A stretch of 64,000 nucleotides of DNA from a virus: the IMG/VR virus record IMGVR_UViG_3300020392_000009, positions 1 through 64,000 of that record. The stretch is one strand, 5' to 3'. The notes below the pieces were generated by a model. The model was not told where the DNA came from and searched no databases. It worked only from the letters and a program-made list of their open reading frames with translations. Made by a program: the position numbers and the translations under genes. This document shows, piece after piece, positions 1 to 64,000 of the stretch; position 1 is the first letter of the stretch, and every line of letters begins with the position of its first letter.

Positions 1-6
1 AGGGTT

Positions 7-330
7 ATGACTAATAAAACTATGAATGCTATAGGAACTATAGAAACTTTAGATAAGAAGGTTGCAGAACTTTCAACATCAATTGATGTATTACATAGCA
101 CGATTGCAGTTGAAGTCCAACACCAAATAACTAAAGGACTTGAGCCAATTATAGAGAAACTGATAGAGGAAAAGAATAAAGAATTAAAAGACATTATTAT
201 TTCTTCTATGACTAAAGCACAGAAAGCCCAAGAAGAAGTTAAAGAATTAACTAAACTAATGAAAGGTTATAAAAGTTCTAACACAAGAATGAAAAACAAA
301 ATAAAAGAATTTGAGGAGAAATTAAAATGA
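7..330 (+). CDS. hypothetical coiled-coil protein
   Basis: 107 aa ORF, heptad-like K/E/L-rich; stop overlaps next start (ATGA). Confidence 0.6.
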   Translation: MTNKTMNAIGTIETLDKKVAELSTSIDVLHSTIAVEVQHQITKGLEPIIEKLIEEKNKELKDIIISSMTKAQKAQEEVKELTKLMKGYKSSNTRMKNKIKEFEEKLK

Positions 331-491
331 AATATACAAAATATGTAACAGCCAAAATAGAATATGATAATGATGAAACTTGGGAGGAAACTGAAAAAGA
401 CATCAATGATATAATAGAAATGCTAACTAACTTAAAGCGTAGAGCAACTATTATTGAAATAAAACAAGGAGCGAATAATTATGGTGAATGA
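327..491 (+). CDS. small hypothetical protein (54 aa, MKYTKYVTAK...)
   Basis: Read by hand; ATGA-coupled to upstream ORF and preceded by GAGGAG. Confidence 0.55.
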   Translation: MKYTKYVTAKIEYDNDETWEETEKDINDIIEMLTNLKRRATIIEIKQGANNYGE

Positions 492-855
492 CGATATTTT
501 CAAATGTGATTCTCACACTACTAAGGGAGAGCCTTGTAGGAGTTTAACTCATATAATGATACCAAGCAAAAACGGAGAGCCACCTAGTAAAATTAGATGT
601 AATTTTTGCCATATGCATTGTCCCCACCATCAGCAATTCCAAGAAATGAAAGAAACTCTAATTTCATTAGTTTCTATTCTTTTTGGAATCAAGGGTAGTA
701 GAAGTGTATTCAATAGCATTTGGATGCTTTCTCCTGCCACAGAATACTCTCATGTAGACTACAGTAGTTTTATGGAATCATGTGATGATTTAATAGAACA
801 CTTAAAGGAAATAAAAGAAGAGGTAGATAGTCATGTCAATGATGGACAAAACTAA
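481..855 (+). CDS. Cys/His-rich putative Zn-binding protein
   Basis: C-x9-C ... CNFCHMHCPHH; GGAG upstream. Confidence 0.55.
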   Translation: MVNDDIFKCDSHTTKGEPCRSLTHIMIPSKNGEPPSKIRCNFCHMHCPHHQQFQEMKETLISLVSILFGIKGSRSVFNSIWMLSPATEYSHVDYSSFMESCDDLIEHLKEIKEEVDSHVNDGQN

Positions 856-967
856 CGAACTCCTTGAAGAATTACTCGCTATGATTGCTAAGAGCAATAA
901 AATATTAATGATGGTAAATATTGTAAACATAGCGACCATCATAACGATAATAACGGTGATAATATGA
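839..967 (+). CDS. small protein with C-terminal hydrophobic helix (42 aa)
   Basis: Read by hand: MMDKTNELLEE...ILMMVNIVNIATIITIITVII; ATGA-coupled to next ORF. Confidence 0.5.
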   Translation: MMDKTNELLEELLAMIAKSNKILMMVNIVNIATIITIITVII

Positions 968-1185
968 ATAATGAAGATAAGAAAGAAAAAGAAATAAAGC
1001 AATTGAAGTATAAAATAGAAGTATTAGAGGAAAGAATTGAAGGCTTAGAAAAAGACTTGGATTCTATCGTAGAGAACAGCCCCGACTTTGGAATGATAAA
1101 ATATTGCATTGAAGAATTACAAGAAGTAGTTGCCAATATACACAACCAACCCGTCGGAATCTTATTTACCCGCTTAAAGAAGTGA
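964..1185 (+). CDS. hypothetical coiled-coil protein
   Basis: 73 aa ORF, GGTGA RBS. Confidence 0.55.
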   Translation: MNNEDKKEKEIKQLKYKIEVLEERIEGLEKDLDSIVENSPDFGMIKYCIEELQEVVANIHNQPVGILFTRLKK

Positions 1186-1189
1186 TAGT

Positions 1190-2074
1190 ATGAAAGTAGT
1201 TTATGGCCATACAGATTCTATTTATGTTCAAGTAGATTCGGTAGCGAAAGCACAGATGATTTGTGTAGATATTCAGGACAGTGTAAGAAAGCATTTTCCT
1301 AATGTTATGGGATTAGAGCAACACCCAGTTGTATTAGAGTTTGAAAAATACTATTCGGCACTAGGTGTTGGCACAACTAAAAATAGAAACGCAGGAATGA
1401 TTACTTGGAAAGATGGTGAATGGTTAGATGAAGCCGAATTTGTTATGACCGGATTTACTGCTAAAAGAGTTAGTGAAACAAAGTTAGCCAAAGAGGTTCA
1501 AACAGAGGTTTTGAAGTGGTGGGTGTCTCAAGAAACATTAGAGCAGATTAATTCTAAACTAAGTAGCACTTTTAATGATGTTCTTAGTGGTAATTATCCA
1601 CTGGAGAATGTAATTAAAAGAAGTAGACTGAGAGAAGATAGGTTTACAGTGAGATGTCCTCAATGTAAAACTAAGTATGATTTAAGAGAAATGGAAGAAC
1701 TGAAATACTGTAAAAAATGTAGTGTTAGTCCTTCTAAGTTTAGAACATTAGAAGATAGAAATCCTAGTATTGGTTCAGGAATAGCGGGTGTAATTTATGC
1801 TTGCCAAAGCAATTCCAACACCTTTGATGACTCTTATCTTTATCTAAAGGTAATAAGTAAAGAAACATTTACTCATCCTCTGACTAAAGAGAACAAACAA
1901 GTTCAGTATTTAGCAGGTTCTAATTACAAAGACTTTGAGGGTTCTTTACCGGACTGGAAGCACTATGCGGAGCAAGTCGTTAAAAAAGCAGAACCTATTT
2001 ATCGAGCGATGGATTGGGATATATCTAACATAAGAACAGGAACAATACAGAAAACATTAGGAGACTGGTTTTAA
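1190..2074 (+). CDS. polB: family B DNA polymerase, C-terminal subunit of a split PolB (motif C palm + thumb, Zn-finger insert, PIP box)
   Basis: Begins at motif C (YGHTDS for YGDTDS); LEFEKYY, GFTAKR thumb motifs; CPQC..CKKC; C-terminal QKTLGDWF PCNA-binding box. Confidence 0.9.
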   Translation: MKVVYGHTDSIYVQVDSVAKAQMICVDIQDSVRKHFPNVMGLEQHPVVLEFEKYYSALGVGTTKNRNAGMITWKDGEWLDEAEFVMTGFTAKRVSETKLAKEVQTEVLKWWVSQETLEQINSKLSSTFNDVLSGNYPLENVIKRSRLREDRFTVRCPQCKTKYDLREMEELKYCKKCSVSPSKFRTLEDRNPSIGSGIAGVIYACQSNSNTFDDSYLYLKVISKETFTHPLTKENKQVQYLAGSNYKDFEGSLPDWKHYAEQVVKKAEPIYRAMDWDISNIRTGTIQKTLGDWF

Positions 2075-2967
2075 TGAATTATGAAAACGAAATTAAGAAT
2101 ATGAAACAATATACCTATAAATGGAATCCCGAAAATTATGATAAACCAAATGAGCCAATATTGAAGGTTAGTAAATCTTCATTGGGTTCTTTTGATTGGT
2201 GTCCTAAAAAATATGAATTCAATTACATACAAAGATTACCTCAAGATACCACAGAAGCCATGCTAAAAGGAACTGTATTACATAATCATAGAGAAGATTT
2301 CTTCAATGTTTTTGATATCAAGAAAGCCAACACCATGAGCGAACATGAAATACTAGAGTATTGCACTAGTCTTATGCCAATAGATGACTACTACGACATA
2401 TCATTAACCGTAGCCGCATTTGAAGCGCAGAGATTTATTGATGCTAGAAAAGAGAACAAAGTTCATGAGTATTTACCTGCTGTAAATGAAGGGATGTTTG
2501 ATGCTGAAATAACAGTCGAAGCAAACTGGAATGAAAAGTTTCCTCTAAGTAGAGATTATATTATACATATTCAAGGCATTATTGATAGAATATTTGTAGA
2601 AGATAATAAGATTATACTCTTTGAATATAAGACAGGTGGATGGAAAGACTACAAAGCAACTAGCATGCGTAAAGAAATGGCCTTCTATCAATTACTATTA
2701 GAAAGTGCTAGTGATGTTGTATTAGAGAAATATGGATTAAGTAGAGATATGGAGGTTACTCATTGGGGCTGGTATTATCCGGTATCTAATCATGTTCAAG
2801 TTGAACCAATTAAAAAAAGAAGTATGACATCGGTAAAAAACAACCTTGCTAGGCTGATTCATGCCTATGAACAAGACCATTTTTCTACAAAGTATTTTTA
2901 CAAGACTTGCGCTCATTGCAGTTACTTTGGTATTTGTGATGGTAATATGGAGAGTTGGATAGCATGA
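2074..2967 (+). CDS. Cas4-like / PD-(D/E)XK exonuclease with Fe-S cysteines
   Basis: WCPKK, GTVLH, GIIDRI, EYKTG, and C-terminal CAHCSYFGIC (1+3 Cys arrangement). Confidence 0.85.
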   Translation: MNYENEIKNMKQYTYKWNPENYDKPNEPILKVSKSSLGSFDWCPKKYEFNYIQRLPQDTTEAMLKGTVLHNHREDFFNVFDIKKANTMSEHEILEYCTSLMPIDDYYDISLTVAAFEAQRFIDARKENKVHEYLPAVNEGMFDAEITVEANWNEKFPLSRDYIIHIQGIIDRIFVEDNKIILFEYKTGGWKDYKATSMRKEMAFYQLLLESASDVVLEKYGLSRDMEVTHWGWYYPVSNHVQVEPIKKRSMTSVKNNLARLIHAYEQDHFSTKYFYKTCAHCSYFGICDGNMESWIA

Positions 2968-3206
2968 AGTTACAATTTGATAACGGTATCGCTAATATCG
3001 AATATGATATTTCTCCTAGCGGAGATAAATTTGCTAGAGTTAAACTAAGCACAGATAATAAAAAAATAGATAATTTATTTTCTGAGGTTAGTGATTGGGT
3101 AAAAACTCAAAAGATTGATGGCGAAGATTGTGAACATACTGTGCTACTTATGAAGCATAAAGAACCTTATATGGTTGTATTCAAGAAGGTGATGATTGAT
3201 GGATGA
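2964..3206 (+). CDS. hypothetical protein
   Basis: ATGA-coupled ORF in replication operon. Confidence 0.55.
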   Translation: MKLQFDNGIANIEYDISPSGDKFARVKLSTDNKKIDNLFSEVSDWVKTQKIDGEDCEHTVLLMKHKEPYMVVFKKVMIDG

Positions 3207-3564
3207 ATTAATTATAAACAAAGTCCTTTCTAAAGATTGGACTTTTCAAGAAATTGCACAACTTCACGGAACTATTGATTCCTTGTCAAATGAAGTGGTA
3301 AGTGAGATATCTCTACAAGAGAGATTTGACCTTATCAAAGAGTTACGGATAAAGGATAATCATGTAGGTATGCCTATAGAACAAGTAATATCAGAGTTAG
3401 TCCTAGTTAGTGTAAAAGTAGAAGTGGCGGAAAAAATAAGAATAATGCTTAATAAAGCAACAGTAAATTTTGGAGGTAATAAAAATGAAGTTTCCGAGAG
3501 AGATGTGGGCGGGAAGTCACATAAAAAACGCACCACAGATGAAAAGAATAATAGTGAGGAATAA
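3199..3564 (+). CDS. hypothetical protein
   Basis: AGGTGA RBS; overlaps neighbours. Confidence 0.55.
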   Translation: MDELIINKVLSKDWTFQEIAQLHGTIDSLSNEVVSEISLQERFDLIKELRIKDNHVGMPIEQVISELVLVSVKVEVAEKIRIMLNKATVNFGGNKNEVSERDVGGKSHKKRTTDEKNNSEE

Positions 3565-4519
3565 GAATCAATTTCAAAGATTCGTTGCTTCACATAATGG
3601 CAAAGCCAATGTCTATACTACAGTCTATGACTTTGAGGAGTTTAGTGAAACTGCTAAGGTTGATTCGTCTGTAATATTAAATAGAATATTCTTTGATTTC
3701 GATGCACATGAAGATGAACTGGCTGAAGCGTGGGAAGATACTAAATGTATGATTACTTTTCTTGAAGATGCAAACTACAACTTATTCTTCTCCGGTAGAG
3801 GCTTTCATTTATTCGTGCATGGTGAACCTACTGATACTATAAGAAATATTCAGTTCTACTTTAGAAAGGCTAAGAACTATCTAGAAAGCATTAGAGGTAA
3901 AAATACCACGCTCGATGATAGAGTAGGGCAGACCACTAGACTAAGAAGAATGCCAAATACTGTTAATATGTCGGCAACTAACAACAAAGGAGAAATGTTA
4001 TTCTGTATTCCCTTATGTGAAGATGACTTAGACTTAACTATTGAAGAACTACTAGTCCTTGCTACTAAACCTAGAAGCCCTACTAAAAAGATAAATGGAA
4101 GCAGAAGAATAATATTTCCCATATCCCCTCCATTGAGGGAAATTGAAGGTGAGGTAAATGTTCCTAAAACAATAGGCTCAATGCCTATATTGCCTTGCTT
4201 GTATAATGCAATAATGACAGAAAACCCATCTCATCTATCTAGGGCATATCTAGTGTCTTGGTATCGAGACTTAATCTCAGGCTATCAAGATTTGAAAACT
4301 ATGCAAGACAAAGAAGATACCTTGAATTTAATAGTGGATGAACTGGAAAGAGTATTTGCTTCTTCCCAAGATGTATGGTTAGATTGGGATAAAATTACAA
4401 CTAAAAATCACGCCAAGTTCACCGTTTATGGAAACTATAACACCCCCCATTGTGATAAGTTAATTAACGAAGGATTGTGTATAGGAAAGTGTTGGAGGTA
4501 TTCTAGTGCTAGTAATTGA
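3485..4519 (+). CDS. archaeo-eukaryotic primase: PriS-like catalytic domain fused to a PriL-like Cys-containing C-terminal domain
   Basis: FFDFD (motif I), SGRGFH (motif II), DDRV..TTRLRRMPNT (motif III); LPC...PHCDKL...CIGKC. Confidence 0.85.
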   Translation: MKFPREMWAGSHIKNAPQMKRIIVRNKNQFQRFVASHNGKANVYTTVYDFEEFSETAKVDSSVILNRIFFDFDAHEDELAEAWEDTKCMITFLEDANYNLFFSGRGFHLFVHGEPTDTIRNIQFYFRKAKNYLESIRGKNTTLDDRVGQTTRLRRMPNTVNMSATNNKGEMLFCIPLCEDDLDLTIEELLVLATKPRSPTKKINGSRRIIFPISPPLREIEGEVNVPKTIGSMPILPCLYNAIMTENPSHLSRAYLVSWYRDLISGYQDLKTMQDKEDTLNLIVDELERVFASSQDVWLDWDKITTKNHAKFTVYGNYNTPHCDKLINEGLCIGKCWRYSSASN

Positions 4520-5195
4520 CTCTAGAGAAAAATCTCTACTTGCAGACTTAGTTAAGAAGAAGGCTAAGTCACTTAATATTAAAACAGATGTTAAGTGGAT
4601 AGAAGTAGGTGATTATGTTTACGATGATGTTTGTTTCGAGGCTAAATCAGCAGTAGATTTTCTAGGTTCAGTTCTTAGTAAAAGAATGTGGACTCAGTTA
4701 GATAATATGGATAGGTGTTATAAAAATAACATACTACTAATCTATGGTGACTTAGATAAGGCTATAATGAAAGTAATAGAAAATAGCAAAAGCAAATTAC
4801 CAATACAAGGAAGAATAAAACTATTTCACAATAAATTTCTAGGAGGCCTATCTAGAATTATATTAGATACAGATGTTAAACCTATTTGGGTAAAGTCCGA
4901 AGAAGAAGCCGCCCTCATTATTACTTCTGTTAGCAAGATAAAGCCTGTATCAAGAGATACGATACAACCACAAGTCCATAAAAGATTATCAACCGACGAC
5001 CTACGACTAGATTTACTAACTAGCATTAAAGGGGTGTCGATTAAAAAAGCAAAACTATTGATTAAAAACTTCGGTTCAATAATGGAAATAGGTGAATGTT
5101 CAGTAAGAGAACTATGCAAATTAGAAGGGTTTGGAGATACCCTTTCCAAAAGAATACTCTCCACTTTAAACTCCGAAGATAAGGTGAAAATATGA
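4506..5195 (+). CDS. ERCC4/XPF-type structure-specific endonuclease with HhH motifs
   Basis: VIDSRE, VGDYV, FEAKS; IKGVSIKKAK and LEGFGDTLS helix-hairpin-helix pair. Confidence 0.85.
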   Translation: MLVIDSREKSLLADLVKKKAKSLNIKTDVKWIEVGDYVYDDVCFEAKSAVDFLGSVLSKRMWTQLDNMDRCYKNNILLIYGDLDKAIMKVIENSKSKLPIQGRIKLFHNKFLGGLSRIILDTDVKPIWVKSEEEAALIITSVSKIKPVSRDTIQPQVHKRLSTDDLRLDLLTSIKGVSIKKAKLLIKNFGSIMEIGECSVRELCKLEGFGDTLSKRILSTLNSEDKVKI

Positions 5196-6769
5196 ATGAA
5201 AATGAAGAATATGAAATACAAGGATATCAAGAATTATATGAGGACATAGACGACTTCAAAGAGTATGATAATGCGCTTGTAGAAAGCGAGAAAGCCTACA
5301 AAGAATCTCTGCCTAAAGTAGTGTTAGACTATGTTAAATCAGCAGAAGAAGTTTCTCACTACAATGCTATACCCGCAAGCATAAGTTATTTTACTATATT
5401 AGGAAATATATGCAAAGACTTTGTGCATATCCCAAACGGTAGAAACCATGAAGATGTTAGAGTTCACTTTTGTTGGGTTCAAACTTCGGGGACTGGTAAA
5501 ACTACATTATGGAATTTTGTAGAGGGAGTATCGGATTCTGTTTTTAATAAGATAAATCAAGAAGGAACACACCCTCCCTTTATAGACCCCGATACTAAAA
5601 TAGGAGGTAAAAGATTTAGTGAAGATAATCCTAATGGATTGCCTCTAATGGATAATGATGGCTTTCCTATTAAGTTTAATACCTTTAGCGTGATAGATTA
5701 TACTGATTCTTCTTTGATTGGTAAGTTCGACCAACACATGACAGAAGAAGGAGAGAAGCAGTTTAAGCGTAGAGCCGGAGTATTGGAAGGAATGGGATTA
5801 GCGCATTGGGATGAGTTTGAATATTCTGGTATCTTCAAACAAAGTCAGCACAAAGAAAATTCGATTGTGTATCTAAATACTCTCATGAATTCACTAGCAG
5901 GCAAGGGCTGGATAATCAGTAAAGCCTTAGATTCACAAGAAGGCAGAATAATGAACTGCTATGCTATGAGGTCAGTCTTTGCTACTACTTATCCTCCTAA
6001 TAATATAAATCAAGTCATGGCAGAAAAGGGGGTTCTTCAAAGAATGCTTCTGTATATTTGGGAAGTTCCTGCATACAAACAACATGAAATGCGACTTAAG
6101 CAGTATGCAAAGTCCGGAACAATTGAAGATGTAGATACTCCCGTAGAAACTTTTTCTGATGAAATGTTCGAGATTTACAAGGAACTTAGAAAGAAATACT
6201 ATCAGAACGGCGGCAATCCCCTTTTGACAATTGAATACACTGATGAATATCGTTCTAGTTTGATGGAAGCATATAGACAGTTGCTAGGCGAAATGCGTGG
6301 AGTTCCAGAGAAAGTGACTAAGTTAGCATCTACTTTCTTATCTAGAATAATGGTAACTTTGATGAAAGTGTCTACGCTATGTTGCATAGCAGAAACATTA
6401 GAGAGAAAAGAAGAAGATAGGTTCAAGGTTACTGGAGATAATGTTCGTTCAGCAGGTCTAATTGTGCGACAATGTTATAAGACATTGTTAGAGTGGTTGG
6501 AACGAAGCCTAAGAAGTAAGAAGCCGGTATCAGCAAAAGCAGGAGAGAACTACAAAACAATGTTTACAGAAGCATATGAGGGCATGAAGAAAGATGATAA
6601 AGGCTATGTAAACAAGAAAATGTATATGTTAGAGGCTAGAAATAAATTAAAATTATCAAGGTCACAAACATATGAAGTTTACAACAAATACGGCAAAGGT
6701 TATTTTGAAGAAATTAAAGAAGGAAGAAGTTTCTATATAAGAATAAAGAAAACAGGTGATGAAGAATGA
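5192..6769 (+). CDS. MCM-like/AAA+ replicative helicase
   Basis: Walker A SGTGKT, Walker B HWDEFE, LQRM arginine finger, probable C-terminal winged helix; next to primase. Confidence 0.7.
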   Translation: MNENEEYEIQGYQELYEDIDDFKEYDNALVESEKAYKESLPKVVLDYVKSAEEVSHYNAIPASISYFTILGNICKDFVHIPNGRNHEDVRVHFCWVQTSGTGKTTLWNFVEGVSDSVFNKINQEGTHPPFIDPDTKIGGKRFSEDNPNGLPLMDNDGFPIKFNTFSVIDYTDSSLIGKFDQHMTEEGEKQFKRRAGVLEGMGLAHWDEFEYSGIFKQSQHKENSIVYLNTLMNSLAGKGWIISKALDSQEGRIMNCYAMRSVFATTYPPNNINQVMAEKGVLQRMLLYIWEVPAYKQHEMRLKQYAKSGTIEDVDTPVETFSDEMFEIYKELRKKYYQNGGNPLLTIEYTDEYRSSLMEAYRQLLGEMRGVPEKVTKLASTFLSRIMVTLMKVSTLCCIAETLERKEEDRFKVTGDNVRSAGLIVRQCYKTLLEWLERSLRSKKPVSAKAGENYKTMFTEAYEGMKKDDKGYVNKKMYMLEARNKLKLSRSQTYEVYNKYGKGYFEEIKEGRSFYIRIKKTGDEE

Positions 6770-6993
6770 TGTGGGAAAATACATTTTTAGTGTTTGAAGT
6801 TAGTAAAGGGCCGAAAGTTATAATTGAATCTCTGGATAATTATGGTAAAGAGGGTTGGGAATTGTGTTCAATGCTTCTTGTTGCAGGTAATCAGATAGTC
6901 GCTTTTCTAAAAAGAAAAGTCGGAGATGAAGAACCTAAAGAAAATAAGGAAGAACAAAAGATTGCTAAACTTTGGTCTGCTGATGGTAAGTGA
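6766..6993 (+). CDS. DUF4177-like small protein
   Basis: LDNYGKEGWELCS...FLKR pattern. Confidence 0.6.
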   Translation: MMWENTFLVFEVSKGPKVIIESLDNYGKEGWELCSMLLVAGNQIVAFLKRKVGDEEPKENKEEQKIAKLWSADGK

Positions 6994-6997
6994 TAGG

Positions 6998-7591
6998 ATG
7001 TCAGTCTTAGCACTTGACATAGAAACAAAAAATATGTCTTATGAAATAGGGGGATTCTCAAACACCCATATGTTTCAAGTATCTACTGTTGCCACTTGGG
7101 ATGGAAATACTGGAACTGTTTATGTTGATGAAAAAGTTGATTCTTTCGCTAAGTCAGGCCACATTATTAAATCTCTTAGAGAGTTAAAATATGATTTAGA
7201 TGACAGTTTTGAAAAGGGAGTCAAATTACTAGGACATAATATTGCGGCCTTTGATTTACCCATTCTTAGAGATTCTATGGATATTTACTGTATTAATAAA
7301 TTTATTAAGAATAATCAATACATAGATACTTCTAAGATTTTATTAAAGCAACATAAAGAAAGATTCCAACTAAAGAATTTAGTTAAATGCACAATGAACG
7401 ATTTTAAATTGATGGATAGTGCAGATGCGCCTAAGTTATGGAAAATGGGTCAATACGATGAAGTAGTAGAGTATTGTATGAAGGATACTCAATTAGTTTA
7501 CGACCTATGGCAGATAGGTAAGAGTCAAGGAAAAGTAAAAGCATTCTCAATAGATAAAGGAGAACACAAAGAACTGGAGGTGAATTGGTAA
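6998..7591 (+). CDS. DEDD/RNase H-like 3'-5' exonuclease
   Basis: LDIET (Exo I), GHNIAAFDL (Exo II), YCMKD (Exo III). Confidence 0.85.
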   Translation: MSVLALDIETKNMSYEIGGFSNTHMFQVSTVATWDGNTGTVYVDEKVDSFAKSGHIIKSLRELKYDLDDSFEKGVKLLGHNIAAFDLPILRDSMDIYCINKFIKNNQYIDTSKILLKQHKERFQLKNLVKCTMNDFKLMDSADAPKLWKMGQYDEVVEYCMKDTQLVYDLWQIGKSQGKVKAFSIDKGEHKELEVNW

Positions 7592-7740
7592 TGGATGGTT
7601 GGGATTGGTTCGGCCTTATTGCCTTTCTAATCGTTCTTATGCTTCTGTTCTTCGCCGCTTTTGGTGGTTCTAATATCACTGACCAAAGCGTAGAAGATTA
7701 CATGAGGCGTTTGATGCGAGAAGATAAAGGCGTTAAGTGA
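7591..7740 (+). CDS. small single-pass membrane protein (49 aa)
   Basis: Read by hand: MDGWDWFGLIAFLIVLMLLFFAAFGG...; GGAGGTGA RBS. Confidence 0.65.
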   Translation: MDGWDWFGLIAFLIVLMLLFFAAFGGSNITDQSVEDYMRRLMREDKGVK

Positions 7741-7886
7741 TGGCATTAAAAGAAGTTTGTAGATACTGTGACGAATTAACAATACCTAGAAGAATCAGAG
7801 GATTCTATTTAGGCTCGGATGAGCAAGTTAATTTATGGGAATGTAGGCATTGTTTTGTTGTTTGGTCTGATAAGACTAGGCGGTAG
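7740..7886 (+). CDS. small Zn-ribbon protein (48 aa)
   Basis: Read by hand: MALKEVCRYC...WECRHC...; TGATG coupling. Confidence 0.65.
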   Translation: MALKEVCRYCDELTIPRRIRGFYLGSDEQVNLWECRHCFVVWSDKTRR

Positions 7887-7923
7887 AGAAGAAATAAAAA
7901 TCTTCTCTACCGCCTTTTTTTTT
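7878..7923 (+). terminator. hairpin + T-tract terminator at the convergence of replication and virion modules
   Basis: Perfect 15-bp inverted repeat AGGCGGTAGAGAAGA / TCTTCTCTACCGCCT, 8-nt loop, followed by a T9 run. Confidence 0.8.
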
Positions 7924-7975
7924 GGTTTTTTAAAAATCACCAATTTTTAGATTAACAAAAAGTGAGCCTGCAAAA

Positions 7976-8110
7976 TTAATCTTTTTCATCTAGTATAATA
8001 AATCCTATATCTTCTTTTTTATCGTAAGTTAAGTAAATAATAACAAAGCCTAAAATAAAACCAACTAGAAAAAACACAAAAAGTTGGCACAAAATATAAT
8101 TTAAAATCAT
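7976..8110 (-). CDS. small single-pass membrane protein (44 aa)
   Basis: Read by hand: MILNYILCQLFVFFLVGFILGFVIIYLTYDKK...; ATGA-coupled to upstream ORF. Confidence 0.5.
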   Translation of the reverse strand: MILNYILCQLFVFFLVGFILGFVIIYLTYDKKEDIGFIILDEKD

Positions 8111-8817
8111 GTGAGTGTAATTGTTAAATCATGTGTTGCTGTGCAAGCCACCCCATCAACTGTTGCGCTTGCATCTATTCTAATAGTAAAAGTATCTCCC
8201 GCTTGTGGAGTATTACCACTTTTACCTACTAGTTCTAATTTAGGAATATAATGATTAGCAGTTCCACCGATAGCCCTAAAATTAAACATTCCATGAACAG
8301 TTGCACTAAGTCCTGTATTAAATGTCGTCGAGTCTACTTGGTTAGCATTAGTAATCACATTTTGAACCATGATGACTATAGAATTGCTTACTGATGATGA
8401 AACTAAGCCTTTATTAACTGAACCACTAGAAGCATTAACTCTAACTTCAGGATTACTGATGCTAGAGCCATTATGTCTAATAACACATCCGATAGCAAAA
8501 CGAGCCTCAGTGCTTTGTAAAGAACTAGTCCCGTTAAAATAAGCATTAGCCTCTAAATCGGTAGCCGAAATATTTTGATTTTGAGTTGTTCTTGTTGGAG
8601 AAGATGCAGTTCCAAATGTCGAAGTTGAGCCATCGAAAATACCCGTTGAAGTTCCATCAAAGGCAAGAGTATTTTCATTATAGACTCCAAACTTAACAGC
8701 GTTATTGAAATTACCTGTAGCCGCAGTTGCTATTGTAATAGCAGGAGTTACACCTCCACCGGCATTAGCCTCTCTTTCAGCACAAGAACCTGCAATAGCG
8801 AGATAAATGATAATCAC
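8107..8817 (-). CDS. putative tail-fibre-associated/receptor-binding protein
   Basis: G/S/T/N-rich beta-type composition, directly downstream of tail fibre; GTG start overlapping upstream stop. Confidence 0.5.
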   Translation of the reverse strand: MIIIYLAIAGSCAEREANAGGGVTPAITIATAATGNFNNAVKFGVYNENTLAFDGTSTGIFDGSTSTFGTASSPTRTTQNQNISATDLEANAYFNGTSSLQSTEARFAIGCVIRHNGSSISNPEVRVNASSGSVNKGLVSSSVSNSIVIMVQNVITNANQVDSTTFNTGLSATVHGMFNFRAIGGTANHYIPKLELVGKSGNTPQAGDTFTIRIDASATVDGVACTATHDLTITLT

Positions 8818-10229
8818 ACTCCTAATGCAATCCAATCATTACCGCCAATAGCAATACAAGTTACACCATTAAAGGTAGCAACCGTAGCATCCGAACCTGC
8901 GCCATTAATATTATTACCATTTCTTCCAACAGTAATATTACCACCTGTTGTATTTAAAATAGTATAATGCTCTCCTTCTGTTGAAGTAGCAGGTAAAGTT
9001 ATATTTGCCGAACAAAGTAAATATCTCCCTGCGTGGGAGGCTTCTGTTAAAGTAGTGGCGGTGCTTATAGAAACAGTAAGCAATCTAGTGCTTCTAAATG
9101 TTCCTCCATCTTCTACATCTAATGTAGCATCGGGACTAGAATTACCAATTCCTATTTTATTTCCACCAGAATCTACAAAGAACATATGAGTTCTATTATC
9201 GCTTTCTATTCTTGTATCAATAAAATTAGCCCCTATCTCGTTTATTACAATGCCATCTATTCTGCTTATTTTCATCATTTCTATTTCAACACTGTTAGAA
9301 AGAGATTGGAAAATTAAATCAGCATCAGCACTTGCTGATTGTATATCTCTAATTACGGAAGTAATTCTATTGTAATCTTTATCTCCCGCAGCGTTATCTT
9401 TTCCTCTAAATCTAATCGAGCCTATTTCATCACTTACCGCAGGGCTGGCAGAGTTTCTATACAATACTAAATCGGGCGCATCAGTAGCCCCCGCATCAGT
9501 TGATTCTATTATAATAGAATCTCCCGAACCACTTGTTTCAACATGAAGAGGCGCATCGGGACTATTAGTTCCTATACCTACTCTTTTATCTGCTCCATCA
9601 ATTCTTATTATTTCTTGTCCTGCACCTCCACCATCACTATCATTTACTTTGAAAATAATATCTTTATCGGATTCCTTCGCTTCTATTTCTATATCTCCTG
9701 CATTAGATTGTATTGTTAATCCTTCTGTATAAGTTGTTCCATTCTTTCTAGCAATACTCAAACTGTTAGATTTTTTATTTGTAGTTAAATATTGAACCTG
9801 TGCGGCACTACTTCCTCCATTTTGAGAAGAAATCACTGCAATTATTGTATCTCCCGATGTCACATCTGCTACCTTATCAGCAGTAATGGTAGCCCCTGCT
9901 TGTTGATTTCTAAGTGCTAAAGCGCCACTATCAGTAATAACCAATAAGTGATATAAATTAACACCGCTAGAAGTAGTTAAAGTAAAACTATTACTTCCTC
10001 CTAAAGTTATAGCCTTTCTTTGTCCTTCAAACATAATTACCCCATCAGCAACCGTTCCCGCAGTATTGCTACCCATAGTAATATCAAATCCACTAATAAC
10101 ATAATTTCCTTGTATTCCTTGAGATAAAGATTTTATTAAACCTGTATGTGGAAAATCAGCACCATCTACGATTTGATTCAAAGTATTTCCTGTTCCTTGT
10201 TGGCTAAACGCATTAGGATTTGTTACCAT
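8814..10229 (-). CDS. tail fibre protein
   Basis: VGIGTNSPDAPLHV and IGIGNSSPDATLDV fibre repeats; C-terminal ITLPA..EG..YTILN..GGNITV module. Confidence 0.75.
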   Translation of the reverse strand: MVTNPNAFSQQGTGNTLNQIVDGADFPHTGLIKSLSQGIQGNYVISGFDITMGSNTAGTVADGVIMFEGQRKAITLGGSNSFTLTTSSGVNLYHLLVITDSGALALRNQQAGATITADKVADVTSGDTIIAVISSQNGGSSAAQVQYLTTNKKSNSLSIARKNGTTYTEGLTIQSNAGDIEIEAKESDKDIIFKVNDSDGGGAGQEIIRIDGADKRVGIGTNSPDAPLHVETSGSGDSIIIESTDAGATDAPDLVLYRNSASPAVSDEIGSIRFRGKDNAAGDKDYNRITSVIRDIQSASADADLIFQSLSNSVEIEMMKISRIDGIVINEIGANFIDTRIESDNRTHMFFVDSGGNKIGIGNSSPDATLDVEDGGTFRSTRLLTVSISTATTLTEASHAGRYLLCSANITLPATSTEGEHYTILNTTGGNITVGRNGNNINGAGSDATVATFNGVTCIAIGGNDWIALGV

Positions 10230-10230
10230 T

Positions 10231-10578
10231 CTACTCTACCTCCATAATAATAAAAATTTCTAATGTAGCATTATTAGCAATCGGGCCAACAGCATCAAAG
10301 TTAATTCTTTGAATCATGTTTTGATTTCCCGAAGCATGATTAAATAAACCAACTTCTCTTATTATATTGCCGTTCAAAGAAGTTCCAGCAATAGAAATTT
10401 TAGCCTCTATTACATTACTAGTAGAACCACTTGTAGTAGGCGTAATATTAAATCCTAGAGGAACATCCAATGTGTCGCTTATTGGGTTAGTGGAATTTCC
10501 TCCCTGCCCAACATCGGCTTTTAGCATTAAAGTTCTAATATGTGCGGCTACTTCTTCCTGTAATTTTTCTGTTATCAT
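10231..10578 (-). CDS. baseplate/tail-fibre attachment protein
   Basis: NGNIIREVGLF motif typical of fibre-attachment/collar proteins; position. Confidence 0.55.
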   Translation of the reverse strand: MITEKLQEEVAAHIRTLMLKADVGQGGNSTNPISDTLDVPLGFNITPTTSGSTSNVIEAKISIAGTSLNGNIIREVGLFNHASGNQNMIQRINFDAVGPIANNATLEIFIIMEVE

Positions 10579-13500
10579 AACAAATCTTCCTCTAATAAAT
10601 TAGTGAGCGTGATAGTTCCACCTGCAAATCCAAATGTGTTGGCGTTTGTATTTAGTGTTGCCGCAAAGCCTAATTGGAAAGCCCCCGATGCTGTCCTAGT
10701 CCTAATTAGTAGAGAAATTTCCTTCAACTTAACTTTTTCTAAGAAGTCTATTGAGGAACTTTTCTCGTTATGAGTTAAAGTCCTTAGAGCATTAGAATTA
10801 GACTGTGACTGTAATAGTAATTCTGCTAATACATCTTCTAACTTTTTAGAATATTTACCCATCTCTATAGTTACAAATCCATTAATGGGATGAGTTACAT
10901 CTAAAACAATATAGTTATCTAGATTTACATTTTCTTGTCTAGATTCAAACTGTATTATATCTCCTGCTCTTAGTTGTTCATGACCAGTTGGTATAACTCT
11001 GACTTTTACTTTTTTATCAAGATTTTCGTGTATTCTTAGTAACTGGCTTGCTCTATCGTCTACATCTTGTTGTGTAATTAAAGTAGAATCAACTTCCTCA
11101 AGTGTCTTTCTACCAATTTTTTGAATACTAGATAGGTTTTTTCTATCTGCTTTATGAGAAGCACCATAGACGATAACTTGATTATAGAAATCAAAACCAC
11201 TATCAATAGTTTCATAGTCCACCATTTTATCATCATTTACTAAGATATTAGTTCTAAAGATAGTATCATCTCTAGGTTTAACACTAAATGAATTTTCATT
11301 AATTATTAAGGACAAGTCTTTTCTTTCTAATATATAATTGATTGCAGAAAACAAAGAAGTCCCTCTAAATTTAGGAGCGATAAACAACGGAAATGTTGGA
11401 GAAGTGTTATCAAAAGTCAAGCCTTCTTCTTCAAAAAGTTCATTTATTAGAGCCTCAGATTCATCTGCTATTGTTACAGTAGAACCAATACAAGCCCTAG
11501 TTGGCTCTATTTTTAGTTCTTCTAATGAATTAACTATGAATGTTTCTGAAAAAGAGGCTATCCCGTTAATAGTTTTCTTTTTATCAAGAACTATTGCATG
11601 TTTTCCATCTACTGTTACTAGAGACGATAGGGCTGTTTTAACAGAATTTTCTCCGTCGCTTATGTTCATTTCATAATTACCTACCGGCAACAATGTAGTA
11701 GTTGTTGCTTTAGTAGTAATAATGTTTCCTCCCCCGCTATTATTATCTAAATCAACAGCAACAAACATAGATAAAACTGCTTCACTGGAAGATAATGCGC
11801 CATCCCCTTCATGGTAGAAGTAGTTATTTTTTATTTTCCCATATACTTTATCTTCGTTTGCTATCTTTGTATATTCAGGTCTTAGTGTATTTAGATGTAT
11901 TTCATCGGGATGAAAATCATATAAACAAATAGAGTTAGGTTGCATCACTCTATAAGCCATATTATTTGTTAAAGTAGCACTTGTTATTATTTTCACATTA
12001 CTATAAATAGAATTGGCTTCATGAGAATAAATATAAATTGGGTCTGCTGTTCTTCCTAAGCCTAAGTTAGCATCTCCTATGGTAGTTGGAGAAAGAGTGC
12101 CACTGTCCTTTTCTGCTACTAAATAGCACCCAGTTAAATCTACTAATTCTAGCCAACTATTTAGACTTAAAACTCCAATTCCATCTAAACTAATAGTATA
12201 CTCATATAGAGTTCCATTAGAAGAACTTATATCCGTTTTACTCCAAGATGAAGAAAAAAGCCTTAGTTTAAAACCTATAAATGCTCCATCAGCAGGACTG
12301 GCTCTATCACTATCACTACTATAATCGTGTAAAGTGGTTGCTTCTCCTTTAACATAGGTTAAGAATTTTTTATAATGATTTACCGAAGTTAAGGATATTA
12401 TTTCTCTATCAGACAATGAACCTGTTGGGCTTAGATTTAATCCGCCTCTAAAAGTTCCACTACTACCCAAGATATCAGTATTATTTCCTGTTGATAATAG
12501 GTTTGAGCCTCCTTCTATTGGGTATGTGTCTAATATCACACCTATTGTTCCTCCGTGTGGATTCTGTCTAGCAGTTCCAACTACGGCTAATTTTTCTATT
12601 ACATGACTAGTTGCTCCATCCTGAGAACCATAACTAGCGTCCGTTAGCAATCGGTGTGCATTTGAAGAACCAAAAACGCTAGGTAAAATTACTTCACTAT
12701 TATTTAATAGGCTCAAAGCCGTCCCACCATTATCTACTCTAGCAGTATCGGAGGAGTCTTCGCCATAGTCATAATTACTACTTTTTGGCACTATTGCCCC
12801 CTTTAGTGGATGGTAATCTGTTGAAGCAGTCTCTCCGAATAAACTATCTCTATTCTTTCTACCGCCTATTGTAGTAACATAAATGTCAGTTATTCTAAAT
12901 GCGTTTCTATTGGTGGTGCTATCCATATCCGGTGTATTAGTAGTTCCAACTGTAGTATGAAACTGTAAATTGCCACCTCCAGATATTATACCTATATATT
13001 TATTGTCAAGTGTGAATATCTCATCTCCGGCAATCAAGTTCACACTAGAAGTAAATTTGATTACATTTGCCGGATTACCCAAACTATCTACACCAATACT
13101 ATCAATTACTAAAGAAACCCCCGATTCATCAGTTGTGGTTCTTCTAAAGACACTGCCACCAAATTCACTGGGACTATCAAAGTATATTTCATTAACATCT
13201 TTTTCGGGATTGATTAAGTTAAAGTATTCATCAAAAACACATTCCGTTAATCTCATCAATCCAAATCTTTTCAATTGAGTGATATCATCATCAGTAGTAA
13301 AAGATAAACTTTGAAAATTATCGTCTTTTAATATTAAATTATTATTTACATCAGTTACTCTTTTATCTTCTAACAATAGTAATTTATATTCGCTTAATGT
13401 CTTTGTCGCACTACCACTATTTACATGAAAGATGCTATCTGTTCTAAGAGAGGAATATGGAAGAAGGTCGGAAGTAACATAGAAAAATAATCTCGGAAAT

Positions 13501-16500
13501 GAATCGTCTACACTTTGAAATAGATGGTGTTGTGCGGCCATGATTGACGATATTCTCTGGTTTGCCCTATCCGACGAATTTATATTGTCCCTAAACATTC
13601 TTCTCTGTGAAGTCATTTTAGAACCATATATTCCATGATGCCCTCTTTTATCATAAGGAATTTCTTCACTTGAGCCTCTTTGTGAGAATTCAGTTATGGG
13701 AATAGTGCTATCTGCTCTAGGTTTAAATTTATAAGCAGTTTTATTAAAACTAGATACAGTTTTTCTCCCACTATACTTTCCTGCAAAGGAGAAATCAAGG
13801 CTAAGAAATGTATCTTCAAAAGTAGTCGGTTCTGTTCCTAATCTAAAAGAATCTGAATTTATTATTTTATAATAAGGATTACCAAACTCCGAAGTAAAAT
13901 CAGCAGTAGCACTTCTATGGGCATTGAAAGGAACAAGCCCAGTAGCAGTGTGCTTATGATGAGGTATTGAGATTATTTTTCCTCCCCATAAGTGGTTGTT
14001 ATTTATTAAATTAATATGATTTCTACTTCTTTGGCTAATAAATATTTCATCATTTATATCAAAGTCTACTACATTATTACCGGAGGTGGCTGTTCTATCT
14101 AATAATATAAGGTGAGTAGTAGTATTACTAGCAGGGTTGCCTGAACTGATATGGTCTTGCTTTTGTTCTATTGTTAGAATATCTAATACATATCCTATGA
14201 AACCAAAGGTCTCCGTAGAACCGCCTGCAAAATTATTTGCGAACAACGGTTCACCTATCTTCACTTTACTAAATCCCAATGCTGTGTTTGTAGTAGTTAT
14301 GAAGGGGTCTTTTGCTGTAGAATTACTTGTAACTGTAAAAGCCAAAATCATATCTTGATGTATTCTATTGGCATCTATACCTTGAAAATCAACAGCCCTA
14401 CCCAGTGTAATTGGAACATAAGGTGCTAATTCTATTTGAGTAATATTATCTTTTTTAGAAGTAGAAACGATTTCAAAGTCTATTAAAGTATTAACAGTAT
14501 CGAAGGTAGATTTAGTTCCTGCACCAATTTCATCCTTTAATACACATTCAAACGCACTATCCGCCTTAATATTTTTAGGTGAGTTTATCTCATAACCGAC
14601 TGCTTTTTCGTGAGAATTAGAACTTGTATTAGGTAATGCAGAAACCTCAGCCCCAGTAGAATCTATTGTGTTACCCGCAGTAAAAATTAGCCCTTTCCCT
14701 GCTGAACCCGTTAAAGAAGTAGGAGAAGAACTAGCAAAATTTGATGAGCCTAGCGATTTATTAAACATATAGTTCTTTTCATTTTCTTTGAATATATCAT
14801 CTCCTACAAATACCGAGGAAAGTAGGCCTGTAGAAATATTAATCCTTTGTAATGAACTACTGCCTCCTCCCGAATAATTAGTTATTGAAGTAACTGTTCC
14901 TAAAAAACCCCTCTCAGTAAATATTTTTTCTCCTGCAACCAAAGTAGTATTGAAACCTGCTGATATTATACCTGTATCAATGCTAGTTGTTCCAACTGCA
15001 CTTGCCGCAGGAACACTACTGCCACTATTTCCTGTAATGACTTTTGTTAAAGTATTAGTAGGGCTATTAGTAGAATAAATAATATCCTCACTAAATGTAG
15101 TGTCTTTGTTAATAATAGGGGATAGCAACTTATTTAGTTTGTTTCTTCCTTTTATATCTAAGAAGGTCTGAGATTCTTCTTTAACAGTATTTATTTGTTC
15201 TACTTCTCCCTCAAACTTAAGTGAATATACTATATATTCTCCTCTAATAAATTCTAAAGGATTAGCGTAGTAACTGTCCCCTGCATAAGAAATAGTTATC
15301 ATAGATTTATTCTTATCTACTGTTGAAACCGTAGCCAGCAATCTATTCTCATTTGTCGAATTAAATAATATTTCTAAATTATCTGTTCTATTAATTAAAT
15401 TCATGGTGGTTATAATTGTATTATCTGTTGGATTATATGCTCTCCTTGAAAGAACATCTCCATCAGTAGGAGTAAAACTTAATGAAGAAAATAAATTTCC
15501 TGTTTCTGTTCTCTTTTCTGCCCTAACTGTTAAAGTTTGTAGAGTTGCCGGATTAGTAAAAGAACCTATGCTAGACACTAACATTATCTTATCTTGTATT
15601 TTTACTTCATCTCCTACATTAAGAACTGTTCCTAAATCATATTCTGTTCTAATGTTAAAAGTATTTGCTGATGCTTCGGAAACAAAAGAGGCGTTTAGGT
15701 TTACAAAGGCATCTAAATTAGCCCTATGTAATAGATTTCTAACCTTGTATGGGTCAAAGACATTTATCTTTTTATTCATTATTCTTCCATTATCTACTAT
15801 TCTACTTTCTGAAAAACTTCCTTGATTTATTGAATCTCTAGTTTCATTATCTATAACAGCCGTTATAAGATTACATTTTTCCGGAGAGTGACTATAATGT
15901 AAATATCTAGTTTGTCCTAAAGTATCTCTTGTAGTAATAGAATTATCACTACTTCTTCTAGCGTTTATGTAGGCATCTTTATACACATTATAGTCAATAG
16001 TAACTGTGCCGCCTTCATTAGAAGTATTGCTACCACCACTACTTTCATCTAAATCTCTAAGTTTATCTGTCATTTTAACAACTAAAGAATATTTACTGTA
16101 ATCTACTATTCTTTTGCCAAAGTCCGAAACTGTTCTAAAAGTTATGCCATCCGAAGCATGTTGAGCAATAGTTACTGTGGTGGAACTCCCCATCTTACCT
16201 AAAGCATAATATTTGGTATTGTGGTCTAATTGATTCTTTTTATCTAACCTATCATTAAAGAAATAAAATAACGGTCTAGCGCAGACTAATCCGTTTTTTA
16301 AATCGGCACTAGCGGCATCTTGTTTTAACCCAACCGATAAAGCAACAATTTTATTGTTAGTATCATTTATTCCTGTAATGATTCTATATTTTGTTCCCTT
16401 TGGTATTTCATTTCCTAATTTTGGTTCAAATTCAAAAGCATCGCAGGTGCTAGTTCCATTACCGTCATCTTCTACAATTAGGTTAGTTATTTTAGCAAAG

Positions 16501-16796
16501 TGGTGTTTCTTATCATCATCGGAATGAATTAATACAAAATAATCTACTGTATCAAAATTATTAAATGTTAAAGTCAATCCACTTTTTATTCTAAAGCCCT
16601 TTGTTGTAGCCCCGCTAAGTAGTTCCGAACCTATTGTCATACTAGTGCTAAGACTATCATCAGCCATAACAATAACAGAAATAAAATGCCCATCTGTTAC
16701 ACTACTTGTATTTTTAAATTTAGTATTAGTAGGAGTATCTTCAGATTTTCCTGCACTTACTTGGTTAGGGGCTGAAGGTTCTATATTGAATGGCAC
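10575..16796 (-). CDS. very large tail tip/baseplate hub protein (2073 aa)
   Basis: FEGEVEQI..LDIKGRN and FYNQVIVYG...LRAGDIIQF hub-like segments around a long beta-rich insert; downstream of tape measure. Confidence 0.65.
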   Translation of the reverse strand: MPFNIEPSAPNQVSAGKSEDTPTNTKFKNTSSVTDGHFISVIVMADDSLSTSMTIGSELLSGATTKGFRIKSGLTLTFNNFDTVDYFVLIHSDDDKKHHFAKITNLIVEDDGNGTSTCDAFEFEPKLGNEIPKGTKYRIITGINDTNNKIVALSVGLKQDAASADLKNGLVCARPLFYFFNDRLDKKNQLDHNTKYYALGKMGSSTTVTIAQHASDGITFRTVSDFGKRIVDYSKYSLVVKMTDKLRDLDESSGGSNTSNEGGTVTIDYNVYKDAYINARRSSDNSITTRDTLGQTRYLHYSHSPEKCNLITAVIDNETRDSINQGSFSESRIVDNGRIMNKKINVFDPYKVRNLLHRANLDAFVNLNASFVSEASANTFNIRTEYDLGTVLNVGDEVKIQDKIMLVSSIGSFTNPATLQTLTVRAEKRTETGNLFSSLSFTPTDGDVLSRRAYNPTDNTIITTMNLINRTDNLEILFNSTNENRLLATVSTVDKNKSMITISYAGDSYYANPLEFIRGEYIVYSLKFEGEVEQINTVKEESQTFLDIKGRNKLNKLLSPIINKDTTFSEDIIYSTNSPTNTLTKVITGNSGSSVPAASAVGTTSIDTGIISAGFNTTLVAGEKIFTERGFLGTVTSITNYSGGGSSSLQRINISTGLLSSVFVGDDIFKENEKNYMFNKSLGSSNFASSSPTSLTGSAGKGLIFTAGNTIDSTGAEVSALPNTSSNSHEKAVGYEINSPKNIKADSAFECVLKDEIGAGTKSTFDTVNTLIDFEIVSTSKKDNITQIELAPYVPITLGRAVDFQGIDANRIHQDMILAFTVTSNSTAKDPFITTTNTALGFSKVKIGEPLFANNFAGGSTETFGFIGYVLDILTIEQKQDHISSGNPASNTTTHLILLDRTATSGNNVVDFDINDEIFISQRSRNHINLINNNHLWGGKIISIPHHKHTATGLVPFNAHRSATADFTSEFGNPYYKIINSDSFRLGTEPTTFEDTFLSLDFSFAGKYSGRKTVSSFNKTAYKFKPRADSTIPITEFSQRGSSEEIPYDKRGHHGIYGSKMTSQRRMFRDNINSSDRANQRISSIMAAQHHLFQSVDDSFPRLFFYVTSDLLPYSSLRTDSIFHVNSGSATKTLSEYKLLLLEDKRVTDVNNNLILKDDNFQSLSFTTDDDITQLKRFGLMRLTECVFDEYFNLINPEKDVNEIYFDSPSEFGGSVFRRTTTDESGVSLVIDSIGVDSLGNPANVIKFTSSVNLIAGDEIFTLDNKYIGIISGGGNLQFHTTVGTTNTPDMDSTTNRNAFRITDIYVTTIGGRKNRDSLFGETASTDYHPLKGAIVPKSSNYDYGEDSSDTARVDNGGTALSLLNNSEVILPSVFGSSNAHRLLTDASYGSQDGATSHVIEKLAVVGTARQNPHGGTIGVILDTYPIEGGSNLLSTGNNTDILGSSGTFRGGLNLSPTGSLSDREIISLTSVNHYKKFLTYVKGEATTLHDYSSDSDRASPADGAFIGFKLRLFSSSWSKTDISSSNGTLYEYTISLDGIGVLSLNSWLELVDLTGCYLVAEKDSGTLSPTTIGDANLGLGRTADPIYIYSHEANSIYSNVKIITSATLTNNMAYRVMQPNSICLYDFHPDEIHLNTLRPEYTKIANEDKVYGKIKNNYFYHEGDGALSSSEAVLSMFVAVDLDNNSGGGNIITTKATTTTLLPVGNYEMNISDGENSVKTALSSLVTVDGKHAIVLDKKKTINGIASFSETFIVNSLEELKIEPTRACIGSTVTIADESEALINELFEEEGLTFDNTSPTFPLFIAPKFRGTSLFSAINYILERKDLSLIINENSFSVKPRDDTIFRTNILVNDDKMVDYETIDSGFDFYNQVIVYGASHKADRKNLSSIQKIGRKTLEEVDSTLITQQDVDDRASQLLRIHENLDKKVKVRVIPTGHEQLRAGDIIQFESRQENVNLDNYIVLDVTHPINGFVTIEMGKYSKKLEDVLAELLLQSQSNSNALRTLTHNEKSSSIDFLEKVKLKEISLLIRTRTASGAFQLGFAATLNTNANTFGFAGGTITLTNLLEEDLL

Positions 16797-18034
16797 TATT
16801 CATCAACCTCCTCAAATCTAAGATACACTAAAGCGTCACTATAAGTTGGAGTAAGATTAGTTAAAGTAGAAAACACATCTTTTCTTTTATTTACTATCGA
16901 CAACTCATGAAACTCTCCCATAAATTGTTTATTTGTGCTTGCTGAACCTGCTCCTGTATTTCCTTGACCATTAGCCCCTAAGAATAAATCCTCTCTAGCA
17001 AATATAAAATCTCCACTATCTTGATGAGTTTCTTTCAGTATTCTAGAACCGTTTAAGTAAATAGAAACTTCTCTACTAGTATTATCAAATGAACAGGCTA
17101 TATGAAATGAGTTATTTACATAAGCAGGGTCAGCCCTTCCTCGAACAAAGACTTCGCAACCCGCATTTATTATCGCTTCGTTCTCCGAAGAAATACTATT
17201 GTTAGGAAAGTTCAACCTAGTAGTGCCTTTAGCAACAACAAATCCTATGTTTATGTATTGTGAATTTTGCCTTATGAATATATCTGTCTTGCCGTCACTA
17301 GCAAGAGAAACTTCTGTATTATCTAATGAAGAAAAGTTTACCTGTTCTGTTCCACCAAAACCTAAAGCGGGGTCATTTATTCCACTAGCCGCAATAGAAG
17401 TAGCATCACCAATTTTAATAAATTCAGTTCTTCCATTTACTAACCCAGTTAAATCGTCATCACTAGAATATTTAACAAAAGAAGAACGATTTGGTTCTAT
17501 AACAACAGGGCTAGTAAATGTCCTAACTGCATTACTTCCTATTTTTATCTTAGCCATAATTTTGTATCTAGCAGGATTGTTTCTAGTTCTACCTGTCATG
17601 GTGTTAGGGTGTGTTCCGGTAACTTCTGAATTTAACGCTTCGTTTACTAGAAACAAAGAAAAATTAGTGCTGTGAAAAATAGCCATTTCATGTGTATCTC
17701 TTTCAGTTTTATCTAAATATGTTTCTCCTTGTAGAACCGCATCATTAGTTTCTGTAACTAAATGGGCTGGAAATATTTTCTTTGAGGTTAATCTATTAGG
17801 AACAGCCGCTTGACCACTAACACTAGTTCCTGCCCCCATTATATCATATGGTGTGACTACTGCTTCTATTGTAAACGAACCAATATGCGCCCATATGCCA
17901 TAAGTAATATCATCTGTAGTATCACTAGAAGTTCCAGCATCGGGTATATTCTCGGCATAGTCAATAGTAGCAAAACCATTACACATTACGGGAAATACTA
18001 GACTTCTTTGTTTTCCTACAAATATATTATACAT
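16796..18034 (-). CDS. tail protein with LamG/concanavalin A-like domain
   Basis: SFTIEA...FHIACSFD...SIYLNG...LFLGA...FMGEFHELSI. Confidence 0.7.
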   Translation of the reverse strand: MYNIFVGKQRSLVFPVMCNGFATIDYAENIPDAGTSSDTTDDITYGIWAHIGSFTIEAVVTPYDIMGAGTSVSGQAAVPNRLTSKKIFPAHLVTETNDAVLQGETYLDKTERDTHEMAIFHSTNFSLFLVNEALNSEVTGTHPNTMTGRTRNNPARYKIMAKIKIGSNAVRTFTSPVVIEPNRSSFVKYSSDDDLTGLVNGRTEFIKIGDATSIAASGINDPALGFGGTEQVNFSSLDNTEVSLASDGKTDIFIRQNSQYINIGFVVAKGTTRLNFPNNSISSENEAIINAGCEVFVRGRADPAYVNNSFHIACSFDNTSREVSIYLNGSRILKETHQDSGDFIFAREDLFLGANGQGNTGAGSASTNKQFMGEFHELSIVNKRKDVFSTLTNLTPTYSDALVYLRFEEVDE

Positions 18035-18043
18035 TTATTCACC

Positions 18044-18697
18044 TCAAGGCAATACATCTGCTATGGTAAATTCCATGTTAAATTCAATTTCTACTGTTTC
18101 AGCCGCAAGGGTAAAACCAAAACTAGAAACAAACCCCTTCAATCCTGTGCTTGTTACTGAACTAGGAAAGGTATTATTAGCCAAAAAAGCACCATCGTTG
18201 TCTAATTTTTCTTGTGCTGTGCTTCCTCCCCCATCTCCCCTAGCCTTGAAAGTGAAGGGTATTTGAACCGTATCTGTTCTTTGATTATAGTTCTTATCGA
18301 CCTTAGAATCCATTAAGATAGTTATCTCTTGAAAGGCTTGATACTCATTTATTCCTGTGGCATCTACACCCGAAGCGATTAACTGTGCTATTTCTTGGGC
18401 AGTGAAATTTAAACTTTTTATGGCAGAATCTTCGTTATTAGGGTCTACTCTAGTGTGGCTTCTTTTAAGAACAGAATCTACTATATAACCAGTCAATTGT
18501 AATCTTCTTTCTGCTTTACCAGTATCAAGAGCAACTGTTCTAGCCTGACCAAAACCGATTCCCGCAAAAGGAATGGTAAAGTTAGGTATATTTTTATCTA
18601 CACTAAAAGCGGCAGAGGTAACTTTTAGAGGAATAGTGTCTACTGTTAAATCACTACCACTAAATTTCCGTAATTTCAAATATACATAATCTGTCAT
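18044..18697 (-). CDS. putative distal tail (Dit-like) protein
   Basis: Immediately after tape measure; tube-like beta pattern (LQLTG; KGFVSSFGFT..IEFNMEF). Confidence 0.5.
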   Translation of the reverse strand: MTDYVYLKLRKFSGSDLTVDTIPLKVTSAAFSVDKNIPNFTIPFAGIGFGQARTVALDTGKAERRLQLTGYIVDSVLKRSHTRVDPNNEDSAIKSLNFTAQEIAQLIASGVDATGINEYQAFQEITILMDSKVDKNYNQRTDTVQIPFTFKARGDGGGSTAQEKLDNDGAFLANNTFPSSVTSTGLKGFVSSFGFTLAAETVEIEFNMEFTIADVLP

Positions 18698-18706
18698 CTA
18701 CTCACC

Positions 18707-21301
18707 TCATAATATCGAATTTCTAAAAGAAGAACGCCTATTTATTTTAAGACTAACCATTCTACCTATCTCATCAGCCATTCTTCTCATTTCTTCCTTA
18801 GAAGTATCTTTAGCATTGATGGTTATATTGAAATTATTTACAGTAGAACCCATCATCTGCCTAGATTGATTATTAGTATAAACCCTAGAACCCGCAGGTA
18901 ATTTAACTAATTCCGGCCCTCTTTCTCCAACAAGAGTTGTTTCTCCTAGTCCCACTATTCCTCCTCTTGCTTTTTCTTTTATACCTAAGAATTCCCCTAC
19001 TTTACTTAACCCACCACTAACCTTATCTTTTATTCCTTTTAGAATCTTAACCTGCAATACAGCGTCTTTAAGTTTCTCAACGGTTTCCTTAACACCATCC
19101 CTAACTATATCTTTAAGGAATTTATACACTACAAATCCTAATAAAGCCACTAACCAAACTTTTATTCCCAATATGAAAGCAACCACCATTACAATAGCCC
19201 CTGCCGCTACTGCTAGTTTTCCTTTTGTTGATAGGGCTTTGAATTTTTCCCCCAAAGTAACAACCAATCCGCCTATTATTCCTAAAGCAAAAGTAATTAT
19301 TGTTCCACCAAAAGTAATTAACAATCCAGCCGCTAATTGTAATAGTCCCCATGTTAGGGTAACTAAACTATTAACAAAATCAGTAATGCTACCATCTCCG
19401 AAAACCACATTCCAAAGTCCTTGTAGTCCTTCCCAAATAGTAAGAACAGCAGGTAATATCATACTAAGACCGAACAAGAACACCGTTTTAGCGGCTTCAA
19501 AGGCTTTCATTATAGTTGGGCCGATTAGTTTCAAGGTTATGAATAAAATCGCAATAAAGGCTAAGAAACCAAAGAACAACTTACTTACAAATCTAACACC
19601 AGTATAAATACTAAAACCAATAGACTTTATCATCTTTAATGGTTTATAGGTTTTAAATCTCAACTCCATTTTCTTTCTTTCTTTTGCTAGAAAACTTAAT
19701 GGTTCGCCCTGTTTATCTGTAGCCTCATTAATTAACTTTAACTGTGTCACAATTGCTTCATTTTGGCCTCTTGTTAATCCTTTTACCATAGCCGGAAATG
19801 ACCTTTTTATCGGGTCTGCCTTTGCTTTTATATTAAACATTTCATCGGCAGATATTCCTTTTCTAGTTCCTTCTCTTGTTATTTTTCCTATTTTATTTTC
19901 TGATAATGCAAGTTCTTTTTGTGCTTCTTTTATCTTTTTTTCTACTTTTAACATCTCTTTAAGTTTCTTTTTTCCGGCTGGCATCGAGTTTAGTTTTTTA
20001 TCTCTGTCTAGTTGTAATTGCGCTACCTTCTTTTCAGCATCCATTCTATCCTTCATGGCGGTTTTTAAGTTCTTAGTTTGCTCCTTTATGAGTTTCTTAT
20101 GGTCTTTTCTTTCTCCCATTTTATTTAGTCTTTCAGTAACTTGAACCTCGTAAAAAGATTTAATTCTGTTCTTTAGTTTTTTAGCCTCTATTTGTTCATT
20201 TAATTCTACTTCATATTCTGCTTGAGTTTTTCCTAGTTCTCTTAATTTATCGTAGTATAGTAACTTATTATTAAGAATCTCCGAATCCATATTTTCAGCA
20301 AGGCTAGATAGATAACTCATATTAGATTTTATTCCCATAAACATTTTTGGAATAAATTTCTTTATTGATTGAAGAGAAACAGTTCCTGTTTTTCCCTCTA
20401 GTTTTTCTTTGAAATCTTCCGGAGTAGTGTCACTTCCTATGTTCTGCCTTCCTAGCATAAATCCAGCACTTGTTATAAAACTGCTTTTCTTCTGTAATTC
20501 TCCTTCTTTTTTCAGGCTTTTCATAGTAGACTTATGAAGATTTTTTTGTAGTCTATGTTTTTTAGAAATTAACTTTATATTTTCAGTAAAAAATCCCAGT
20601 ATTCTTTTTTGACCCTTAAATTGGAATTTATACAATCCTAATGTTGCTTTTATTGCTTTTTGAGTTTTACTTTCAGTTTTTTCTGCTTGGTTTCCGGTTT
20701 GTTGAAGATTCTCTCTAATCATTCTAAGAGTGCTACCTACTAATTGTAGAGAGAACCCTATTTTACTTATAGCCCTAAAACCACCCGGAATAAATCCAAA
20801 AACAGCCCTTCTTATTTTAGCCGCTTCAAAGGTAGCGATTCTAATTTCTTCTCTACTAGAAGTTAAAAATTCTGCGAAGTATTCAAGAACGCTCCCGCCC
20901 TGTTTCTTATACTCTAGTAATGATTTACTACTAAATAATTCAAATTTTTTAGGTTTAGCCCTATTACTCAACGCCTTTAGAGTATTATTAAATATAGTAG
21001 TTCTTTTATTAGCCCTAGTAATCGCCACCCCAAGTTGAGTTACTTCATGGCCAAATTCATTTGTCTTTTTACTGCTTTCCTCAACAGTTTTATTGTTCTC
21101 TTTAAGGTTATTATCAAATTTTTCAATTCGCTTATCTAGTTTTTTAAATGTTTTATCGAATGCTTTTTCAGTATTTTTCAAGTGGTCTTGTAAAGTAGCC
21201 ATAGTTCCACTAATATTTTCTATTAGTTCGGGCAAACCCGCTAAACCTAATTTATTTAAATTAGCCTTTGCTTGTGCGGCCTTCATAGCCTTTACGCCCA
21301 T
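18707..21301 (-). CDS. tail tape measure protein
   Basis: Long helical protein with hydrophobic segments; C-terminal ARGGIV..TLVGERGPELV motif; follows chaperone pair. Confidence 0.8.
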   Translation of the reverse strand: MGVKAMKAAQAKANLNKLGLAGLPELIENISGTMATLQDHLKNTEKAFDKTFKKLDKRIEKFDNNLKENNKTVEESSKKTNEFGHEVTQLGVAITRANKRTTIFNNTLKALSNRAKPKKFELFSSKSLLEYKKQGGSVLEYFAEFLTSSREEIRIATFEAAKIRRAVFGFIPGGFRAISKIGFSLQLVGSTLRMIRENLQQTGNQAEKTESKTQKAIKATLGLYKFQFKGQKRILGFFTENIKLISKKHRLQKNLHKSTMKSLKKEGELQKKSSFITSAGFMLGRQNIGSDTTPEDFKEKLEGKTGTVSLQSIKKFIPKMFMGIKSNMSYLSSLAENMDSEILNNKLLYYDKLRELGKTQAEYEVELNEQIEAKKLKNRIKSFYEVQVTERLNKMGERKDHKKLIKEQTKNLKTAMKDRMDAEKKVAQLQLDRDKKLNSMPAGKKKLKEMLKVEKKIKEAQKELALSENKIGKITREGTRKGISADEMFNIKAKADPIKRSFPAMVKGLTRGQNEAIVTQLKLINEATDKQGEPLSFLAKERKKMELRFKTYKPLKMIKSIGFSIYTGVRFVSKLFFGFLAFIAILFITLKLIGPTIMKAFEAAKTVFLFGLSMILPAVLTIWEGLQGLWNVVFGDGSITDFVNSLVTLTWGLLQLAAGLLITFGGTIITFALGIIGGLVVTLGEKFKALSTKGKLAVAAGAIVMVVAFILGIKVWLVALLGFVVYKFLKDIVRDGVKETVEKLKDAVLQVKILKGIKDKVSGGLSKVGEFLGIKEKARGGIVGLGETTLVGERGPELVKLPAGSRVYTNNQSRQMMGSTVNNFNITINAKDTSKEEMRRMADEIGRMVSLKINRRSSFRNSIL

Positions 21302-21317
21302 AACTTAATCACACCAC

Positions 21318-21530
21318 CTATACCTTCATTTTCTTTTGAGCCTTCTCTATCTCTTCTGCTTCAAGTTCCTTAACCGTTTGATGTATAAATAACATTTCCT
21401 TAACTAGACTTACTGGCATTCTATACACTTCTAAAGGACTTATAGAAAAAGCCGTCGCTAAAGTATATACTACTAACTTCGGTGCAAAGTGAGGAGGGCA
21501 TTCTCCTGTTCTAACTGCCTTCCTCATCAT
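21318..21530 (-). CDS. tail assembly chaperone, C-terminal (gpT-like) -1 frameshift extension
   Basis: In -1 frame relative to upstream ORF, just after slippery A AAA AAC; SPLEVYRMP motif. Confidence 0.7.
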   Translation of the reverse strand: MMRKAVRTGECPPHFAPKLVVYTLATAFSISPLEVYRMPVSLVKEMLFIHQTVKELEAEEIEKAQKKMKV

Positions 21531-21889
21531 TCGTTTTTTTCTTCATCACCACTATCGGATAAAGGATTTGGCAAAATTTCTTTAATTTGGTCGCCAATAT
21601 AAGGAGTTAATTTTAGAATATCAATTGCCGAAAGTTTAGGTTCAGTCTTAACAATAAAGTTCTCAACCATATATTTGAACATACCATTAAGGTCAATATC
21701 CATATTTTGAGTTCGAGCATCAATCTTCATCAAAGTATTAACTGCTCTATCAACTTCTATCCAAGTAGGTTCTTTTACCCATACTTTCAGATATTCTTCT
21801 ATTTCGGGTGCTACTTTAATATAATGTAGCGTAGGCTCTTGTGCCGCAAACAGCACACTCTTATCACTTATTATTTTCTTTTCAGTCAT
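21527..21889 (-). CDS. tail assembly chaperone (gpG-like)
   Basis: Between tail tube and tape measure; ends in slippery heptamer; GGTGG RBS before MTEKK. Confidence 0.7.
   Translation of the reverse strand: MTEKKIISDKSVLFAAQEPTLHYIKVAPEIEEYLKVWVKEPTWIEVDRAVNTLMKIDARTQNMDIDLNGMFKYMVENFIVKTEPKLSAIDILKLTPYIGDQIKEILPNPLSDSGDEEKNE
21533..21539 (-). promoter_or_regulatory. programmed -1 ribosomal frameshift site A AAA AAC
   Basis: X XXY YYZ heptamer in the correct frame, one codon before the chaperone stop; -1 frame is open into the 70 aa ORF. Confidence 0.75.
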
Positions 21890-21942
21890 ATTATCCACCT
21901 TCAAAACCAACAAACAAACAAACGGTGTTGGTGGAATGTAAC

Positions 21943-22074
21943 TTATTCAGACTTTGGTTCTTCTTTTTTCTCCTCAGTCTTTTTAGTTGTAGCCTTCTTA
22001 GGCTTAGATTTAGCCGCAGTCATTTCTGCTTTTTGATTCTTTATCATTATCATTTTTTCTTGTCTTGTAACCAA
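21943..22074 (-). CDS. small Lys-rich protein (43 aa)
   Basis: Read by hand: TTG start after GGGGTGA; MVTRQEK...KSKPKKATTKK. Confidence 0.45.
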   Translation of the reverse strand: MVTRQEKMIMIKNQKAEMTAAKSKPKKATTKKTEEKKEEPKSE

Positions 22075-22078
22075 ATAA

Positions 22079-23935
22079 TCACCCCTGCAAAACCCAATGT
22101 GTTTTAACTGTGCAAAGTGTTAGATTTCTAGGCATTACTGTTGCTTCTACTGCAATTGGCCCTTTATCATCTGCAATTGGGAAATTATTAGTATTTACAA
22201 AATAATCAGTAAAGTTTAGAGTAATTGCTTCTCCATTAGGTTTGGTGAAGACTAACTCAATAGTTTGTGTTGTGTTTTCTGTATCATCTCTAAGTGCTTT
22301 GTATAGAGCATTGTTGGTAACATGGCCAGTAAATGAAATCTCATATGTCCTTTGTGCGGGTAAAGATTCTTGAACTTCCTTACTTCCCACTCCTAAGAAT
22401 CTTCTTTCTGCGAGGTTATTATTCATGGTCAAAGTTAAGGTGTTAATCTTTAGGAAGTTTTCACCTAGAACTTTGAAAGTTCCATCAGAAAAGAAGAAAG
22501 GTTCTCTAAACTCTTGAGCCGCATTTGCCCCAGTAGATTCTCCTTCATAATTGAAGAAGTCTGCTTCGTTACTTACACCTCTTCTAGCATCATATTGTTC
22601 TGTTTCTTTTGGACTGTGAACATTTCTAGGATTTAGGCTCAAAGTCATCTTAACTTCTTCATTTTCATTTGCAGTCATTGTTAGAGTATTAACTCTATTT
22701 CCTCTAGCAATTTGAACAAAAGAGTTATCTTCATCTTCTGTTACAGTAAATGTTAGACTTGAACCAGTAGCGGTAGCGGCAGTAGTTAATTCTGCCTTAG
22801 TGCCACTAACAATTTGTGCAATTTTAGTATGAGCAGGAATGCCTGTTCCGCTAATCAACTGACCAACTTGTAATTTTGCAGAATCAGCATTATCTGTATA
22901 AGTAATTGTAGTGCTTCCCGAATTAGTAGTTCCTGCCGCAAGGCTAAAACTAGTAGTATCTGTTCTAAATGGTGTAGTTGCCGCTAATTTACTATCACTT
23001 CTTTCAATAGTAAAGGAAGGTAAATTGTCTGTATCTGCTTCTTGAAATGTATATGTAATAGCGTTTGTTATTTGCCCATCTGTATTAATTGTTGGCCTTA
23101 TCAAAGAATCCATATTAGCAATATTTCCAACTGCGTTATCTGCTAAAGGCGGGCAAATATCTTGACCTATTGTTCTGTAAAAGAATGGCCCAGTATCAAC
23201 AAATCCACCAATATCTTTACCCGTTCCAAAAGGAACATTAGCGCCTGCTGAATCTAATCCTTCAATCATAATAGCATTCGCATCGTTTGAATCTGCTGTA
23301 AATCTATCATCGGGTGAATTATCTGATGCGGCTAATTCGGCAGTAGAACAATTAATATTAGTGCATCTCCCTAAGAAATAATATAACCAAGCACCATGAT
23401 TTGCTACAAAATTTAAATCACCGTTTCCAAAGTTAGTAATTCCTTTGTATTGGTAAGTAAAGTTTCTAGTTCCACCTAGAGAAATGTTTGTCTGCTTAAA
23501 GTCCGGCTCTACTGTTGGGAAAGTAGCAGATTCTAAAATTCCTAACCATTGGTCTGATAGTAATCTCTTAGCAGTAGAAGTTGTTGCCGGAACAGGTGCG
23601 CCATATGCTCTAATTATAAAATAATCATCTTGATGGGGAGTAACAGTATCGGTAATAGTTACAGTATCAGCAGTATTAGATTTTATTCTATGAGTAGATA
23701 TTAGACCATCAACAGTATATCTTTCCAATAAACATCCCGCATACAAATCTTCTAACAAAGAAAAATTGCCAGTAAATCCGGATGATGCTTTTATTTGATT
23801 AGTCGTAACTGACCCGTTAGTTGGAAAGGCAGAACTTCCTCCTGCTTGCACCCCAACTCCCAAATATAAATCACATTCGGGTATAAATGTTAAACTTGTT
23901 CCTGCTCCTAAAAATATATCTTGATTCAATGCCAT
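22079..23935 (-). CDS. major tail tube protein with inserted domains
   Basis: Tube motifs (GNRVNTLTMT..EEVKMTLS; LTLTMNNNL; YEISFTG); position before chaperones. Confidence 0.75.
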   Translation of the reverse strand: MALNQDIFLGAGTSLTFIPECDLYLGVGVQAGGSSAFPTNGSVTTNQIKASSGFTGNFSLLEDLYAGCLLERYTVDGLISTHRIKSNTADTVTITDTVTPHQDDYFIIRAYGAPVPATTSTAKRLLSDQWLGILESATFPTVEPDFKQTNISLGGTRNFTYQYKGITNFGNGDLNFVANHGAWLYYFLGRCTNINCSTAELAASDNSPDDRFTADSNDANAIMIEGLDSAGANVPFGTGKDIGGFVDTGPFFYRTIGQDICPPLADNAVGNIANMDSLIRPTINTDGQITNAITYTFQEADTDNLPSFTIERSDSKLAATTPFRTDTTSFSLAAGTTNSGSTTITYTDNADSAKLQVGQLISGTGIPAHTKIAQIVSGTKAELTTAATATGSSLTFTVTEDEDNSFVQIARGNRVNTLTMTANENEEVKMTLSLNPRNVHSPKETEQYDARRGVSNEADFFNYEGESTGANAAQEFREPFFFSDGTFKVLGENFLKINTLTLTMNNNLAERRFLGVGSKEVQESLPAQRTYEISFTGHVTNNALYKALRDDTENTTQTIELVFTKPNGEAITLNFTDYFVNTNNFPIADDKGPIAVEATVMPRNLTLCTVKTHWVLQG

Positions 23936-23962
23936 AATAACCTACTCTTTTAAACTTACATA

Positions 23963-24493
23963 CTAAGACGGGATGGTTAGTCCAAATCTCTTTACCTCAA
24001 GCGATACTTTATATCCATATAATCTTTTTCCTCTATCATTACTTTCGGTTCTAGAACCTAAGAACAATTGATGAATTTTCGAGCCATCACTTGCGGTAAA
24101 TCCTCTTCTATTATCTTCTATTACTTTTCTTAAGATAGCGTATAAATCTCTTAATCTATCTCTTCCATAATTTAAATTATTATTTGCTCTTTCGTCATGT
24201 ATAACTCTAAGGTGCAAAGTAAAAGAATAAGTTTCATTTCTAATATCATAATGAATTGTTGGGTAGGCTATGCTTTGAGAATCTTCAAAGACCAATATAG
24301 TTGCTCCGCCACCACTATTACTCATATCATATCTACTTCCTTTATTTGGTTGTAGTGTTCTAACATCAATAACAGTGGGAGTAACTATATTTCCATCTAA
24401 AGATAAAGCGTCTCTAGCCCTACTCCATCGAGAAGAACTTTGTCCTGCATCAGTTCCAGTTAGTAATTCTACGATAATACTGACTTCATCCAT
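23963..24493 (-). CDS. putative tail terminator/neck protein
   Basis: Size, alpha/beta pattern and position upstream of tube. Confidence 0.5.
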   Translation of the reverse strand: MDEVSIIVELLTGTDAGQSSSRWSRARDALSLDGNIVTPTVIDVRTLQPNKGSRYDMSNSGGGATILVFEDSQSIAYPTIHYDIRNETYSFTLHLRVIHDERANNNLNYGRDRLRDLYAILRKVIEDNRRGFTASDGSKIHQLFLGSRTESNDRGKRLYGYKVSLEVKRFGLTIPS

Positions 24494-24684
24494 GCCTCTA
24501 CCTCCTGTTTAATTGAGTTATTCACTTTTTTAAGTATTTCTTCTTGTGCAAATTTAATAACTTCTTCATCACTAAAACTAATGTCTATCCCTAATTGCTC
24601 GGATAATTGTTGAGTTGCTAGTTGTCTTTCTTTCTGTATTCGCACTAGTTCATTTATTTCCTTCATGCTAATATAGAATGCCAT
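24469..24684 (-). CDS. hypothetical neck-region protein
   Basis: 71 aa ORF coupled to neighbours. Confidence 0.5.
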   Translation of the reverse strand: MAFYISMKEINELVRIQKERQLATQQLSEQLGIDISFSDEEVIKFAQEEILKKVNNSIKQEVEAWMKSVLS

Positions 24685-24689
24685 AATAA

Positions 24690-26072
24690 TCAGTCCAAGA
24701 AATAAACTAAGTCCTTTTTTCCATTAAGAGTTTCCATAGCCTCTTTTCTAAGAATATCATATTTTTCTTTTGTAGAAATATTAGCCCCTGTTTCCGCCAC
24801 TAATATGCTTTGGTCATCGTGCCTTAGTATTTCAGCCGCTACTAATTTAGTTGTGGCTTCGTGTATTTGAGCAGGAACTCTTCCCTCTCCTGCTTCATAT
24901 GTTACTACAATAGAGTTCTTACTGTGGAAAGGATATTCCTGCATAAAGAATATTCTTCCTTCATCTGCAATAGTCCAAAAATCTCCTAGCCTTCTAACAT
25001 CCTCTTTGTCAGTAAATCGAGATACCGAACACACACTAGGAACATCTTGATTTACTGAAACAAAATTAAGTGTATTTGTTCCAGCAGTTATTCCTGAACC
25101 GCTATTTAAAACAACAGTAGTTGCATCTGTAATAGAACTAATTGTTTTAGTTCCTGTTATTCCCGTTCCGCTAACAACCATACCAACAGCAAGTTTTGAA
25201 GAATCTTCAACTGTAAGATTTGCAGAAGATAAAGTAGTAGTGCAAGTTTGTTGAGTTGTTATTTCTACTACACAATCAGAGCCATCATCTCCTGCCAATA
25301 AAGAAGAAATTAGAATATTACTTCCGCTACTTTTATCTTTTGAAGCATAGAAAAAGTCTGAAATAGATAGTTGACTGGTTGTATCTAGTAGTGACTTATG
25401 ATTTCTAGCCTTCGTGAAAGATTGAGTTTTACTAGGCTTTTCTTCATTAATTAGAGAAATAAGTTCATTAGCAGTAGTCTTTATTCCAAACGCATTGTTA
25501 AATTCGCTGTCTAATAATCTTGGAGAAGAAGTTGTAACTATTTTATTTGATGATTCCAAATTAAAAGAATAAGTGCTATTTGGTGTTTTAAGGGTTATTA
25601 TTTTTATTTCTGTATGATTTTCTAATAGTCTTATTTGCGCTTGAGCCGAAGCGAGTTCCTCATATTGACTACCCTGCCAAACTTGTAATGATACAATCTT
25701 TCTAACCTTTAATTTTGGTAGTTGTATAAATCCAACATAACCACCATAATAGGTATTCATTGGTAAGTTTTTAAATTGAAAATCGTGAAACTCATCTCTA
25801 GTAATTATAGGGCGATACGAACGCTTGGTTGTTTCATCAACTGTTCCTTCTATTCTTTTTATTATCTTACCTACTTGCGCTCTAGTAGGATAAGTTGTGT
25901 CGGTAAAATGCGCTATTTGTAACATATCTGCAACAGAAGCAAAGTCCGTGTAAAATCCTACTCCTTTGTCATATGCCCCAGTAAAAAATCCCAATGCTAT
26001 TGTATAGGTGGCAACCCCGTTTACATTCTCATCAAAAGAATAGTCGCTTGGAAATCCAGTTGTTCCCATCAA
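24690..26072 (-). CDS. head-tail adaptor (gp6/gp15-like) with insertions
   Basis: YTDFASVADML N-terminal helix; VVTYEAG..RVPAQIHEATTKLVAAEIL C-terminal motif. Confidence 0.7.
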   Translation of the reverse strand: MMGTTGFPSDYSFDENVNGVATYTIALGFFTGAYDKGVGFYTDFASVADMLQIAHFTDTTYPTRAQVGKIIKRIEGTVDETTKRSYRPIITRDEFHDFQFKNLPMNTYYGGYVGFIQLPKLKVRKIVSLQVWQGSQYEELASAQAQIRLLENHTEIKIITLKTPNSTYSFNLESSNKIVTTSSPRLLDSEFNNAFGIKTTANELISLINEEKPSKTQSFTKARNHKSLLDTTSQLSISDFFYASKDKSSGSNILISSLLAGDDGSDCVVEITTQQTCTTTLSSANLTVEDSSKLAVGMVVSGTGITGTKTISSITDATTVVLNSGSGITAGTNTLNFVSVNQDVPSVCSVSRFTDKEDVRRLGDFWTIADEGRIFFMQEYPFHSKNSIVVTYEAGEGRVPAQIHEATTKLVAAEILRHDDQSILVAETGANISTKEKYDILRKEAMETLNGKKDLVYFLD

Positions 26073-28420
26073 TATCCCTCTATTGTTTCTCTAATATCTA
26101 GTATTCTATTACTTAGGTCATCTAAGTGTTCTCTCATGGCTTTATTTTGCCCCCTTCCTCTTAGTGGGCTTAGATTAAAAGAGGCATATTTTTTAAGATA
26201 GACGCTATAAAATACTGAAACATCTTCTTCATTATCTACCATTTTTGGCTTACCTTTTTCATCTTTTTCACCGCTATCTACTTGCATTAAATCTTCAACA
26301 GTAAATGCCGACGCTTCGTATTTATCTTTACCGAACTCACTACCTTCTATTATCTTAGAACCCTCAACAATCGCAGTTTCGGAAACTAAAGGAAGAAGAA
26401 TATATATTTGAGCCGCTTGCTTATTAGTTTCATAGAGTTTAATCCATCTTTTAGTAGACATTTTTTTCTCTACGCTAATATCATCTAAGTCTTGTTTGTT
26501 TAGTTGCTGTGAACTCAACCTTCTTCTAGAATCCGTTCCACCTTCTGCCGGAGTTATCTTAGGAGTTGGAACAGTTGCCCCCGCAGGCCCAACTATATCT
26601 TTATCGCTATAAGAGATTCCTAGAGCGTCTAACAGTCTTTTAGAATAAGATTCAGTAGAACCAAAAGTGCTAGGCAATTTTACATTTTTTTCTCCTGTTA
26701 AAATATAATAGTAAAGGTCTGCCTTTTGTCCTTCATTAAGACCTAAATCAGCATATTTACCGATATCAGTTTGTTTAACCTTATCTTTTCTATAAAACAC
26801 ATAATCGGAAAATGCTTCTCCATACTTTTCTTGCACTACTTTAAAGTCGCCTTGTTCTATTTGTCTTGCTTCTGCTTCTGTAATAGGTTCGCTTCTTCTA
26901 TCTATATATGCATATTTTAGTCTCTCTTGGCCTTGAAAATCTGAATCAAACAGAGCCTTATCTTTAAATTTACCAATTCCTTCTCTTTTTATCATTTCAA
27001 ATTTTTCATCAAAGAAACTATGAACTATCATTCTTATCTTATTGTTACCAAACCCAAACTTATCGTATGCTTTTTCTGCTTTTTTATAAACAGGATTGTC
27101 ATTAAAAATCAATAAATATTTATTTCCATCTACTTCTATTTCAGTTGTAGCGGCTCTTAATTCATTATATTGAGCAATTATTTTCTGCCTCTCTTCTTTT
27201 AATTTATTGTAGATTTTTTGCCTAGCATTCTTATTTTCTTCACTATCTCCCTTTAGTCTATCGGGTATTCTGTATTCTTCCATAGGTATCAATGGATATT
27301 CTTCTTCCGCAGTAACATCAAAGTTTAGATTAATAGCAAACGCTTTTGGTATTCTATACTTTAAGGCAGTGAATTTACTATATTTATCTTTTATTTTACC
27401 ATCATCATCCGGTAGTGTTTCTTTTACTCTCTGTGTTAATGTTTTTACTTTCTTTTGTTCTCTAACAAATGAGACCTCCACCATTAATTGATAGAGCGTT
27501 CCGTCTTGAACCATAGTGTTAAAGTATTCATCACCAATTGTTTCATCAAACCACTGTTCTAATTTTAAATTAAGTTCGTCTATAAACTTATAATCAAACT
27601 GTAGGCCATCTTTAATTTCACCATCTTCTATATATTCATTCATTGACGAAAATTTAATTGCGTTTTCAATTCCTTTTTTATCTATTGCACTATCAATTAA
27701 GATTTTTCCTCTCTTTGGTAGGAAAGTAACTTCTGCGCCCGTATATCTAGCAATTATATTTTGTGCCTTTGTAATTAGTTGTTCCATATCGCTATTTGTT
27801 GGAAAGGTCATAACAGAGTGTGCATTCTTAAACCCCCTATTGTTGCTTTTTGAAAAACTTAATTTGTTTTCGCCTGTTATAGTTTTAGCAGTTTTAAATC
27901 TTATTTCTGACTCTATTTCTAACGATAAAGAATCACTTTCAAATTCTTCATCTGACATATCTGCTTGCGATATTACAGCAACAATATCCTTTCTAATTTG
28001 TTCTCCTACATTAGCAATATCGCTGACTACTGTTCCACTTAACTGAGCAACTAATTTTTCATCAAACTCAGGATTATCTTCTTCTATATTTTTAAGACTC
28101 GCCTCTGCCAGCATTTTTTCATCTTCTTCTTTTCTTTTTTCAGTCCTTCTCTTGACAAAACTACTGTATGCCTGTCTGTTAGATTTTAAGTATAAAGTAA
28201 GAGGATTCTCTAATAATTCTTCAAAAACACTTTTTAGTTGTTCTATTAATTGTTTAGGGTCATTATCTCTTGCCTCTATTAAATTTATTGACTGCTCAAT
28301 GAGTTCAACGAAACCCTCGTCTTTACTAGTTCCTAAAATGTATTTTTCCATCTGTTCATTAATAAAATCTGATGCGGCAGGAAATCTTCTAGTTACTCCA
28401 TCGTAATCAAAAGCAACCAT
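26069..28420 (-). CDS. large hypothetical (probably virion) protein
   Basis: 783 aa ORF, no recognised motif. Confidence 0.55.
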   Translation of the reverse strand: MVAFDYDGVTRRFPAASDFINEQMEKYILGTSKDEGFVELIEQSINLIEARDNDPKQLIEQLKSVFEELLENPLTLYLKSNRQAYSSFVKRRTEKRKEEDEKMLAEASLKNIEEDNPEFDEKLVAQLSGTVVSDIANVGEQIRKDIVAVISQADMSDEEFESDSLSLEIESEIRFKTAKTITGENKLSFSKSNNRGFKNAHSVMTFPTNSDMEQLITKAQNIIARYTGAEVTFLPKRGKILIDSAIDKKGIENAIKFSSMNEYIEDGEIKDGLQFDYKFIDELNLKLEQWFDETIGDEYFNTMVQDGTLYQLMVEVSFVREQKKVKTLTQRVKETLPDDDGKIKDKYSKFTALKYRIPKAFAINLNFDVTAEEEYPLIPMEEYRIPDRLKGDSEENKNARQKIYNKLKEERQKIIAQYNELRAATTEIEVDGNKYLLIFNDNPVYKKAEKAYDKFGFGNNKIRMIVHSFFDEKFEMIKREGIGKFKDKALFDSDFQGQERLKYAYIDRRSEPITEAEARQIEQGDFKVVQEKYGEAFSDYVFYRKDKVKQTDIGKYADLGLNEGQKADLYYYILTGEKNVKLPSTFGSTESYSKRLLDALGISYSDKDIVGPAGATVPTPKITPAEGGTDSRRRLSSQQLNKQDLDDISVEKKMSTKRWIKLYETNKQAAQIYILLPLVSETAIVEGSKIIEGSEFGKDKYEASAFTVEDLMQVDSGEKDEKGKPKMVDNEEDVSVFYSVYLKKYASFNLSPLRGRGQNKAMREHLDDLSNRILDIRETIEGY

Positions 28421-28429
28421 TTAACCAAC

Positions 28430-29086
28430 TCACATTAACCATTTAGCCCAAGCCGCACCTTTCTGTATTGCACTACCTAAACCTAAACCGCTTTGTGGTG
28501 GTTCATAACTCATTTGTCCTTGAGCATCTATCCAATATGGTCTACCATATCCATCTGTTCCGCTAGGTGGAATAGGATATCCACTACCATTATTCATAGC
28601 GCCCTGCACTTGTTGGTATTGTTGAGTTTGTCCTGTTATTCCTGCTATTGCCATACCTGCCGTTGGTTGTGTTGGCATTTGACCTCCTCCACTAAATCCT
28701 TGCGATTCTAAGTATTGTTGTTTTGCTAGTTTTCTTTGATTAACTACTTCTGTGTTAATAGCGGAGTTTAGGAGTTTTTGAATGTCTAAATCTATATTTT
28801 CCTGAGTAATCTTTTCGTATTCTCTAAGTGAATCAGCATTCACAATAATATTACTACCATTAGAAGTAAGTTTTAATTTTGCTAACATTTGACTAACCAC
28901 TCTTTCTATAACATCTTCCATCATCTGTTCTAAAGCCGTCAAAAACATTTCTCCGTGATATTGGAAAAATTCTTCTACATGATTATCTTGTAGAGAAAGT
29001 AGGTTGTTCATTGACTTGAAGTTATTTTGCTGACCTTGTTGAACAGCCCCTAAAACCGTTCCATTACTTGTTCCTAATATTCCCAC
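28430..29086 (-). CDS. Gln/Gly-rich protein with WW-like segment and amphipathic C-terminus
   Basis: DGYGRPYWIDAQGQMSYEPP; GAAWAKWLM end. Confidence 0.5.
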   Translation of the reverse strand: MGILGTSNGTVLGAVQQGQQNNFKSMNNLLSLQDNHVEEFFQYHGEMFLTALEQMMEDVIERVVSQMLAKLKLTSNGSNIIVNADSLREYEKITQENIDLDIQKLLNSAINTEVVNQRKLAKQQYLESQGFSGGGQMPTQPTAGMAIAGITGQTQQYQQVQGAMNNGSGYPIPPSGTDGYGRPYWIDAQGQMSYEPPQSGLGLGSAIQKGAAWAKWLM

Positions 29087-29088
29087 AT

Positions 29089-29766
29089 TTATTCCTCCAC
29101 GACTTCTTGACTAATTTCTTCCTTTACTTTTTTAATATCATCAACTTTAACTTCTTTATTTATCATTAAATAATTCAATCTATCTGTTAGTATATTTATT
29201 TCTCCAATTATCTCTACGGCTTCATTGGTCGCTGACCTGTTATCTCCTAAAGTTGGTGGCTTTATTAAATAACCGTTTGCTGTTAGTGCTACAATATCAT
29301 CCTTTGTTAGATTAGATACTGGGCCGCCTTTTAAAATCTTAGGCATTTTAGGCTTAAATGCCTTAAAATCTAAGCCATGCTTATCTGCTAATATTTGCTG
29401 TTGTAGCATTTCTAGTTGCATATACATTGAAGCATGTTTAGGGCAGTAAGTTCCCATTAATGGACGACCCTTTGTTACCTTATCTAGAGGAATAGGTGGC
29501 CTAAGATAATCTCCCGCTTCCCAAATATGGTGCATTCCACATACAACACATCTATCCTTGAGATTAAATTTTTTTCCATATCTTAGAAATAGTAACTTCT
29601 TAGGTTCTGCCTTTAAAACAGCAGTCAATTCTGCTAATTGTTTCTTAGGCTTGATAGCCATAAAGTGGTATTCCGTCACTGCTCCACTTGCTCTAGCCTG
29701 TTTGATAGGCGATAAACCTAAATTCATATTATTCGTCTGTGCTAACATCTGCTGATTTTGATACAT
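29089..29766 (-). CDS. putative Zn-binding protein
   Basis: RCVVCG...YCPKH (C2CH). Confidence 0.55.
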   Translation of the reverse strand: MYQNQQMLAQTNNMNLGLSPIKQARASGAVTEYHFMAIKPKKQLAELTAVLKAEPKKLLFLRYGKKFNLKDRCVVCGMHHIWEAGDYLRPPIPLDKVTKGRPLMGTYCPKHASMYMQLEMLQQQILADKHGLDFKAFKPKMPKILKGGPVSNLTKDDIVALTANGYLIKPPTLGDNRSATNEAVEIIGEINILTDRLNYLMINKEVKVDDIKKVKEEISQEVVEE

Positions 29767-29769
29767 CTT

Positions 29770-30336
29770 TTATTCCTCCAATTCTTTTCTCCAATTTTGA
29801 GACTCTCTCATTTCTTCTACTTGTTCGGGTGTAAGATACATAGCAGGGTGAATATTTGCTCCCATCATACCGAATCTTTCGATTATTTCTTTTTGCTTTT
29901 TATTAACAAATTGTTTTACTTGTGGATTTTCTTCAAAGGTCTTTATTTCAAAATGAGGGGGGTCGCCATATTGACCCAAAGTATAACCGTAAATAACATT
30001 CGTAGGAATATTAAATAAATAATCTTCTCCTAATCTTTCTTTATCTTGTTCATCAATACCAAAATATGTAATTGCATCTATGTTAATATCTACGGGGTTT
30101 CCGTCAAAATCTTCTCCGCCAAAATCGCCATCTACTAAATCTCTTAATGCCACATCGCCATCAATAGTCAGTGAATATTCTTTTGACATATATGTAATAT
30201 ATCCTCCAGAATCAAAAAATACCTTACTGTCTTTCCCGTATATTCTTTTGAGTTCGTCTAATATCTCTTTAGTTAAATCATCAATATATTTTTGAGCCGA
30301 AGCCCTATCCATTCTTTTTAATATATCAAACCACAT
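29770..30336 (-). CDS. acidic hypothetical protein with N-terminal WxDILK tag
   Basis: Starts MWFDILKR. Confidence 0.6.
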   Translation of the reverse strand: MWFDILKRMDRASAQKYIDDLTKEILDELKRIYGKDSKVFFDSGGYITYMSKEYSLTIDGDVALRDLVDGDFGGEDFDGNPVDINIDAITYFGIDEQDKERLGEDYLFNIPTNVIYGYTLGQYGDPPHFEIKTFEENPQVKQFVNKKQKEIIERFGMMGANIHPAMYLTPEQVEEMRESQNWRKELEE

Positions 30337-30341
30337 AACAA

Positions 30342-31004
30342 TCAATAATCCTTTATCATAGTAGTTATTCCTTTATACACCATTTCGGGGTCTGATTTTG
30401 CTGATACAATATATTTAAAACAAGGTATTCCCTTATCATTAAGTTGCCTCATACCATAAGAGAACGGCTCGAATATCTCATGTTTATCTATGGGCTTTTC
30501 ACTTTTATATTTATCTCCCCAAATGTCATATTTATTAGCCCAAATACCAACTGCCATAGGATAATCCGAATCTTTTTTCTTTCTACCAGTAGGCCAACGG
30601 CTAGCAACAATAGTATCTACTAAAAATTTCCATGCTACTTGGTGGTCTAAGTTTGATGGGTTATCTAAGTGTCTATGGTCTATCATAAATATAACATACT
30701 TTACTCTACGGGTTTGCATGTCTTTTACCCATTCTTTCCAATAAATCGCCTCTCCTCCAATATCAGCACTTTTTATTGTATGAGAGTCCCCATCTAATTT
30801 TATAGTTTTTCTAGAAGCCCTATGCAATCCCACCGTTCTTTTATTTATCTGAGGAACTTCTCCTCTAGTTCTTAATTGATAACTTAAGGTTGTTTTACCA
30901 ACCATAGTAGCACCATAAACACCAAAATTAATTGCGTGAATTTTTTTGTAAAAACCTATTATGGCTTCACCAACTAGTATGGCAAAGCCTGTCATTATTG
31001 ACAT
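30342..31004 (-). CDS. Ras-superfamily (Arf-like) small GTPase
   Basis: G1 GATMVGKT, G2 RTVG, G3 DIGG, G4 NKYD, G5 SAK; hydrophobic N-terminal helix. Confidence 0.85.
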   Translation of the reverse strand: MSIMTGFAILVGEAIIGFYKKIHAINFGVYGATMVGKTTLSYQLRTRGEVPQINKRTVGLHRASRKTIKLDGDSHTIKSADIGGEAIYWKEWVKDMQTRRVKYVIFMIDHRHLDNPSNLDHQVAWKFLVDTIVASRWPTGRKKKDSDYPMAVGIWANKYDIWGDKYKSEKPIDKHEIFEPFSYGMRQLNDKGIPCFKYIVSAKSDPEMVYKGITTMIKDY

Positions 31005-31009
31005 TAAAA

Positions 31010-31546
31010 TCACCCGAAGTATTTTTCTAATATTTTATCTATATGAAAAATCATTTCATTTTCAGTATCTATGTTGATAGGTAAACCAATAGCAGAAGCA
31101 ATATATGTTGCATTGAGATGAGTTAATCCATCATCAATTTCATCTTTCAAATTAACTATCAATTCCTTAACTCTAGAATCAGGTAAATATTTGTAATCTA
31201 TATTATCAAGAGAAATGCCTCTGGGCATTCCCATTTCTTTTTTGTTTCTTATATTTCTATTATCGGTGTATTCTCTATCGCCTTCTAGCCATTTCTCTTT
31301 ATTTGTTTTCAAGGCTTGCTTTATCATGGGTTTATCTTTTAATTTAATTCTATCACGGGAAGAACCAAAAATAGCATAAATTAATGCTTCATCTAAAGAA
31401 GGAGTCCAATATTCGGTATCTTCTTTTCCTTGTGTTCCTTGAAATAACTTATTGTAAGTATTAATGTAAGTTTCTGTTGGGTAATCATTTGAATCAAAAA
31501 TAGTAGATTGTATTTTGTAAGGTGATTTGAGAATGTCTTTCCACAT
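31010..31546 (-). CDS. WxDILK-tagged protein, possible ADP-ribosyltransferase-like fold
   Basis: Starts MWKDILKS; KLFQGT...YWTPSLDEALIYA resembles ART strand 1/2 motifs (function low confidence). Confidence 0.45.
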   Translation of the reverse strand: MWKDILKSPYKIQSTIFDSNDYPTETYINTYNKLFQGTQGKEDTEYWTPSLDEALIYAIFGSSRDRIKLKDKPMIKQALKTNKEKWLEGDREYTDNRNIRNKKEMGMPRGISLDNIDYKYLPDSRVKELIVNLKDEIDDGLTHLNATYIASAIGLPINIDTENEMIFHIDKILEKYFG

Positions 31547-31547
31547 A

Positions 31548-31766
31548 TTAATGACTCCAAATATCTTTAGCCCTCTCTATAATCCAACCCATTATATTAA
31601 TGTCAAAGACTCCCATAATATTACCAACTAAGAACATAGACAAAGTAGAAAAACCTCCCCAAAACCATGCTCTCATTTTCAAAAAGAAAATGTCTGCTGA
31701 GTGCGCTCTAGATTGATTATAGGCGTAGTCAGAATCAGAAAAGCCCATTATATCTCCAAGAACCAT
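31548..31766 (-). CDS. small membrane protein
   Basis: Hydrophobic AWFWGGFSTLSMFLVGNIMGVF segment; GGGTGG RBS. Confidence 0.6.
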   Translation of the reverse strand: MVLGDIMGFSDSDYAYNQSRAHSADIFFLKMRAWFWGGFSTLSMFLVGNIMGVFDINIMGWIIERAKDIWSH

Positions 31767-31777
31767 TTAGCCACCCC

Positions 31778-32167
31778 TCATTGAAGGACTGCTAAAAACT
31801 CATTACTAACGGTATTTTCATCGTTTTCATTCTGATTTGCTGAATAGGTAAAACTAGTATTATATTGCTTTGCGCTTTCAGCCATCTTTCTTCTCTGTTG
31901 GTCATCCCTAGCCTTTCTTTCCCAAAACGCAGAAATCTTTCTATCTAGTAGCCAAATTTCTATCTTGTCATTTAGGGCTAAATCAAACAAAGCCTTCATT
32001 ACCATAATTGCTCCTATTGTTCCTAGTCCAAATAATACAGAATGTGCTAAAGCACCATAAGGAAAACCAGTTCCTATTTTAGCATAAGCAAATACATTAG
32101 CCCCACTTACTGCTCCAACAAAAAGTATAGTCATTACTAATCTAGTATCTTGATTTAAAACCGCCAT
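31778..32167 (-). CDS. two-TM membrane protein (holin-like candidate)
   Basis: Two hydrophobic helices then charged tail; GAGG RBS. Confidence 0.55.
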   Translation of the reverse strand: MAVLNQDTRLVMTILFVGAVSGANVFAYAKIGTGFPYGALAHSVLFGLGTIGAIMVMKALFDLALNDKIEIWLLDRKISAFWERKARDDQQRRKMAESAKQYNTSFTYSANQNENDENTVSNEFLAVLQ

Positions 32168-32176
32168 TGTAAAACC

Positions 32177-32458
32177 TCATGAGAACTCAATAGAACAAGC
32201 CACTGCACCACTTACTTCCTCGAAAAATAATCCATTTTCACAAAGAACAGAATGCATATCAAACTCTATCGTTTGTCCCGAAGATAGTTTTAATCTCGCT
32301 ATTTCTTTTCCGGAGTTACTAGTTCCATCAAATACTTTTACTTCTGCTGTGCTACCACCTACTTCGCAAGCATGAATAGAAACTAATCTACAACTACCAT
32401 CAAAGACAATAGCATCTGCTGTCAATACTCCGCTTGTTCTACAACCACCGCTAGGCAT
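32177..32458 (-). CDS. small beta-sandwich virion protein
   Basis: 93 aa, all-beta pattern, downstream of capsid genes. Confidence 0.5.
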   Translation of the reverse strand: MPSGGCRTSGVLTADAIVFDGSCRLVSIHACEVGGSTAEVKVFDGTSNSGKEIARLKLSSGQTIEFDMHSVLCENGLFFEEVSGAVACSIEFS

Positions 32459-32491
32459 ATTATCTCCTCAAACAGCGTTAGTTACAATACC

Positions 32492-32505
32492 TATTATAAC
32501 TTTCC
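32492..32505 (-). promoter_or_regulatory. candidate archaeal promoter (BRE + TATA: GGAAAG TTATAATA)
   Basis: In one of the few intergenic gaps, about 35 nt upstream of the 32458 start. Confidence 0.35.
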
Positions 32506-32514
32506 TAAGTCAAT

Positions 32515-32859
32515 CTACTCCTTTTTTGGAGTTTTTGCCTTAGTAGTTTTAGGTTTTGTTGTCTTTGGTTTGGTATTTCTAGTCTTTTTTACAGCCTTTG
32601 GTATTAGCAAATCCACTAAATCTTGATGAGTCTTTATCGCTTGTTTTGTTTCAAAAGCGGCTACTTTTAGTTTGGCCTCTTCTAAGCCAAGTATGGCTTC
32701 TTCATCTTCTTTAGTAAATGTAAACATAAAGTCTGGGTGTCCCAACATAGATATTGCAGACCTCAAAGGAAACTCAACGGGTGTATCTTTTGTTACCAAT
32801 ACACCCGCTAAGTTCTTTTTTTGTATTTCTGCTTTTTCTGTTAGTATAACAGTAGGCAA
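32515..32859 (-). CDS. hypothetical protein with Lys/Thr/Pro-rich tail
   Basis: KPKTT repeats at C-terminus; AGGTGA RBS. Confidence 0.55.
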   Translation of the reverse strand: MPTVILTEKAEIQKKNLAGVLVTKDTPVEFPLRSAISMLGHPDFMFTFTKEDEEAILGLEEAKLKVAAFETKQAIKTHQDLVDLLIPKAVKKTRNTKPKTTKPKTTKAKTPKKE

Positions 32860-32868
32860 TAAATCACC

Positions 32869-33447
32869 TCAAAGGTTTCCAAAGACCTTTAGTTTTACAG
32901 TTCCCAAATCACCGGATTGTAGAGAAGCCGACAATAAAGCGGCTGAACCTGTGGTGTATGCATAAAGGTAAAAGAAAGTCTTATCCGCAGAGATATCACC
33001 GATAATATAGTGGCAATCATGGTCTGATTGACCTACTAATTCAATAGAAGTTATAGTGTCTAGTCCAAAACTAGATGCTAAAATCTTTTCACCTGCATGA
33101 GTAACTTGTTCATCACCGTCACCGGATTCTGCCGCTACTACTTGAAGTGTGTTAAATACTGTTGCTGATAAAGCACTAATTTTTATCACATCATCATTGT
33201 TATTTGCGGCTGAACCTTCTATAACAACATGGTCGCCAACTACAAATCCGTCATCAATGTAACTACCTGCGGCTCTTGTATATTTCTTAGCCGCAGCAGA
33301 AGTAATGGTTTGACTTGCCGCAGTAGCAGTTGTTCCTGTTCTGTAAGAGGAAATGGCTACGCTACCCAATGCTATGTATTCATCACCAACGGCTCTAGGT
33401 TTAGTAAATCCCTTATGGTCGGGTAAAAGTGTTACAGTATTAGTCAC
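32869..33447 (-). CDS. putative capsid decoration/minor head protein
   Basis: Directly downstream of MCP; beta-rich with inserted GFVVGDHVVIEGS module. Confidence 0.55.
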   Translation of the reverse strand: MTNTVTLLPDHKGFTKPRAVGDEYIALGSVAISSYRTGTTATAASQTITSAAAKKYTRAAGSYIDDGFVVGDHVVIEGSAANNNDDVIKISALSATVFNTLQVVAAESGDGDEQVTHAGEKILASSFGLDTITSIELVGQSDHDCHYIIGDISADKTFFYLYAYTTGSAALLSASLQSGDLGTVKLKVFGNL

Positions 33448-33457
33448 TTAAACCACC

Positions 33458-34843
33458 TCAAAGTAGATTTGTAATCTTACCCTGTCCTCTAAAGTATGAA
33501 CAACCAGTTTCACCAATAGTTCGGTAAAGTGCTTGGTTTCCTAGAGTTCCAACACCGAATGGGTTTCCGTTACTAATACCATCTTCAAAGTATTGAGTTG
33601 GTTTCATAACTGATAACCACAAATGGTCAGTATCTAGAATCAACATATCAGAAAGTCCAGTAGATAGAGAGTGGTGCTTTGTTGATGGCATAGCCGCAAC
33701 AGGAATTAGTGGGATATCGTAATAAGTAGAAACTCTAAATCCAACTTCTTGACCCTTTACACCACGAACACCGTTTACGGTTGGCACAATTTCTTTACCG
33801 TCCATGAATCTTTCTTGTGCTTGTAGCAAATCACTCAATGTTTGTAGAGTATCATATCCAGTTAGTATAACTTTTGGAGAACCACCGTTTTGTCGAATCT
33901 CTCTTAGAGTTTGGTTAATCAAACTTAGAGTCAAAGACCTTTGGCCACTTGCTGAGTAAGTTCCGTCATTTACAACTGCATTCATGAAAGAAGAGTTTGT
34001 TCCTGCTCTATCGCTGTTACCGAATAGAGTAGAAGTTTCTGCCTTTCCATTTGTCAAATCAGTATCGTCAAATGTTCCATTCTTAATCAAGTCGTTTGCT
34101 TTCATGTTTTGTAGTTCTGCGTTGCTTGAAACAATCTTTAGTAGAGAAGTATAGTTTCTTTCAATTGTAGTAACGCCCGAAGTAATTCCTCCATCAAAGT
34201 CATAGGCTTCTAGAGGCATAACTAGCATTTGGTTCTGAACTTCTGCATGGTGCTTACCCATATCTTCACGCATTTGCGCTCTAATGTCGCCAATACCATC
34301 ATCAATTTGTGCAAGTTCCATAGCAAGTTCGCTGAACTCAAATTGATGTGCAATAATCTTTGGGCTTGTAAATAGGGTAGAATACTTTGGTGCAATAGAA
34401 AACAATCCATCAGCATTAGTTCCTAGTTTAGCATTTTCAGGAACACCACCAATTAAATCTGCTTTAAGTGAACTTGCTCCAACAAGTGCATCAGAGTTTG
34501 ATGCTGTAGAATCAAGGTCAATAGATAGTGAATTTCCGCTACCACCAGCAGGTCTTTCTACCAATACTCTCCAACCACTTGAAACATAAGGTCTCTTTGA
34601 AATAACTGAAAGTGCATTACATTCTCTGTTTAGCATTGACCAAACTTTTTGACCAAATACTCGGTTATACAAAGCAGACCTATCTCCTATTGATGAAGTT
34701 CCGCTTCCTACTCCTAATGTGGTATCATGGCCACTGTGTAGTGCTTGAACTGCACCACTTTGTTTTAGCAATTGACCGCTAATGCCCGATAATCCGTATG
34801 TCTGTCTTTCTAAATCTGCTATTGTGTTAATATATCCTGTCAT
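33458..34843 (-). CDS. major capsid protein (HK97 fold)
   Basis: Follows protease-scaffold; YNRVFGQKVWSMLN, PKIIAHQFEFSE, GGSPKVILTG, GKITNL terminus like halovirus/magrovirus MCPs. Confidence 0.88.
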   Translation of the reverse strand: MTGYINTIADLERQTYGLSGISGQLLKQSGAVQALHSGHDTTLGVGSGTSSIGDRSALYNRVFGQKVWSMLNRECNALSVISKRPYVSSGWRVLVERPAGGSGNSLSIDLDSTASNSDALVGASSLKADLIGGVPENAKLGTNADGLFSIAPKYSTLFTSPKIIAHQFEFSELAMELAQIDDGIGDIRAQMREDMGKHHAEVQNQMLVMPLEAYDFDGGITSGVTTIERNYTSLLKIVSSNAELQNMKANDLIKNGTFDDTDLTNGKAETSTLFGNSDRAGTNSSFMNAVVNDGTYSASGQRSLTLSLINQTLREIRQNGGSPKVILTGYDTLQTLSDLLQAQERFMDGKEIVPTVNGVRGVKGQEVGFRVSTYYDIPLIPVAAMPSTKHHSLSTGLSDMLILDTDHLWLSVMKPTQYFEDGISNGNPFGVGTLGNQALYRTIGETGCSYFRGQGKITNLL

Positions 34844-34844
34844 C

Positions 34845-36140
34845 TTAATAACCTCCTACCATTTTGTGAATCTCTGACCAATCCATTTCAGCCAAATCTT
34901 CCATACTTGGGAGTTCTTCTTCTGCCGCCTTTTGTGCCTTTAGAATTGTTTCTTTTTCAGCAGTCAAAGACTTTCTTAGTTGAGTAAACTCATCTTTTAG
35001 AGATGCTATTTCGGCTTGAGCATCATATTGTGACTTTGCCAAAACATTTTCTCGGTTTGCTTTTTCTGCGTTAAATCTTGCACTAAATTGCTTTTCTAGG
35101 TTATCTAGAGCAATCTTTTCTAGTTGCTCTTGTCGGAAAGACTCGTATGCTTTCTCGATATTTAGGTTAGAAAGGTTTAGTGTATCTAATTCATTATTGT
35201 TAAATGCTTTAACAACAGGAAGTCCACTTGGCTTAGGATTGCCATTATCAATAACAATTCTATCAGCAGGTTCTCCAATTTCGACACCTGCTCCGTCTAA
35301 TGTAGCAACATAGGCTTTATCTGCCATTTTGTCACCATATGCACCTCTTTCCATGTCATCGGTAGGGACATCTTGCATTCTTTCCATGTCTTTCATTCTT
35401 TCCATGTCTTTCATCCTTTCCATGTCTTTCATAGATTCTTTTTCATCATCCATGTTTTCCATCATATTCTCATCTTCCATAGACTCTTTCATGGATTCTT
35501 TATCCTCCATCATTTCAGTGTCCATCATTTCGGCTTCTTCTTTTCGTAGCGTATTGACTTGCTCCATTAGAGTGTCAAGTTCCGCCAATGCTTTTTCTAA
35601 CTTGCTCATATTTTTCACCTGTTTATCTTGCTTTAAAATATCAAATCTTGCTTCGGGATTTATTCCTTTTTCACAAATTGTTACCTCATGCAATTCCAGT
35701 TTGCTTATTTCATTGTAATCTCCTAACTCCGGATGACTTTTCTTTACTTTTTGTAATGCCTGTCCTCCTATGCTAAATGACCTCAATGAACCTTTTCTTA
35801 CGCCTCTTCCTATTTCTTTGGCTTTTTCTATATCATCTCTTAACTTAATTACTACGAAGAAACCAACATCATCTACTTCTGTTTTCCACAATCTCCCCGT
35901 TTTATCTCGATATGATTTTACTACTTCTCCAACTTGAACATTTGAGTGATTTGTCATTACATTTCTAAATTTTGGATTCTGCATATATTTTACTACTGCT
36001 TCTTCTAGAGCCTTTAGTGTAATTAAATCGTTTTGTTTGTCTACGATTTCTATGCTTGCATATCCTCCAATCATTAAATCTTGATTACTTTTTAAGATGC
36101 TAAAGTCGTTGGCTCTATTACTTATCACCGCAGAACTCAT
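34845..36140 (-). CDS. prohead protease (HK97-family) fused to scaffold domain
   Basis: GYAS..VDKQND, NHSNVQVG (His), SFSIGG (Ser), LHEVTICEKGINPEA; acidic coiled-coil C-terminal half ending MDWSEIHKMVGGY. Confidence 0.9.
   Translation of the reverse strand: MSSAVISNRANDFSILKSNQDLMIGGYASIEIVDKQNDLITLKALEEAVVKYMQNPKFRNVMTNHSNVQVGEVVKSYRDKTGRLWKTEVDDVGFFVVIKLRDDIEKAKEIGRGVRKGSLRSFSIGGQALQKVKKSHPELGDYNEISKLELHEVTICEKGINPEARFDILKQDKQVKNMSKLEKALAELDTLMEQVNTLRKEEAEMMDTEMMEDKESMKESMEDENMMENMDDEKESMKDMERMKDMERMKDMERMQDVPTDDMERGAYGDKMADKAYVATLDGAGVEIGEPADRIVIDNGNPKPSGLPVVKAFNNNELDTLNLSNLNIEKAYESFRQEQLEKIALDNLEKQFSARFNAEKANRENVLAKSQYDAQAEIASLKDEFTQLRKSLTAEKETILKAQKAAEEELPSMEDLAEMDWSEIHKMVGGY
35379..35432 (-). 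repeat. 3 x 18-bp coding tandem repeat (MKDMER)
   Basis: TCTTTCCATGTCTTTCAT twice exact, third copy with one mismatch, in scaffold linker. Confidence 0.9.
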
Positions 36141-36171
36141 ACCTCTCGTTTTAATGATTTTAAACTTTCAC

Positions 36172-36179
36172 TATTTAAA
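36172..36179 (-). promoter_or_regulatory. candidate TATA box (TTTAAATA) for protease-MCP operon
   Basis: Intergenic gap about 32 nt upstream of protease start. Confidence 0.35.
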
Positions 36180-36197
36180 GAACACGGTATTTTCCAT

Positions 36198-38687
36198 TTA
36201 TTTTGGTATTTTAACAGAATTAAATTTATCTTCGTAAATATCCCAAATACCTTCATCTCCGGCTTTATCGGCAGGTTTTTGTTTATATCCAGTCCATGCT
36301 AGCCACATCTTTTTATCCTCAACAGGTAAATATCTAATATGTAACTTAGTTTCAAATTTGTTACCTTCTAAGAAATATTCGTGATATCCATTTCGTTGTA
36401 TTCCTAATTTTATCTTACCGTAATCAATGGTTTTTTTGTTTTGAACATTTTCTGAAACTTCGGCAGGGTATTTGCCTGCCGCACCAAATAAATCAAATAG
36501 TTCTTTTTCATCATCAACCTCAATAGTCCAGTGTAAATTTTTATCTTTTAATCTAATTGAAAATTGTATATTGTTATCTTTTCTAAGCGATATTTTGAAT
36601 TCGCCCTCTCTATATTTTTCAGGAGTTTCATATTTTTTAATTTCGTCTGCACCAAATTTAAATTCGGGGTCTGCCTTTATTTTATTGCTCTGTCCTTCTA
36701 ATATCGGTTCTCGTTGAACAGCCCAATCTCTTAGTTTACTTTGTTTAGCATCTAGTATATCTTGATACAAACTTCTATGATTAGTTATTAAGAATTCATG
36801 TAGTTGTCGAGTTGTTTGCTCTCCCTTCTTAGTTAGGAATTGATGAATAGCCGCAGTAAGTTCTCCCTGTTTTGTTTTCATTATCTCTATCGCTTTGCTT
36901 TTCCACATATCTAAATCTGCTAAAGCATTCTTTGACATTAAATTGTTTTCTTCAAAGCCATAAAGGGTAAAACCATTCATATCATATTTGAGAATAGCAG
37001 TAGTTTCTCCATGAACATAATCTGTTACCTTGATTCCTTTTTCCAATGCTGAAACATCATAGTTCAAAGACTTCTTTGTGTCTTTAGCAAGCATGGCTAA
37101 AGTAACTAATTTATCCGGATATTCTACTTCCGGAACTTCAATTACCTTAGCAGAAAATAAAGAGTAGCCGTTAGCCGTTTTCTTAACTTCATCTACCTTT
37201 ACTCTAATTATATCCCCGACATCAACTGCTATCTTAGTGTTTAGTGCTTTGCCTACATCTAGATATCTTATATCGTCTATTTCAACAGTATTAGGTATAT
37301 CGTCTAATATTGGGCCAACTCCTACACTATAAGAATGCAAGCCACTTTTTGTCTTAGTTTTACTAAGAACTACTACATCTAAGTCTACAAACTTTTTCCA
37401 TTTGACCCATTTAGGGTTCTTTTTAGTTCCCACATAATATATTGAAGTAATGTCTTTTATCATGACTCCTTCCGCAGTAGGAATATCCATTATGTCTTTA
37501 GAGTATTCCGCTACCTCCTTAATTGAATCAGCAAAGCGAGTATCTTTCTTTGAGGGGAAAAGTAGAACATCAGAAGAGTGCTGTGAATAATTATTAAACA
37601 GAGTCCTAATTCTACTATCTAATTCTTCTTCTAATAACATTTGAGAATCATGCCTCATAATATCAAAGACATGGGCTTTTAGAGTGGCTTCAGGATATTT
37701 ATTTTTAAATACATGAGCAATTGTATCAGCCCGATGCAGTGCTTCTTTACCATCAAATAGAATTAGTTCTGCATCCAAAATACACTCTCCGAAGTGTTTT
37801 GCTTTTAATTCTCTAACTATATCTTTACACTTTTCAGTAATGTCTTTTTGATTATATGAGTATATCTTTATATTACCGTCTATTTTATGCAGTTGTATTC
37901 TCATACCGTCATACTTTTCTTGAACAATATATTCTCCACTAAATCCTTTTAGTTCGTTCATATCATTTATCTCAAATATTCTATACATTGGTTTGTTGGG
38001 AATAATAAAGTCGCTTTGGGCTTTTTCTGCTTTCTTCATATCAATATCTAAAAGTTCATCCCAATCTTCTTCACTGTGTTGTGAAAAGTAAATTAACTCT
38101 AACATATCCATAGCGGCTTTAACTTTGGATTTGACCTTTTTAGAATCTTTATCATCACCATAGTTTTCTATTATGTATAGTGCCACATCATCCGGTTCTA
38201 AATCTAGTCCTGCTAGTCCATCGGTCAAAGTATCTTCTTCCATATCTTTTATTTGTAGGGTTTCTTTTCCTAGTGCATGAGTGTTATCTCTGATAGCATA
38301 ATGAACAAACTTAACCATAGATTCAGGATTATCTAGTAACTCTTCTAAGACACCTTCTCCAAATCTTTTAGCAAATGGGTCTATAACGACATCCGATTTA
38401 TATCTAATAAGTTTAATATCTTCATAAAGTTCTCTTGCTTGAGGAGATGTGGGGTCACTAACATCTTGATGTTCTAATAGATTCCTTTCTATAAAGTTCT
38501 TTAATTCTCTGCCTGCTACATTTAATTTATCATAAGATTCTCTAACTTGCTCTACAGCCTTTCTCCATTTGTGACCGTATTCTTTAGGGTCACTATTAGC
38601 AGATAAAAAGGCCACTCTAGTTATCTCAAATAATTTTACTAACTCTACCGATGAACGCTTGTCTTTTTCAAAAGAGCCGAGTTTCAA
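36198..38687 (-). CDS. lig: ATP-dependent DNA ligase with N- and C-terminal extra domains
   Basis: QEKYDGMR (motif I), LDAEL, HVFDI, EGVMIK, WVKWKK, OB fold. Confidence 0.9.
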   Translation of the reverse strand: MKLGSFEKDKRSSVELVKLFEITRVAFLSANSDPKEYGHKWRKAVEQVRESYDKLNVAGRELKNFIERNLLEHQDVSDPTSPQARELYEDIKLIRYKSDVVIDPFAKRFGEGVLEELLDNPESMVKFVHYAIRDNTHALGKETLQIKDMEEDTLTDGLAGLDLEPDDVALYIIENYGDDKDSKKVKSKVKAAMDMLELIYFSQHSEEDWDELLDIDMKKAEKAQSDFIIPNKPMYRIFEINDMNELKGFSGEYIVQEKYDGMRIQLHKIDGNIKIYSYNQKDITEKCKDIVRELKAKHFGECILDAELILFDGKEALHRADTIAHVFKNKYPEATLKAHVFDIMRHDSQMLLEEELDSRIRTLFNNYSQHSSDVLLFPSKKDTRFADSIKEVAEYSKDIMDIPTAEGVMIKDITSIYYVGTKKNPKWVKWKKFVDLDVVVLSKTKTKSGLHSYSVGVGPILDDIPNTVEIDDIRYLDVGKALNTKIAVDVGDIIRVKVDEVKKTANGYSLFSAKVIEVPEVEYPDKLVTLAMLAKDTKKSLNYDVSALEKGIKVTDYVHGETTAILKYDMNGFTLYGFEENNLMSKNALADLDMWKSKAIEIMKTKQGELTAAIHQFLTKKGEQTTRQLHEFLITNHRSLYQDILDAKQSKLRDWAVQREPILEGQSNKIKADPEFKFGADEIKKYETPEKYREGEFKISLRKDNNIQFSIRLKDKNLHWTIEVDDEKELFDLFGAAGKYPAEVSENVQNKKTIDYGKIKLGIQRNGYHEYFLEGNKFETKLHIRYLPVEDKKMWLAWTGYKQKPADKAGDEGIWDIYEDKFNSVKIPK

Positions 38688-38701
38688 AACAACCCCGCCC
38701 T

Positions 38702-38950
38702 TTAGAACTCATATGTATCTCCGGCTTGGCCGTAACCTACATTTGTTCCTTCTTTTTGACTTTCCGGAACATTTTCCTCTTCTTTTGCTTTAGGTCTTTT
38801 TAGTTTCACTGCTTCATTTTTATCTTCAGAGGGAAGCCTATTATTATCTGTAAGAGATTGATGTAGTATTTCTTTAACTTCTTTGGCCTTCTCTATGGTC
38901 ATAGAAATGACTCTTTCTTTCTTTGTTACTCTTTCCGGCATATACATCAT
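38702..38950 (-). CDS. hypothetical head-region protein
   Basis: 82 aa coupled ORF. Confidence 0.55.
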   Translation of the reverse strand: MMYMPERVTKKERVISMTIEKAKEVKEILHQSLTDNNRLPSEDKNEAVKLKRPKAKEEENVPESQKEGTNVGYGQAGDTYEF

Positions 38951-39177
38951 CCCATACTGTCTACCATTTTATGAATTTCGCTCCATTCCATGCCACTTAC
39001 TTCTTCCTTAGTATCTATTACTTTCATCGTAGGAGATGGGCTATTTACAACAACAAGACCGGATTTCATTAATAGATTATCGTCATTGTAAACCGTTCTT
39101 TCTAAGTTTTCTATCTTAGCAGTAAGGGCTTTTATTATCTCAAGTAGTTCTTTATTAATTGATTCTTCTTCACTCAT
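38947..39177 (-). CDS. mini-scaffold-like protein
   Basis: Coiled coil; C-terminus MEWSEIHKMV nearly identical to scaffold end MDWSEIHKMV. Confidence 0.6.
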   Translation of the reverse strand: MSEEESINKELLEIIKALTAKIENLERTVYNDDNLLMKSGLVVVNSPSPTMKVIDTKEEVSGMEWSEIHKMVDSMG

Positions 39178-39535
39178 TTTTCTCACCTTTTCTTTTTGGA
39201 TAAACTAAATCTCTAATCTGTCTATAAAGCAGTTCATACTCTTTACGAAGTTTCGTAGCAGTGGCGACTATATCAATATTCCTTTCATCCATAGATTTTA
39301 CTTTTTTATTTAATTTCTTATCAGATTTAGTAAAATCTAATGCGTCAATCATCTCTAGTAAATCACCTAATTTAGTAAAGTCTTGACCAAAAAATTCAGT
39401 TGGTTCAGCCGCTTGTAATGTTTTCTTTAATTTCTTTTTCTGTTTAGGGTTTAAAGAATCTAATATATTTTCAGACTTCTTTTCCTCTTTAGATATATCG
39501 AATGTTTTTCCCTCTTCATAATAATCCCATGTCAT
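39170..39535 (-). CDS. hypothetical head-region protein
   Basis: 121 aa helical ORF. Confidence 0.55.
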   Translation of the reverse strand: MTWDYYEEGKTFDISKEEKKSENILDSLNPKQKKKLKKTLQAAEPTEFFGQDFTKLGDLLEMIDALDFTKSDKKLNKKVKSMDERNIDIVATATKLRKEYELLYRQIRDLVYPKRKGEKNE

Positions 39536-39539
39536 TTTA

Positions 39540-41243
39540 TCAATCCCTTTTTTCTAACATATTTCTAACTATATTTATCTGTTCCTGTAAAGAATCAAAT
39601 CTAGTATTTACTCTGTCTACTAAATCTCCAATAAGTCTAACTTCTTTAGGGGTAGTATCTCCTATTCCTGCTCCTACTTTTCCATATATATTCAGGTCTA
39701 GACTTACACTCTTTTCGGCGTTTCCTATCCACTCTTCTAGAGATTGTTCGTTTTCTTTGTTTAGTTGTCTTAATATTCTGTCTATTTCCTTTACTCCCTG
39801 TGCGGCAAGTTTTACTTTATTACCTAATGTCACTTGGGCTTGGAAGATTTCTTGGTCACCTGTATATTCTCCAATTAGACCCCTAGCGTCACGAAATAGT
39901 GGCCTATATTTTTCTACGGTTTTTAATTTAGTTTCTATTTCTGCAAGTCTTTGTTTTTCTATTTCTAACTGACCTTCTATTTCTTTTTGAATGTCTTTTC
40001 TTGCTTCCTGTAATATTTCCGGCTGTGCAGACTGAAGTTCTTCCAACATATCTTCTATTTGTTTTTTGGTTAATCTTCTAGAAATATTTCCCAATTTTAC
40101 TCTAACTGCTCCCTCGGCCTCTTCGACTAACTGTCGTCTTGGGTCTGATTTTCTCAACTCCCTTCTTTTCTTGGCATCTCTTTTGTATCTCTCTAATCTA
40201 GCAGTTTCTTTTTTTCTTTCTCGTTCAATGCTTTCTGCTATTCTTCGTTGCTGTTCTTCTTCTTCAGGAGTTTTATCCCTCTTAGGTTTTTTATCAAGGG
40301 CTTCTCTAAACTTACTATCATCTACTAATGCCCTATCTGTATCATCGGAAGCAATATCCGGTAGTCTTTGTGCTACATATTCAGCAATTTTTCTTTGAAC
40401 AGTAGAATAGGCTAAGGTCAGAGCCTTCATTCTTCTTTCAATTAGTATTTCTAAGTCAGCATCCTTTAGAGTATCTAAATCATCAATCTGTTTAGTTAGT
40501 AATTCTTTAGCACTCATAAGTTCACTAAAAGCAAACATGCTTCTATTTAACGACTTAAGCATGTCCTGTTGTATTTCCTTCTGTCTTACTATTCCACCGG
40601 TAGGGTCGCCAATAACTATGGAACTAATCAGTCTATTCAGTTGTTGCCTACTTCTAGGTTTATCAATTAAAGAAGGAGGTATTTCACCGCTAAATCTTCT
40701 AGTATATAGCCCCTGTAAAAAAGTTAGAAAATCTTCGTCTGCACCTAGTTCGATATATTCCCGTTGTAGTTTTTTAACATCTACTAATTCAGAACTATCT
40801 CCTTCCCCTAATCTAAACTTTCCATTGATGATAAATTCTTCATAAGGTTGCTCCATCAAAAGATTTCTTCTACTCTGTAAAAACACCAATTTGTCGATAA
40901 TGATATTTATATTGGCCTTACTTATTTTCTTGAAAGTATTTCTAGACATTATATCATAAACGCCATCTTCTACTGTTCCTCTTTCTTTTATATCTTTCAT
41001 GTCTTGTAGATATTGATTAAGAACTCTAATATCTCTAGCAGGTTTTCTTCTCCGCTTTTTAGCCATATCGGTTTTTAGCCTTTCAGCCGCTTCCTCTACC
41101 TCAGTCTGTCTAGTTCTATCTTCTAGAGGGTCGAGTCCCTCACTAAAATTTTCTTCTAATTTTTTATCTTCTTCTAAGTCTCTTGCTATTTCGTCAGGTA
41201 TGGAGTCATCATCCTCATCTTCCTGTTTGAAAAACAAAGTCAT
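39540..41243 (-). CDS. large helical/coiled-coil head-region protein
   Basis: 567 aa, E/R/K-rich; GGGTGA RBS. Confidence 0.6.
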   Translation of the reverse strand: MTLFFKQEDEDDDSIPDEIARDLEEDKKLEENFSEGLDPLEDRTRQTEVEEAAERLKTDMAKKRRRKPARDIRVLNQYLQDMKDIKERGTVEDGVYDIMSRNTFKKISKANINIIIDKLVFLQSRRNLLMEQPYEEFIINGKFRLGEGDSSELVDVKKLQREYIELGADEDFLTFLQGLYTRRFSGEIPPSLIDKPRSRQQLNRLISSIVIGDPTGGIVRQKEIQQDMLKSLNRSMFAFSELMSAKELLTKQIDDLDTLKDADLEILIERRMKALTLAYSTVQRKIAEYVAQRLPDIASDDTDRALVDDSKFREALDKKPKRDKTPEEEEQQRRIAESIERERKKETARLERYKRDAKKRRELRKSDPRRQLVEEAEGAVRVKLGNISRRLTKKQIEDMLEELQSAQPEILQEARKDIQKEIEGQLEIEKQRLAEIETKLKTVEKYRPLFRDARGLIGEYTGDQEIFQAQVTLGNKVKLAAQGVKEIDRILRQLNKENEQSLEEWIGNAEKSVSLDLNIYGKVGAGIGDTTPKEVRLIGDLVDRVNTRFDSLQEQINIVRNMLEKRD

Positions 41244-41252
41244 CTAATCACC

Positions 41253-41477
41253 CTAGAATGGAATATTTTCTTTTTTTCCTCTCTGTTTAGGTGGAAGAGT
41301 TATCACATCGGGGATATCCGCACTACTAGGCCTTGATTTTGGTGTAGTGTCTTTTGGCAGTCCTACACTAAAATCTCTATTTTTAGTAGTCTTTCTACTT
41401 TCGTTATTATTAGCGGCTCTTACCTGTGCCAACTCTTTTCTTAGTCTTATTTCTTTTTGTCTATTATCTTCGGTCAT
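41253..41477 (-). CDS. hypothetical protein
   Basis: 74 aa, ATGA-coupled to portal. Confidence 0.55.
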   Translation of the reverse strand: MTEDNRQKEIRLRKELAQVRAANNNESRKTTKNRDFSVGLPKDTTPKSRPSSADIPDVITLPPKQRGKKENIPF

Positions 41478-43108
41478 GGTATTCTCCTCTCACTTCTTCT
41501 ATCTACATTTTGATTGCCAGCATCTTCGGGTAATCCTGTTAGTCGCTTATCCGGCCCTACACTCATAGAAGGTTTATTTCTTGTGGTTGCTGGATTTTCT
41601 TGTTTCTTTGAACCTTGTAATTGTTGTTCTTGCATTTGCCCCAATTGGCTTGCATCAATATTAGTTCCCGCATAAGGGTCTAATTCGACTTCATCTTCAC
41701 TAGAACCTTCTTGTGGAGGTTCTTCAACAGGTTCAGGCTTTTTGAAAGTAAAGTTTCCATCTTCATCCATTTCAACTTCAAAACCTAGATTCTTAGTAGA
41801 GGCCGCAATATTAACTTCGATTTCTCTTTTTCTTAATACTGCTATTTCATCTTCTTCTTCGCTCGGTGGTAGTTTTAGATTCCAGTCAGTAATGCCAAAT
41901 TGCTTAACTAAAAATGGAAATACATAATTGTTGTAAACATTCTGTGCCATTTGAACGGCTCTATTAGTTACTAATATCTGCATACCCTCATTATTCAATC
42001 CGCCACTAGTAGTATTATCTGCCATAAACACTTTACTAACCCCAAAGAAAGCAGAAATTCTATCTCTTAAATCATCCTTAACAGAAACATACTCCATTTC
42101 TTTTAGACTATCCATAAATTTAATCCATTCTACTGAACCTTTACCTTCTGCTTCTATACCCATAATAGGAATAAAGTGAGGGTCTTGTTCCATCTTTTCT
42201 TTTACGGCTTTCCAAAAAGATTGCATGGAGTCCATGTTTCTAGTTTGAACTGCTAATAATCCTCTAGGCATACGGCTCTTAGTGTAAGATGAATTAACAT
42301 AGTTCTCCATAGCAATAAGAGTCATTATATTATTAAATAAAGTAACAATAGGAGACTGACCATATAATCTAGAAGGACTATATTTACTAAAATGTAATAC
42401 TTCTCCTTTCAAGAAATACTGTTCTTCTCCAGTTGCCCTATTAACATAATGAACAGGGAATGTCTTAGCACCACACTGTTCACAAGGAACATGAGCGTCT
42501 TTTGAGAAAAATTCTCTATGATTAACACAAGTAAAAGCACTATTTCCTCTTTCTCCATATTCATCAGTGTAGATATACATTGTTGCAGGGTCGCCACGAT
42601 ATACTTCTTTGATTCGATGCATTCTAATATCACCATTACCATCTAAAAAGTATTCTTTTACCAATACGATGTAAGCGTCATCCATAACATTTAGGTCATC
42701 CTCTAATTGTTTTAGCACATCAATAAACAACTGCTCTGATTTATTGACATATCCCTCAATAAACTCCTCTGCATATTTTAGTTGGTCTACATCCGGAACT
42801 TTTAGTTTTTCACTACCACATCTAGAACATTCAGAGACAGGCCTTTGGTGTTTCTTTTTACAGTTTAAACACATAGCCTCGTATGCCTTTTCCCAAACAT
42901 ACCCTCTACGAAATATCTCTTGCTTTAATTGAGTAATACAGGTTCTAACAATTACCGACTGATTTACTATGTGGTAAATTAAAGGGGCAGTCATATGATA
43001 GGTATTTGGCCTCTCTTGTATTCCTATATTGTAGATTTGCCTATCAGCAGGTTTAGGAGTAGTTCTTCTAAATAAATTCCTAATTGAGAATCGTCTTTGC
43101 TCAACCAT
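41474..43108 (-). CDS. portal protein with two Zn-finger insertions
   Basis: EVLHF..YSPSRLYGQSPI, MPRGLL, RISAFFGVS portal motifs; CLNC..CSRC and CVNH..CEQC. Confidence 0.88.
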   Translation of the reverse strand: MVEQRRFSIRNLFRRTTPKPADRQIYNIGIQERPNTYHMTAPLIYHIVNQSVIVRTCITQLKQEIFRRGYVWEKAYEAMCLNCKKKHQRPVSECSRCGSEKLKVPDVDQLKYAEEFIEGYVNKSEQLFIDVLKQLEDDLNVMDDAYIVLVKEYFLDGNGDIRMHRIKEVYRGDPATMYIYTDEYGERGNSAFTCVNHREFFSKDAHVPCEQCGAKTFPVHYVNRATGEEQYFLKGEVLHFSKYSPSRLYGQSPIVTLFNNIMTLIAMENYVNSSYTKSRMPRGLLAVQTRNMDSMQSFWKAVKEKMEQDPHFIPIMGIEAEGKGSVEWIKFMDSLKEMEYVSVKDDLRDRISAFFGVSKVFMADNTTSGGLNNEGMQILVTNRAVQMAQNVYNNYVFPFLVKQFGITDWNLKLPPSEEEDEIAVLRKREIEVNIAASTKNLGFEVEMDEDGNFTFKKPEPVEEPPQEGSSEDEVELDPYAGTNIDASQLGQMQEQQLQGSKKQENPATTRNKPSMSVGPDKRLTGLPEDAGNQNVDRRSERRIP

Positions 43109-43160
43109 ATAACCTACCCCTAATCATTCTCAATCTACTACACATTATAGTATCTTTGGC

Positions 43161-43499
43161 TCAACTTCCCTTTCGCCACTTTTTATTTTTCTTTTCTTTT
43201 GTTTTTCTAGGACTCCATTTTACTTTATCAGCCCAATAAGCCGCAGACATTTTACCCCTCTTAATATTCTTTTTATGTCTACTTTTGAAAGCCCTTCGCT
43301 GTCCTGCGGTTTGATTTGTTTTTACTCCTTGTTGCCCAAACCTAATTGTTTTTACTTTATCACCATCTTTTACAACAACAATGTGAGATTTACTTGGGTG
43401 TTTTGGAGTTCTTTTTGGCTTGCTGAATCCACTTACTCCGGCTCTAGCAAGAGCAGGATGTTTCTTCTTCTTCTTGAGAATATCCATCCAATTACTCAT
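43161..43499 (-). CDS. basic tagged protein (DUF6321-like)
   Basis: MSNWMDILK tag; KTIRFGQQG..RRAFKSRH..SAAYWA..KW. Confidence 0.6.
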   Translation of the reverse strand: MSNWMDILKKKKKHPALARAGVSGFSKPKRTPKHPSKSHIVVVKDGDKVKTIRFGQQGVKTNQTAGQRRAFKSRHKKNIKRGKMSAAYWADKVKWSPRKTKEKKNKKWRKGS

Positions 43500-44064
43500 A
43501 AGCATCACCTAACATATATCCTATTTTTTTTCCCGCCTCTATATCGCTTGGATAGTGGCTTCCCATCTGTATTCTAGATAATGATATTCTATCAGCCATT
43601 TGTTTTAATTGTTTCTTCTTTTCTGGAAACTTTCTACCTAATACTCTTTCTAGCCCATGTGCTAGCATAGAGTGACCACTAGGAAAAGCAGGAGTATCAT
43701 CAGTTGTTGTTTTTGTTGAGGATATTTTATCACTTACTTGATATGGTCTAGGCCTCATATACTTCATTTTTTCAGTAATAGCGTAGTGATTCACATCTAA
43801 CATAAAATCTTTATAATCTTCTTTGTTTGCTTTAACAATTTTAAACATCTCTACATCGGGTTTTAAATCAGCATCCTTCATTTCTTTTGGTTCAAGTTTC
43901 TTTTCTTTCATAACCTTTAGAACTTCGGGTATTTCTTTTTCTTCTTTAGGGTAACTCATTTCGGGTATCTTTATTTTTATTGATGGATTTCTCTGTAGTG
44001 ATTCTTTTCTATTAGCGGCAAGTTTTCCTTGCCACTTTCTTTTGAGAATATCCATCCAACTCAT
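43492..44064 (-). CDS. PAP2-family phosphatase (soluble), tagged
   Basis: KxxxxRPRP, FPSGH, SRIQMGSHYPSD; starts MSWMDILK. Confidence 0.85.
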   Translation of the reverse strand: MSWMDILKRKWQGKLAANRKESLQRNPSIKIKIPEMSYPKEEKEIPEVLKVMKEKKLEPKEMKDADLKPDVEMFKIVKANKEDYKDFMLDVNHYAITEKMKYMRPRPYQVSDKISSTKTTTDDTPAFPSGHSMLAHGLERVLGRKFPEKKKQLKQMADRISLSRIQMGSHYPSDIEAGKKIGYMLGDAYE

Positions 44065-44402
44065 GCTTTCATCCTCTTTGTTTTTTCTTTGCTTGATTTT
44101 TTTCTTGCTAGTGCTACTTTATGTGCCGCATTTAATCTCTTTTTTGCTTCGGGGTCTTTAGCCCTTCTAGCCGCAACCCTCGCTCGTTGCTCTACTAAAT
44201 TAATTATTTGTGATTGCCTCTTGTGAGGTTTATCCTTAAACGCAGAACTTGAGAAAGTTTCTCTTACATCTTGTGCTGTTCTAAATTTAACAGGAACAGT
44301 ATCTTTTGGATTCTCATCTGTATATAATCTTCTAGCAGAACCTTTTGGTTTTTTACCCGTTCCTTTCTTTGGGTCTTTCTTTATAATATCTTGCCAACTC
44401 AT
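44061..44402 (-). CDS. basic tagged protein
   Basis: MSWQDIIK; GTGKKPKGS.RRLYTDENPKDTV body. Confidence 0.65.
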   Translation of the reverse strand: MSWQDIIKKDPKKGTGKKPKGSARRLYTDENPKDTVPVKFRTAQDVRETFSSSAFKDKPHKRQSQIINLVEQRARVAARRAKDPEAKKRLNAAHKVALARKKSSKEKTKRMKA

Positions 44403-44944
44403 TACAATTTTTCCCTCTTTTCTTTTTCTCTTTTCTCTTTAATTTTTTGGTATCTTTTCCTATCATATTCTATTTTTCTTTCTCTAACTTCCGGCCTTTG
44501 GGTATATTCCTTGTCATATGCAACTTTTTTTGCTCTAACTTCTGGTTTTTGAACATATTCTCTTCTTCTTTGTTTAACTGATTTTTTCCATAGTTCTTCT
44601 AAATTGTTAATTAATTCTTGATACCTTTTCCCTTCGGCAATACTCATTAGTCTATAAAATTCTTGTTCAGTAATGTTATTTATAAATTTTCCAATACTTA
44701 TTGCTTGCATAAGACCTTTTGACGCTTTAATGTTTTTACTATCTTCTCTTGGAATATTAAATACATCTGATAAAAATAATTGAAAGTTGTTAATTTGTCG
44801 ATTAGACTTAAGAATATCTTTCCAACTCTTTTTTACATAGCCACTAGCATAAGCCGCTTGAGCGACTTGAACTGCCTTTTTTCTTGTTTTAAATGGCCCT
44901 CTTGAACCCCAATAATAGCCATCTTTCTTTTTAGTAATAGGCAT
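44402..44944 (-). CDS. basic protein with internal tag
   Basis: MPITKKKDGYYWG..AYASGY module, then VKKSWKDILKS, then Y.Q.PEVR repeats. Confidence 0.6.
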   Translation of the reverse strand: MPITKKKDGYYWGSRGPFKTRKKAVQVAQAAYASGYVKKSWKDILKSNRQINNFQLFLSDVFNIPREDSKNIKASKGLMQAISIGKFINNITEQEFYRLMSIAEGKRYQELINNLEELWKKSVKQRRREYVQKPEVRAKKVAYDKEYTQRPEVRERKIEYDRKRYQKIKEKREKEKREKL

Positions 44945-44945
44945 A

Positions 44946-45434
44946 TTATCTACCCCTATCAAAAGATTGTTCTAAATCTTTAGCATATCTAAGCATATTT
45001 CTACCTTCTCTAATTCTTTTTCTACTACCAGTCATTAATAACTCTCCAGTTAATTTCATCATCTTTATTGTTTTTTGAAACATGGCTTCTATTCCTTCAT
45101 CTAATTTATCGGAATATTTTCTACGCCGTGTATATTTTCCCCTTTCAAAATCTTTTAAGACATTTTCAACTATTTTATTTGTAATTCCTTGTTGTAGGCT
45201 ACCCTGTGATAATTCAAACCATCTACCGTCAGCGTAAAATTCAGCAAGAAAATTATAATACTCTTCAAATTTTTCCTGTGGAACTTGTATCGGTATTGAA
45301 GAAAGATTCTGTGGTTTAGATGTAAAGACATTACCTATATTTTGTTTAGTCCCTTTTCTTTGTAACCAAAGATTAGCATTAGTGGCCATTCTGCCAACTA
45401 TTGCTGTTTGTTTGATTACATTTAGCCAAGACAT
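44946..45434 (-). CDS. tagged hypothetical protein
   Basis: Starts MSWLNVIK. Confidence 0.6.
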   Translation of the reverse strand: MSWLNVIKQTAIVGRMATNANLWLQRKGTKQNIGNVFTSKPQNLSSIPIQVPQEKFEEYYNFLAEFYADGRWFELSQGSLQQGITNKIVENVLKDFERGKYTRRRKYSDKLDEGIEAMFQKTIKMMKLTGELLMTGSRKRIREGRNMLRYAKDLEQSFDRGR

Positions 45435-45439
45435 TTTAA

Positions 45440-45724
45440 TCACTTTTGACTAAACTTCTTTCCTGTTGGAACATGCTGTTTTCCCTTCTTTCGGCCTTTT
45501 CTTTTCTTAGCATCTTGATACCTTAGAGTTTTTTTATCTGTTCTTTTGTAGGTCGCTCTCGGCATGTATCTTCCTTTGGTCTTTGATTTAGGTTTTTTAC
45601 CCTTATCTTTGGCTCTATGTTGTTCAGCACTTCCCCAATCCTCATCAGTCCATGTGGATAAATCCCGTTGCCTTTTCGATTTTGCTTTTAGGATATTACG
45701 CCAATTAATTCTTATAGCCACCAC
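45440..45724 (-). CDS. basic tagged protein (C-terminal DUF5872-like part)
   Basis: NWRNILK; QRDLSTWTDEDW...GRYMP; GTG start uncertain (45721/45724). Confidence 0.55.
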   Translation of the reverse strand: MVAIRINWRNILKAKSKRQRDLSTWTDEDWGSAEQHRAKDKGKKPKSKTKGRYMPRATYKRTDKKTLRYQDAKKRKGRKKGKQHVPTGKKFSQK

Positions 45725-45917
45725 CAGCCCTTTTATATGCTTGAGCCAACATTTGTGCTTTTCTTGCAGACCATTGACCTGCTGCACCACCCTTAGTTCC
45801 TCTTTTTATTCTATTGAATATTCTTTTACGCATAGCGGGTTTAGTATAATTACCCGACTGATTAACAGTTGATTTTCGCTTTTTCTTTTTCTTTTTCAAT
45901 ATATCTTGCCAACTCAT
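45705..45917 (-). CDS. basic tagged protein (N-terminal DUF5872-like part)
   Basis: MSWQDILK; NYTKP.MRK...GQWSARKAQMLA.AYK..GGGYK. Confidence 0.65.
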   Translation of the reverse strand: MSWQDILKKKKKKRKSTVNQSGNYTKPAMRKRIFNRIKRGTKGGAAGQWSARKAQMLAQAYKRAGGGYKN

Positions 45918-46060
45918 TTCTTCATCCCCTTTGGCTTATCTGCCTGTTCCCAACATCTTCTACAAAAACCAAATGGGTGAACATCTCTTGTCATATAACA
46001 TCTACCGCAGTATTTGAAATTAAGTTTCTGCTTCTTAATTACCCACTCTTTAGTATTCAA
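45914..46060 (-). CDS. small Zn-finger protein (48 aa)
   Basis: Read by hand: ...YCGRC...FCRRCW...; coupled on both sides (TTGA, ATGA). Confidence 0.55.
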   Translation of the reverse strand: MNTKEWVIKKQKLNFKYCGRCYMTRDVHPFGFCRRCWEQADKPKGMKK

Positions 46061-47415
46061 GCCAGTATTCCTCCTACATTTTCTAGTTCATCCATCACTG
46101 ACATTTTACAATTGTCTTTGTATTTCTGTATATCATCCAAGTATATTCCTTCTTTTAGCCAATCAAAACCAACATGGTCTTTATGATTCTCCCACTTCAT
46201 TAATTTAAAGATTTCATCACAACGGCTCTTATACCAATCAGCCTTCTTGTAAGATTTCTTCATTCTAATTAATTCTAACAAAAGTTCTGCATTACCCTTC
46301 TTTAATCTAAAGTGAGGCAGACATTTTGTTAGAAGTTCACTAACATCTGCTTGAGAATAAAAGTTTAAGCGATTAATTAATCTAGTGTCTTGAGGAGATT
46401 TTTGGTCTAGGTGCATACGACCAAATCCTATTGACTTGTGCATTTCTTTCATGAATACCTTTCCTCTTTCTCCAGTAGCAACTAGCCCAACTCTAGGATT
46501 CATATTTCTATCTAAAGTAATATAGCCATCCGAATCAATAAATGCGGCAGTATAAGCCCAAATATTCTTTTTGATAAGAGATGGAACTTTGTAGTAAGAA
46601 CCATTATGTGAAGCAACCTCTAACTTTCTTATTGTCTTAGAAATCATATTTGGGTTTGTTATGTTAAACATATCAACAGGCATCTTTTCATGTATGCCTT
46701 TAGCGGTAATGCCTTGATGTTTTGTTATAGTATTTTCAATAAACTCTAGTTGTCTTTCTTTTTTGCTTTTGTTTAGGGTCTGAGTCTTGACTGCTTTAAG
46801 ACACTCCCTAAATTCTTTTTTTGCTTGCGACATTTCCTTAGATAATTTACTATATTCTTTTGAATAAGCCATTCCTTCTCTATCTAATTCAGCCTCCCAG
46901 TATTTACAAAGCGAATCTACTATGCCTCTTCTAGACTTAATATCTTTCATTTTATTTAGTCTCGATAAATCTTTTTCAGTGAATCTCATTTTCCTAAAAG
47001 GTTGTTTGTAAGGTGCTAACCAAAAGATACTATCAATTGATTTCTCTAAATGCTCACTATAAGCATCTATTACTACATCAATGGCCTTAGACATATTTTC
47101 TCTAAGACTCCCCTTTAATTCTCTACGATTATTTCTCATTTTTTTAACAAGTTCTGGGACAGTTTGTTCATGAATAATATATTGTTTTGGAAAGACATCT
47201 AGCATCTTTCTTGCTTCACTGGCATTAATAGAATATGTTTTAGAAACCAGTGCCAATTCATCCACTTCTGACATTACATAATCCTTTGATACTAAACTCT
47301 TAATTGTTATACTTTCAGGTAAATTACTTACAATTTTACCCTCTTCTTCATTCAGTTCTTTTAGTCTACCAAACTGTTCTTCGGCTTCTTCTAGTTCTTC
47401 GACTGTTAGATTCAT
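46057..47415 (-). CDS. protein with C-terminal LAGLIDADG endonuclease domain
   Basis: AYTAAFIDSDGYI, LLTKCLPHFRLKK; about 280 aa helical N-terminal region. Confidence 0.8.
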   Translation of the reverse strand: MNLTVEELEEAEEQFGRLKELNEEEGKIVSNLPESITIKSLVSKDYVMSEVDELALVSKTYSINASEARKMLDVFPKQYIIHEQTVPELVKKMRNNRRELKGSLRENMSKAIDVVIDAYSEHLEKSIDSIFWLAPYKQPFRKMRFTEKDLSRLNKMKDIKSRRGIVDSLCKYWEAELDREGMAYSKEYSKLSKEMSQAKKEFRECLKAVKTQTLNKSKKERQLEFIENTITKHQGITAKGIHEKMPVDMFNITNPNMISKTIRKLEVASHNGSYYKVPSLIKKNIWAYTAAFIDSDGYITLDRNMNPRVGLVATGERGKVFMKEMHKSIGFGRMHLDQKSPQDTRLINRLNFYSQADVSELLTKCLPHFRLKKGNAELLLELIRMKKSYKKADWYKSRCDEIFKLMKWENHKDHVGFDWLKEGIYLDDIQKYKDNCKMSVMDELENVGGILA

Positions 47416-47424
47416 ATTTATTCC

Positions 47425-48846
47425 TCAAAAGTTTAATCCAAGTAGTCCGTTGTTTCTTGTTGGTTTAGGGTCATCAAATAGCCCCATATTATCTAATAGT
47501 ATGAATTTATCTGATATTTGGTAAGTGGCCGCATTCGCTAAGGCTAGGCTCATAACCATATCGTCATGCGCCCCTACGCCCTCAAACTTACCTCTTTCAG
47601 TAATAGCAAACATAGACAACTCTTCTATCAATGTGGAAGTAACTCTACGGCTTTCTTCATTACCATAGGGAAAGTTCATTTTTTTATTTTCTAAACTCAT
47701 TTGTAGGTTGAGAATTATCTCTTGTTTCTTTTTTCTAGTAGTATTAAAATCATATAAGTTTAAATCAGCAACCTGTCGTAACTCTTGGGTAAATGATTTA
47801 GCAAAAGTGTTCGTCTCAAATAATATTACCTCCGGTCTAAATACTTGATTGATTAGTTTTACCTTCTGTATGTTTTCTCTAAACTCTACATTTTTTGCCC
47901 TGTCTACATAGATGATTGATTTATTTTCTTCTTCATCCATTTCAATCACTGTAATTACATTGTAGTCCCCATCAGTAGAAATAGCAGGGTCAATTCCAAC
48001 ATAGTATTTGTAGCCCTCTCTTTTCATAGGCTTCAAAACTAAACTACTATTTTTTGCCGACTCTAAATATTCCGGATTAAATAGAGAAGTTCCTGTAGAA
48101 ATAGGAACACACATATATTCTCTTGTAAACATTAGTGAACCCACTTCTGCCTTTCTAGCCATAAGAGAATCATAATCCCATCTATTAGGCCATAGTGGTT
48201 CATTAAGAGCATTAAGGCATGGATATGTTCTAAGAGTGTATGCAGGATTTTCTGATAGTTGAGCATAGATATCAGTATAACTAAACGGAGTTCCAATAAC
48301 TCTTAGCGATGCTGAGTGATGAAGTGTCGGTATCATATCACCATAAAACCAATCAGTTACCTTTTGAATACCACTTATACTAAATTCTTTCAAAGGGTCG
48401 TCAATGATAATCTCTTGAGGGTGAAGTCCACGAATCTGTGAACCAACAGAACGCTCTAAAATTTGATTACCATTAGTTAATGTAATATTTCCTATCGCCC
48501 AACCTCTAGGCGGCTTGAATTTTTTAAGCAGAGGATTATTGAATAGTTTATCTATATCCCTCATATGAACCATAGTCTGTTTTTGGTTAGAAGAAATGTA
48601 TAGCATTTGATAGGGAGGCTCTTGAAATACTAAATTCCATACTACCCAAGCATGCATAAATACAGATTTACCGTGACCTCTCGAACAAATTATAACTGTT
48701 CTTTGAGTATCTTTCATAAGTTCTAACCATTCTTCTTGGTGCTTAGCAAACTCCCAACCCAATACATTTTGAAAGAAGTATGGAAATGAGTTTTTAGATA
48801 ACTCCATATCCATTTGATGTTCAAAGTTTAACGCCTCTATATCCAA
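47425..48846 (-). CDS. terL: terminase large subunit
   Basis: Walker A SRGHGKS, Walker B IIIDD, VIGTP, GIDPA nuclease, HDDMVMSLALA. Confidence 0.93.
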   Translation of the reverse strand: MDIEALNFEHQMDMELSKNSFPYFFQNVLGWEFAKHQEEWLELMKDTQRTVIICSRGHGKSVFMHAWVVWNLVFQEPPYQMLYISSNQKQTMVHMRDIDKLFNNPLLKKFKPPRGWAIGNITLTNGNQILERSVGSQIRGLHPQEIIIDDPLKEFSISGIQKVTDWFYGDMIPTLHHSASLRVIGTPFSYTDIYAQLSENPAYTLRTYPCLNALNEPLWPNRWDYDSLMARKAEVGSLMFTREYMCVPISTGTSLFNPEYLESAKNSSLVLKPMKREGYKYYVGIDPAISTDGDYNVITVIEMDEEENKSIIYVDRAKNVEFRENIQKVKLINQVFRPEVILFETNTFAKSFTQELRQVADLNLYDFNTTRKKKQEIILNLQMSLENKKMNFPYGNEESRRVTSTLIEELSMFAITERGKFEGVGAHDDMVMSLALANAATYQISDKFILLDNMGLFDDPKPTRNNGLLGLNF

Positions 48847-48847
48847 A

Positions 48848-49351
48848 TTAATACCTCTTTAAAATTAAATGCCAAGATTTTTCTATCTTATTAGCAGGTT
48901 TAATTCCCCAAACCCGCCCTTTTTCCTTAGCATAATCCGTTATTTTTTTAATTATATTTTTAGGAATAGAATTTAACAGACTTGGTTCTATATTTGTTAT
49001 CTGCCAACCAGTTTTTTCGTTAGCCGCTATCCAACTTGGTGCATTGATGAATACAGCAAGTAGGGGCTTATTTGGAATAACGCTAGCACGATAAGGAACT
49101 AAATCAGTCATGTGGCCTCTAGGAGAACCTTCAATAGATTGAGTTCCTCCAACTATTACATAATCGGGATGCTCCGTCCAACCAGTAGTGGAAATAGTCT
49201 TGTCATTATCATCAACTCTAATAATCCATTTGTTTAAATCGTAAAAAGGAGGTGGTGAACCTGCTCTAACATAAGGCTCATTCGGATTATCAGTATTCCA
49301 CCTTTCTTTCATCTCCTCGAAAGAAAAAATCTCATCCAAAACTTTCGGCAT
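48848..49351 (-). CDS. hypothetical protein with C-terminal tag; weak GNAT-like pattern
   Basis: Ends IEKSWHLILKRY. Confidence 0.55.
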   Translation of the reverse strand: MPKVLDEIFSFEEMKERWNTDNPNEPYVRAGSPPPFYDLNKWIIRVDDNDKTISTTGWTEHPDYVIVGGTQSIEGSPRGHMTDLVPYRASVIPNKPLLAVFINAPSWIAANEKTGWQITNIEPSLLNSIPKNIIKKITDYAKEKGRVWGIKPANKIEKSWHLILKRY

Positions 49352-49359
49352 AATTATCC

Positions 49360-51963
49360 CTACCAAACTCTTTGTCTAAATCTAGCCTTGATTAAATATA
49401 CATGGTCAGTAGTTATACCATAATCTCTACCTATAGATTCATGAGAATCAATTGACTTAACAATGTTCTCTACCTCCATATGACTCAAATCCAAGTTTTC
49501 CTCTTTGTGCATTTTTTCTATTACCAAATCTATGTTATCAAAAGTCAATGGTAAGAACCCATACACGGTTTCTTTTCCTAAAGATTTTCTTATAACATCG
49601 TGCGCTTTTAATAATTTTTTATTAACCATTTTACCGATAGTCAAAGGAGAATCTTGCTTAACACTATCTCTTAATAGTTGTATTAGTTCAAAGTAGGCTT
49701 CTCTTTTATCTCTTTCATCTTGACCGCCTCCAGCAAATAGGCTTTGTTTTTCCTCTAAGGTATTAATAAAATCTAACTTAAATGAGGAACTACCCGTCCT
49801 TGTTTCGTTAGCCCTATCTTCTATTGTTTCTCCTTTTATCTTTCTATCCTTTTTAGAAAAGTCTTGTGTTTCATCCATTATGTTAAACAATAAAAGTGAA
49901 ATAAAACCAAAGGCATCTTTATCTTCTACTCCAAATTTTTTCAAAGAGGTTGCGGCTCTTTTTCCTGCCGCAATAAGTTGGTCATTTACATTAGTGTCAA
50001 TGTCTTGGTAATCTCTTAGATAATCTATAATGTTTCTAAAATCTACTGAACTTATATTTCTAAATCTTCTACTTCCCCTAAAAAACGGACTAGTAATCCC
50101 AGTCTTATTACCTAGTAACTTATTTATTTCCTTAACTACTTTTCCACCAACAGCATTGTAAAAAGAAGGAACAGAAACAGGTAGCATACCTCTATTCATA
50201 GGCTCGTAGTAATATTCCTCAGCAGATTTGAAGAACTTTTTAAGAACTTTTTTTGCCTCGGCTTCGTCAAAGGTTTCATTAAATTTAGGTGGTTTAGGTT
50301 TGAAGGCAGTATCTTTTGCATAAGACTGTATTGCTGAACCTGCCGTTGTATCTTTAAAATCAACCATAGTTTTGTCTTGTCCTCTAGTCGCCCTTGTTCC
50401 AACTGCTTCTCTTGCGCCCATAGGGAATTGGTCTGGGTCACTAACCAATACTAGCGACGACAAATCATTAAAGAAATCTTTAATAAAATTAATATTATCA
50501 TAGTCTATTTTCTTAGAGTAATCTATATTATTTCTGTCTCCGCCATCGCTTCTTCTTAGAGGATAGAACCCGCTTTTTTCAACAAAGTCCCTTGTGCCAT
50601 ATGTAGAATAAAAGGTCTTATCTGCCAAAACAGAAAGGGGTAATGCAAAAGGAAATGTTGAATTAGTTCCATCGGGGTTATCTTCTATTCCTTCTACCGT
50701 TAGTGTATCTTCCAATTCATCTATTAATCTTTCAAAGTCTTGCCTTACATTTATGGTTAAGTCATCTTGTGCCAAAGCATTTTCCAAATAAGACTTTAAG
50801 ATAGTATAGTGTTTTTCTATAATGGCTACAAGTTTTATGTTTCTACTATTTTCCCAAACTAAAAGAGGGTCTGCTTTAGAAGGAATTGATTTTGCCTGCT
50901 CCATAAATTTAGCATAGACTCCTTCTCCCGCTAATTCTTCAAATTCTTCTATTGATTGTTGTAATTCATCTTCCGAAATAGTAGCGCCAGTATATTGACT
51001 ATCTCCCCCAACCGTATTTAGAAAGGCTTGCTCCATAGCCTCTTGCTTTCCACCCGAAATATCTTCTTCTATTGCTCTTTCTTCTGGAGTATCTTTTATT
51101 TCAGTTATTCTATCATAGAGACCTTGAGTTTGCATTAGTCTAATTATCAATAGAACTAACCTCGCTCCTGCATCTGCTACTAGTATATCAGTAAATGGGA
51201 AGTCTGCTATGTAAACAAATTTAGTTAGGTCGTTTTCTAAATTATATCTAATAATAAATTTGTTAGCCTCTTCATTGTTTAACTGCTTCAAAAGAATACC
51301 TAAATCTTTCAAATCATCAAGAAACTTACCTTCTTTTTCTCTAACAACATTAGTCCAAAACTTATACACAGCCTTTCTAGTTTCACCTTTAGAAACATCA
51401 ACTGCTCCCATGAGTTCGCCCAAAGGATATTTTAATTGTCTCTGTTTTGGTTCTACATCTTGTTCTTCTATTCGTTCTATTATGAACATAAGATTATCTT
51501 CTGAAATTGGATTAGACTCGAAAAGACCTGCCCCCAATCTGTTTTCTATGAGTTTCTTTGTTCTATTTTGAACTTCTTTACTAGCATTTATTTTGAAATC
51601 TTCAGGCAGTCTAGTGGTAACTAAAAACCTAGCATCCAGCACTCTACCTCTATTATCCTCTAACATTAGTTTTTGGGAATAGTTCTGTATTTGATTTTCT
51701 AAACTCACTGTATCTAAAACATCCTCAGTTGTTTCTAACTCATCTAGTGTTTTTATTAGCGCATCTCTAAATAATTTTCTTTGTTTTATGTATTCCTTAT
51801 CTGTTCTATCAACATTATTTTGTTCGAGATATTTTTCAGCCCATTCGTTTATAATCTCTTCCTGCTTCCTTCTTTTTTTTCCTCTTGCAGAAATACCGGC
51901 TATGGTTTTTAAATCCTCTTCGCTCCTTTCAACGGCTATGCCGCCACTCTCTATCTTCACCAT
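49360..51963 (-). CDS. large hypothetical protein (possible internal virion protein)
   Basis: 867 aa acidic helical ORF. Confidence 0.6.
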   Translation of the reverse strand: MVKIESGGIAVERSEEDLKTIAGISARGKKRRKQEEIINEWAEKYLEQNNVDRTDKEYIKQRKLFRDALIKTLDELETTEDVLDTVSLENQIQNYSQKLMLEDNRGRVLDARFLVTTRLPEDFKINASKEVQNRTKKLIENRLGAGLFESNPISEDNLMFIIERIEEQDVEPKQRQLKYPLGELMGAVDVSKGETRKAVYKFWTNVVREKEGKFLDDLKDLGILLKQLNNEEANKFIIRYNLENDLTKFVYIADFPFTDILVADAGARLVLLIIRLMQTQGLYDRITEIKDTPEERAIEEDISGGKQEAMEQAFLNTVGGDSQYTGATISEDELQQSIEEFEELAGEGVYAKFMEQAKSIPSKADPLLVWENSRNIKLVAIIEKHYTILKSYLENALAQDDLTINVRQDFERLIDELEDTLTVEGIEDNPDGTNSTFPFALPLSVLADKTFYSTYGTRDFVEKSGFYPLRRSDGGDRNNIDYSKKIDYDNINFIKDFFNDLSSLVLVSDPDQFPMGAREAVGTRATRGQDKTMVDFKDTTAGSAIQSYAKDTAFKPKPPKFNETFDEAEAKKVLKKFFKSAEEYYYEPMNRGMLPVSVPSFYNAVGGKVVKEINKLLGNKTGITSPFFRGSRRFRNISSVDFRNIIDYLRDYQDIDTNVNDQLIAAGKRAATSLKKFGVEDKDAFGFISLLLFNIMDETQDFSKKDRKIKGETIEDRANETRTGSSSFKLDFINTLEEKQSLFAGGGQDERDKREAYFELIQLLRDSVKQDSPLTIGKMVNKKLLKAHDVIRKSLGKETVYGFLPLTFDNIDLVIEKMHKEENLDLSHMEVENIVKSIDSHESIGRDYGITTDHVYLIKARFRQRVW

Positions 51964-51964
51964 A

Positions 51965-54088
51965 TTAACTCTCCCTTAATATCCCAACGCTTTCATCTGA
52001 TAGAGCCTCAAGAGCCTTCTTTGCTTTAGTCGAGCCTCCCCTTCCTAATTTAAATTTCCCTCCAGTAAAGTTCTCTGCAAATAGTTTGACATGGTTCTCA
52101 AATGCAGAAATAATTTCTTTTTTAAGGTTGTTTAAGATTATAGGTATATCTTCTTTTATTTGGTCTGCTATTTTTACATCTCCCGTTTCATCTAATTCTG
52201 CATAAGCATCCAAAAGACCATCAGCCCCCACTACTTCTGCATTAAGACCAATAAAACCAATAAACTCGTCTAATGATAAATTAGGTATAGTAGCGGAAAT
52301 ATCAAATGTATTAACTAACTCTACTAGTCCCTTAGTTTCAGAAATAGAGATTAAATGCTTGGAGAATACATCATCGGTTAAGCCACTTAGTTCCCTCAAT
52401 CTAATAAGAGTGGGATTGTTAAATTGAGTATCTACTGTTCTTACTCTTTTAGCAGGACTTACTTCTCCTAATTTACTTCTAGATGGGGCAAACTCAGAGG
52501 CTCTGTCTTTATATCTGCCCTCTTCTGTTCTTTGTTCTCCAATATCTGCTAATTCTTCGTAGATATCTTTGAATTGAATTACTTCTGTGGGGTCGTCTTT
52601 ATCATATATCTGAGCGTGAGTAGCACCAACGGCTGTATTAGCCATAATTATCTGTCCTGCATCATCTCTTTCATCAGTTGGTTTGTTATTTTCTTCTTTA
52701 CCATTAAAATATACCACATCATATATGTCAGAATACTCATTTTCAATGATTTTTGCCTCAGAAACACTAGGATTATCCCTTAAATAAGCAGGTAAATTAG
52801 CCTTTAATTGGCCTGTTAATCTACCAAAACCTTGCGATAACCTACTAGGGTTTTTCCTATTTTTTACTAAATCAGTAACTTTTCTCTTTTTTTGCTCTCT
52901 TGTTCCAGTTATTTCATACTCTGAAAGGTCTAATCCTTTGTAATTAGTGCCTCCGGACTGTAAAACTTCTACTATTTCTTCAATTAATTTTCTTTCTATG
53001 GCATAATCACTCAATAAGTTCTCTCTTCTAATTACACCTGTTAAAGTAGTTACCCATTTGTCATCAAAATTAGGCCTTAGTATTGTTTTTGCTATTGAGG
53101 ACATAACTAAATCATCTCCTATACCCGAAATCATAACATAATTTTTAATAAATGGCTCATTAGGAATGAATATCTTCTTACTACCTTCAACAGACTCGTT
53201 AATTACTTCTATATACTCTTTTACTGTATTTTCTGTAAATGTTTTAACAGTATATTCTAATCCTAGTATTCTATCTCTTGTCATTCTCAAAGCGTCTTTA
53301 TCAAGAGAAGTCGATGACTCATCCTTAACAAATTTAACGCTCAAATTTCTAATATTTTCATTATAGTAAGTTAAAATGTCCGGATTTGAGTTCACTAGTT
53401 GAATAAATTCGTTAAATCCAGTAAAATCACCACTTTTCTTGTATAATTTACCATCTTTATTGTTCGCACCTATCATTTCTGCAAATTTATTGATTTTATC
53501 TTCGTTTCCTTTGTATGGAGTTATAGTAAAGTAAGGGTTTTGCCTTCTAGTTATAACATATTGCCACATAGTCTGTGCATCGGGGTATCTATTCCACTTT
53601 CCTCCCTTTCCACTAAGCGGAAATTGCCCCGTCTTTGTCAAAAATGCCTCAGTTTCTTTTCTTAATCTACTTTGTTCCGCTAAAAGTTCATCACTAGCAC
53701 CATCCGGCTTCTTTTTAGCAACTTCAACCTTTCTAGTTACATTGTGAAGGTCGGTAATTAGTTTCATTAGGGAATCTTTTGTTTTAGTGGGGCGTTTTAC
53801 TCTCAATTCCATTAATTTTTCCAGTCTTTTTCTTGCTTCTTCCGGATTCAAGCCCTTCTTTTCAGAAAATTTAGCAATTTCTTCAAACAAACTTCTTCTA
53901 TTTGGTGTATCTCCGGAAAGATTATCTAAAAATCTAGAAAATTGCTTGGATTCTGCACTATTTTTGTCTGCATTCTTGAAACTTTCATAAAAATCATTGA
54001 ACATTTGCTCTCTAACTAGAGTTCTAGCCAAAACTTTTACTCTAGTTATGGGTAAGAAGTCCTCTTTTAAAATTTCTAGCCAATTCAA
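51965..54088 (-). CDS. large tagged hypothetical protein
   Basis: 707 aa; starts MNWLEILK (TTG after GGAG). Confidence 0.65.
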   Translation of the reverse strand: MNWLEILKEDFLPITRVKVLARTLVREQMFNDFYESFKNADKNSAESKQFSRFLDNLSGDTPNRRSLFEEIAKFSEKKGLNPEEARKRLEKLMELRVKRPTKTKDSLMKLITDLHNVTRKVEVAKKKPDGASDELLAEQSRLRKETEAFLTKTGQFPLSGKGGKWNRYPDAQTMWQYVITRRQNPYFTITPYKGNEDKINKFAEMIGANNKDGKLYKKSGDFTGFNEFIQLVNSNPDILTYYNENIRNLSVKFVKDESSTSLDKDALRMTRDRILGLEYTVKTFTENTVKEYIEVINESVEGSKKIFIPNEPFIKNYVMISGIGDDLVMSSIAKTILRPNFDDKWVTTLTGVIRRENLLSDYAIERKLIEEIVEVLQSGGTNYKGLDLSEYEITGTREQKKRKVTDLVKNRKNPSRLSQGFGRLTGQLKANLPAYLRDNPSVSEAKIIENEYSDIYDVVYFNGKEENNKPTDERDDAGQIIMANTAVGATHAQIYDKDDPTEVIQFKDIYEELADIGEQRTEEGRYKDRASEFAPSRSKLGEVSPAKRVRTVDTQFNNPTLIRLRELSGLTDDVFSKHLISISETKGLVELVNTFDISATIPNLSLDEFIGFIGLNAEVVGADGLLDAYAELDETGDVKIADQIKEDIPIILNNLKKEIISAFENHVKLFAENFTGGKFKLGRGGSTKAKKALEALSDESVGILRES

Positions 54089-54099
54089 ACGCTCAACTC

Positions 54100-54378
54100 C
54101 TACAAATTGAGTGCTTCTTCAACAGGTTCTAGTAGTTTTTCTAAATTAAAATTAGTAAATCGCTCAACTACCATGTTATTTTCTCTAATAAAAATAGTAA
54201 AGCCCCCTCTTCCTTTTTGTAATAGTTCTAATCTTTTATCTTCAAAGTCAATAAACATTTTAATTCCTGCTTTTCCGTGACCGCCCTTTACTGCATCGGC
54301 TTCAAGTCCTAGTTTAAATGCAAAATGCTCCATAAATTGTCTAGGTAAAAGCATCTTTAGTATATTTTTCCAACTCAT
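54100..54378 (-). CDS. tagged hypothetical protein
   Basis: Starts MSWKNILK. Confidence 0.65.
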   Translation of the reverse strand: MSWKNILKMLLPRQFMEHFAFKLGLEADAVKGGHGKAGIKMFIDFEDKRLELLQKGRGGFTIFIRENNMVVERFTNFNLEKLLEPVEEALNL

Positions 54379-54695
54379 TGTAACTTCTCCTGCATTTGGT
54401 ATAAATCGTATAGGTGGCGTTCAAAGGCATTTTTCTTACGCAGTAAATTACTTCTTTTTGGTTCTTCACTACTATTTACTCCTGCTATTATAGATTCTAA
54501 ATCTTTAATTAATTTTTGATAAGACTTTATGTATTTTCTAAGATATGTTCTTAATCCAATGTCCTCCGCCAGTTCTAAACTCCAATCCACATATTCATCT
54601 CCTGTTCTATCTTCTAAACGCTCAAGAGATTCCTTTAATTGTGATAAATCTTCTTTTAATATATCTTTCCAACTCATTGTAATTTCTCCTGCATT
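54356..54695. repeat. 41-bp direct repeat (54356-54396 and 54655-54695) flanking one tagged gene
   Basis: 38/41 identical by hand alignment; covers MQEKLQ-stop/RBS/MSWK[ND]ILK junction. Confidence 0.85.
54375..54677 (-). CDS. tagged helical hypothetical protein
   Basis: Starts MSWKDILK. Confidence 0.65.
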   Translation of the reverse strand: MSWKDILKEDLSQLKESLERLEDRTGDEYVDWSLELAEDIGLRTYLRKYIKSYQKLIKDLESIIAGVNSSEEPKRSNLLRKKNAFERHLYDLYQMQEKLQ

Positions 54696-55336
54696 CTTTG
54701 TTTAATCTCTAACCATATTTGCGGATTATTTTGTGCTAATACTTCTTGGACTATTTGCATTTGATGAACAATTACGGTATCTTGTCGCCTATGTATCAAT
54801 TTACCCTTAAACTCCATCAAGTATTTTAATGATTCTCTAATCTCTCTAGCAAGTTTAGTTAGAGCATCAATCATCTTAGGGTCTAGGTCATTTCCTAATT
54901 CATCAAAGACCTGTTCTAATCTCATATCCAACTTAGATACATTCCTAGAAAGTAAATCTACTTCATTTACTTCTTTCTTTGCTATCATCATAGCCGCACT
55001 CTCTTGAACAATAGGAGTTAAGTGGTGTTTAAGATGTCTTTGTATTTGTTGTTGTGTAGTATCTAATTCAACCGCTACTTCTTTAGTAGTAATTTCTCCA
55101 TTAGACAAGGCCATTTCTATTTCTTTTCTATTTGGTTCTACGCATAATTTACATTTAGGATTAGAACTCATTTCAAAATCTCCCATATGGTTTCTTTGGT
55201 GTTGTGCCGCAGTTCCGCTTCTCCAACCATATTTTTCATCTAAGTCATCACAAGTAGTAGTGCCACTCTCTAACAAATTTTCTAGTTCTGTTCTATCTTC
55301 ATGTTGGCACATGCCACAACGCTTTCTTGTTACCAT
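54674..55336 (-). CDS. duplicated Zn-finger/HTH protein, candidate terminase small subunit
   Basis: Two CxxC...HxxxH units each enclosing an HTH-like segment, then a helical hairpin. Confidence 0.5.
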   Translation of the reverse strand: MVTRKRCGMCQHEDRTELENLLESGTTTCDDLDEKYGWRSGTAAQHQRNHMGDFEMSSNPKCKLCVEPNRKEIEMALSNGEITTKEVAVELDTTQQQIQRHLKHHLTPIVQESAAMMIAKKEVNEVDLLSRNVSKLDMRLEQVFDELGNDLDPKMIDALTKLAREIRESLKYLMEFKGKLIHRRQDTVIVHQMQIVQEVLAQNNPQIWLEIKQRMQEKLQ

Positions 55337-55337
55337 A

Positions 55338-56729
55338 TTAATTCCTCAAAATATCCATCCATGATTTCAATACTATTCTTTCATCTGTGTTAGGTGCATT
55401 CATACTTTGTAAATCTCTAGTTCGAGTAATCACCGATTGGTTTAGCAAAGCCTTCATAGCATTCTTTGTAAGTTTGAAATTTATTTTTCTAACATCTGAT
55501 AGATTAAACATATCCATTATTTTATTTCTAGAAGTGGGGGAGAAATCAAAATTCTTTTCTCTTAACATTCTAAGAGACTGGGAAGTTTGAAAGTCATTAT
55601 CGTTATATAGTGAAGTATTCCTAAGTAAAGCCTGTGCATACCTCTTTATCTCCGGTATCTTTGCTAATGCTACTGCCTGTGTCTTTTTACTAACAGGAAC
55701 TACTATGTCTTGTAGTCCCTCACTTCTAAAATCAAAGCCCTTCTTTTTATCCTTGATAAGATTCTGCCATGCGGGTTTTCCATCCGGTGCTTTAGATGTT
55801 CCTCTTATCTTTAGTGCTTGCTTAACAAACATAACAATAACTTCGGGTGTAGCCTTACAAGTCACCATTCCAACTTCTCCCGCAGGAGCATCCTTTGTAT
55901 TTAGTTTAGTCAATCTTTCAATTGCCTGCTTTTCTTTGTTACCTATTTTAAATTCAGTTGATTCAAACTCTCTTCTTAATTTATTTACTAATAGTTTACC
56001 ATCTTTCCAAAACGCAGTATTTCTAGTGGACTTAACAAAAAAAGTTTCAAAGGCGTTTAACTTTATCCAATCTATAAAATCATCTTCTCCTATCGGTGCG
56101 CTCCCTACCTCTATTGGTTCTGATACTGCTTGTATTGCATCTTCTAAAATATATTTAAGCCCTCTAGAATCAAACTCGGAACTGGATTTTTCATTGTATA
56201 ATGCTTGATGGGGAATATTTCCGCCATCCATTGTTCCTGTAAACCAAGCGTCGGGGGCTTTAGTTGTGTTATATTTTTTAGCATATTTAGCAGTAGCATA
56301 GTGACCTGTTATTGTTTTAGGTTTCATTGGATTTCCTCTAGAATCTTTTCTAGGCTCACTAAAAACGATAAATGCGGGGTCTAGGGCTATTCCTTCTTTA
56401 CCTACATCCTTTCCTGTTTCAAATAAATCATCCAATACCTTTGCCAAATCAGTAATATCTTCTAAGTCATCATCGCTAAGATAGTTTTTTTGTAAAACTT
56501 TATCCATTGTTTTGATAGCCTCTACTGCCCCTTGACCTATTGCGCCAGCCCTTCTGTTTCTACTCTTTTCTCTAACATAAGTTCCAGTAAGATGATTCTT
56601 TAGAAAGTCAAAAAGAGTTGGAACATTCTTCACTTGCATTTTGCTACCGGAAGTATTCAAACAGGTTTGTTTCCACTTAGCATACTCATTAACAAAATCA
56701 TACTTATCGAGGTTTTGATTGATTTCCAT
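55338..56729 (-). CDS. hypothetical protein with C-terminal tag
   Basis: Ends VLKSWMDILRN; start placed at MEINQ after upstream small ORF (uncertain). Confidence 0.6.
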   Translation of the reverse strand: MEINQNLDKYDFVNEYAKWKQTCLNTSGSKMQVKNVPTLFDFLKNHLTGTYVREKSRNRRAGAIGQGAVEAIKTMDKVLQKNYLSDDDLEDITDLAKVLDDLFETGKDVGKEGIALDPAFIVFSEPRKDSRGNPMKPKTITGHYATAKYAKKYNTTKAPDAWFTGTMDGGNIPHQALYNEKSSSEFDSRGLKYILEDAIQAVSEPIEVGSAPIGEDDFIDWIKLNAFETFFVKSTRNTAFWKDGKLLVNKLRREFESTEFKIGNKEKQAIERLTKLNTKDAPAGEVGMVTCKATPEVIVMFVKQALKIRGTSKAPDGKPAWQNLIKDKKKGFDFRSEGLQDIVVPVSKKTQAVALAKIPEIKRYAQALLRNTSLYNDNDFQTSQSLRMLREKNFDFSPTSRNKIMDMFNLSDVRKINFKLTKNAMKALLNQSVITRTRDLQSMNAPNTDERIVLKSWMDILRN

Positions 56730-56739
56730 TCCTTTGTAA

Positions 56740-56910
56740 TCAATCGTTTTCTTCTTTATCCTTTTTCTTTTTACCACGCTTTTTTCCCCCATAAGTTATG
56801 TTAAATAATTTTCCTGAAACTGCCGAAGGAGAAGTAGTAGTGACTGCTCCCGCTTCTTTCTCTATACTTTCCTTATTAGTCTTTTCTTTAAGAATGTCTT
56901 TCCACTTCAT
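56740..56910 (-). CDS. small tagged protein (56 aa) missing from ORF track
   Basis: Read by hand: MKWKDILKEKTNKESIEKEAGAVTTTS...KKRGKKKKDKEEND. Confidence 0.7.
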   Translation of the reverse strand: MKWKDILKEKTNKESIEKEAGAVTTTSPSAVSGKLFNITYGGKKRGKKKKDKEEND

Positions 56911-56914
56911 AATA

Positions 56915-57574
56915 TCACTTATGCCACCTAAGCGAGAATTCCGTGTCTGCGTTAATTCCCGACTTTTTTGCTATTTCTTTAAAAAGAATATTTTGTTCTC
57001 TAACAAATAGTGCTTCAATAGAATAATAAGAAGGATATTTTAATGCTATTTCTGAAATTGTCTCAAGTATTAAAACAGTTTTTCCATTTTTATAAACTTG
57101 TAGGCCATTTATGCTAAATATTTCGTTGGTGTCCTTTGTCTTATTAAAGGTTCTTTCAATTCTATAATAAGTCCCATTTATCTCAATATTTTCATTGTCA
57201 CTTTTTTCTTCTTTAAGCATTTCTAACGCCTTGCAAGCGACACTTTCCGGAATATTATCGGGTTCGTAAAAATGATATATTAAGAATTCTACTATAGGAA
57301 AACTATAGTCTCTATTATTTCTTATAACAAAACTTTTGCCGTCGCCATCAGCAATAGGCTCAACCTCTATTATCAGTTCACCATATTTACTGTAGTTCTC
57401 ATGCCAACCCTCTTTCCATGTTTTTTCAACAACGGGCTTGTAATTTTTTAATTTGTTCGCTAATCTTTGTAGTTCTCTTTTACAATCATCATCTTCGATA
57501 TCTATATCAATATCTTCTATCTCTTTTACACGGCCTTGCGTGATTACATTTTTAAGAATATCTTTCCATTTCAT
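56915..57574 (-). CDS. constant-leader/variable-body paralog 6
   Basis: MKWKDILKNVITQGRVKEIEDIDIDIEDDDC. Confidence 0.8.
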   Translation of the reverse strand: MKWKDILKNVITQGRVKEIEDIDIDIEDDDCKRELQRLANKLKNYKPVVEKTWKEGWHENYSKYGELIIEVEPIADGDGKSFVIRNNRDYSFPIVEFLIYHFYEPDNIPESVACKALEMLKEEKSDNENIEINGTYYRIERTFNKTKDTNEIFSINGLQVYKNGKTVLILETISEIALKYPSYYSIEALFVREQNILFKEIAKKSGINADTEFSLRWHK

Positions 57575-58170
57575 TAGAAAGCCCCATATCTCTCTAGTGT
57601 GTCAATAGCCCAAGTCTGTTCTAAATGCCGAAGTAACTCTTTAATAGTGTTTTTATTTTCTTTTATTCTCTCATCGGTAAGAACACCCGTCACACTAACT
57701 TTTGAGTCTGGACCGCTACCCCTTCTTTCCCAACTTATGAAAACCTCTAACGCAACATCTCCATATTCAGTATCTCTTTTTTCTCCTAACCTTTCAAATA
57801 AAGTATAAATTTTAACAGCATATATGAATTCTTGAACACCAAAATCGGCAACAATAAAACCATGTTTCCGATAGGTTTCCTTAGCCCTATTTTGCCTGTT
57901 TATGCTTTCAGTGTTTATGGTGTATTGTTCAGTTAAATCTTTTTTAAGAAGGCAAGCGGTTTCTTCATCTAAGTCTGGGACAGGTTCATAAAGCCATCCC
58001 TCGATTAGTAAGTTGGATGCTGGTTTTTTAATAGAAACACTACTAAGAATCTTAATAAGCCTGTCATACCATCTACGACAATCATCTTCATCTATATCAA
58101 TATCTATATCTTCTATCTCTTTCACTCTCCCTTGAGTAATAGCATTTTTTAAGATATCTTTCCAATCCAT
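57574..58170 (-). CDS. constant-leader/variable-body paralog 5
   Basis: MDWKDILKNAITQGRVKEIEDIDIDIDEDDC. Confidence 0.8.
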   Translation of the reverse strand: MDWKDILKNAITQGRVKEIEDIDIDIDEDDCRRWYDRLIKILSSVSIKKPASNLLIEGWLYEPVPDLDEETACLLKKDLTEQYTINTESINRQNRAKETYRKHGFIVADFGVQEFIYAVKIYTLFERLGEKRDTEYGDVALEVFISWERRGSGPDSKVSVTGVLTDERIKENKNTIKELLRHLEQTWAIDTLERYGAF

Positions 58171-58838
58171 TAATATCCCCCAAACCGTTTAGATATCACA
58201 TACAAAAAAGAACCCTCTCCATAATTAACATCTGTTCTAGTAGTATGTTCTGAAATTACATTACTTATTGCTCTATCTACATACTTAACATAATCATCAA
58301 AGAATACTCTATTATCACAATGTTTAGAAAATTGTTTTATCATTTTTGCATATGGCTCATAGAAAGAAATTAACTTATTATAAACTTCTTTATCTGTATC
58401 ATTAGGATTAGTAAATTCTTTTATTAAATTATCCGTTGATGCTTCCATACTATCTTCAAAAAGCCCAAAAAATACCGCCCATTCTTGATATTTGGGTAGT
58501 TTTACCGAAATACTAAAAACATAGTCCCTTCCCTTATTGACATAAAAAATAAATATTGGAAAACGACCATCTTCCTTCCTAAGTTTAAAACTAATACCAT
58601 CATAATTTTCTAATTTGTCTTTTAGTTCACAAGCCAGTTCTTCTGAAACTAAATTTATATCTCCGTATGTTGCAAATTTTCTGTGCAATCTGTGTGTAGG
58701 TTTGTATGATTTTATTATTTGGTGTAATCGTATTAGCCACCTTCTGCAATCATCATCTTCTATATCAATATCTATATCCTCAATTTCTTTCACTCTACTT
58801 TGAGTAATAACATTTTTTAAGATATCTTTCCAAACCAT
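58170..58838 (-). CDS. constant-leader/variable-body paralog 4
   Basis: MVWKDILKNVITQSRVKEIEDIDIDIEDDDC. Confidence 0.8.
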   Translation of the reverse strand: MVWKDILKNVITQSRVKEIEDIDIDIEDDDCRRWLIRLHQIIKSYKPTHRLHRKFATYGDINLVSEELACELKDKLENYDGISFKLRKEDGRFPIFIFYVNKGRDYVFSISVKLPKYQEWAVFFGLFEDSMEASTDNLIKEFTNPNDTDKEVYNKLISFYEPYAKMIKQFSKHCDNRVFFDDYVKYVDRAISNVISEHTTRTDVNYGEGSFLYVISKRFGGY

Positions 58839-59527
58839 TAATATCCCCCGAAACTGCTCTTTATAGCCCTTTCAAAAACATCATCGTCAAGGTTAATATT
58901 ATCGTCAAATCTTCCGCCTAATTGCTCAGAACGCATTAACAGCACTTTTTTCACCCTTCTTGCTACATGACTTATATAATTATCAAAGAATATTCTATTC
59001 TTACAATGTTTAGAAAATTGTTTTATCATTTTTCCATATGGCTTATAGAAAGATACTAAGTCATCAAAAAGTTGTAGAAATGGTTCATCCGGTTTAATAA
59101 ATTCCTCTAGCAATATTCGAGGAAAACTACCACCAGCATGTGTTGTTATCGACCATGCCCTATTTTTAGGCTGTCCTGCCAAAATTATAAGAGTATGGCC
59201 TAAAGTTCTAGGGTTATAAAAAAATCCAGCCCCATCTTCTACCTCATCATCAAGACTGGGAGCAAAGCCGAGATATACCGCAGAACCATCATGGTTTTCT
59301 AATTTGCTTTTTATTAGACAAGCCTGTTCTTCTGTAACTCCAGTTATATCTCCATTTGTTACAACCTTACCATGCATTTTGTGTGTAGGCTTGTATGATT
59401 TTATTATTCGTTCTAATTGTATTAGCCATCTGCTACAATCATCGTCGTCAATATCTATATCAATATCCTCTATCTCTTTTACCCTACTTTGAGTAATAAC
59501 ATTCTTGAGAATATCTATCCAATTCAT
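58838..59527 (-). CDS. constant-leader/variable-body paralog 3
   Basis: MNWIDILKNVITQSRVKEIEDIDIDIDDDDC. Confidence 0.8.
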   Translation of the reverse strand: MNWIDILKNVITQSRVKEIEDIDIDIDDDDCSRWLIQLERIIKSYKPTHKMHGKVVTNGDITGVTEEQACLIKSKLENHDGSAVYLGFAPSLDDEVEDGAGFFYNPRTLGHTLIILAGQPKNRAWSITTHAGGSFPRILLEEFIKPDEPFLQLFDDLVSFYKPYGKMIKQFSKHCKNRIFFDNYISHVARRVKKVLLMRSEQLGGRFDDNINLDDDVFERAIKSSFGGY

Positions 59528-59528
59528 A

Positions 59529-60209
59529 TTACTCCCCCCCCTTATACTTACCATTAAATTTCTTTCTTGCTTCTTTCGATGAATCCGGTATTTTTCTAAC
59601 CCTTTCCATGTAATCCTGCATCAATCTTCTAGTGCCTGTAAAATCCCAAGAACAATGCCTATATAACCTCTCAAGAAATCTAAATAAATTTTTATCGGAA
59701 TCAGCAAAATCGTCAAAATCTACCCTTTCAATATGAATTTCAATAAACGATTCGTCTAATTCTTCAAAAGTATTTCTTGGCCAAGATTCCATAAATCTAA
59801 GACTAAGGCTAAGATAAGGTTTTATAGTCCGTTCATACCTATAAGGGTCGCCTTCTTCTTCAACAACAGATAGTCCCATTCTTACTATACTTTCTCCTCT
59901 TTTATTGCTTCCCTCAATCCTAGTATGAGAATTGAAAGGAATAGGCAAGTCTCCCTTTTTATTTACTACCAAAGTTTTTTCTATCGCTTCTTTAAATTCA
60001 CAGGCTTCTGCTTCTGTTATACCTTTACCAACCTTATTGTCTGTTAAGTTATCCATTCCCGCGTCTTTCTTAGCAAAGCCTACAATAATATCTTGAAGTT
60101 GTTTAAGCCATCTAAGACAATCATCATCTTCTATATCAATGTCTATATCCTCAATTTCTTTTACCCTACTTTGGGTAACAGTTTCCTTTAAGATATCCTG
60201 CCACCTCAT
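59529..60209 (-). CDS. constant-leader/variable-body paralog 2
   Basis: MRWQDILKETVTQSRVKEIEDIDIDIEDDDC. Confidence 0.8.
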   Translation of the reverse strand: MRWQDILKETVTQSRVKEIEDIDIDIEDDDCLRWLKQLQDIIVGFAKKDAGMDNLTDNKVGKGITEAEACEFKEAIEKTLVVNKKGDLPIPFNSHTRIEGSNKRGESIVRMGLSVVEEEGDPYRYERTIKPYLSLSLRFMESWPRNTFEELDESFIEIHIERVDFDDFADSDKNLFRFLERLYRHCSWDFTGTRRLMQDYMERVRKIPDSSKEARKKFNGKYKGGE

Positions 60210-60214
60210 ATTAA

Positions 60215-60859
60215 TCACTCATGCCAACTAAATCCAAATTCTCTTGCGTCATAATATCCTGAGTATTTATATATTCCCATAGTATCAATTTTATTATCGT
60301 TTTCATCATAAATACCAGTAAAGAACTCACCATTTGACCACGATAAAATTATAGAAAAGGGTTTACCTTTCTCAGCAATAATGAGTTCATTGATATTATA
60401 TTGATAGTCAAAATTAAAACTTCTCATTATTTCCCAATCTACTCCATCGTGTTCAAAATCATATATTTTATATGTATCACCTACAGCCGATTCATTTCTT
60501 TGATGGCTTTTTAAAATTTCCAATGCTTTACAGGCTACGGGTTCGGGAACAGGATTATAGAGGAATTTAGCACTTTCAAAAAACTCTGAAAATTGTTTAT
60601 TTAATTTTTTTTGAGATAATGAAAAATTTTTTTTATTGACCGCAGGATTGTTATCCTCTATTATTTCAAAATATTCTGCATTTCTTGGCCAACCTGCCTT
60701 CCACCGTTCTTCTAAAAGAAGATTGTAATTTTTCAATTTATTTGCCATTTGCTGTAGTTTTCTATTACAGTCATCATCCTCAATATCAATATCTATATCT
60801 TCGATTTCCTTAACCCTATTTTGGGCTATCGTTTCTTTAAGGATATCTTGCCATGACAA
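60215..60859 (-). CDS. constant-leader/variable-body paralog 1
   Basis: MSWQDILKETIAQNRVKEIEDIDIDIEDDDC. Confidence 0.8.
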   Translation of the reverse strand: MSWQDILKETIAQNRVKEIEDIDIDIEDDDCNRKLQQMANKLKNYNLLLEERWKAGWPRNAEYFEIIEDNNPAVNKKNFSLSQKKLNKQFSEFFESAKFLYNPVPEPVACKALEILKSHQRNESAVGDTYKIYDFEHDGVDWEIMRSFNFDYQYNINELIIAEKGKPFSIILSWSNGEFFTGIYDENDNKIDTMGIYKYSGYYDAREFGFSWHE

Positions 60860-60860
60860 T

Positions 60861-61622
60861 TCAATCCCTCAAATGATTAGACCAACTCTTACTAACCCAA
60901 TCAAAATCTTTAGGGAACGGGGAAATAAATTCTCCTAATATTTGAGCAAGGGCATTCATTTCTATCGGGTATATCTTGTCGCCTTCGGGCAGACTTCTAT
61001 CAATAATCATTCTTTCAATGACTCCTAATTTGACCATATCTTGGGTTACATTAAAGGTGTAATTTATCTTAAATTGCTTATCTTTTACTAGTTCTTTGAG
61101 AGTATTTTTGACCTTTTTTTCTGTTTCGTTTATTTTAACTCTATCTATTTCACTATCCATAGAATCTTGTAAATCTTCTCTTAATTCATCTAAGGCAGAA
61201 TATAAGACTTTTCTAACTTCAGACATCGCTTCATCAGTAACCAACTTTGCTATGTTTTTTATTACTTCTATTTGTTTAGGAGTAAATTTAAATTGTTCTT
61301 TTTCGGGGTCGGGTTCTTCTTCCAATACTGCTATTTCTCCTAAATCTGCTATCTCCTGCAAATCTTCTTGAAACTGCTCATCTTGTAATTTATTTTGAAA
61401 TACATTAAGAGGCGCTGATAAAGCCTCTAACATAACTTCCTCTATCTTAGGAACAGATAAAAATTCAGTTCCTTCTAATTCTCTAATGTATTTGCTTACT
61501 AAATTTTTAGAGGTTTCTATGTAAATACCCCTACTTTTCGCTTGACTAGCCAAATTCTGCAAAACTTTTAACAATCTATTCATAAAAGGATTTCTTTCTT
61601 TTAATATATATTTCCAACTCAT
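60861..61622 (-). CDS. helical protein tagged at N-terminus and possibly C-terminus
   Basis: MSWKYILK ... VSKSWSNHLRD. Confidence 0.65.
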   Translation of the reverse strand: MSWKYILKERNPFMNRLLKVLQNLASQAKSRGIYIETSKNLVSKYIRELEGTEFLSVPKIEEVMLEALSAPLNVFQNKLQDEQFQEDLQEIADLGEIAVLEEEPDPEKEQFKFTPKQIEVIKNIAKLVTDEAMSEVRKVLYSALDELREDLQDSMDSEIDRVKINETEKKVKNTLKELVKDKQFKINYTFNVTQDMVKLGVIERMIIDRSLPEGDKIYPIEMNALAQILGEFISPFPKDFDWVSKSWSNHLRD

Positions 61623-62197
61623 TTTTTATCACCTAAATACTTGTGATGATACTTCTTCTTACCAACCTGCCTACCCTCTCCTGAAAACGGATTATATGGG
61701 CGATTTCTTGCTTTCATTCTAGCCCTTGTTGGCATTGGGTTAGTTTTGATACCTCCCATTCCAAGCCCTCTCTTTTTTCCTTTTCTTTGTTGATTTGCCT
61801 TTGGTTGAGGTTGTCCGTAACTAGGTGAATCTGTTACATTACCAAACTCTTCTTCTAGTTCTTGCATTTCTATATCTCTAACTTTTTTAGAATCTCTTGG
61901 ATTTCTATTTTGTCTTTTGAGCCTAAGTTCTTCTCTTTCACGCTTTTTTCTACCTCTATTTATTAGTCGCATTTCTTTTTCGTTAAAAAAACTACCTTTC
62001 CCTTTTGCTTTCTTTTGACCTAAGCGTTCTTCTGTTTGTCGTTGTTTAGTTTCTCTATTAATTTGAGTTTGCTCAAATTTACTAGGTCGCCTAAAACCAC
62101 CAAAAAGGCTGTCTTTGCCTTTAAAATAAGATTCAGCATCTTTAGTATAGGGATATTTTTCATCCTTACTTCTCTTCAAGATATTTTTCCAACTCAT
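61619..62197 (-). CDS. very basic, probably disordered tagged protein
   Basis: MSWKNILK; K/R-rich. Confidence 0.65.
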   Translation of the reverse strand: MSWKNILKRSKDEKYPYTKDAESYFKGKDSLFGGFRRPSKFEQTQINRETKQRQTEERLGQKKAKGKGSFFNEKEMRLINRGRKKREREELRLKRQNRNPRDSKKVRDIEMQELEEEFGNVTDSPSYGQPQPKANQQRKGKKRGLGMGGIKTNPMPTRARMKARNRPYNPFSGEGRQVGKKKYHHKYLGDKK

Positions 62198-62301
62198 TTC
62201 TTATCACCTGTAACAAAACACTTCTTTGACTTTGCCTCTTTCTCATCAACTTCTTTTGACTTTGCATCAAACCACTTATCGAGATAATTGCACCTTGTCA
62301 T
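62194..62301 (-). CDS. small hypothetical protein (35 aa)
   Basis: Read by hand: MTRCNYLDKWFDAKSKE...CFVTGDKK; fills the gap exactly, ATGA-coupled. Confidence 0.45.
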   Translation of the reverse strand: MTRCNYLDKWFDAKSKEVDEKEAKSKKCFVTGDKK

Positions 62302-62302
62302 A

Positions 62303-62683
62303 TTATTCATCTCTTGTATATTCTAAATCATATTTTAAATCGCCTAAAACAGAAGCAAATATTTTATTTTTCATCAAATCTTGCATGATATCATACTTCT
62401 TCGTTCCATCAAGTATGCTTCTTATTTTTCTTTCTAATATACGCTCTGTTTGCTTCCTATCATAAAACCCTTTCTTAACCAGTTGTTGTGCAGGGGTAGT
62501 CAATATTTGTAATACACTTTCCGGTATTTTATCTACTTCTTCCATGAGGTTTTTTACTATTTCTTTAGTAGCCATATAACTTTCTTTTCCTCCATCGGGA
62601 TTTCTCCTACCGCTACCGTCGGATAATCTATAAGGTGTATCTTTGATACTTATTTTTTTCTTTATCTCATCTTTCCATGTCAT
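62303..62683 (-). CDS. tagged hypothetical protein
   Basis: Starts MTWKDEIK. Confidence 0.65.
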   Translation of the reverse strand: MTWKDEIKKKISIKDTPYRLSDGSGRRNPDGGKESYMATKEIVKNLMEEVDKIPESVLQILTTPAQQLVKKGFYDRKQTERILERKIRSILDGTKKYDIMQDLMKNKIFASVLGDLKYDLEYTRDE

Positions 62684-63042
62684 GATACATCACCTGTAAA
62701 GCCCCTACCCCTGCTCCTTAGTCTTTTCAAATCCTTTGCGTCAATATCACCGTCATTATCAGTATCTAATTTCTTTTGGCCACCAACAAGTTTCTTTTTC
62801 TTTTTACCCATCTTTTCTTCTTCTTTCATTAATCTTGTAGGTAAATCGTCATACGCTCCTTCTATTACTTGAACTGCTTCTTCTACATCGTCGAGAGATA
62901 TATTCAAAGCCCTAGCAATACTTAGATTACTAGGTGGGGAATCGGGATATTTCGCCATCCTTTTATCTACATACGCTTTTACTTTCTTAGCATTTAGCAA
63001 CTTAGTAGTTCTCTTAACTTTCAGTATATCTTGCCATGCCAT
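62680..63042 (-). CDS. tagged protein with HTH-like segment and EF-hand-like loop
   Basis: MAWQDILK; IARALNISLDDV; DTDNDGDIDAKD. Confidence 0.65.
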   Translation of the reverse strand: MAWQDILKVKRTTKLLNAKKVKAYVDKRMAKYPDSPPSNLSIARALNISLDDVEEAVQVIEGAYDDLPTRLMKEEEKMGKKKKKLVGGQKKLDTDNDGDIDAKDLKRLRSRGRGFTGDVS

Positions 63043-63043
63043 G

Positions 63044-63184
63044 TTAATCCCCTTTAATTTTATCAAGATATTCTTTTATTCTTTTGGCTTGGCTTTCATG
63101 CATCTCAACTGCTTTGCCTAGTTCTTCGATTATTTTTTCTAGTTCTGCTACACTACTTTTCTTTATTTCTTCTTTCCATGTCAT
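63044..63184 (-). CDS. small tagged helical protein (46 aa) missing from ORF track
   Basis: Read by hand: MTWKEEIKKSSVAELEKIIEELGKAVEMH...KGD. Confidence 0.65.
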   Translation of the reverse strand: MTWKEEIKKSSVAELEKIIEELGKAVEMHESQAKRIKEYLDKIKGD

Positions 63185-63189
63185 ATTAA

Positions 63190-63405
63190 TCAATCCCTCT
63201 TTCTAAGTCGTTTAATTTCTGTTATATCTGCTTGACATAATTTTATTATTTTTTGAAGTGGTTTTATTAAAAATTTACTACCTTCTTTTTTTACTTTCTC
63301 ATCTAAATCAGGTGTTGCCACAAGTTCGTCATATTCATCTAATAATTCTCTTATGGTGTTTTTTCTCCAACCTATGTTCTTTTTAATAATATCTTTCCAT
63401 GCCAT
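63190..63405 (-). CDS. tagged hypothetical protein
   Basis: Starts MAWKDIIK after GGTGA. Confidence 0.65.
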   Translation of the reverse strand: MAWKDIIKKNIGWRKNTIRELLDEYDELVATPDLDEKVKKEGSKFLIKPLQKIIKLCQADITEIKRLRKRD

Positions 63406-63418
63406 ATTATTCACCTAA

Positions 63419-63718
63419 TCAAACCGGATATATTATTACACATTTATCGTTGTCGTCAAGATTTCTTGGAATTTGACCTGTGTTTTGAAGAATACTAATA
63501 GCACTAGGATTATTGGGAGCATATTCTATTCTTAAATCGCCATCTGTTTCTTCAATGATAATTCCTTCGGCAATCCTATCAATTTGTATTGCCTTTGTCA
63601 TCATATGTTCATCAATATAAACTGTGCTAGATTTATCAAATGTGTTTAATTTTGCTATCAATTCACCTACTGTCATTCCAACTTTTCTTTGCTTTCTTAT
63701 CTCTTCTTTCCATGTCAT
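63419..63718 (-). CDS. tagged hypothetical protein
   Basis: MTWKEEIRK tag ahead of MTVGELIAKLNTFD body. Confidence 0.65.
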   Translation of the reverse strand: MTWKEEIRKQRKVGMTVGELIAKLNTFDKSSTVYIDEHMMTKAIQIDRIAEGIIIEETDGDLRIEYAPNNPSAISILQNTGQIPRNLDDNDKCVIIYPV

Positions 63719-63753
63719 ATTAATTTCTCCTAAAATTTTGTGGCGGATTTTTT

Positions 63754-63999
63754 TTACCTCTTTCTAACTTTGCCACCATCTAAAATAACCCTCGCATAAA
63801 AACGATTAAATTCTTGCAGATGTTTGTTAAATCCTCCTGCATCATCTTTCAATGCCATATCACTCATTTGAGAAATTATCTTATCTGCTTCTTTTCTTTC
63901 CTTCTCACTTAAATCATATGTCTTCATATCATCAACAACTCTTTCAACGGTTGAAAGAAGCCTTGTTGATTTCTTTCGTTGGTTATCATTTTTTAATAT
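63754..63999 (-). CDS. partial ORF cut by window edge, probably another tagged gene
   Basis: Open frame begins ...ILKNDNQRKK at the edge; 81 aa to stop. Confidence 0.55.
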   Translation of the reverse strand: MLKNDNQRKKSTRLLSTVERVVDDMKTYDLSEKERKEADKIISQMSDMALKDDAGGFNKHLQEFNRFYARVILDGGKVRKR

Positions 64000-64000
64000 C

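Follow-up and report, generated by a model that had tools for sequence, protein, structure and literature searches.

A conserved magrovirus gene cassette around a divergent Arf-like small GTPase with a putative membrane anchor

Membrane traffic in eukaryotes has small Arf-type GTPases as its master switches, and the question raised by the present locus is what such a protein, encoded together with small membrane proteins, might do for a tailed virus of archaea. Magroviruses, the tailed viruses of the abundant and uncultured Marine Group II archaea of the ocean, rank among the most abundant viruses of surface waters. To our knowledge, a GTPase switch is unusual in a prokaryotic tailed virus, even if its role were assembly or host control, and the searchable literature contained no mention of this GTPase gene. 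The window, i.e. the whole stretch of DNA analysed, spans 64,000 nucleotides (positions 1 to 64,000 of IMG/VR record IMGVR_UViG_3300020392_000009) of a 91.7-kb, 99%-complete genome, whose assignment to the magroviruses was upheld.

The open reading frames listed in the first-pass annotation of region 28430-32167 were all recovered on the minus strand with unchanged coordinates, and two further genes flanking the GTPase, which had been overlooked, were added (the 178- and 191-aa genes of Table 1). The cassette of this window runs from the 2-TM protein through the small TM protein, the GTPase and the Zn-site protein to the Q/G-rich protein. It had been placed between capsid and neck genes; the capsid side of this claim stood, with the MCP gene upstream, whereas the genes that extend to the tail tube are neck genes only putatively. 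Searches with the GTPases of three lineages (tblastn) and with the region itself (blastn) gave no match among 50,697 phage records, a set from which near-identical records are possibly absent.

Table 1. Coordinates of the cassette genes, their neighbours and the candidate promoter elements.
Feature	Coordinates	Strand	Remarks
MCP	33458-34843	same as cassette	upstream side of cassette
TATA-like box TTATAATA	32492-32499	-	~37 nt before the start codon (ATG) of the 93-aa gene; read from the sequence
GAGGAG ribosome-binding site	32463-32468	-	between TATA-like box and 93-aa gene
93-aa protein	32177-32458	-	first gene past the candidate promoter; ORF, no TM segment
129-aa 2-TM protein	31778-32167	-	hydrophobic segments at residues ~9-30 and ~38-60
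72-aa small membrane protein	31548-31766	-	one hydrophobic segment; amphipathic tail, muH 0.44
178-aa accessory gene	31010-31546	-	inserted between small TM gene and GTPase; N-terminus MWKDILK
Arf-like small GTPase, N-terminal hydrophobic anchor (putative)	30342-31013	-	ORF of 223 aa; likely start ATG at 31004, giving 220 aa
191-aa accessory gene	29770-30345	-	inserted between GTPase and Zn-site gene; likely start 30336, giving MWFDILK
225-aa Zn-site protein (putative)	29089-29766	-	CxxCG...GR...TYCPxH; constant downstream partner of GTPase
218-aa Q/G-rich protein	28430-29086	-	12% Q, 11.5% G; helical middle, amphipathic Trp-rich end; third conserved core gene
Tail tube	22079-23935	same as cassette	downstream side of cassette

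The complete G1-G5 set reported at first pass was confirmed, with G1 GATMVGKTT, G2 RT, G3 DIGGE, G4 NKYD and G5 SAK all present and kept in relatives. No variation was seen in G1, DxGG or NKxD across 255 sequences (183 from lineage A and 72 from lineage B), the two lineages being ~30% identical overall. The residue that follows DxGG is Glu in 182 of the 183 lineage-A sequences, and Gln (47), Glu (18), Asp (6) or His (1) among the 72 of lineage B; the reading of G3 as DIGGE rather than DxxGQ was correct, with Glu replacing the catalytic Gln. The AF2 model (pLDDT 84.3, pTM 0.81) matched many small GTPases in Foldseek with E values of ~1e-9. Judging from motifs in the proper order and the small-G-domain fold of this model, the protein is predicted to be a small GTPase of the Ras superfamily (TRAFAC class).

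Within that superfamily, Arf and Arl proteins occupied the top 39 places of the structural ranking (Z 17.3-18.7); Rab proteins followed within ~1 Z unit, so other Ras-like families are compatible with the structure when it is taken alone. The GTPase family profile likewise matched Rab33B (best E value 8e-9), Ras, Arl3 and the Asgard GTP-binding protein 8oun. Against Pfam, the window GTPase failed every GTPase threshold, with no match to Arf (PF00025) and a best score of 16.9 bits for MMR_HSR1, below the cut-off of 21.9, while two bridging relatives exceeded the Arf threshold, namely P0170 (57.2 bits; 1.9e-15) and P0160 (27.2 bits; 3.1e-06). The Arf-like identity proposed at first pass was thus retained on the strength of structure, the DxGG of G3 and the Pfam matches of these relatives. 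When used as queries, P0170, P0160 and P0133 retrieved no viral loci, P0170 being a singleton without neighbours in the protein database. Ulilysin was discarded as a relative, the matches of the single-sequence PDB search being due to chance only. The window GTPase is ~20% identical to members of the Arf family (Arf1, Arf6, Arl1, Arl3, Arl8 and Asgard ArfR1, PDB 8OUM), from which it differs in the Glu at the catalytic position, a non-amphipathic helix and the lack of a myristoylation-type Gly2 context.

This helix, a hydrophobic N-terminal segment as annotated, is uniformly hydrophobic over 18 residues (KD 2.15). Its hydrophobic moment (muH) is 0.17, i.e. it is not amphipathic like the helices of Arf or Sar1, and an Arf/Sar-type membrane-bending helix is not supported. 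From its sequence, it looks like a fixed anchor, nearer to that of SR-beta, in which an N-terminal membrane anchor likewise precedes a G domain related to Arf/Sar. Matches to Pfam SRPRB were found for 5 of 18 GTPase family members, all of them sub-threshold, and the viral protein is further unlike SR-beta in lacking an SR-alpha-like partner and in its late-gene context.

Comparison of more than 160 loci revealed the same cassette order in each of three divergent magrovirus lineages (A, B and C), amid different flanking genes; within the cassette the genes lie close together, the median gaps being 0-11 nt. The GTPase, the Zn-site protein and the Q/G-rich protein are homologous across all three. 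The module of GTPase, membrane, Zn-site and Q-rich genes is hence co-conserved, an outcome of the synteny check that excludes chance adjacency. The cassette is flanked by the MCP and tail genes in lineage A and by a giant ORF and genes for an HTH protein and the large terminase in lineage B, and it follows a chaperonin in lineage C, so a location between capsid and neck genes is not a fixed trait. A fixed internal order combined with a changing position is the behaviour of self-contained modules such as phage lysis cassettes.

These flanks also bear on a role in morphogenesis, in which the anchored GTPase and its partners would form a membrane platform or checkpoint for assembly of head, neck or tail, or for packaging. 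Some phages begin prohead assembly on the inner membrane, and a location among virion genes suits an assembly role equally well: the lineage-A cassette is flanked by the MCP and tail-tube genes, on the same strand and likely on the same transcript, that of lineage B precedes the large terminase by a few genes, and that of lineage C comes after a chaperonin. Assembly genes, however, usually hold their module order, whereas this cassette shifts as a block between lineages, and searches of Pfam, PHROGs and PDB sequences linked none of its products to a known head, neck or tail protein or to an assembly chaperone. We consider a morphogenetic role unlikely.

Transcription together with virion genes would start from the candidate promoter annotated at ~32495, which is predicted from sequence. 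The only sizeable intergenic gap between the MCP gene and that of a 783-aa protein (median 52 nt) holds the TATA-like box, and an AT-rich box is kept at this position in 47 distinct relatives. Of 80 close loci, 75 carry the first gene past it, encoding the 93-aa protein, which is separated by 9 nt from the following gene for the 2-TM protein. The 93-aa protein had no Pfam or PHROG match, no counterpart turned up in lineage B or lineage C, and whether it belongs to the cassette is uncertain. Metatranscriptome contigs from one marine study covered the MCP, protease and 192-aa genes in part and the cassette itself in only two short bins, which are too sparse to judge its transcription or start.

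The partners of the GTPase showed no detectable similarity to any known family in Pfam, PHROGs or PDB sequences. The gene for the Zn-site protein follows the GTPase gene on its downstream side in all 80 lineage-B loci and in 73 of the 80 from lineage A, and it also occurs in lineage C. The C2CH assignment made at first pass was sustained for the CxxCG...TYCPxH motif, a putative Zn site in which C73, C108, P109 and H111 are invariant, as is a Gly-Arg pair between the two metal half-sites, but not for the second Cys, which is shifted or missing in some lineage-B members. The protein belongs to an orphan family, whose 917 unnamed relatives are devoid of Pfam domains; its family profile retrieved nothing from PDB sequences and no usable match from the ESM Atlas. 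Its AF2 model was poor (pLDDT 65, pTM 0.41), and the predicted complex with the GTPase, with a score of 0.00, is uninformative for or against pairing.

The 218-aa Q/G-rich protein was recovered by iterative searches begun in lineage B (E value 3.7e-30) and lineage C (E value 3.9e-77), and hhalign gave a colinear, weak match of 74 columns. Its earlier description was borne out for the high Gln content and for the end of the protein, which is moderately amphipathic (muH 0.35), but a WW-like segment was rejected in view of the lack of support from any Pfam domain. Searches of PDB sequences with the 218-, 460- and 783-aa proteins returned no match.

The two membrane proteins are co-oriented with the GTPase, as annotated, and their genes are present in 77 (129 aa) and 78 (72 aa) of 80 close loci, the latter adjoining the GTPase start in most relatives (gap 0-1 nt). 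The 129-aa protein has a charged C-terminal part of 69 residues with 10 Lys or Arg and 12 Asp or Glu (22 of 69), and its TM segments followed by a charged hydrophilic C-terminus constitute a holin-like architecture, by a criterion that is loose and non-specific. Lineages B and C encode a TM protein at the position of the former and a small TM protein at that of the latter, a positional match only, as homology between the lineage-A and lineage-B membrane proteins was unsupported by hhalign.

The two accessory genes that interrupt the cassette in this window have homologues in only 3 of 80 close loci, and the 178-aa gene had no match to a Pfam or PHROG family. Gaps of 582 nt at the GTPase/Zn-site junction in four loci indicate that inserts recur there. 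Both accessory genes carry the MW.DILK tag, a proposed capsid-targeting signal, and their insertion on either side of the GTPase, within a block of virion genes, would suit packaging of the membrane proteins and the GTPase into the virion, from which they would be delivered to open a channel or prime the next host. The tag is nevertheless found in none of the five cassette proteins, the tagged genes are passengers given their presence in so few relatives, and an anchored hydrophobic GTPase would be odd capsid cargo, so that we regard such virion-borne delivery as very improbable.

The closest functional likeness comes from Haloferax, in which an Arf-like GTPase and a Zn-ribbon partner drive membrane vesiculation (PMC10927574). 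The ArvA-ArvB-ArvC system (OapABC) of Haloferax volcanii shares with the magrovirus cassette an Arf-like GTPase whose best single-sequence Pfam match is MMR_HSR1 and two small dedicated partners, one of them zinc-binding, and it acts on the cell membrane; it is unlike the cassette in the amphipathic helix of ArvA and in having no adjacent membrane proteins reported (PMC10927574). OapB (PF09846) and OapC (PF09845) gave no match at E<=1 in four magrovirus genomes, the OapB search having been performed in six frames with a control that found OapB in Haloferax. The link to the haloarchaeal vesicle system drawn at first pass does not extend to the partners of the viral GTPase, which have no detectable relation to ArvB or ArvC by Pfam models, and the neighbouring position is taken by a different Zn-site protein.

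That archaea form vesicles with an Arf-like GTPase and accessory proteins would equally fit a viral GTPase that mimics or jams a host small-GTPase pathway (vesicles, division or secretion) or blocks superinfection; the nucleotide-binding motifs are all kept, and the near-constant Gln-to-Glu exchange of lineage A could lock or retune the switch. Genes of this kind are, however, usually early and variable, while the cassette is conserved, packed among late genes, and brings its own partners rather than host-like ones. Moreover, 185,579 species genomes yielded no close cellular homologue of the GTPase, except for a single contig of 12 kb binned with a Maricaulis MAG; we read this contig as mis-binned viral DNA. 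Host takeover or exclusion is decidedly unlikely in our assessment.

The absence of a recognisable endolysin, noted earlier for the window, was upheld across all 91.7 kb of the genome in a search for four muralytic families (Amidase_2, Amidase_3, Phage_lysozyme and Peptidase_M23). As the host is free of murein, this absence is expected for any such virus and does not point to the cassette. The genome encodes further small TM proteins that are possible holins (66392-66613, 71884-72141 and 81614-82072). Phage holin cassettes resemble that of the magroviruses in encoding small membrane proteins whose C-terminal part is charged, in forming a compact mobile block of preserved order, and in residing in or near late genes. 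The magrovirus cassette differs in having neither a holin-family match nor an endolysin, and no lysis-category match in Pfam or PHROG was obtained for any cassette protein in the three lineages. We know of no counterpart of the GTPase and its two soluble partners in known lysis cassettes. The main players in the egress of tailed archaeal viruses were described as "completely uncharacterized" in a 2024 review, whose loose holin hallmarks the 129-aa protein fits (PMC10791045).

Our explanation as a whole, held tentatively and with somewhat less than even confidence, is a cassette centred on a very divergent Arf-like GTPase that is anchored in the membrane; that it acts late as a membrane-bound GTPase switch module is probable. 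We infer its membrane topology, partner binding, GAP role, timing and egress function according to the following scheme. The cassette would be co-transcribed with virion genes from the TATA-like promoter, and the hydrophobic N-terminal helix, followed by Lys-Lys, would hold the GTPase on the cytoplasmic face of the host membrane. Switching between GTP and GDP would be controlled by two dedicated soluble partners, namely the Zn-site protein, whose invariant Gly-Arg suggests a possible GAP-like regulator, and the Q/G-rich protein. GAP-like help would matter most in this lineage because its catalytic Gln is Glu. The switch may in turn control the two small membrane proteins whose genes lie immediately upstream, such that the host membrane is remodelled or breached late in infection, most likely for release of virions from a host without murein. 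Egress, taken alone, is our leading guess, possible though doubtful. That this cassette supplies the release machinery so far missing for tailed archaeal viruses, with the anchored GTPase and the Zn-site regulator timing or driving the two membrane proteins in GTP-gated lysis or egress, is a rather unlikely proposal.

If the egress reading were true, magroviruses would possess a GTP-gated system for lysis or egress unlike any bacteriophage lysis cassette. With this protein the history of Arf-like GTPases gains a viral branch, and a virus-owned, apparently anchored member of this group with dedicated partners constitutes a five-gene target that can be expressed and assayed without culture of the host.

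The virus record, of which the window covers the first 64 kb, comprises 91,671 bases, with completeness estimated by CheckV at 99%. Its assignment to the magroviruses in the first-pass annotation was borne out by the gene layout (see table) and by the second ligase within the structural block, a trait given for this group (PMC5434244). Homologues of the GTPase sit on marine viral contigs of 60–118 kb, among them a protein of Poseidoniales virus YSH_150918 (76% identity; RefSeq label, hypothetical). A magrovirus contig of 12.2 kb (L161, NZMJ01000024.1; GTPase 84% identical) was binned in a Maricaulis (Alphaproteobacteria) MAG, which we read as a binning error. Separately, the 460-aa and tail-tube genes retrieve each other in iterative searches and look like paralogues; the virus could thus have a pair of tube-like proteins, or of tube-plus-sheath-like ones.

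Coordinates of the features in the virus record
Feature	Position	Strand	Remarks
Gene, 2–3 TM segments	81614-82072	-	outside the window, last third of genome
Gene, 2–3 TM segments	71884-72141	-	as above
Gene, 2–3 TM segments	66392-66613	-	as above
Portal	41474-43108	-
ATP-dependent ligase	36198-38687	-
Prohead protease	34845-36140	-
Major capsid protein (MCP)	33458-34843	-
Small-gene run including the cassette	between MCP and 783-aa gene	-
AT-rich box TTATAATA	32492-32499
129-aa TM protein	31778-32167	-	cassette
72-aa TM protein	31548-31766	-	cassette
178-aa accessory gene	31010-31546	-	starts MWKDILK; flanks GTPase
GTPase	30342-31013	-	cassette; G1 GATMVGKTT, switch I Arg-Thr, G3 DIGGE, G4 NKYD, G5 SAK
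191-aa accessory gene	29770-30345	-	MWFDILK from likely start 30336; flanks GTPase
225-aa Zn-site protein	29089-29766	-	cassette
218-aa Q/G-rich protein	28430-29086	-	cassette
783-aa gene	between small-gene run and tail tube	-
460-aa gene	24690-26072	-	between small-gene run and tail tube
Tail tube, 618 aa (Pfam Phage_tube_2)	22079-23935	-
Tape measure	18707-21301	-

The GTPase had been described as complete, and motifs G1–G5 are all present in the ORF. Translation probably starts at the ATG at 31004, the point from which relatives and the Atlas record run. A Pfam search with this protein alone reached no threshold (best, MMR_HSR1 at 16.9 bits), and a PDB sequence search gave no significant match. 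Just 64 relatives were found among the 1.84 billion representative proteins scanned; the family is therefore small and isolated. A profile of 18 diverse members matched Rab33B (8e-9), the Asgard GTP-binding protein 8oun, K-Ras/H-Ras and Arl3. Pfam Arf was matched by six of these 18 at E ≤ 0.1, and significantly by two bridging singletons (P0170, 1.9e-15; P0160, 3.1e-06). The AlphaFold model was confident (pLDDT 84.3, pTM 0.81), and Foldseek returned small GTPases throughout, with Arf6 and Arf1 at the top TM-scores. Non-viral language-model neighbours were mostly prokaryotic proteins, often annotated as Arf, and some homologues carry the automatic JGI annotation "GTPase SAR1 family protein". 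We conclude from these comparisons that the protein is an Arf-like member of the Ras superfamily, and a possible member of the Arf family proper.

Motifs were compared across 183 distinct sequences of lineage A (the window and close relatives) and 72 of the divergent lineage B, at approximately 30% identity between the two. G1, DxGG, NKxD and Arg-Thr are invariant in both. G3 had been correctly read as DIGGE rather than DxxGQ: DxGG is followed by Glu in 182 of the 183 lineage-A sequences and by Gln (47), Glu (18), Asp (6) or His (1) in lineage B. We regard Gln, the most frequent of these in lineage B, as ancestral. Lineage-C-type relatives (P0137, P0153 and P0156) have His at this position, as does Sar1. 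An (I/V)DHRH motif after strand 4 (residues 111–115, IDHRH, ~30669–30683) is nearly invariant in lineage A, with D112 and R114 kept in all 255 sequences; we know of no counterpart in Arf or Ras.

All members carry 15–20 hydrophobic residues, and then basic ones, ahead of the first strand. For the window's GTPase, the mean KD over 18 residues is 2.15 and the hydrophobic moment just 0.17 (0.05–0.29 in other members). The helix noticed initially is thus hydrophobic, but not amphipathic like those of Arf and Sar1; this uniformly hydrophobic predicted anchor is closer in design to SR-beta, which has an N-terminal anchor.

Lineage A was sampled as 80 close loci (GTPase identity 83–98%), in which ORFs were called and then searched iteratively. 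The order is MCP, genes of 192, 114 and 93 aa, the 129-aa TM, 72-aa TM, GTPase, 225-aa Zn-site and 218-aa Q-rich genes, followed by genes of 783, 460 and 176 aa and the tail tube. Each cassette gene was detected in 72–80 loci, and we put the misses down mostly to contig ends. Median gaps of 0–11 nt within the cassette suggest translational coupling, and the sole sizeable gap (median 52 nt) precedes the 93-aa gene. The promoter proposed at ~32495 coincides with an AT-rich box inside this gap, conserved among relatives, ~37 nt 5′ of the ATG of the 93-aa gene and followed by GAGGAG; it is a candidate archaeal TATA box.

The 178-aa and 191-aa genes are inserted exactly at the two junctions that flank the GTPase, each with 6 nt from stop codon to next ATG. 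Homologues of them occur in just three of the 80 loci, and in a few others these junctions hold inserts of 252 or 582 nt. These junctions therefore act as insertion hot spots, and the two genes are accessory insertions outside the conserved cassette. Both begin with MW[KF]DILK, a tag absent from all five cassette proteins. Many lineage-B proteins have, at or near an end, a short motif of AW..LK type (e.g. LENAWTTLK, QQAWVLLK, EEAWAIIK; loci L142:2817-8041 and L111:14378-17418) that is similar to the W..ILK tag seen in lineage A.

Lineage B was likewise sampled as 80 loci, with GTPases just ~35% identical to the window's. Here, a TM protein (178–201 aa) and a small TM protein (~80 aa) precede the GTPase, followed by the Zn-site protein (294–340 aa; directly downstream in 80/80 loci), a Q-rich protein (~200 aa) and a 2-TM protein (~85 aa). 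The flanks are unlike those of lineage A: on the upstream side there is either an immediately adjacent giant ORF of 2,200–2,700 aa (L118:1497-8108, L111:37-8109, L084:317-7714) or a run of small genes, and on the downstream side an HTH protein, the large terminase and, between them, three large ORFs. In lineage C, the identical cassette order immediately follows a chaperonin gene, and more membrane proteins come after it. Iterative searches from B or C retrieved the window's Zn-site (3.5e-47) and Q-rich (3.7e-30 and 3.9e-77) proteins, so these two and the GTPase are, as judged by such searches, homologous across the three lineages. B and C also share a homologous larger TM protein, but iterative searches detected no homology between it and the window's 129-aa protein, and the small TM proteins are equivalents by position only. 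The genes grouped in the first-pass annotation are hence co-conserved, with a common order and a homologous core; their proposed setting between capsid and neck genes becomes, in lineage A, one between the MCP and tail-tube genes, and is not kept in B and C, which have other flanks. An internal order that stays fixed among changing neighbours gives good grounds for seeing the block as a self-contained functional module.

In the 225-aa family, C73, G77, G100, T106-Y107-C108-P109 and H111 are invariant and R101 nearly so. At site 1, every lineage-A member has CxxCG and most lineage-B members have CxxDGC, though about a fifth of lineage B lacks the second Cys. Site 2, TYCPxH, is kept in all but one (from lineage C) of 158 homologues. 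Zn binding, as proposed in the first-pass annotation, is plausible. The 917 relatives found in a 5.8-billion-protein database are all unnamed, lie on contigs of magrovirus size and contain no Pfam domain; a PDB sequence search with the family retrieved no relatives, and the AlphaFold model was poor (pLDDT 65). The 218-aa protein, with 12% Gln, 11.5% Gly and a helical middle, is Gln-rich as described and ends in a Trp-rich, moderately amphipathic helix (muH 0.35), a terminus that its lineage-B and lineage-C homologues lack.

Vesicle formation in Haloferax volcanii needs ArvA (OapA), an Arf-like GTPase co-encoded with ArvB (DUF2073, SepF-like fold) and ArvC (DUF2072, Zn ribbon), the latter suggested by the authors to be a possible GAP (PMC10927574). 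The likeness in design is striking, the viral side also combining a GTPase, a Zn-site protein and a third protein, and by analogy the cassette may function in the manner of ArvABC. Judged by the partner models, however, it cannot be recognised as belonging to that system: Pfam OapB and OapC, both found in Haloferax as controls, had no match even at E ≤ 1 in four magrovirus genomes drawn from the three lineages.

The remark that no endolysin is recognisable was upheld beyond the window: six-frame searches of the whole genome found no Amidase_2, Amidase_3, Phage_lysozyme or Peptidase_M23. Pfam and PHROGs likewise gave no lysis-family match for any cassette protein. Such absences are expected for a host without murein and so carry little weight. 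In a simple hydropathy scan, 12 of the 119 predicted genes had hydrophobic segments, and the GTPase with its two TM neighbours, as clustered originally, were the sole three in a row if the inserted passenger is disregarded. Two predicted TM segments and a charged C-terminal part give the 129-aa protein the loose hallmarks of a holin as cited in PMC10791045; the three small 2–3-TM genes elsewhere are alternative holin-like candidates.

The original observation is confirmed and strengthened at the sequence level: a divergent, intact Arf-like GTPase, putatively anchored in the membrane, belongs to a cassette that is conserved in three magrovirus lineages. Magrovirus papers PMC5434244, PMC10160649 and PMC11706807 mention no GTPase, and full-text searches combining GTPase with either magrovirus or Poseidoniales gave nothing relevant. 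The review PMC10791045 describes the machinery by which tailed archaeal viruses leave the cell as completely uncharacterised. Egress as the specific purpose of the cassette is a tentative, rather doubtful reading; its rivals are a role in assembly, control of the host, and delivery of the proteins with the virion. Rather more probably than otherwise, the cassette would constitute a GTPase switch that, bound to the membrane late in infection and served by dedicated partners, acts on the host membrane.

What the first reader, a model, noticed from the sequence alone, without database searches (positions are those of the whole stretch)
29770..63999. A shared 'MSWKDILK' peptide tag on about 30 mostly unrelated proteins: candidate capsid cargo-loading system of an archaeal virus
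Seen: the motif M-x-W-x-[DEN]-[IVE]-[LI]-[KR] begins 25 ORFs (one variant reads WKYILK). By left coordinate they are 29770, 31010, 43161, 43492, 44061, 44946, 45440, 45705, 51965, 54100, 54375, 56740, 56915, 57574, 58170, 58838, 59529, 60215, 60861, 61619, 62303, 62680, 63044, 63190 and 63419. It is internal in 44402, C-terminal in 48848, 55338 and weakly 60861, and the window edge probably cuts through another copy. Apart from the six paralogs, the bodies are unrelated: 46-707 aa, including a phosphatase, basic proteins and acidic proteins. I saw no tag on replication or tail genes. All six Leu codons and all three Ile codons occur in the tags (e.g. ATA TTA, ATT CTT, ATT CTC, ATC TTG, ATA CTG, ATC CTA), so the constraint is on the peptide. 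Known: T4 internal proteins share an N-terminal capsid-targeting sequence of about 10 aa that is removed by the prohead protease, and IPI* counters a host restriction enzyme. Inference: this is an analogous but much larger and position-flexible addressing system that loads a library of proteins into the prohead for DNA condensation or delivery into the host. I do not know of this being described for archaeal viruses.
Basis: partly seen in the sequence, partly recalled or inferred. Interest (0 to 1): 0.95.

Follow-up and report, generated by a model that had tools for sequence, protein, structure and literature searches.

The report
Scaffold-mimicking address tag on virus proteins
About 29 otherwise unrelated, fast-changing proteins of this ocean archaeal-type tailed virus carry the same eight-residue peptide, which copies the tail of the virus's own capsid scaffold, so it most likely loads them into the capsid, though loading itself is untested.

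Summary
In the 91.7-kb genome, M-x-W-x-[DEN]-[IV]-[LI]-K begins about 25 ORFs. It is internal or C-terminal in 3-4 more, and one further copy straddles the window edge. Shuffled proteins give 0.3 matches. Every copy lies on the minus-strand arm at 29.7-64.0 kb, around TerL, portal, protease-scaffold and MCP. None is on tail or replication genes. Synonymous codons vary freely, so the constraint is on the peptide.

New here:
- Four complete relatives carry 8-19 N-terminal tags each in the same layout. A sister group has none.
- The tag is almost the only conserved part of a hypervariable gene set. On two domains shared with marine bacterial phages it is an N-terminal add-on.
- A matrix trained only on the C-terminal tails of 22 distant protease-scaffold proteins ranks 23 tags, plus this genome's scaffold and mini-scaffold tails, as its top 25 of 29,550 positions.

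Best reading (about 0.55): a procapsid-addressing tag that mimics the scaffold's docking tail and loads a swappable cargo set. Encapsidation, the receptor and clipping are untested; the complex prediction gave no verdict. No paper found describes the tag. This scan noted the same tag earlier on other magrovirus genomes.

The parts
33458..34843 (-). Major capsid protein (461 aa), untagged. The N-arm has an invariant YINTIADLE...QLLK(27).
   Evidence: Pfam SU10_MCP and phrog_24667. 26-sequence alignment A1. N-termini of 80 relatives.
34845..36140 (-). Prohead serine protease (S78) fused to a scaffold-like C-terminal half (431 aa). The tail motif MDWSEIHKMVGGY is encoded with its M-to-K core at 34863-34886.
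   Evidence: Pfam PF04586 over residues 19-172. The tail M-[DE]-W-x-[DE]-I-H-K-M is conserved in 50 variants and, as M-[ST]-W-x-[DE]-[IV], in distant homologues.
38947..39186 (-). Mini-scaffold (79 aa) ending in MEWSEIHKMV, the same tail as the protease-scaffold (core at 38968-38991).
   Evidence: The tail is conserved in 31 variants. phmmer links it to the C-terminal ends of protease-scaffold homologues. Group B genomes have the same pair.
41474..43108 (-). Portal protein, untagged.
   Evidence: Pfam Phage_portal, phrog_18178 at E 5e-61.
47425..48846 (-). Terminase large subunit, untagged.
   Evidence: phrog_38 at E 8e-58, Pfam Terminase_6N/6C.
29770..30336 (-). Tagged ORF, 188 aa, acidic; begins MWFDILK.
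   Evidence: (top score).
31010..31546 (-). Tagged ORF, 178 aa; begins MWKDILK.
43161..43499 (-). Tagged basic protein, 112 aa, pI 11.6; begins MSNWMDILK. From residue 10 on, the body is a full-length phrog_7595 domain.
   Evidence: phrog_7595 at E 1e-30, residues 10-95 against profile positions 2-96 of 96. Weak hit to phrog_220, 'minor head protein and DNA pilot'. 55-77% identical to marine bacterial phage proteins that lack the tag.
43492..44064 (-). Tagged PAP2-family phosphatase, 190 aa; begins MSWMDILK.
   Evidence: Pfam PAP2 at E 4e-11.
44061..44402 (-). Tagged basic protein, 113 aa; begins MSWQDIIK.
   Evidence: Its ortholog in G001 is also tagged.
44402..44962 (-). ORF with an internal tag (KK-SWKDILK-S, codons 44807-44824) between an N-domain and an unrelated C-domain.
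   Evidence: The N-domain (residues 7-44) matches the N-terminus of a 1236-aa protein that ends in an S78 protease (E 7.6e-9). In L001 the same N-domain plus tag is joined to the body of gene 44061.
44946..45434 (-). Tagged ORF, 162 aa; begins MSWLNVIK.
45440..45709 (-). Tagged basic protein. The tag reads INWRNILK with no canonical start (ATT AAT TGG overlaps the upstream TAA). The body is a phrog_14910 domain that starts right after the tag.
45705..45917 (-). Tagged basic protein, 70 aa, pI 11.7; begins MSWQDILK. The body is a full-length phrog_17747 domain.
   Evidence: phrog_17747 at E 2e-32, residues 9-69 against profile positions 3-63 of 63. 52-79% identical to pelagiphage, roseophage and HMO-2011 proteins.
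48848..49366 (-). 172-aa ORF ending in the tag-like KSWHLILKRY.
   Evidence: Rank 28 of 29,550 positions with the independent tag matrix. Not conserved in the G003 and G005 orthologs.
51965..54088 (-). Tagged 707-aa protein (TTG start, then NWLEILK). It is the one large tagged protein with weak orthologs in related genomes; those orthologs also begin with the tag or a tag-like peptide.
   Evidence: No family, fold or atlas match.
54100..54378 (-). Tagged ORF, 92 aa; begins MSWKNILK.
   Evidence: Part of the 41-nt repeat.
54375..54677 (-). Tagged ORF, 100 aa; begins MSWKDILK.
55338..56792 (-). 484-aa basic protein ending in KSWMDILRN, with a second tag-like site (AWQNLIK) at residue 342.
   Evidence: Orthologs end in a related K-M-W-Q-x-x-L-W-R.
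56740..56910 (-). Tagged ORF, 56 aa; begins MKWKDILK.
56915..60859 (-). Array of six paralogs (198-229 aa). Each starts with the tag inside a 31-residue near-invariant leader (tag, then ITQxRVKEIEDIDIDIEDDDC) followed by a divergent body.
   Evidence: Alignment A4 of 39 sequences. Homologues occur only on ~90-kb relatives. In the model, tag residues 4-11 are helical and the leader has low confidence. No fold match.
60861..61622 (-). Tagged ORF, 253 aa; begins MSWKYILK. Weak tag-like C-terminus.
61619..62197 (-). Tagged basic ORF, 192 aa; begins MSWKNILK.
62303..62683 (-). Tagged ORF, 126 aa; begins MTWKDEIK.
62680..63042 (-). Tagged ORF, 120 aa; begins MAWQDILK.
63044..63184 (-). Tagged ORF, 46 aa; begins MTWKEEIK.
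63190..63405 (-). Tagged ORF, 71 aa; begins MAWKDIIK.
63419..63718 (-). Tagged ORF, 99 aa; begins MTWKEEIR.
63754..64000 (-). ORF cut by the window edge. In the genome it runs to 64011 and begins MWKKILK. It is the most upstream tag.
   Evidence: rank 18.

Best explanation
The peptide M-x-W-x-[DEN]-[IV]-[LI]-K is a modular address tag that copies the core of the docking tail of the virus's own scaffolding proteins. That tail is the C-terminal M-[DE]-W-S-[DE]-I-H-K of the protease-scaffold fusion and of a 79-aa mini-scaffold.

While the procapsid assembles, the short amphipathic tag (W, I and L on one face) would occupy the same receptor site as the scaffold tail. By analogy with P22, phi29, 80alpha and herpesvirus scaffolds, that site is most probably on the inner face or N-arm of the major capsid protein. 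About 29 soluble proteins would thereby be enclosed together with scaffold and protease. The cargo includes very basic small proteins (plausibly DNA-associated), a PAP2 phosphatase, a six-member paralog array and many orphans. It is the fast-turnover, horizontally exchanged part of the genome. The tag is what stays constant.

Shown: the tag exists, its constraint is on the peptide, it is confined to this arm, it is conserved as a system across the lineage, it is an add-on to acquired domains, and it matches the scaffold-tail motif family.

Inferred: binding to the capsid protein, encapsidation, later clipping by the S78 prohead protease after the Lys (low confidence), and delivery into the host.
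For: 1. Scaffold mimicry. A 6-column matrix was built only from the C-terminal tails of 22 distant protease-scaffold homologues, none from this lineage. It ranks 23 tags plus this genome's own scaffold and mini-scaffold tails as the top 25 of 29,550 positions in the proteome. MSWQDI tags outscore the genome's own scaffold tail.

2. The scaffold tail is conserved in 50 protease variants and 31 mini-scaffold variants. The sister group B has the same two-protein arrangement. The tail is therefore an old functional element and the tags a later copy of it.

3. Location. 25 of 50 ORFs on the head-gene arm are tagged, against 0 of 93 elsewhere. Four complete relatives show 8-19 N-terminal tags in the same three zones: after the MCP, between portal and TerL, and upstream of TerL.

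4. The constraint is on the peptide, not the nucleotides.

5. Modularity. On phrog_7595 and phrog_17747 domains the family profile starts right after the tag. The bacterial-phage homologues lack the tag.

6. Links to head-internal proteins elsewhere. The N-domain of ORF 44402 is the N-terminus of a 1236-aa protein that ends in an S78 prohead protease. The body of 43161 weakly hits 'minor head protein and DNA pilot'.

7. Evolutionary pattern. Untagged head-arm genes have 60-89% orthologs in relatives, whereas tagged genes almost never have detectable ones. This is as expected for an exchangeable payload with a constant address.

8. Precedents. T4 CTS (PMC9958956), the N-terminal signal of P1 DarB (PMC9024508), and the shared C-terminal RIIK motif of the 80alpha scaffold and SaPI1 CpmB, which bind the same site on the capsid protein (PMC6893505).
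Against: There is no direct evidence that any tagged protein is in a particle.

With a matrix trained on tags alone, this genome's own scaffold tail scores only 6.3 bits (rank 48-49 of 29,550). It has S and H where tags have K/Q and L. The likeness is clear only at the level of the wider scaffold-tail family and partly rests on the initiator Met.

The tag is at the N-terminus while the scaffold motif is at the C-terminus, so equivalent docking is assumed, not shown.

Many tagged genes lie far upstream of TerL, next to the divergent switch region. They could be early or middle genes rather than late ones, and expression timing is unknown.

Within the lineage there is no visible co-variation between scaffold tail and tags: G004 has H-R-L in its scaffold tail but mostly K in its tags.
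Confidence: 0.55

Rival explanations
1. The tag is a short linear motif for a different hub that has nothing to do with the capsid interior, for example a host factor targeted during takeover, the virus's own Cpn60 chaperonin, or its ubiquitin-like conjugation system with the invariant Lys as acceptor. The likeness to the scaffold tail would then be convergent or incidental.
For: Most tagged genes are small orphans next to the divergent switch region, which is typical of takeover genes. The Ubl/E1/JAB region and the tags are both present in this lineage and both undetected in group B. Where K is replaced by R in the tag, a K often follows.
Against: The match to the scaffold-tail family covers six positions and puts 23 tags in the top 25 of 29,550 positions. 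Tags also sit on genes wedged between portal and TerL and just after the MCP. Two tagged bodies have links to head-internal multidomain proteins. The phyletic co-occurrence with the Ubl system rests on a single lineage split.
Confidence: 0.18
2. The motif is mainly a recognition and cleavage site for the S78 prohead protease (cut after hydrophobic-hydrophobic-Lys). Entry into the procapsid would be by some other means, or the proteins are processed outside a capsid.
For: The tag ends in I-L-K. Internal and C-terminal copies are preceded by another [VL]-[KL]-K (VKK-SWKDILK-S, VLK-SWMDILRN). The MCP N-arm has an invariant L-L-K near residue 27-31 in both group A and group B. The T4 CTS likewise ends in its protease's cleavage motif (PMC9958956).
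Against: No cleavage site is known for this protease. The FSILK and FDILK strings that flank the protease domain are conserved across the wider S78 family and FDILK lies inside the Pfam S78 match, so they are probably part of the fold and not evidence of cutting. A cleavage site eight residues from the N-terminus has no obvious use unless the octapeptide did something first. W and [DE], the most conserved positions, are upstream of any P4-P1 window.
Confidence: 0.12
3. The shared N-terminus is simply inherited. The genes would be diverged duplicates of one ancestor whose first codons are kept for expression reasons such as translation initiation or mRNA structure, or the tag DNA is a recombination site. 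It would not be a protein-protein signal.
For: There are paralog arrays (six here, similar arrays in G001 and G004). A 41-nt repeat spans the RBS and tag of two neighbouring genes. One relative has a deletion that joins two genes exactly at their tags.
Against: Third codon positions and Leu first positions vary freely while the peptide is kept. The tag also occurs internally and at C-termini. Tagged bodies belong to unrelated families of separate origin: PAP2, phrog_7595, phrog_17747, phrog_14910. Their homologues in bacterial phages lack the tag. A Trp codon at position 3 has no known role in initiation.
Confidence: 0.05

Closest known systems
Capsid-targeting sequence (CTS) of phage T4 internal proteins (Mullaney and Black 1996, as reviewed in PMC9958956)
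   Same: A roughly 10-residue N-terminal peptide shared by non-essential proteins that are built into the prohead core. It is portable to foreign proteins and ends in the prohead protease's cleavage motif. Some cargo is basic and some is enzymatic or anti-defence.
   Different: The review describes the conserved T4 CTS for IPII and IPIII only; here about 29 genes per genome (a fifth of all ORFs) carry the tag. The T4 protease gp21 and core protein gp22 are not homologous to the S78 protease-scaffold here (the gp21 family is from my own knowledge). Here the tag visibly copies the scaffold's own tail. A few copies are C-terminal or internal. Nothing here has been tested experimentally.
Shared C-terminal capsid-binding motif (RIIK) of the phage 80alpha scaffolding protein and SaPI1 CpmB (PMC6893505)
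   Same: A short terminal motif of the scaffold is copied on another protein, which then binds the same site on the capsid protein. Here the mini-scaffold and the protease-scaffold share a tail in the same way. The hydrophobic-hydrophobic-Lys ending (IIK versus ILK) even looks alike.
   Different: CpmB is a single hijacker protein that changes capsid size. Here the copy is placed at the N-terminus of dozens of the virus's own accessory proteins. Binding is not shown here.
C-terminal encapsidation signal of the HK97 maturation protease (Duda, Oh and Hendrix 2013, cited as reference 8 in PMC12749128; the paper itself is not held, so its content is from memory)
   Same: Same protease family (Pfam Peptidase_S78). 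A terminal segment of the protease directs it into the assembling prohead.
   Different: HK97 has no separate scaffold, because its delta domain is part of the MCP. No family of other proteins carrying the signal is known there.
N-terminal packaging signal of phage P1 DarB and the Dar antirestriction proteins (PMC9024508)
   Same: An N-terminal segment of no more than 30 residues is sufficient to send a reporter into the capsid. The cargo is injected and counters host defence.
   Different: No consensus is shared among the Dar proteins, and packaging is stepwise and depends on other Dar proteins. Here a sharp consensus is shared by all cargo.
Encapsulin cargo-loading peptides (from my own knowledge; not checked in a paper here)
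   Same: Short terminal peptides on unrelated cargo dock to the inner face of an HK97-fold shell.
   Different: Encapsulins carry no DNA, portal, protease or scaffold. The motifs are unrelated in sequence.

Membership tests
T4-type capsid-targeting sequence system | A short conserved N-terminal peptide shared by otherwise unrelated proteins encoded with the head genes | tested here: met
   23-25 N-terminal copies against 0.012 expected. Bodies are unrelated.
T4-type capsid-targeting sequence system | The peptide is sufficient and necessary for incorporation into the prohead | not testable with these tools
   Needs reporter fusions and particle purification. The single complex prediction returned no verdict.
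T4-type capsid-targeting sequence system | The peptide is removed by the prohead protease at a defined motif | not testable with these tools
   There are only suggestive strings: ILK at the tag end, K-flanked internal copies, and LLK in the MCP N-arm.
T4-type capsid-targeting sequence system | Homology of the machinery (gp21-type protease, gp22 core) | tested here: not met
   The protease matches Pfam Peptidase_S78 (HK97 type), with head maturation protease phrogs 23555 and 3244. It works like the T4 system but is not a member by descent.
Scaffold-tail mimicry (80alpha SP / SaPI1 CpmB type) | The same terminal motif on the scaffold and on a second protein | tested here: met
   Protease-scaffold and mini-scaffold share M-[DE]-W-S-[DE]-I-H-K-M-V. 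Tags match the scaffold-tail family matrix.
Scaffold-tail mimicry (80alpha SP / SaPI1 CpmB type) | Both proteins bind the same site on the major capsid protein | not testable with these tools
   Needs cryo-EM of procapsids or binding and competition assays.
HK97-type (S78) prohead protease with a terminal encapsidation signal | S78 protease domain | tested here: met
   PF04586 at E 6e-9 over residues 19-172. 608 homologues at E <= 1e-10.
HK97-type (S78) prohead protease with a terminal encapsidation signal | A conserved C-terminal tail distinct from the catalytic domain | tested here: met
Secretion or membrane signals (Sec, Tat, archaeal class III) | A hydrophobic core of 10 or more residues, a twin-arginine motif, or a prepilin-type cleavage motif after the N-terminus | tested here: not met
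   The tag is 8 residues, amphipathic and followed by polar or charged residues. The paralog leader is strongly acidic.
Magrovirus (tailed viruses assigned to Marine Group II archaea; Philosof 2017, PMC5434244) | A ~90-100-kb genome with a halovirus-like head module plus its own replication module, from marine metagenomes | tested here: met
   91.7 kb. MCP 23% identical to HVTV-1 and HCTV-1/5. RFC, ligase, helicase and Cpn60 on the other arm. Hundreds of relatives in Tara, JGI and ENA marine data. The host is not shown, and group assignment against the published trees was not made.

The most novel reading that the evidence does not exclude
This virus lineage devotes about a fifth of its genes to an exchangeable payload library. 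Any acquired domain, including domains taken from bacterial phages, becomes capsid cargo once it gains an eight-residue copy of the scaffold's docking tail. The tag DNA also serves as the junction at which cassettes are swapped. The capsid would then deliver a hypervariable set of DNA-coating proteins and effectors into one of the ocean's most abundant archaea. The packaged proteome would be readable from sequence alone.
Probability: 0.35. Interest if true: 0.9.

Novelty: new variant of a known kind. Interest (0 to 1): 0.78.

Why it matters
Capsid-targeting signals are known from a few model phages (T4, P1, HK97). In each case the signal covers one or a few proteins, and no archaeal virus is among them.

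If this tag works as proposed, three things follow. It gives a sequence-only way to list the packaged, and possibly injected, proteins of an abundant but uncultured group of ocean viruses. It shows how such a signal can arise, by copying the scaffold's docking tail. It also offers a very short natural handle for loading foreign proteins into HK97-fold shells.

The contrast between a constant tag and hypervariable bodies marks these genes as the likely front line of virus-host conflict in Marine Group II archaea, for which no culture system exists.

Tried and rejected
- **Complex prediction.** MCP (alignment A1) with a 56-aa tagged protein (alignment of 20 tag N-termini, A2) scored 0.00: no verdict, and no evidence either way.
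- **Cargo function.**
  - Pfam and PHROGs gave nothing for most tagged proteins.
  - The ESM Atlas gave no usable hit for the 707-aa and 484-aa proteins.
  - The PDB sequence search gave nothing for the 867-, 484- and 567-aa proteins.
  - The AlphaFold model of a paralog (pLDDT 70.6) had no Foldseek match at E <= 0.001 in PDB or BFVD.
  - The model of the 707-aa protein was poor (pTM 0.27), also with no match.
- **Co-variation between scaffold tail and tags within the lineage.** Uninformative. G004 has H-R-L in its scaffold tail but 12 K against 2 R in its tags.
- **Fetching contigs of distant protease homologues.** A single-protein scan with P0211 found nothing. An alignment-based scan then gave group B.
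- **Haloarchaeal relatives.** The HVTV-1 head-module proteins and protease tail show no equivalent tag.
- **FSILK and FDILK flanking the protease domain as autocleavage sites.** Rejected as evidence. Both are conserved across the wider S78 family and FDILK lies inside the Pfam S78 match.
- **Literature.** Searches for the motif strings and for magrovirus with capsid targeting found no description of the tag.

Full report
**What the window is.** The window is the first 64 kb of a 91,671-bp virus record. Genes at about 8-67 kb lie on the minus strand.
- They include tail genes (8-29 kb), a major capsid protein (33458-34843) and an S78 prohead protease fused to a scaffold-like half (34845-36140).
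- They also include a ligase-domain protein, a portal (41474-43108) and a large terminase (47425-48846).
- The plus-strand arm (68-91.6 kb and 1-8 kb) carries a UvrD-type helicase, a second ligase, RFC, a Cpn60 chaperonin and similar genes.
- The MCP is 23% identical to those of the haloarchaeal siphoviruses HVTV-1 and HCTV-1/5. It has more than a thousand relatives in marine metagenomes.
- This fits the published description of magroviruses (PMC5434244). The host is inferred, not shown.

- 23-25 of them are at ORF starts. One is internal (ORF 44402). Two are clearly C-terminal (ORFs 55338 and 48848).
- One further copy, MWKKILK, begins the ORF cut by the window edge at 63754-64011.
- Shuffling each protein gives 0.31 matches on average, and 0.012 at N-termini.
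- Half of the ORFs at 29-64 kb on this strand are tagged. None of 93 ORFs elsewhere is (p = 2e-14).
- All three Ile codons and all six Leu codons are used, and third positions carry about 0.2 bit. Selection therefore acts on the peptide, not on a nucleotide element.

**It is a property of a virus lineage.**
- Four complete relatives (MCP 64-70% identical; G001, G003, G004, G005) carry 8-19 N-terminal tags each.
- Nearly all of their tags are on the head-gene strand and fall in the same three zones: just after the MCP, between portal and TerL, and a long run upstream of TerL.
- In 80 loci around the MCP gene there are 78 hits on the gene strand against 3 on the other.
- 99 distinct N-terminal tags give the consensus M-[NST]-W-x-[DN]-I-[LI]-K. 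The spacing is M-x-W in 52, M-W in 34 and M-x-x-W in 13.
- A sister group has none (group B: TerL 36-37% and protease 37-39% identical, ~91-96-kb contigs). This holds both in 1 Mb of loci and in three near-complete genomes.

**The tag is the constant part of a variable gene set.**
- Untagged genes of the arm have 60-89% orthologs in the four relatives. Tagged genes almost never have a detectable ortholog beyond the tag, and none has a homologue in group B.
- The exceptions are the 707-aa protein, whose weak orthologs also start with the tag or a tag-like peptide, and the paralog array. The paralogs share a 31-residue near-invariant leader in front of divergent bodies.
- The tag is an add-on. 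For the basic proteins 43161 and 45705, the PHROG family profiles begin right after the tag (E 1e-30 and 2e-32).
- Their 52-79% identical homologues in marine bacterial phages (Celeribacter P12053L gp37, HMO-2011 gp63, roseophages, pelagiphages) lack the tag.

**Link to the scaffold.**
- The protease-scaffold ends in M-D-W-S-E-I-H-K-M-V-G-G-Y. A separate 79-aa helical protein ends in M-E-W-S-E-I-H-K-M-V.
- These tails are conserved in 50 and 31 variants.
- A search of 1.8 billion representative proteins shows that distant full-length homologues (37-60% identical) end in the same kind of motif, [ML]-[STD]-W-x-[DE]-[IV]-[HNE]-x-[LM].
- Group B also has the scaffold plus mini-scaffold pair.
- A 6-column matrix built only from 22 of those distant tails was run over all 29,550 positions of this proteome. 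It puts 23 tags and the two native scaffold tails in its top 25, and MSWQDI tags outrank the native tail.
- The reverse test is weaker. A matrix from 53 tags of the other four genomes finds all tags here as its top 28 hits, but ranks the native scaffold tail only 48-49 at 6.3 bits.
- The likeness is therefore real at the level of the motif family. It is looser for this genome's own tail, and part of it rests on the initiator Met standing in for the motif's Met.

**Most likely mechanism.**
- Scaffold tails in P22, phi29, 80alpha and herpesviruses dock on the inner face or N-arm of the capsid protein (summarised in PMC12749128).
- The 80alpha scaffold and the hijacker protein CpmB share a C-terminal RIIK motif and bind the same site (PMC6893505).
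- I therefore read the tag as a copy of the scaffold's docking core. It lets any protein carrying it be co-assembled into the procapsid. This is functionally like the T4 CTS (PMC9958956) and the P1 DarB signal (PMC9024508).
- Two observations tie tagged bodies to head-internal proteins elsewhere. The N-domain of ORF 44402 is the N-terminus of a 1236-aa protein that ends in an S78 protease (E 7.6e-9). The body of 43161 weakly hits 'minor head protein and DNA pilot'.
- One copy of each tagged protein totals about 5,200 residues, a small load for a capsid holding 92 kb of DNA.
- Clipping after the Lys is possible but untested. The tag ends in ILK, internal copies are flanked by K, and an LLK in the MCP N-arm is invariant in both groups.
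- The FSILK and FDILK strings around the protease domain are conserved across the wider S78 family and probably belong to its fold, so I do not count them.

**Rivals.**
- A hub unrelated to the capsid cannot be excluded. Many tagged orphans lie near the divergent switch region and their timing is unknown. The Ubl/E1/JAB genes are, like the tags, seen in this lineage and not in group B. Candidates are a host factor, the viral chaperonin, or the viral ubiquitin-like system with the tag's Lys as acceptor.
- A purely nucleotide, expression or inherited-leader explanation is contradicted by the codon data, by the internal and C-terminal copies, and by the unrelated origins of the bodies.

**What is missing.**
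- The complex prediction gave no verdict.
- Two tools that might have helped were unavailable.
- No cargo function beyond the PAP2 phosphatase could be assigned.

**Novelty.**
- Full-text searches found no description of this tag, and the magrovirus papers do not mention it.
- This scan has noted the same tag on other magrovirus genomes, and a follow-up there reached a similar reading.
- One earlier follow-up called the scaffold tail 'only loosely related' to the tag. The family-level matrix test here argues for a closer relation than that.
- I class the finding as a new variant of a known kind, capsid-targeting signals. It is unusual in scale, in its visible origin from the scaffold tail, and in occurring in an archaeal-type virus.

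Noticed in passing
L101 (HVTV-1, NC_020158.1) locus 37.6-45.9 kb = record 92.6-100.9 kb: At least 14 consecutive small ORFs (36-83 aa) at the right end of haloarchaeal virus HVTV-1 end in a shared C-terminal motif, [EQ]-x-F-W-[DE]-x-R. This is a different terminal tag on many small proteins of a cultured relative.
   Followed up: no
window 43161-43499 and 45705-45917: The bodies of two very basic tagged proteins are 52-79% identical to small hypothetical proteins of marine bacterial phages (Celeribacter P12053L, Roseobacter SIO1/CRP, pelagiphages, HMO-2011, cyanophages). This points to recent gene flow between bacterial phages and this archaeal-type virus, or leaves its host assignment open.
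   Followed up: partly
window 54356-54396 and 54655-54695; L001 near position 157: A 41-nt direct repeat (38 of 41 identical) covers the RBS and tag of two neighbouring tagged genes. In a 97%-MCP relative, the N-domain plus tag of ORF 44402 is joined directly to the body of gene 44061. Tag DNA seems to act as a junction for cassette gain and loss.
   Followed up: partly
window 45686-45709: The tag of ORF 45440 has no ATG, GTG or TTG. It reads ATT AAT TGG, with the upstream gene's TAA inside it. This suggests reinitiation at ATT or some other coupling.
   Followed up: no
window 36198-38687 and genome 82862-84397: There are two ATP-dependent DNA ligase-domain proteins. One is an 829-aa protein sitting between mini-scaffold and protease in the head module, with a segment similar to the N-terminal part of a 1232-aa protease-scaffold fusion from another virus. 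The other is a conventional 511-aa ligase in the replication arm.
   Followed up: partly
A Cpn60 chaperonin (Pfam) is preceded by a 76-aa ORF that looks GroES-like by eye. The Ubl-region ORFs are conserved in the tag-bearing lineage and not detected in group B.
   Followed up: partly
window 39170-39535: A conserved 121-aa head-module protein begins MTWDYY in all relatives. It starts like the tag (M-T-W-D) but lacks the I-L-K half. It is a core gene, not an accessory one.
   Followed up: no
window 33458-34843 (MCP residues 1-31): The MCP N-arm has the pattern Y-[IV]-x-T-[IV]-x-D-[LM]-E ... [QE]-L-L-K, conserved between group A and group B at 36% overall identity. It is a candidate docking helix, maturation site, or both.
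   Followed up: partly

Follow-up and report, generated by a model that had tools for sequence, protein, structure and literature searches.

The head-gene region of the virus analysed here raises the question of how two short peptides are related: the C-terminal end of its scaffold, which is also carried by a second, small protein (the mini-scaffold), and a tag found on many putative cargo proteins. The window comprised positions 1–64,000 (64,000 nucleotides) of the IMG/VR record IMGVR_UViG_3300020392_000009, which is 91,671 bases long in its entirety; positions 34,845–39,177 were the subject of a preliminary description.

Few archaeal viruses of the surface ocean are as abundant as the magroviruses; to our knowledge no member is in culture, and we know of no experimental work on the assembly of their heads. 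Sequence comparison assigns the virus to this group (Poseidoniales viruses) by the class criteria applied: a genome of about 90–100 kb; major capsid protein (MCP), portal and protease closest to those of haloarchaeal tailed viruses; and a marine source. Its relatives are marine contigs of 92–107 kb, and among GenBank phages its protease matched Haloarcula tailed viruses alone, with an identity of about 30%. The head proteins of described magroviruses are likewise nearest to those of haloarchaeal tailed viruses, and neither the scaffold motif nor the tag is mentioned in that description (PMC5434244).

The head genes concerned are the following:

33458–34843, minus strand: MCP of the HK97 type (PF17236 SU10_MCP; phrog_24667), presumed partner of the C-terminal module
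34845–36140, minus strand: prohead protease (S78) fused to the scaffold tail, 431 aa (Pfam PF04586; PHROG head maturation protease)
38947–39177, minus strand: mini-scaffold, 76 aa (synteny; 527-cluster family)

The Peptidase_S78 domain (PF04586) was found at residues 19–172 of the fusion protein with 36.6 bits (cut-off 21), and the match to the PHROG head maturation protease reached 7e-15. In the AF2 model the protease core (14–156) is followed by a linker (160–178) and by long helices (180–254 and 325–409). The MCP has at least 596 relatives in IMG/VR; its AF2 monomer model has a mean pLDDT of 39.7, so that no pocket can be described in it. The identity of the portal gene was also confirmed by profile and family matches. 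The mini-scaffold lies in an ORF spanning 38947–39186 on the minus strand, in which the ATG at 39177 gives a protein of 76 aa.

The protease-scaffold fusion terminates in ...MDWSEIHKMVGGY (also read as ...LAEMDWSEIHKMVGGY), the motif codons lying at 34848–34886 on the minus strand, and the mini-scaffold terminates in ...MEWSEIHKMVDSMG (also read as ...SGMEWSEIHKMVDSMG). Both ends literally fit W-x-[DE]-I-x-K, as the preliminary description had reported. They are part of a longer module:

34848–34910, minus strand: C-terminal module of the scaffold, about 21 residues, SMEDLAE-MD-WSEIHKMV-GGY (conservation, hhalign, AF2)
38950–38991, minus strand: C-terminal module of the mini-scaffold, MEWSEIHKMVDSMG (residue conservation; family motif)

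When scaffold and mini-scaffold were compared by hhalign, only the last 21 columns aligned (probability 93.8, E 1.7e-7); judged by this alignment, the two proteins have just these approximately 21 tail residues in common. The mini-scaffold consists otherwise of an N-terminal helix, an LLMK-SG-hydrophobic-V segment and a linker. The core of the module reads M-x-W-x-[DE]-[IV]-H-x-[ML]-[AV], with an invariant His and a variable Lys. Residues P411, M419, W421 and H425 are invariant among 46 scaffolds of two clades, and in the mini-scaffold W65, I68 and H69 are invariant while M63 and M71 are kept in at least 90%. In the AF2 model the scaffold tail forms a helix (413–418), a turn and a further helix (421–428 of 431 residues), with a pLDDT of about 62–74 for the block; the module is thus predicted to fold into a short helix that a turn connects to an amphipathic one.

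By comparison with homologues, the module is old, and its conservation reaches well outside this virus. The scaffold end hardly varies across 80 related loci, and the mutual identity of the two C-ends is far above chance (80 and 74 related loci); of 120 members of the mini-scaffold family, 118 showed M-x-W-x-[ED]-I-H-x-M-[AV], with W, I and H at 100%. In the second clade (B), in which the scaffold is 45% identical, the tail hardly varies either and is kept on both proteins. The mini-scaffold was located 4–5 kb upstream from the MCP in every related locus with sufficient flank, in either clade. None of the 527 clusters in the mini-scaffold family has a name or a Pfam domain. W-x-[DE]-[IVL] occurred within the final 35 residues of 20 of 117 distant S78 fusions (17%), compared with about 1% expected by chance. 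No internal copy of the motif was found in 21 long homologues checked for a protease-scaffold-MCP fusion. The motif was absent from the cultured halovirus relative HCTV-1, whose gp111 ends ...KSWEEEDD..., unconvincing as a copy, and a full-text literature search for the motif strings returned unrelated frog peptides only. Taken at the level of sequence, these comparisons establish one portable C-terminal module of about 20 residues, common to the protease-scaffold fusion and to a separate protein of 76–110 aa.

Two possible origins of the likeness were considered and rejected. Synonymous codons vary in both C-ends and in the tags (TCA/AGC, GAG/GAA and CAC/CAT between the two C-ends), indicating that conservation is at the protein level and not that of a DNA repeat or a recent copy; a DNA-level signal or a recent duplication was ruled out on this ground. 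The mini-scaffold is not a decaying fragment of the scaffold gene: its synteny in both clades and its family of 527 clusters exclude this, as do its own conserved N-terminal helix and residues G40, V42 and P47.

The clade-A tag, M-x-W-x-D-I-L-K (W-x-[DE]-I-x-K), is located at the N-terminus of about 19–24 minus-strand ORFs, all of them in the late minus-strand block. A strict DNA pattern of the tag gave 3–11 matches in each of five clade-A genomes and none in five clade-B genomes; control matches were zero. The clade-B tag is different in composition and in register, [AP]-F-[DE]-x-A-W-x-[VLI]-[LI]-K. These patterns show the N-terminal cargo tag, as far as its sequence goes, to be a distinct, clade-specific peptide. 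True tags occur at C-termini as well:

48851–48877, minus strand: tag at the C-terminus of a 172-aa protein, which ends IEK-SWHLILKRY (sequence, tag profile)
55341–55364, minus strand: tag at the C-terminus of a 484-aa protein, which ends IVLK-SWMDILRN (sequence read)

C-terminal tags are always preceded by hydrophobic-x-K, and the orthologues of the 484-aa protein in five genomes end in hydrophobic-x-K followed by a short W-peptide. The occurrence of true tags at both termini makes a position-independent docking peptide plausible. In clade A the Met two residues before the Trp, the acidic residue at +2 and the Ile at +3 coincide in tag and tail, which would be unexplained if the two motifs were unrelated.

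The preliminary description had proposed that the tag mimics the coat-binding helix of the scaffold, so that cargo would use the MCP pocket that receives the scaffold end, in the manner of encapsulin cargo-loading peptides. Several observations favour such mimicry: in clade A both motifs fit M-x-W-x-[DE]-I-x-K; the C-ends ranked about 29th to 32nd among 19,611 8-mers against the tag profile; their Met at –2, kept in 96–100%, stands exactly where the tags have their start Met; and the position of the true tags shows that a C-terminal location is no obstacle. However, the clade-A C-ends scored only 9.1 bits with one tag set and 6.4 bits with another, when true tags scored at least 18 bits. Four residues, the start Met with Trp, Ile and Lys, carried the score; the likeness vanished once the initiator Met and the Ile and Lys of the putative cut site were left out. 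The protease/scaffold junction EARFDILK, with 9.1–9.5 bits on the same matrix, fits the tag at least as well as the C-ends do. His(+4), present in 100% of the C-ends, is essentially missing from the tags, which have L or I there; Lys(+5), the best-kept residue of the tag, is acidic in 75% of mini-scaffolds and is Lys in just 4 of 20 distant scaffolds. Clade B retains the scaffold end, yet its tag is dissimilar (–10.4 bits for the clade-B tag matrix on the clade-B scaffold end), and tag and scaffold end differ in their conserved determinants and do not co-vary across lineages. The conserved C-end helix common to scaffold and mini-scaffold, comparable to that of 80alpha SP and CpmB, stands, but the view of the tag as its mimic, and with it docking in one MCP pocket, finds no support and is in our opinion improbable. 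The clade-A likeness appears to be superficial, or at most the trace of a common origin.

Hydrophobic-L-K closes the tags of both types and is conserved, too, where protease and scaffold join and in the N-arm of the MCP. This recurrence suggests removable leaders similar to those of T4, and three candidate processing sites can be listed:

34763–34771, minus strand: L25-L26-K27, unchanged in 24 clade-A MCPs and a candidate site at which maturation would cut the N-arm of the MCP
34938–34952, minus strand: ETILK (K401), candidate cut that would free the tail module, K401 being invariant in 46 scaffolds
35631–35654, minus strand: EARFDILK, candidate autoprocessing site where protease and scaffold meet, with F166, I168, L169 and K170 invariant in both clades

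The clade-B MCP has ...SELLK-AD aligned at the position of L25-L26-K27; EARFDILK falls within the low-confidence linker of the AF2 model, and ETILK precedes the scaffold C-end by about 20–30 residues. From these patterns we infer cleavage at the MCP L-L-K and at K401. Against the idea of cut sites, hydrophobic-L-K is frequent as a tripeptide in this proteome, which is rich in Lys, Ile and Leu. The AF2 model places the SILK at the N-terminus of the protease in a strand of the fold, so that some occurrences need not be cut sites.

The explanation we favour, to which we give about an even chance, is that the tail is a shared capsid anchor of scaffold and mini-scaffold and that the tag is a distinct, clade-specific leader removed by the protease. 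The tail module would be the docking end tethering both proteins to one common procapsid partner, most likely, by analogy with the 80alpha scaffold and SaPI1 CpmB, the inner face or the N-arm of the HK97-type MCP; the mini-scaffold, itself encoded by the virus, would act on the same sites as a second component of core or scaffold. The cargo tag would serve, like the CTS of phage T4, as a loading leader that is removed, and the S78 protease would cut it at its invariant hydrophobic-L-K end.

Alternatively, the C-end module might connect the scaffold with the mini-scaffold, or both with portal or protease, in a T4-like core, with the tags binding the core and not the MCP. This arrangement, which we consider unlikely although the best placed of the alternatives, would agree with the presence of the same module on two proteins that both have coiled-coil-like helices, with scaffold and mini-scaffold ends that shift together between clades (K(+5) in A, not in B, for example) and with the T4 internal proteins, which go to the scaffolding core and not to the shell (PMC3012670); on the other hand, portal and protease show no complementary conserved motif, and the shared scaffold C-ends in the systems solved to date bind coat protein (PMC5644958). 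A historical relation, in which a tail segment was duplicated onto gene starts and then acquired a new role as protease substrate or leader, would account for the identical M-x-W-x-acidic-I register of both motifs. It is the least probable of the readings: codon usage bears no DNA-level trace of it, clade-B tags are in another register and intermediates were not found. Only slightly more probable is that the clade-A tag is a functional copy of the docking helix, such that cargo, scaffold and mini-scaffold compete for one shell or core site and the protease clips the tags later.

The closest precedent for the shared module, by analogy, is the tail of the 80alpha scaffold and SaPI1 CpmB, in which a common C-terminal helix-and-hook of 16–21 residues attaches to the A/P cleft and to the N-arm of the MCP (PMC5644958). 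As with 80alpha gp46 and CpmB (about 72 aa), a full scaffold and a small helical protein share just the C-terminal module: the AF2 model places an amphipathic helix at the extreme scaffold C-terminus, and hhalign found the same module on a second small, otherwise non-homologous protein. The sequences show no similarity to those of 80alpha. Unlike there, the RIIK hook is absent (the ends are ...WSEIHKMVGGY and ...WSEIHKMVDSMG), the scaffold is fused to a protease and MCP binding is putative; moreover, both proteins are virus-encoded and kept together in all relatives, whereas CpmB is used by a pirate element against its helper.

The C-terminal tail of HK97 gp4 and the C-terminal helix-turn-helix of the P22 scaffold are procapsid incorporation signals, and the partner of the gp4 tail is the delta domain of the MCP. 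The C-terminal segment described here would similarly be an incorporation signal on a protease/scaffold, with no sequence relationship to either; unlike in HK97, a short conserved segment at the N-terminus is all that this MCP has of a delta domain. Encapsulin cargo-loading peptides, the analogy drawn earlier, are likewise terminal peptides that would dock cargo inside an HK97-fold shell, but show no sequence likeness to the tags, which appear to be removable.

For the tag, the comparison is with the CTS on the internal proteins and Alt of T4, which is removed by the gp21 prohead protease (PMC3012670). Here too a short leader is shared by many proteins that are unrelated, evolve fast and have their genes close to those of the head, and the string at its end turns up again where head proteins are likely to be processed. 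Unlike in T4, the protease belongs to S78 and not to the gp21 family, the candidate cut follows Lys (hydrophobic-L-K) and not Glu, tags occur also at C-termini and two sister clades have different tags.

The tail module defines an unannotated family of 527 clusters as a putative second scaffold or core protein and provides a concrete 20-residue candidate peptide for capsid binding. If the tags are leaders removed by the protease and not coat mimics, the partner to be sought is the core or the protease and not the shell; the distinction between tail and tag therefore matters for design, and the sister clades, with the same scaffold end and different tags, constitute a natural swap experiment. 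Should the tag instead prove to be a functional docking copy, these very abundant archaeal viruses of the ocean would possess a natural, programmable means of loading proteins, and phage scaffolds, T4-type leaders and encapsulin loading peptides would be linked mechanistically.

The virus record that contains the window is 91,671 bases long and carries its late genes on the minus strand. The following head genes were recognized:

33458-34843, minus strand: HK97-type major capsid protein, MCP (PF17236, phrog_24667)
34845-36140, minus strand: S78 prohead protease (residues 19-172) with a fused long tail, here called the scaffold
41474-43108, minus strand: portal

Among GenBank phages, only Haloarcula tailed viruses had relatives of the protease (~30% identity), an affinity described as a signature of magroviruses (PMC5434244). 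An 829-aa ATP-dependent DNA ligase gene (36198-38687, minus strand), syntenic across related loci (832-836 aa), lies within the head-assembly block, flanked by the protease-scaffold and by the gene of a 76-aa protein, the mini-scaffold. In the acidic middle of the scaffold, residues ~220-255 (35380-35480, minus strand) form a tandem repeat rich in Met, Glu, Asp and Lys (MERMKD three times), which in the alignment varies strongly in length and sequence among relatives.

The C-terminus of the scaffold reads ...LAEMDWSEIHKMVGGY and that of the mini-scaffold (38947-39177, minus strand, ATG at 39177) reads ...SGMEWSEIHKMVDSMG; both strings were found exactly as the preliminary description had given them. 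Synonymous sites differ between these two copies, and also among the tags, the short and mostly N-terminal cargo peptides discussed below, indicating that selection acts on the peptides.

In each of 80 related loci from IMG/VR, whose MCPs are 64-97% identical, the ORF that stops directly ahead of the MCP gene has the ending ...LPxM[DE]ELAEMDW[SAN]DIHKM[VA]GG.., and every locus with sufficient flank has, 4-5 kb upstream, a small ORF ending in M[DE]W[SAG][DE]IHKM... The sister clade (clade B, the window belonging to clade A), found by way of a representative whose identity to the scaffold is 45%, has both genes, with the ends MSW[DE]EVH[QAN]LA.. in the scaffold and M[ST]W[EA][ED]IH[ED]MA.. in the mini-scaffold. 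P411, M419, W421 and H425 are invariant in 46 scaffolds; G40, V42, P47, W65, I68 and H69 are invariant in 39 mini-scaffolds. In a profile-profile comparison the two families aligned over their last 21 columns only (93.8% probability, E 1.7e-7), which marks a shared module and not a case of whole-protein paralogy. In clade-B mini-scaffolds (L081:3338-3667 and others) a half-repeat of the motif directly precedes it, NEEIH-x-M[ST]WEEIHEMA.

The mini-scaffold family comprises 527 clusters from marine metagenomes, none with a Pfam domain or a name. The motif was present in 118 of 120 members; in these 118, W, I and H are constant (100%), Met occupies positions -2 and +6 (counted from the Trp) in 96-97%, and at +5 stands an acidic residue in 75% and Lys in 22%. 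W-x-[DE]-[IVL] occurs within the last 35 residues of 20 out of 117 distant S78 homologues, each of at least 300 aa, against ~1% expected; 12 of these 20 have His at +4 and only 4 have Lys at +5. Judged from these comparisons, the shared C-terminus is a conserved, portable module.

The preliminary description had proposed that the tag mimics the docking end of the scaffold. About 24 other minus-strand ORFs of the window start with M-x-W-x-D-I-L-K, all within the late block (29.7-64 kb) and none in the replication block. Some points favour the proposal: in clade A the conserved Met two residues before the Trp, the acidic residue at +2 and the Ile at +3 coincide in tag and C-terminus, and true tags also occur at C-termini, in a 484-aa protein (end IVLK-SWMDILRN) and a 172-aa protein (end IEK-SWHLILKRY). 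With a profile built from the non-redundant clade-A tags of the window, true tags scored at least 18 bits, while both C-termini scored 9.1 bits, or 6.4 when the tag set was rule-based, ranking about 30 of 19,611. When the start Met, Ile and Lys were left out, the C-termini fell to -5.4 bits and rank 2,329. On the tag profile, EARFDILK at the protease/scaffold junction scored equal or higher. Moreover, His at +4 is invariant in the C-termini and replaced by Leu or Ile in the tags, whereas Lys at +5, second only to Trp in constancy among tag residues, is variable and usually acidic in the C-termini.

A strict DNA pattern of the tag matched 3-11 times per genome in five complete clade-A genomes, and never in five clade-B genomes or in the controls. 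Clade B has its own tag, [AP]-F-[DE]-x-A-W-x-[VLI]-[LI]-K, which starts 8-13 genes per genome and has only the Trp and the hydrophobic-L-K end in common with that of clade A. The tagged genes of clade B form tandem blocks (L155:2653-8974; L159, G003 92115-92733; L161:248-7483, G002). A profile from 22 clade-B tags gave 18-31 bits for true tags, -10.4 bits for the clade-B scaffold end (rank 1,728 of 61,401) and -3.2 for the mini-scaffold end. Four tests thus say that the likeness between tag and C-terminus is shallow. The tag was replaced between the sister clades while the tail stayed constant, which would be unexpected if a single pocket had to accommodate both, and this lack of co-variation argues against the likeness as a general mechanism. 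The proposed mechanism is only partly supported: the conserved end common to scaffold and mini-scaffold is confirmed, the tag as its mimic is not supported.

Tags of both clades terminate in hydrophobic-[LI]-K, and similar strings recur in the head proteins. F166-x-I168-L169-K170, where the protease domain ends, is invariant in both clades and falls in a linker left disordered by the AF2 model; K401 (ETILK-AQ), 20-30 residues ahead of the tail, is invariant; in the N-arm of the MCP L25-L26-K27 is invariant, aligned in clade B with SELLK-AD. Hydrophobic-x-K always precedes C-terminal tags, and the orthologues of the 484-aa protein (five genomes) end in it plus a short Trp peptide. This recurrence fits a predicted Lys-directed cut site of the S78 protease, although the hydrophobic-L-K tripeptide is common in this proteome and AF2 models the N-terminal SILK as a strand of the protease fold. 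With such a cut, the tags would resemble the capsid-targeting leaders of T4, which bring a variety of internal proteins into the scaffolding core before being clipped off (PMC3012670). The tags look like putative removable loading leaders of this kind, a better fit than scaffold mimicry.

Few tagged proteins have any annotation; among them is a 190-aa protein (MSWMDILK..., 43492-44064, minus strand) with a PAP2-superfamily phosphatase domain (4e-11). A 567-aa coiled-coil protein between portal and mini-scaffold (39540-41243, minus strand) starts MTLFFKQED, and its 631-aa homologue in L024:3259-5151 starts MWQNLLKED; judging from these starts, a head-module gene that is conserved in other respects seems to have acquired or lost the tag. 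The 121-aa protein adjoining the mini-scaffold (39170-39535, minus strand) starts MTWDYYEEG, and this start, M-[ST]-W-D-[YF]-Y-[GE], was seen again in more than 25 related loci; by sequence it is a separate conserved N-terminal Trp motif, distinct from the tag.

The AF2 model of the protease-scaffold fusion (mean pLDDT 66.6) shows the protease core with confidence (14-156), followed by a linker of low confidence (160-178) and long helices; at the terminus, helix 413-418 and a turn precede helix 421-428, the WSEIHKMV string. The closest documented case is phage 80alpha, whose scaffold has a C-terminal module in common with the small SaPI1 protein CpmB; that module docks on the MCP N-arm and the A/P cleft (PMC5644958). 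By analogy, the module would tether scaffold and mini-scaffold to one common procapsid partner, most likely the MCP, and the mini-scaffold would supply the core or scaffold with a second component, the virus's own gene product. The partner may instead be core-internal (scaffold, portal or protease). In the MCP, residues Y4, I5, N6, T7, D10, L11, E12, Y16 and G17 are invariant (residues 4-17, 34795-34834, minus strand); the first 17 residues match the fold core in conservation, lie ahead of the candidate cut site K27 and may be a short propeptide acting as a scaffold-binding element. The MCP alignment drew on 24 of more than 596 relatives.

Coat-binding scaffold ends, and a small protein with such an end, are already known. 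Three points are new: the C-terminal motif, of which the searchable literature gave no example; a family of unannotated mini-scaffolds that is conserved alongside the scaffold in a group of archaeal viruses yet to be cultured; and, as the compared loci indicate, a constant scaffold end accompanied by different tags in two sister clades.
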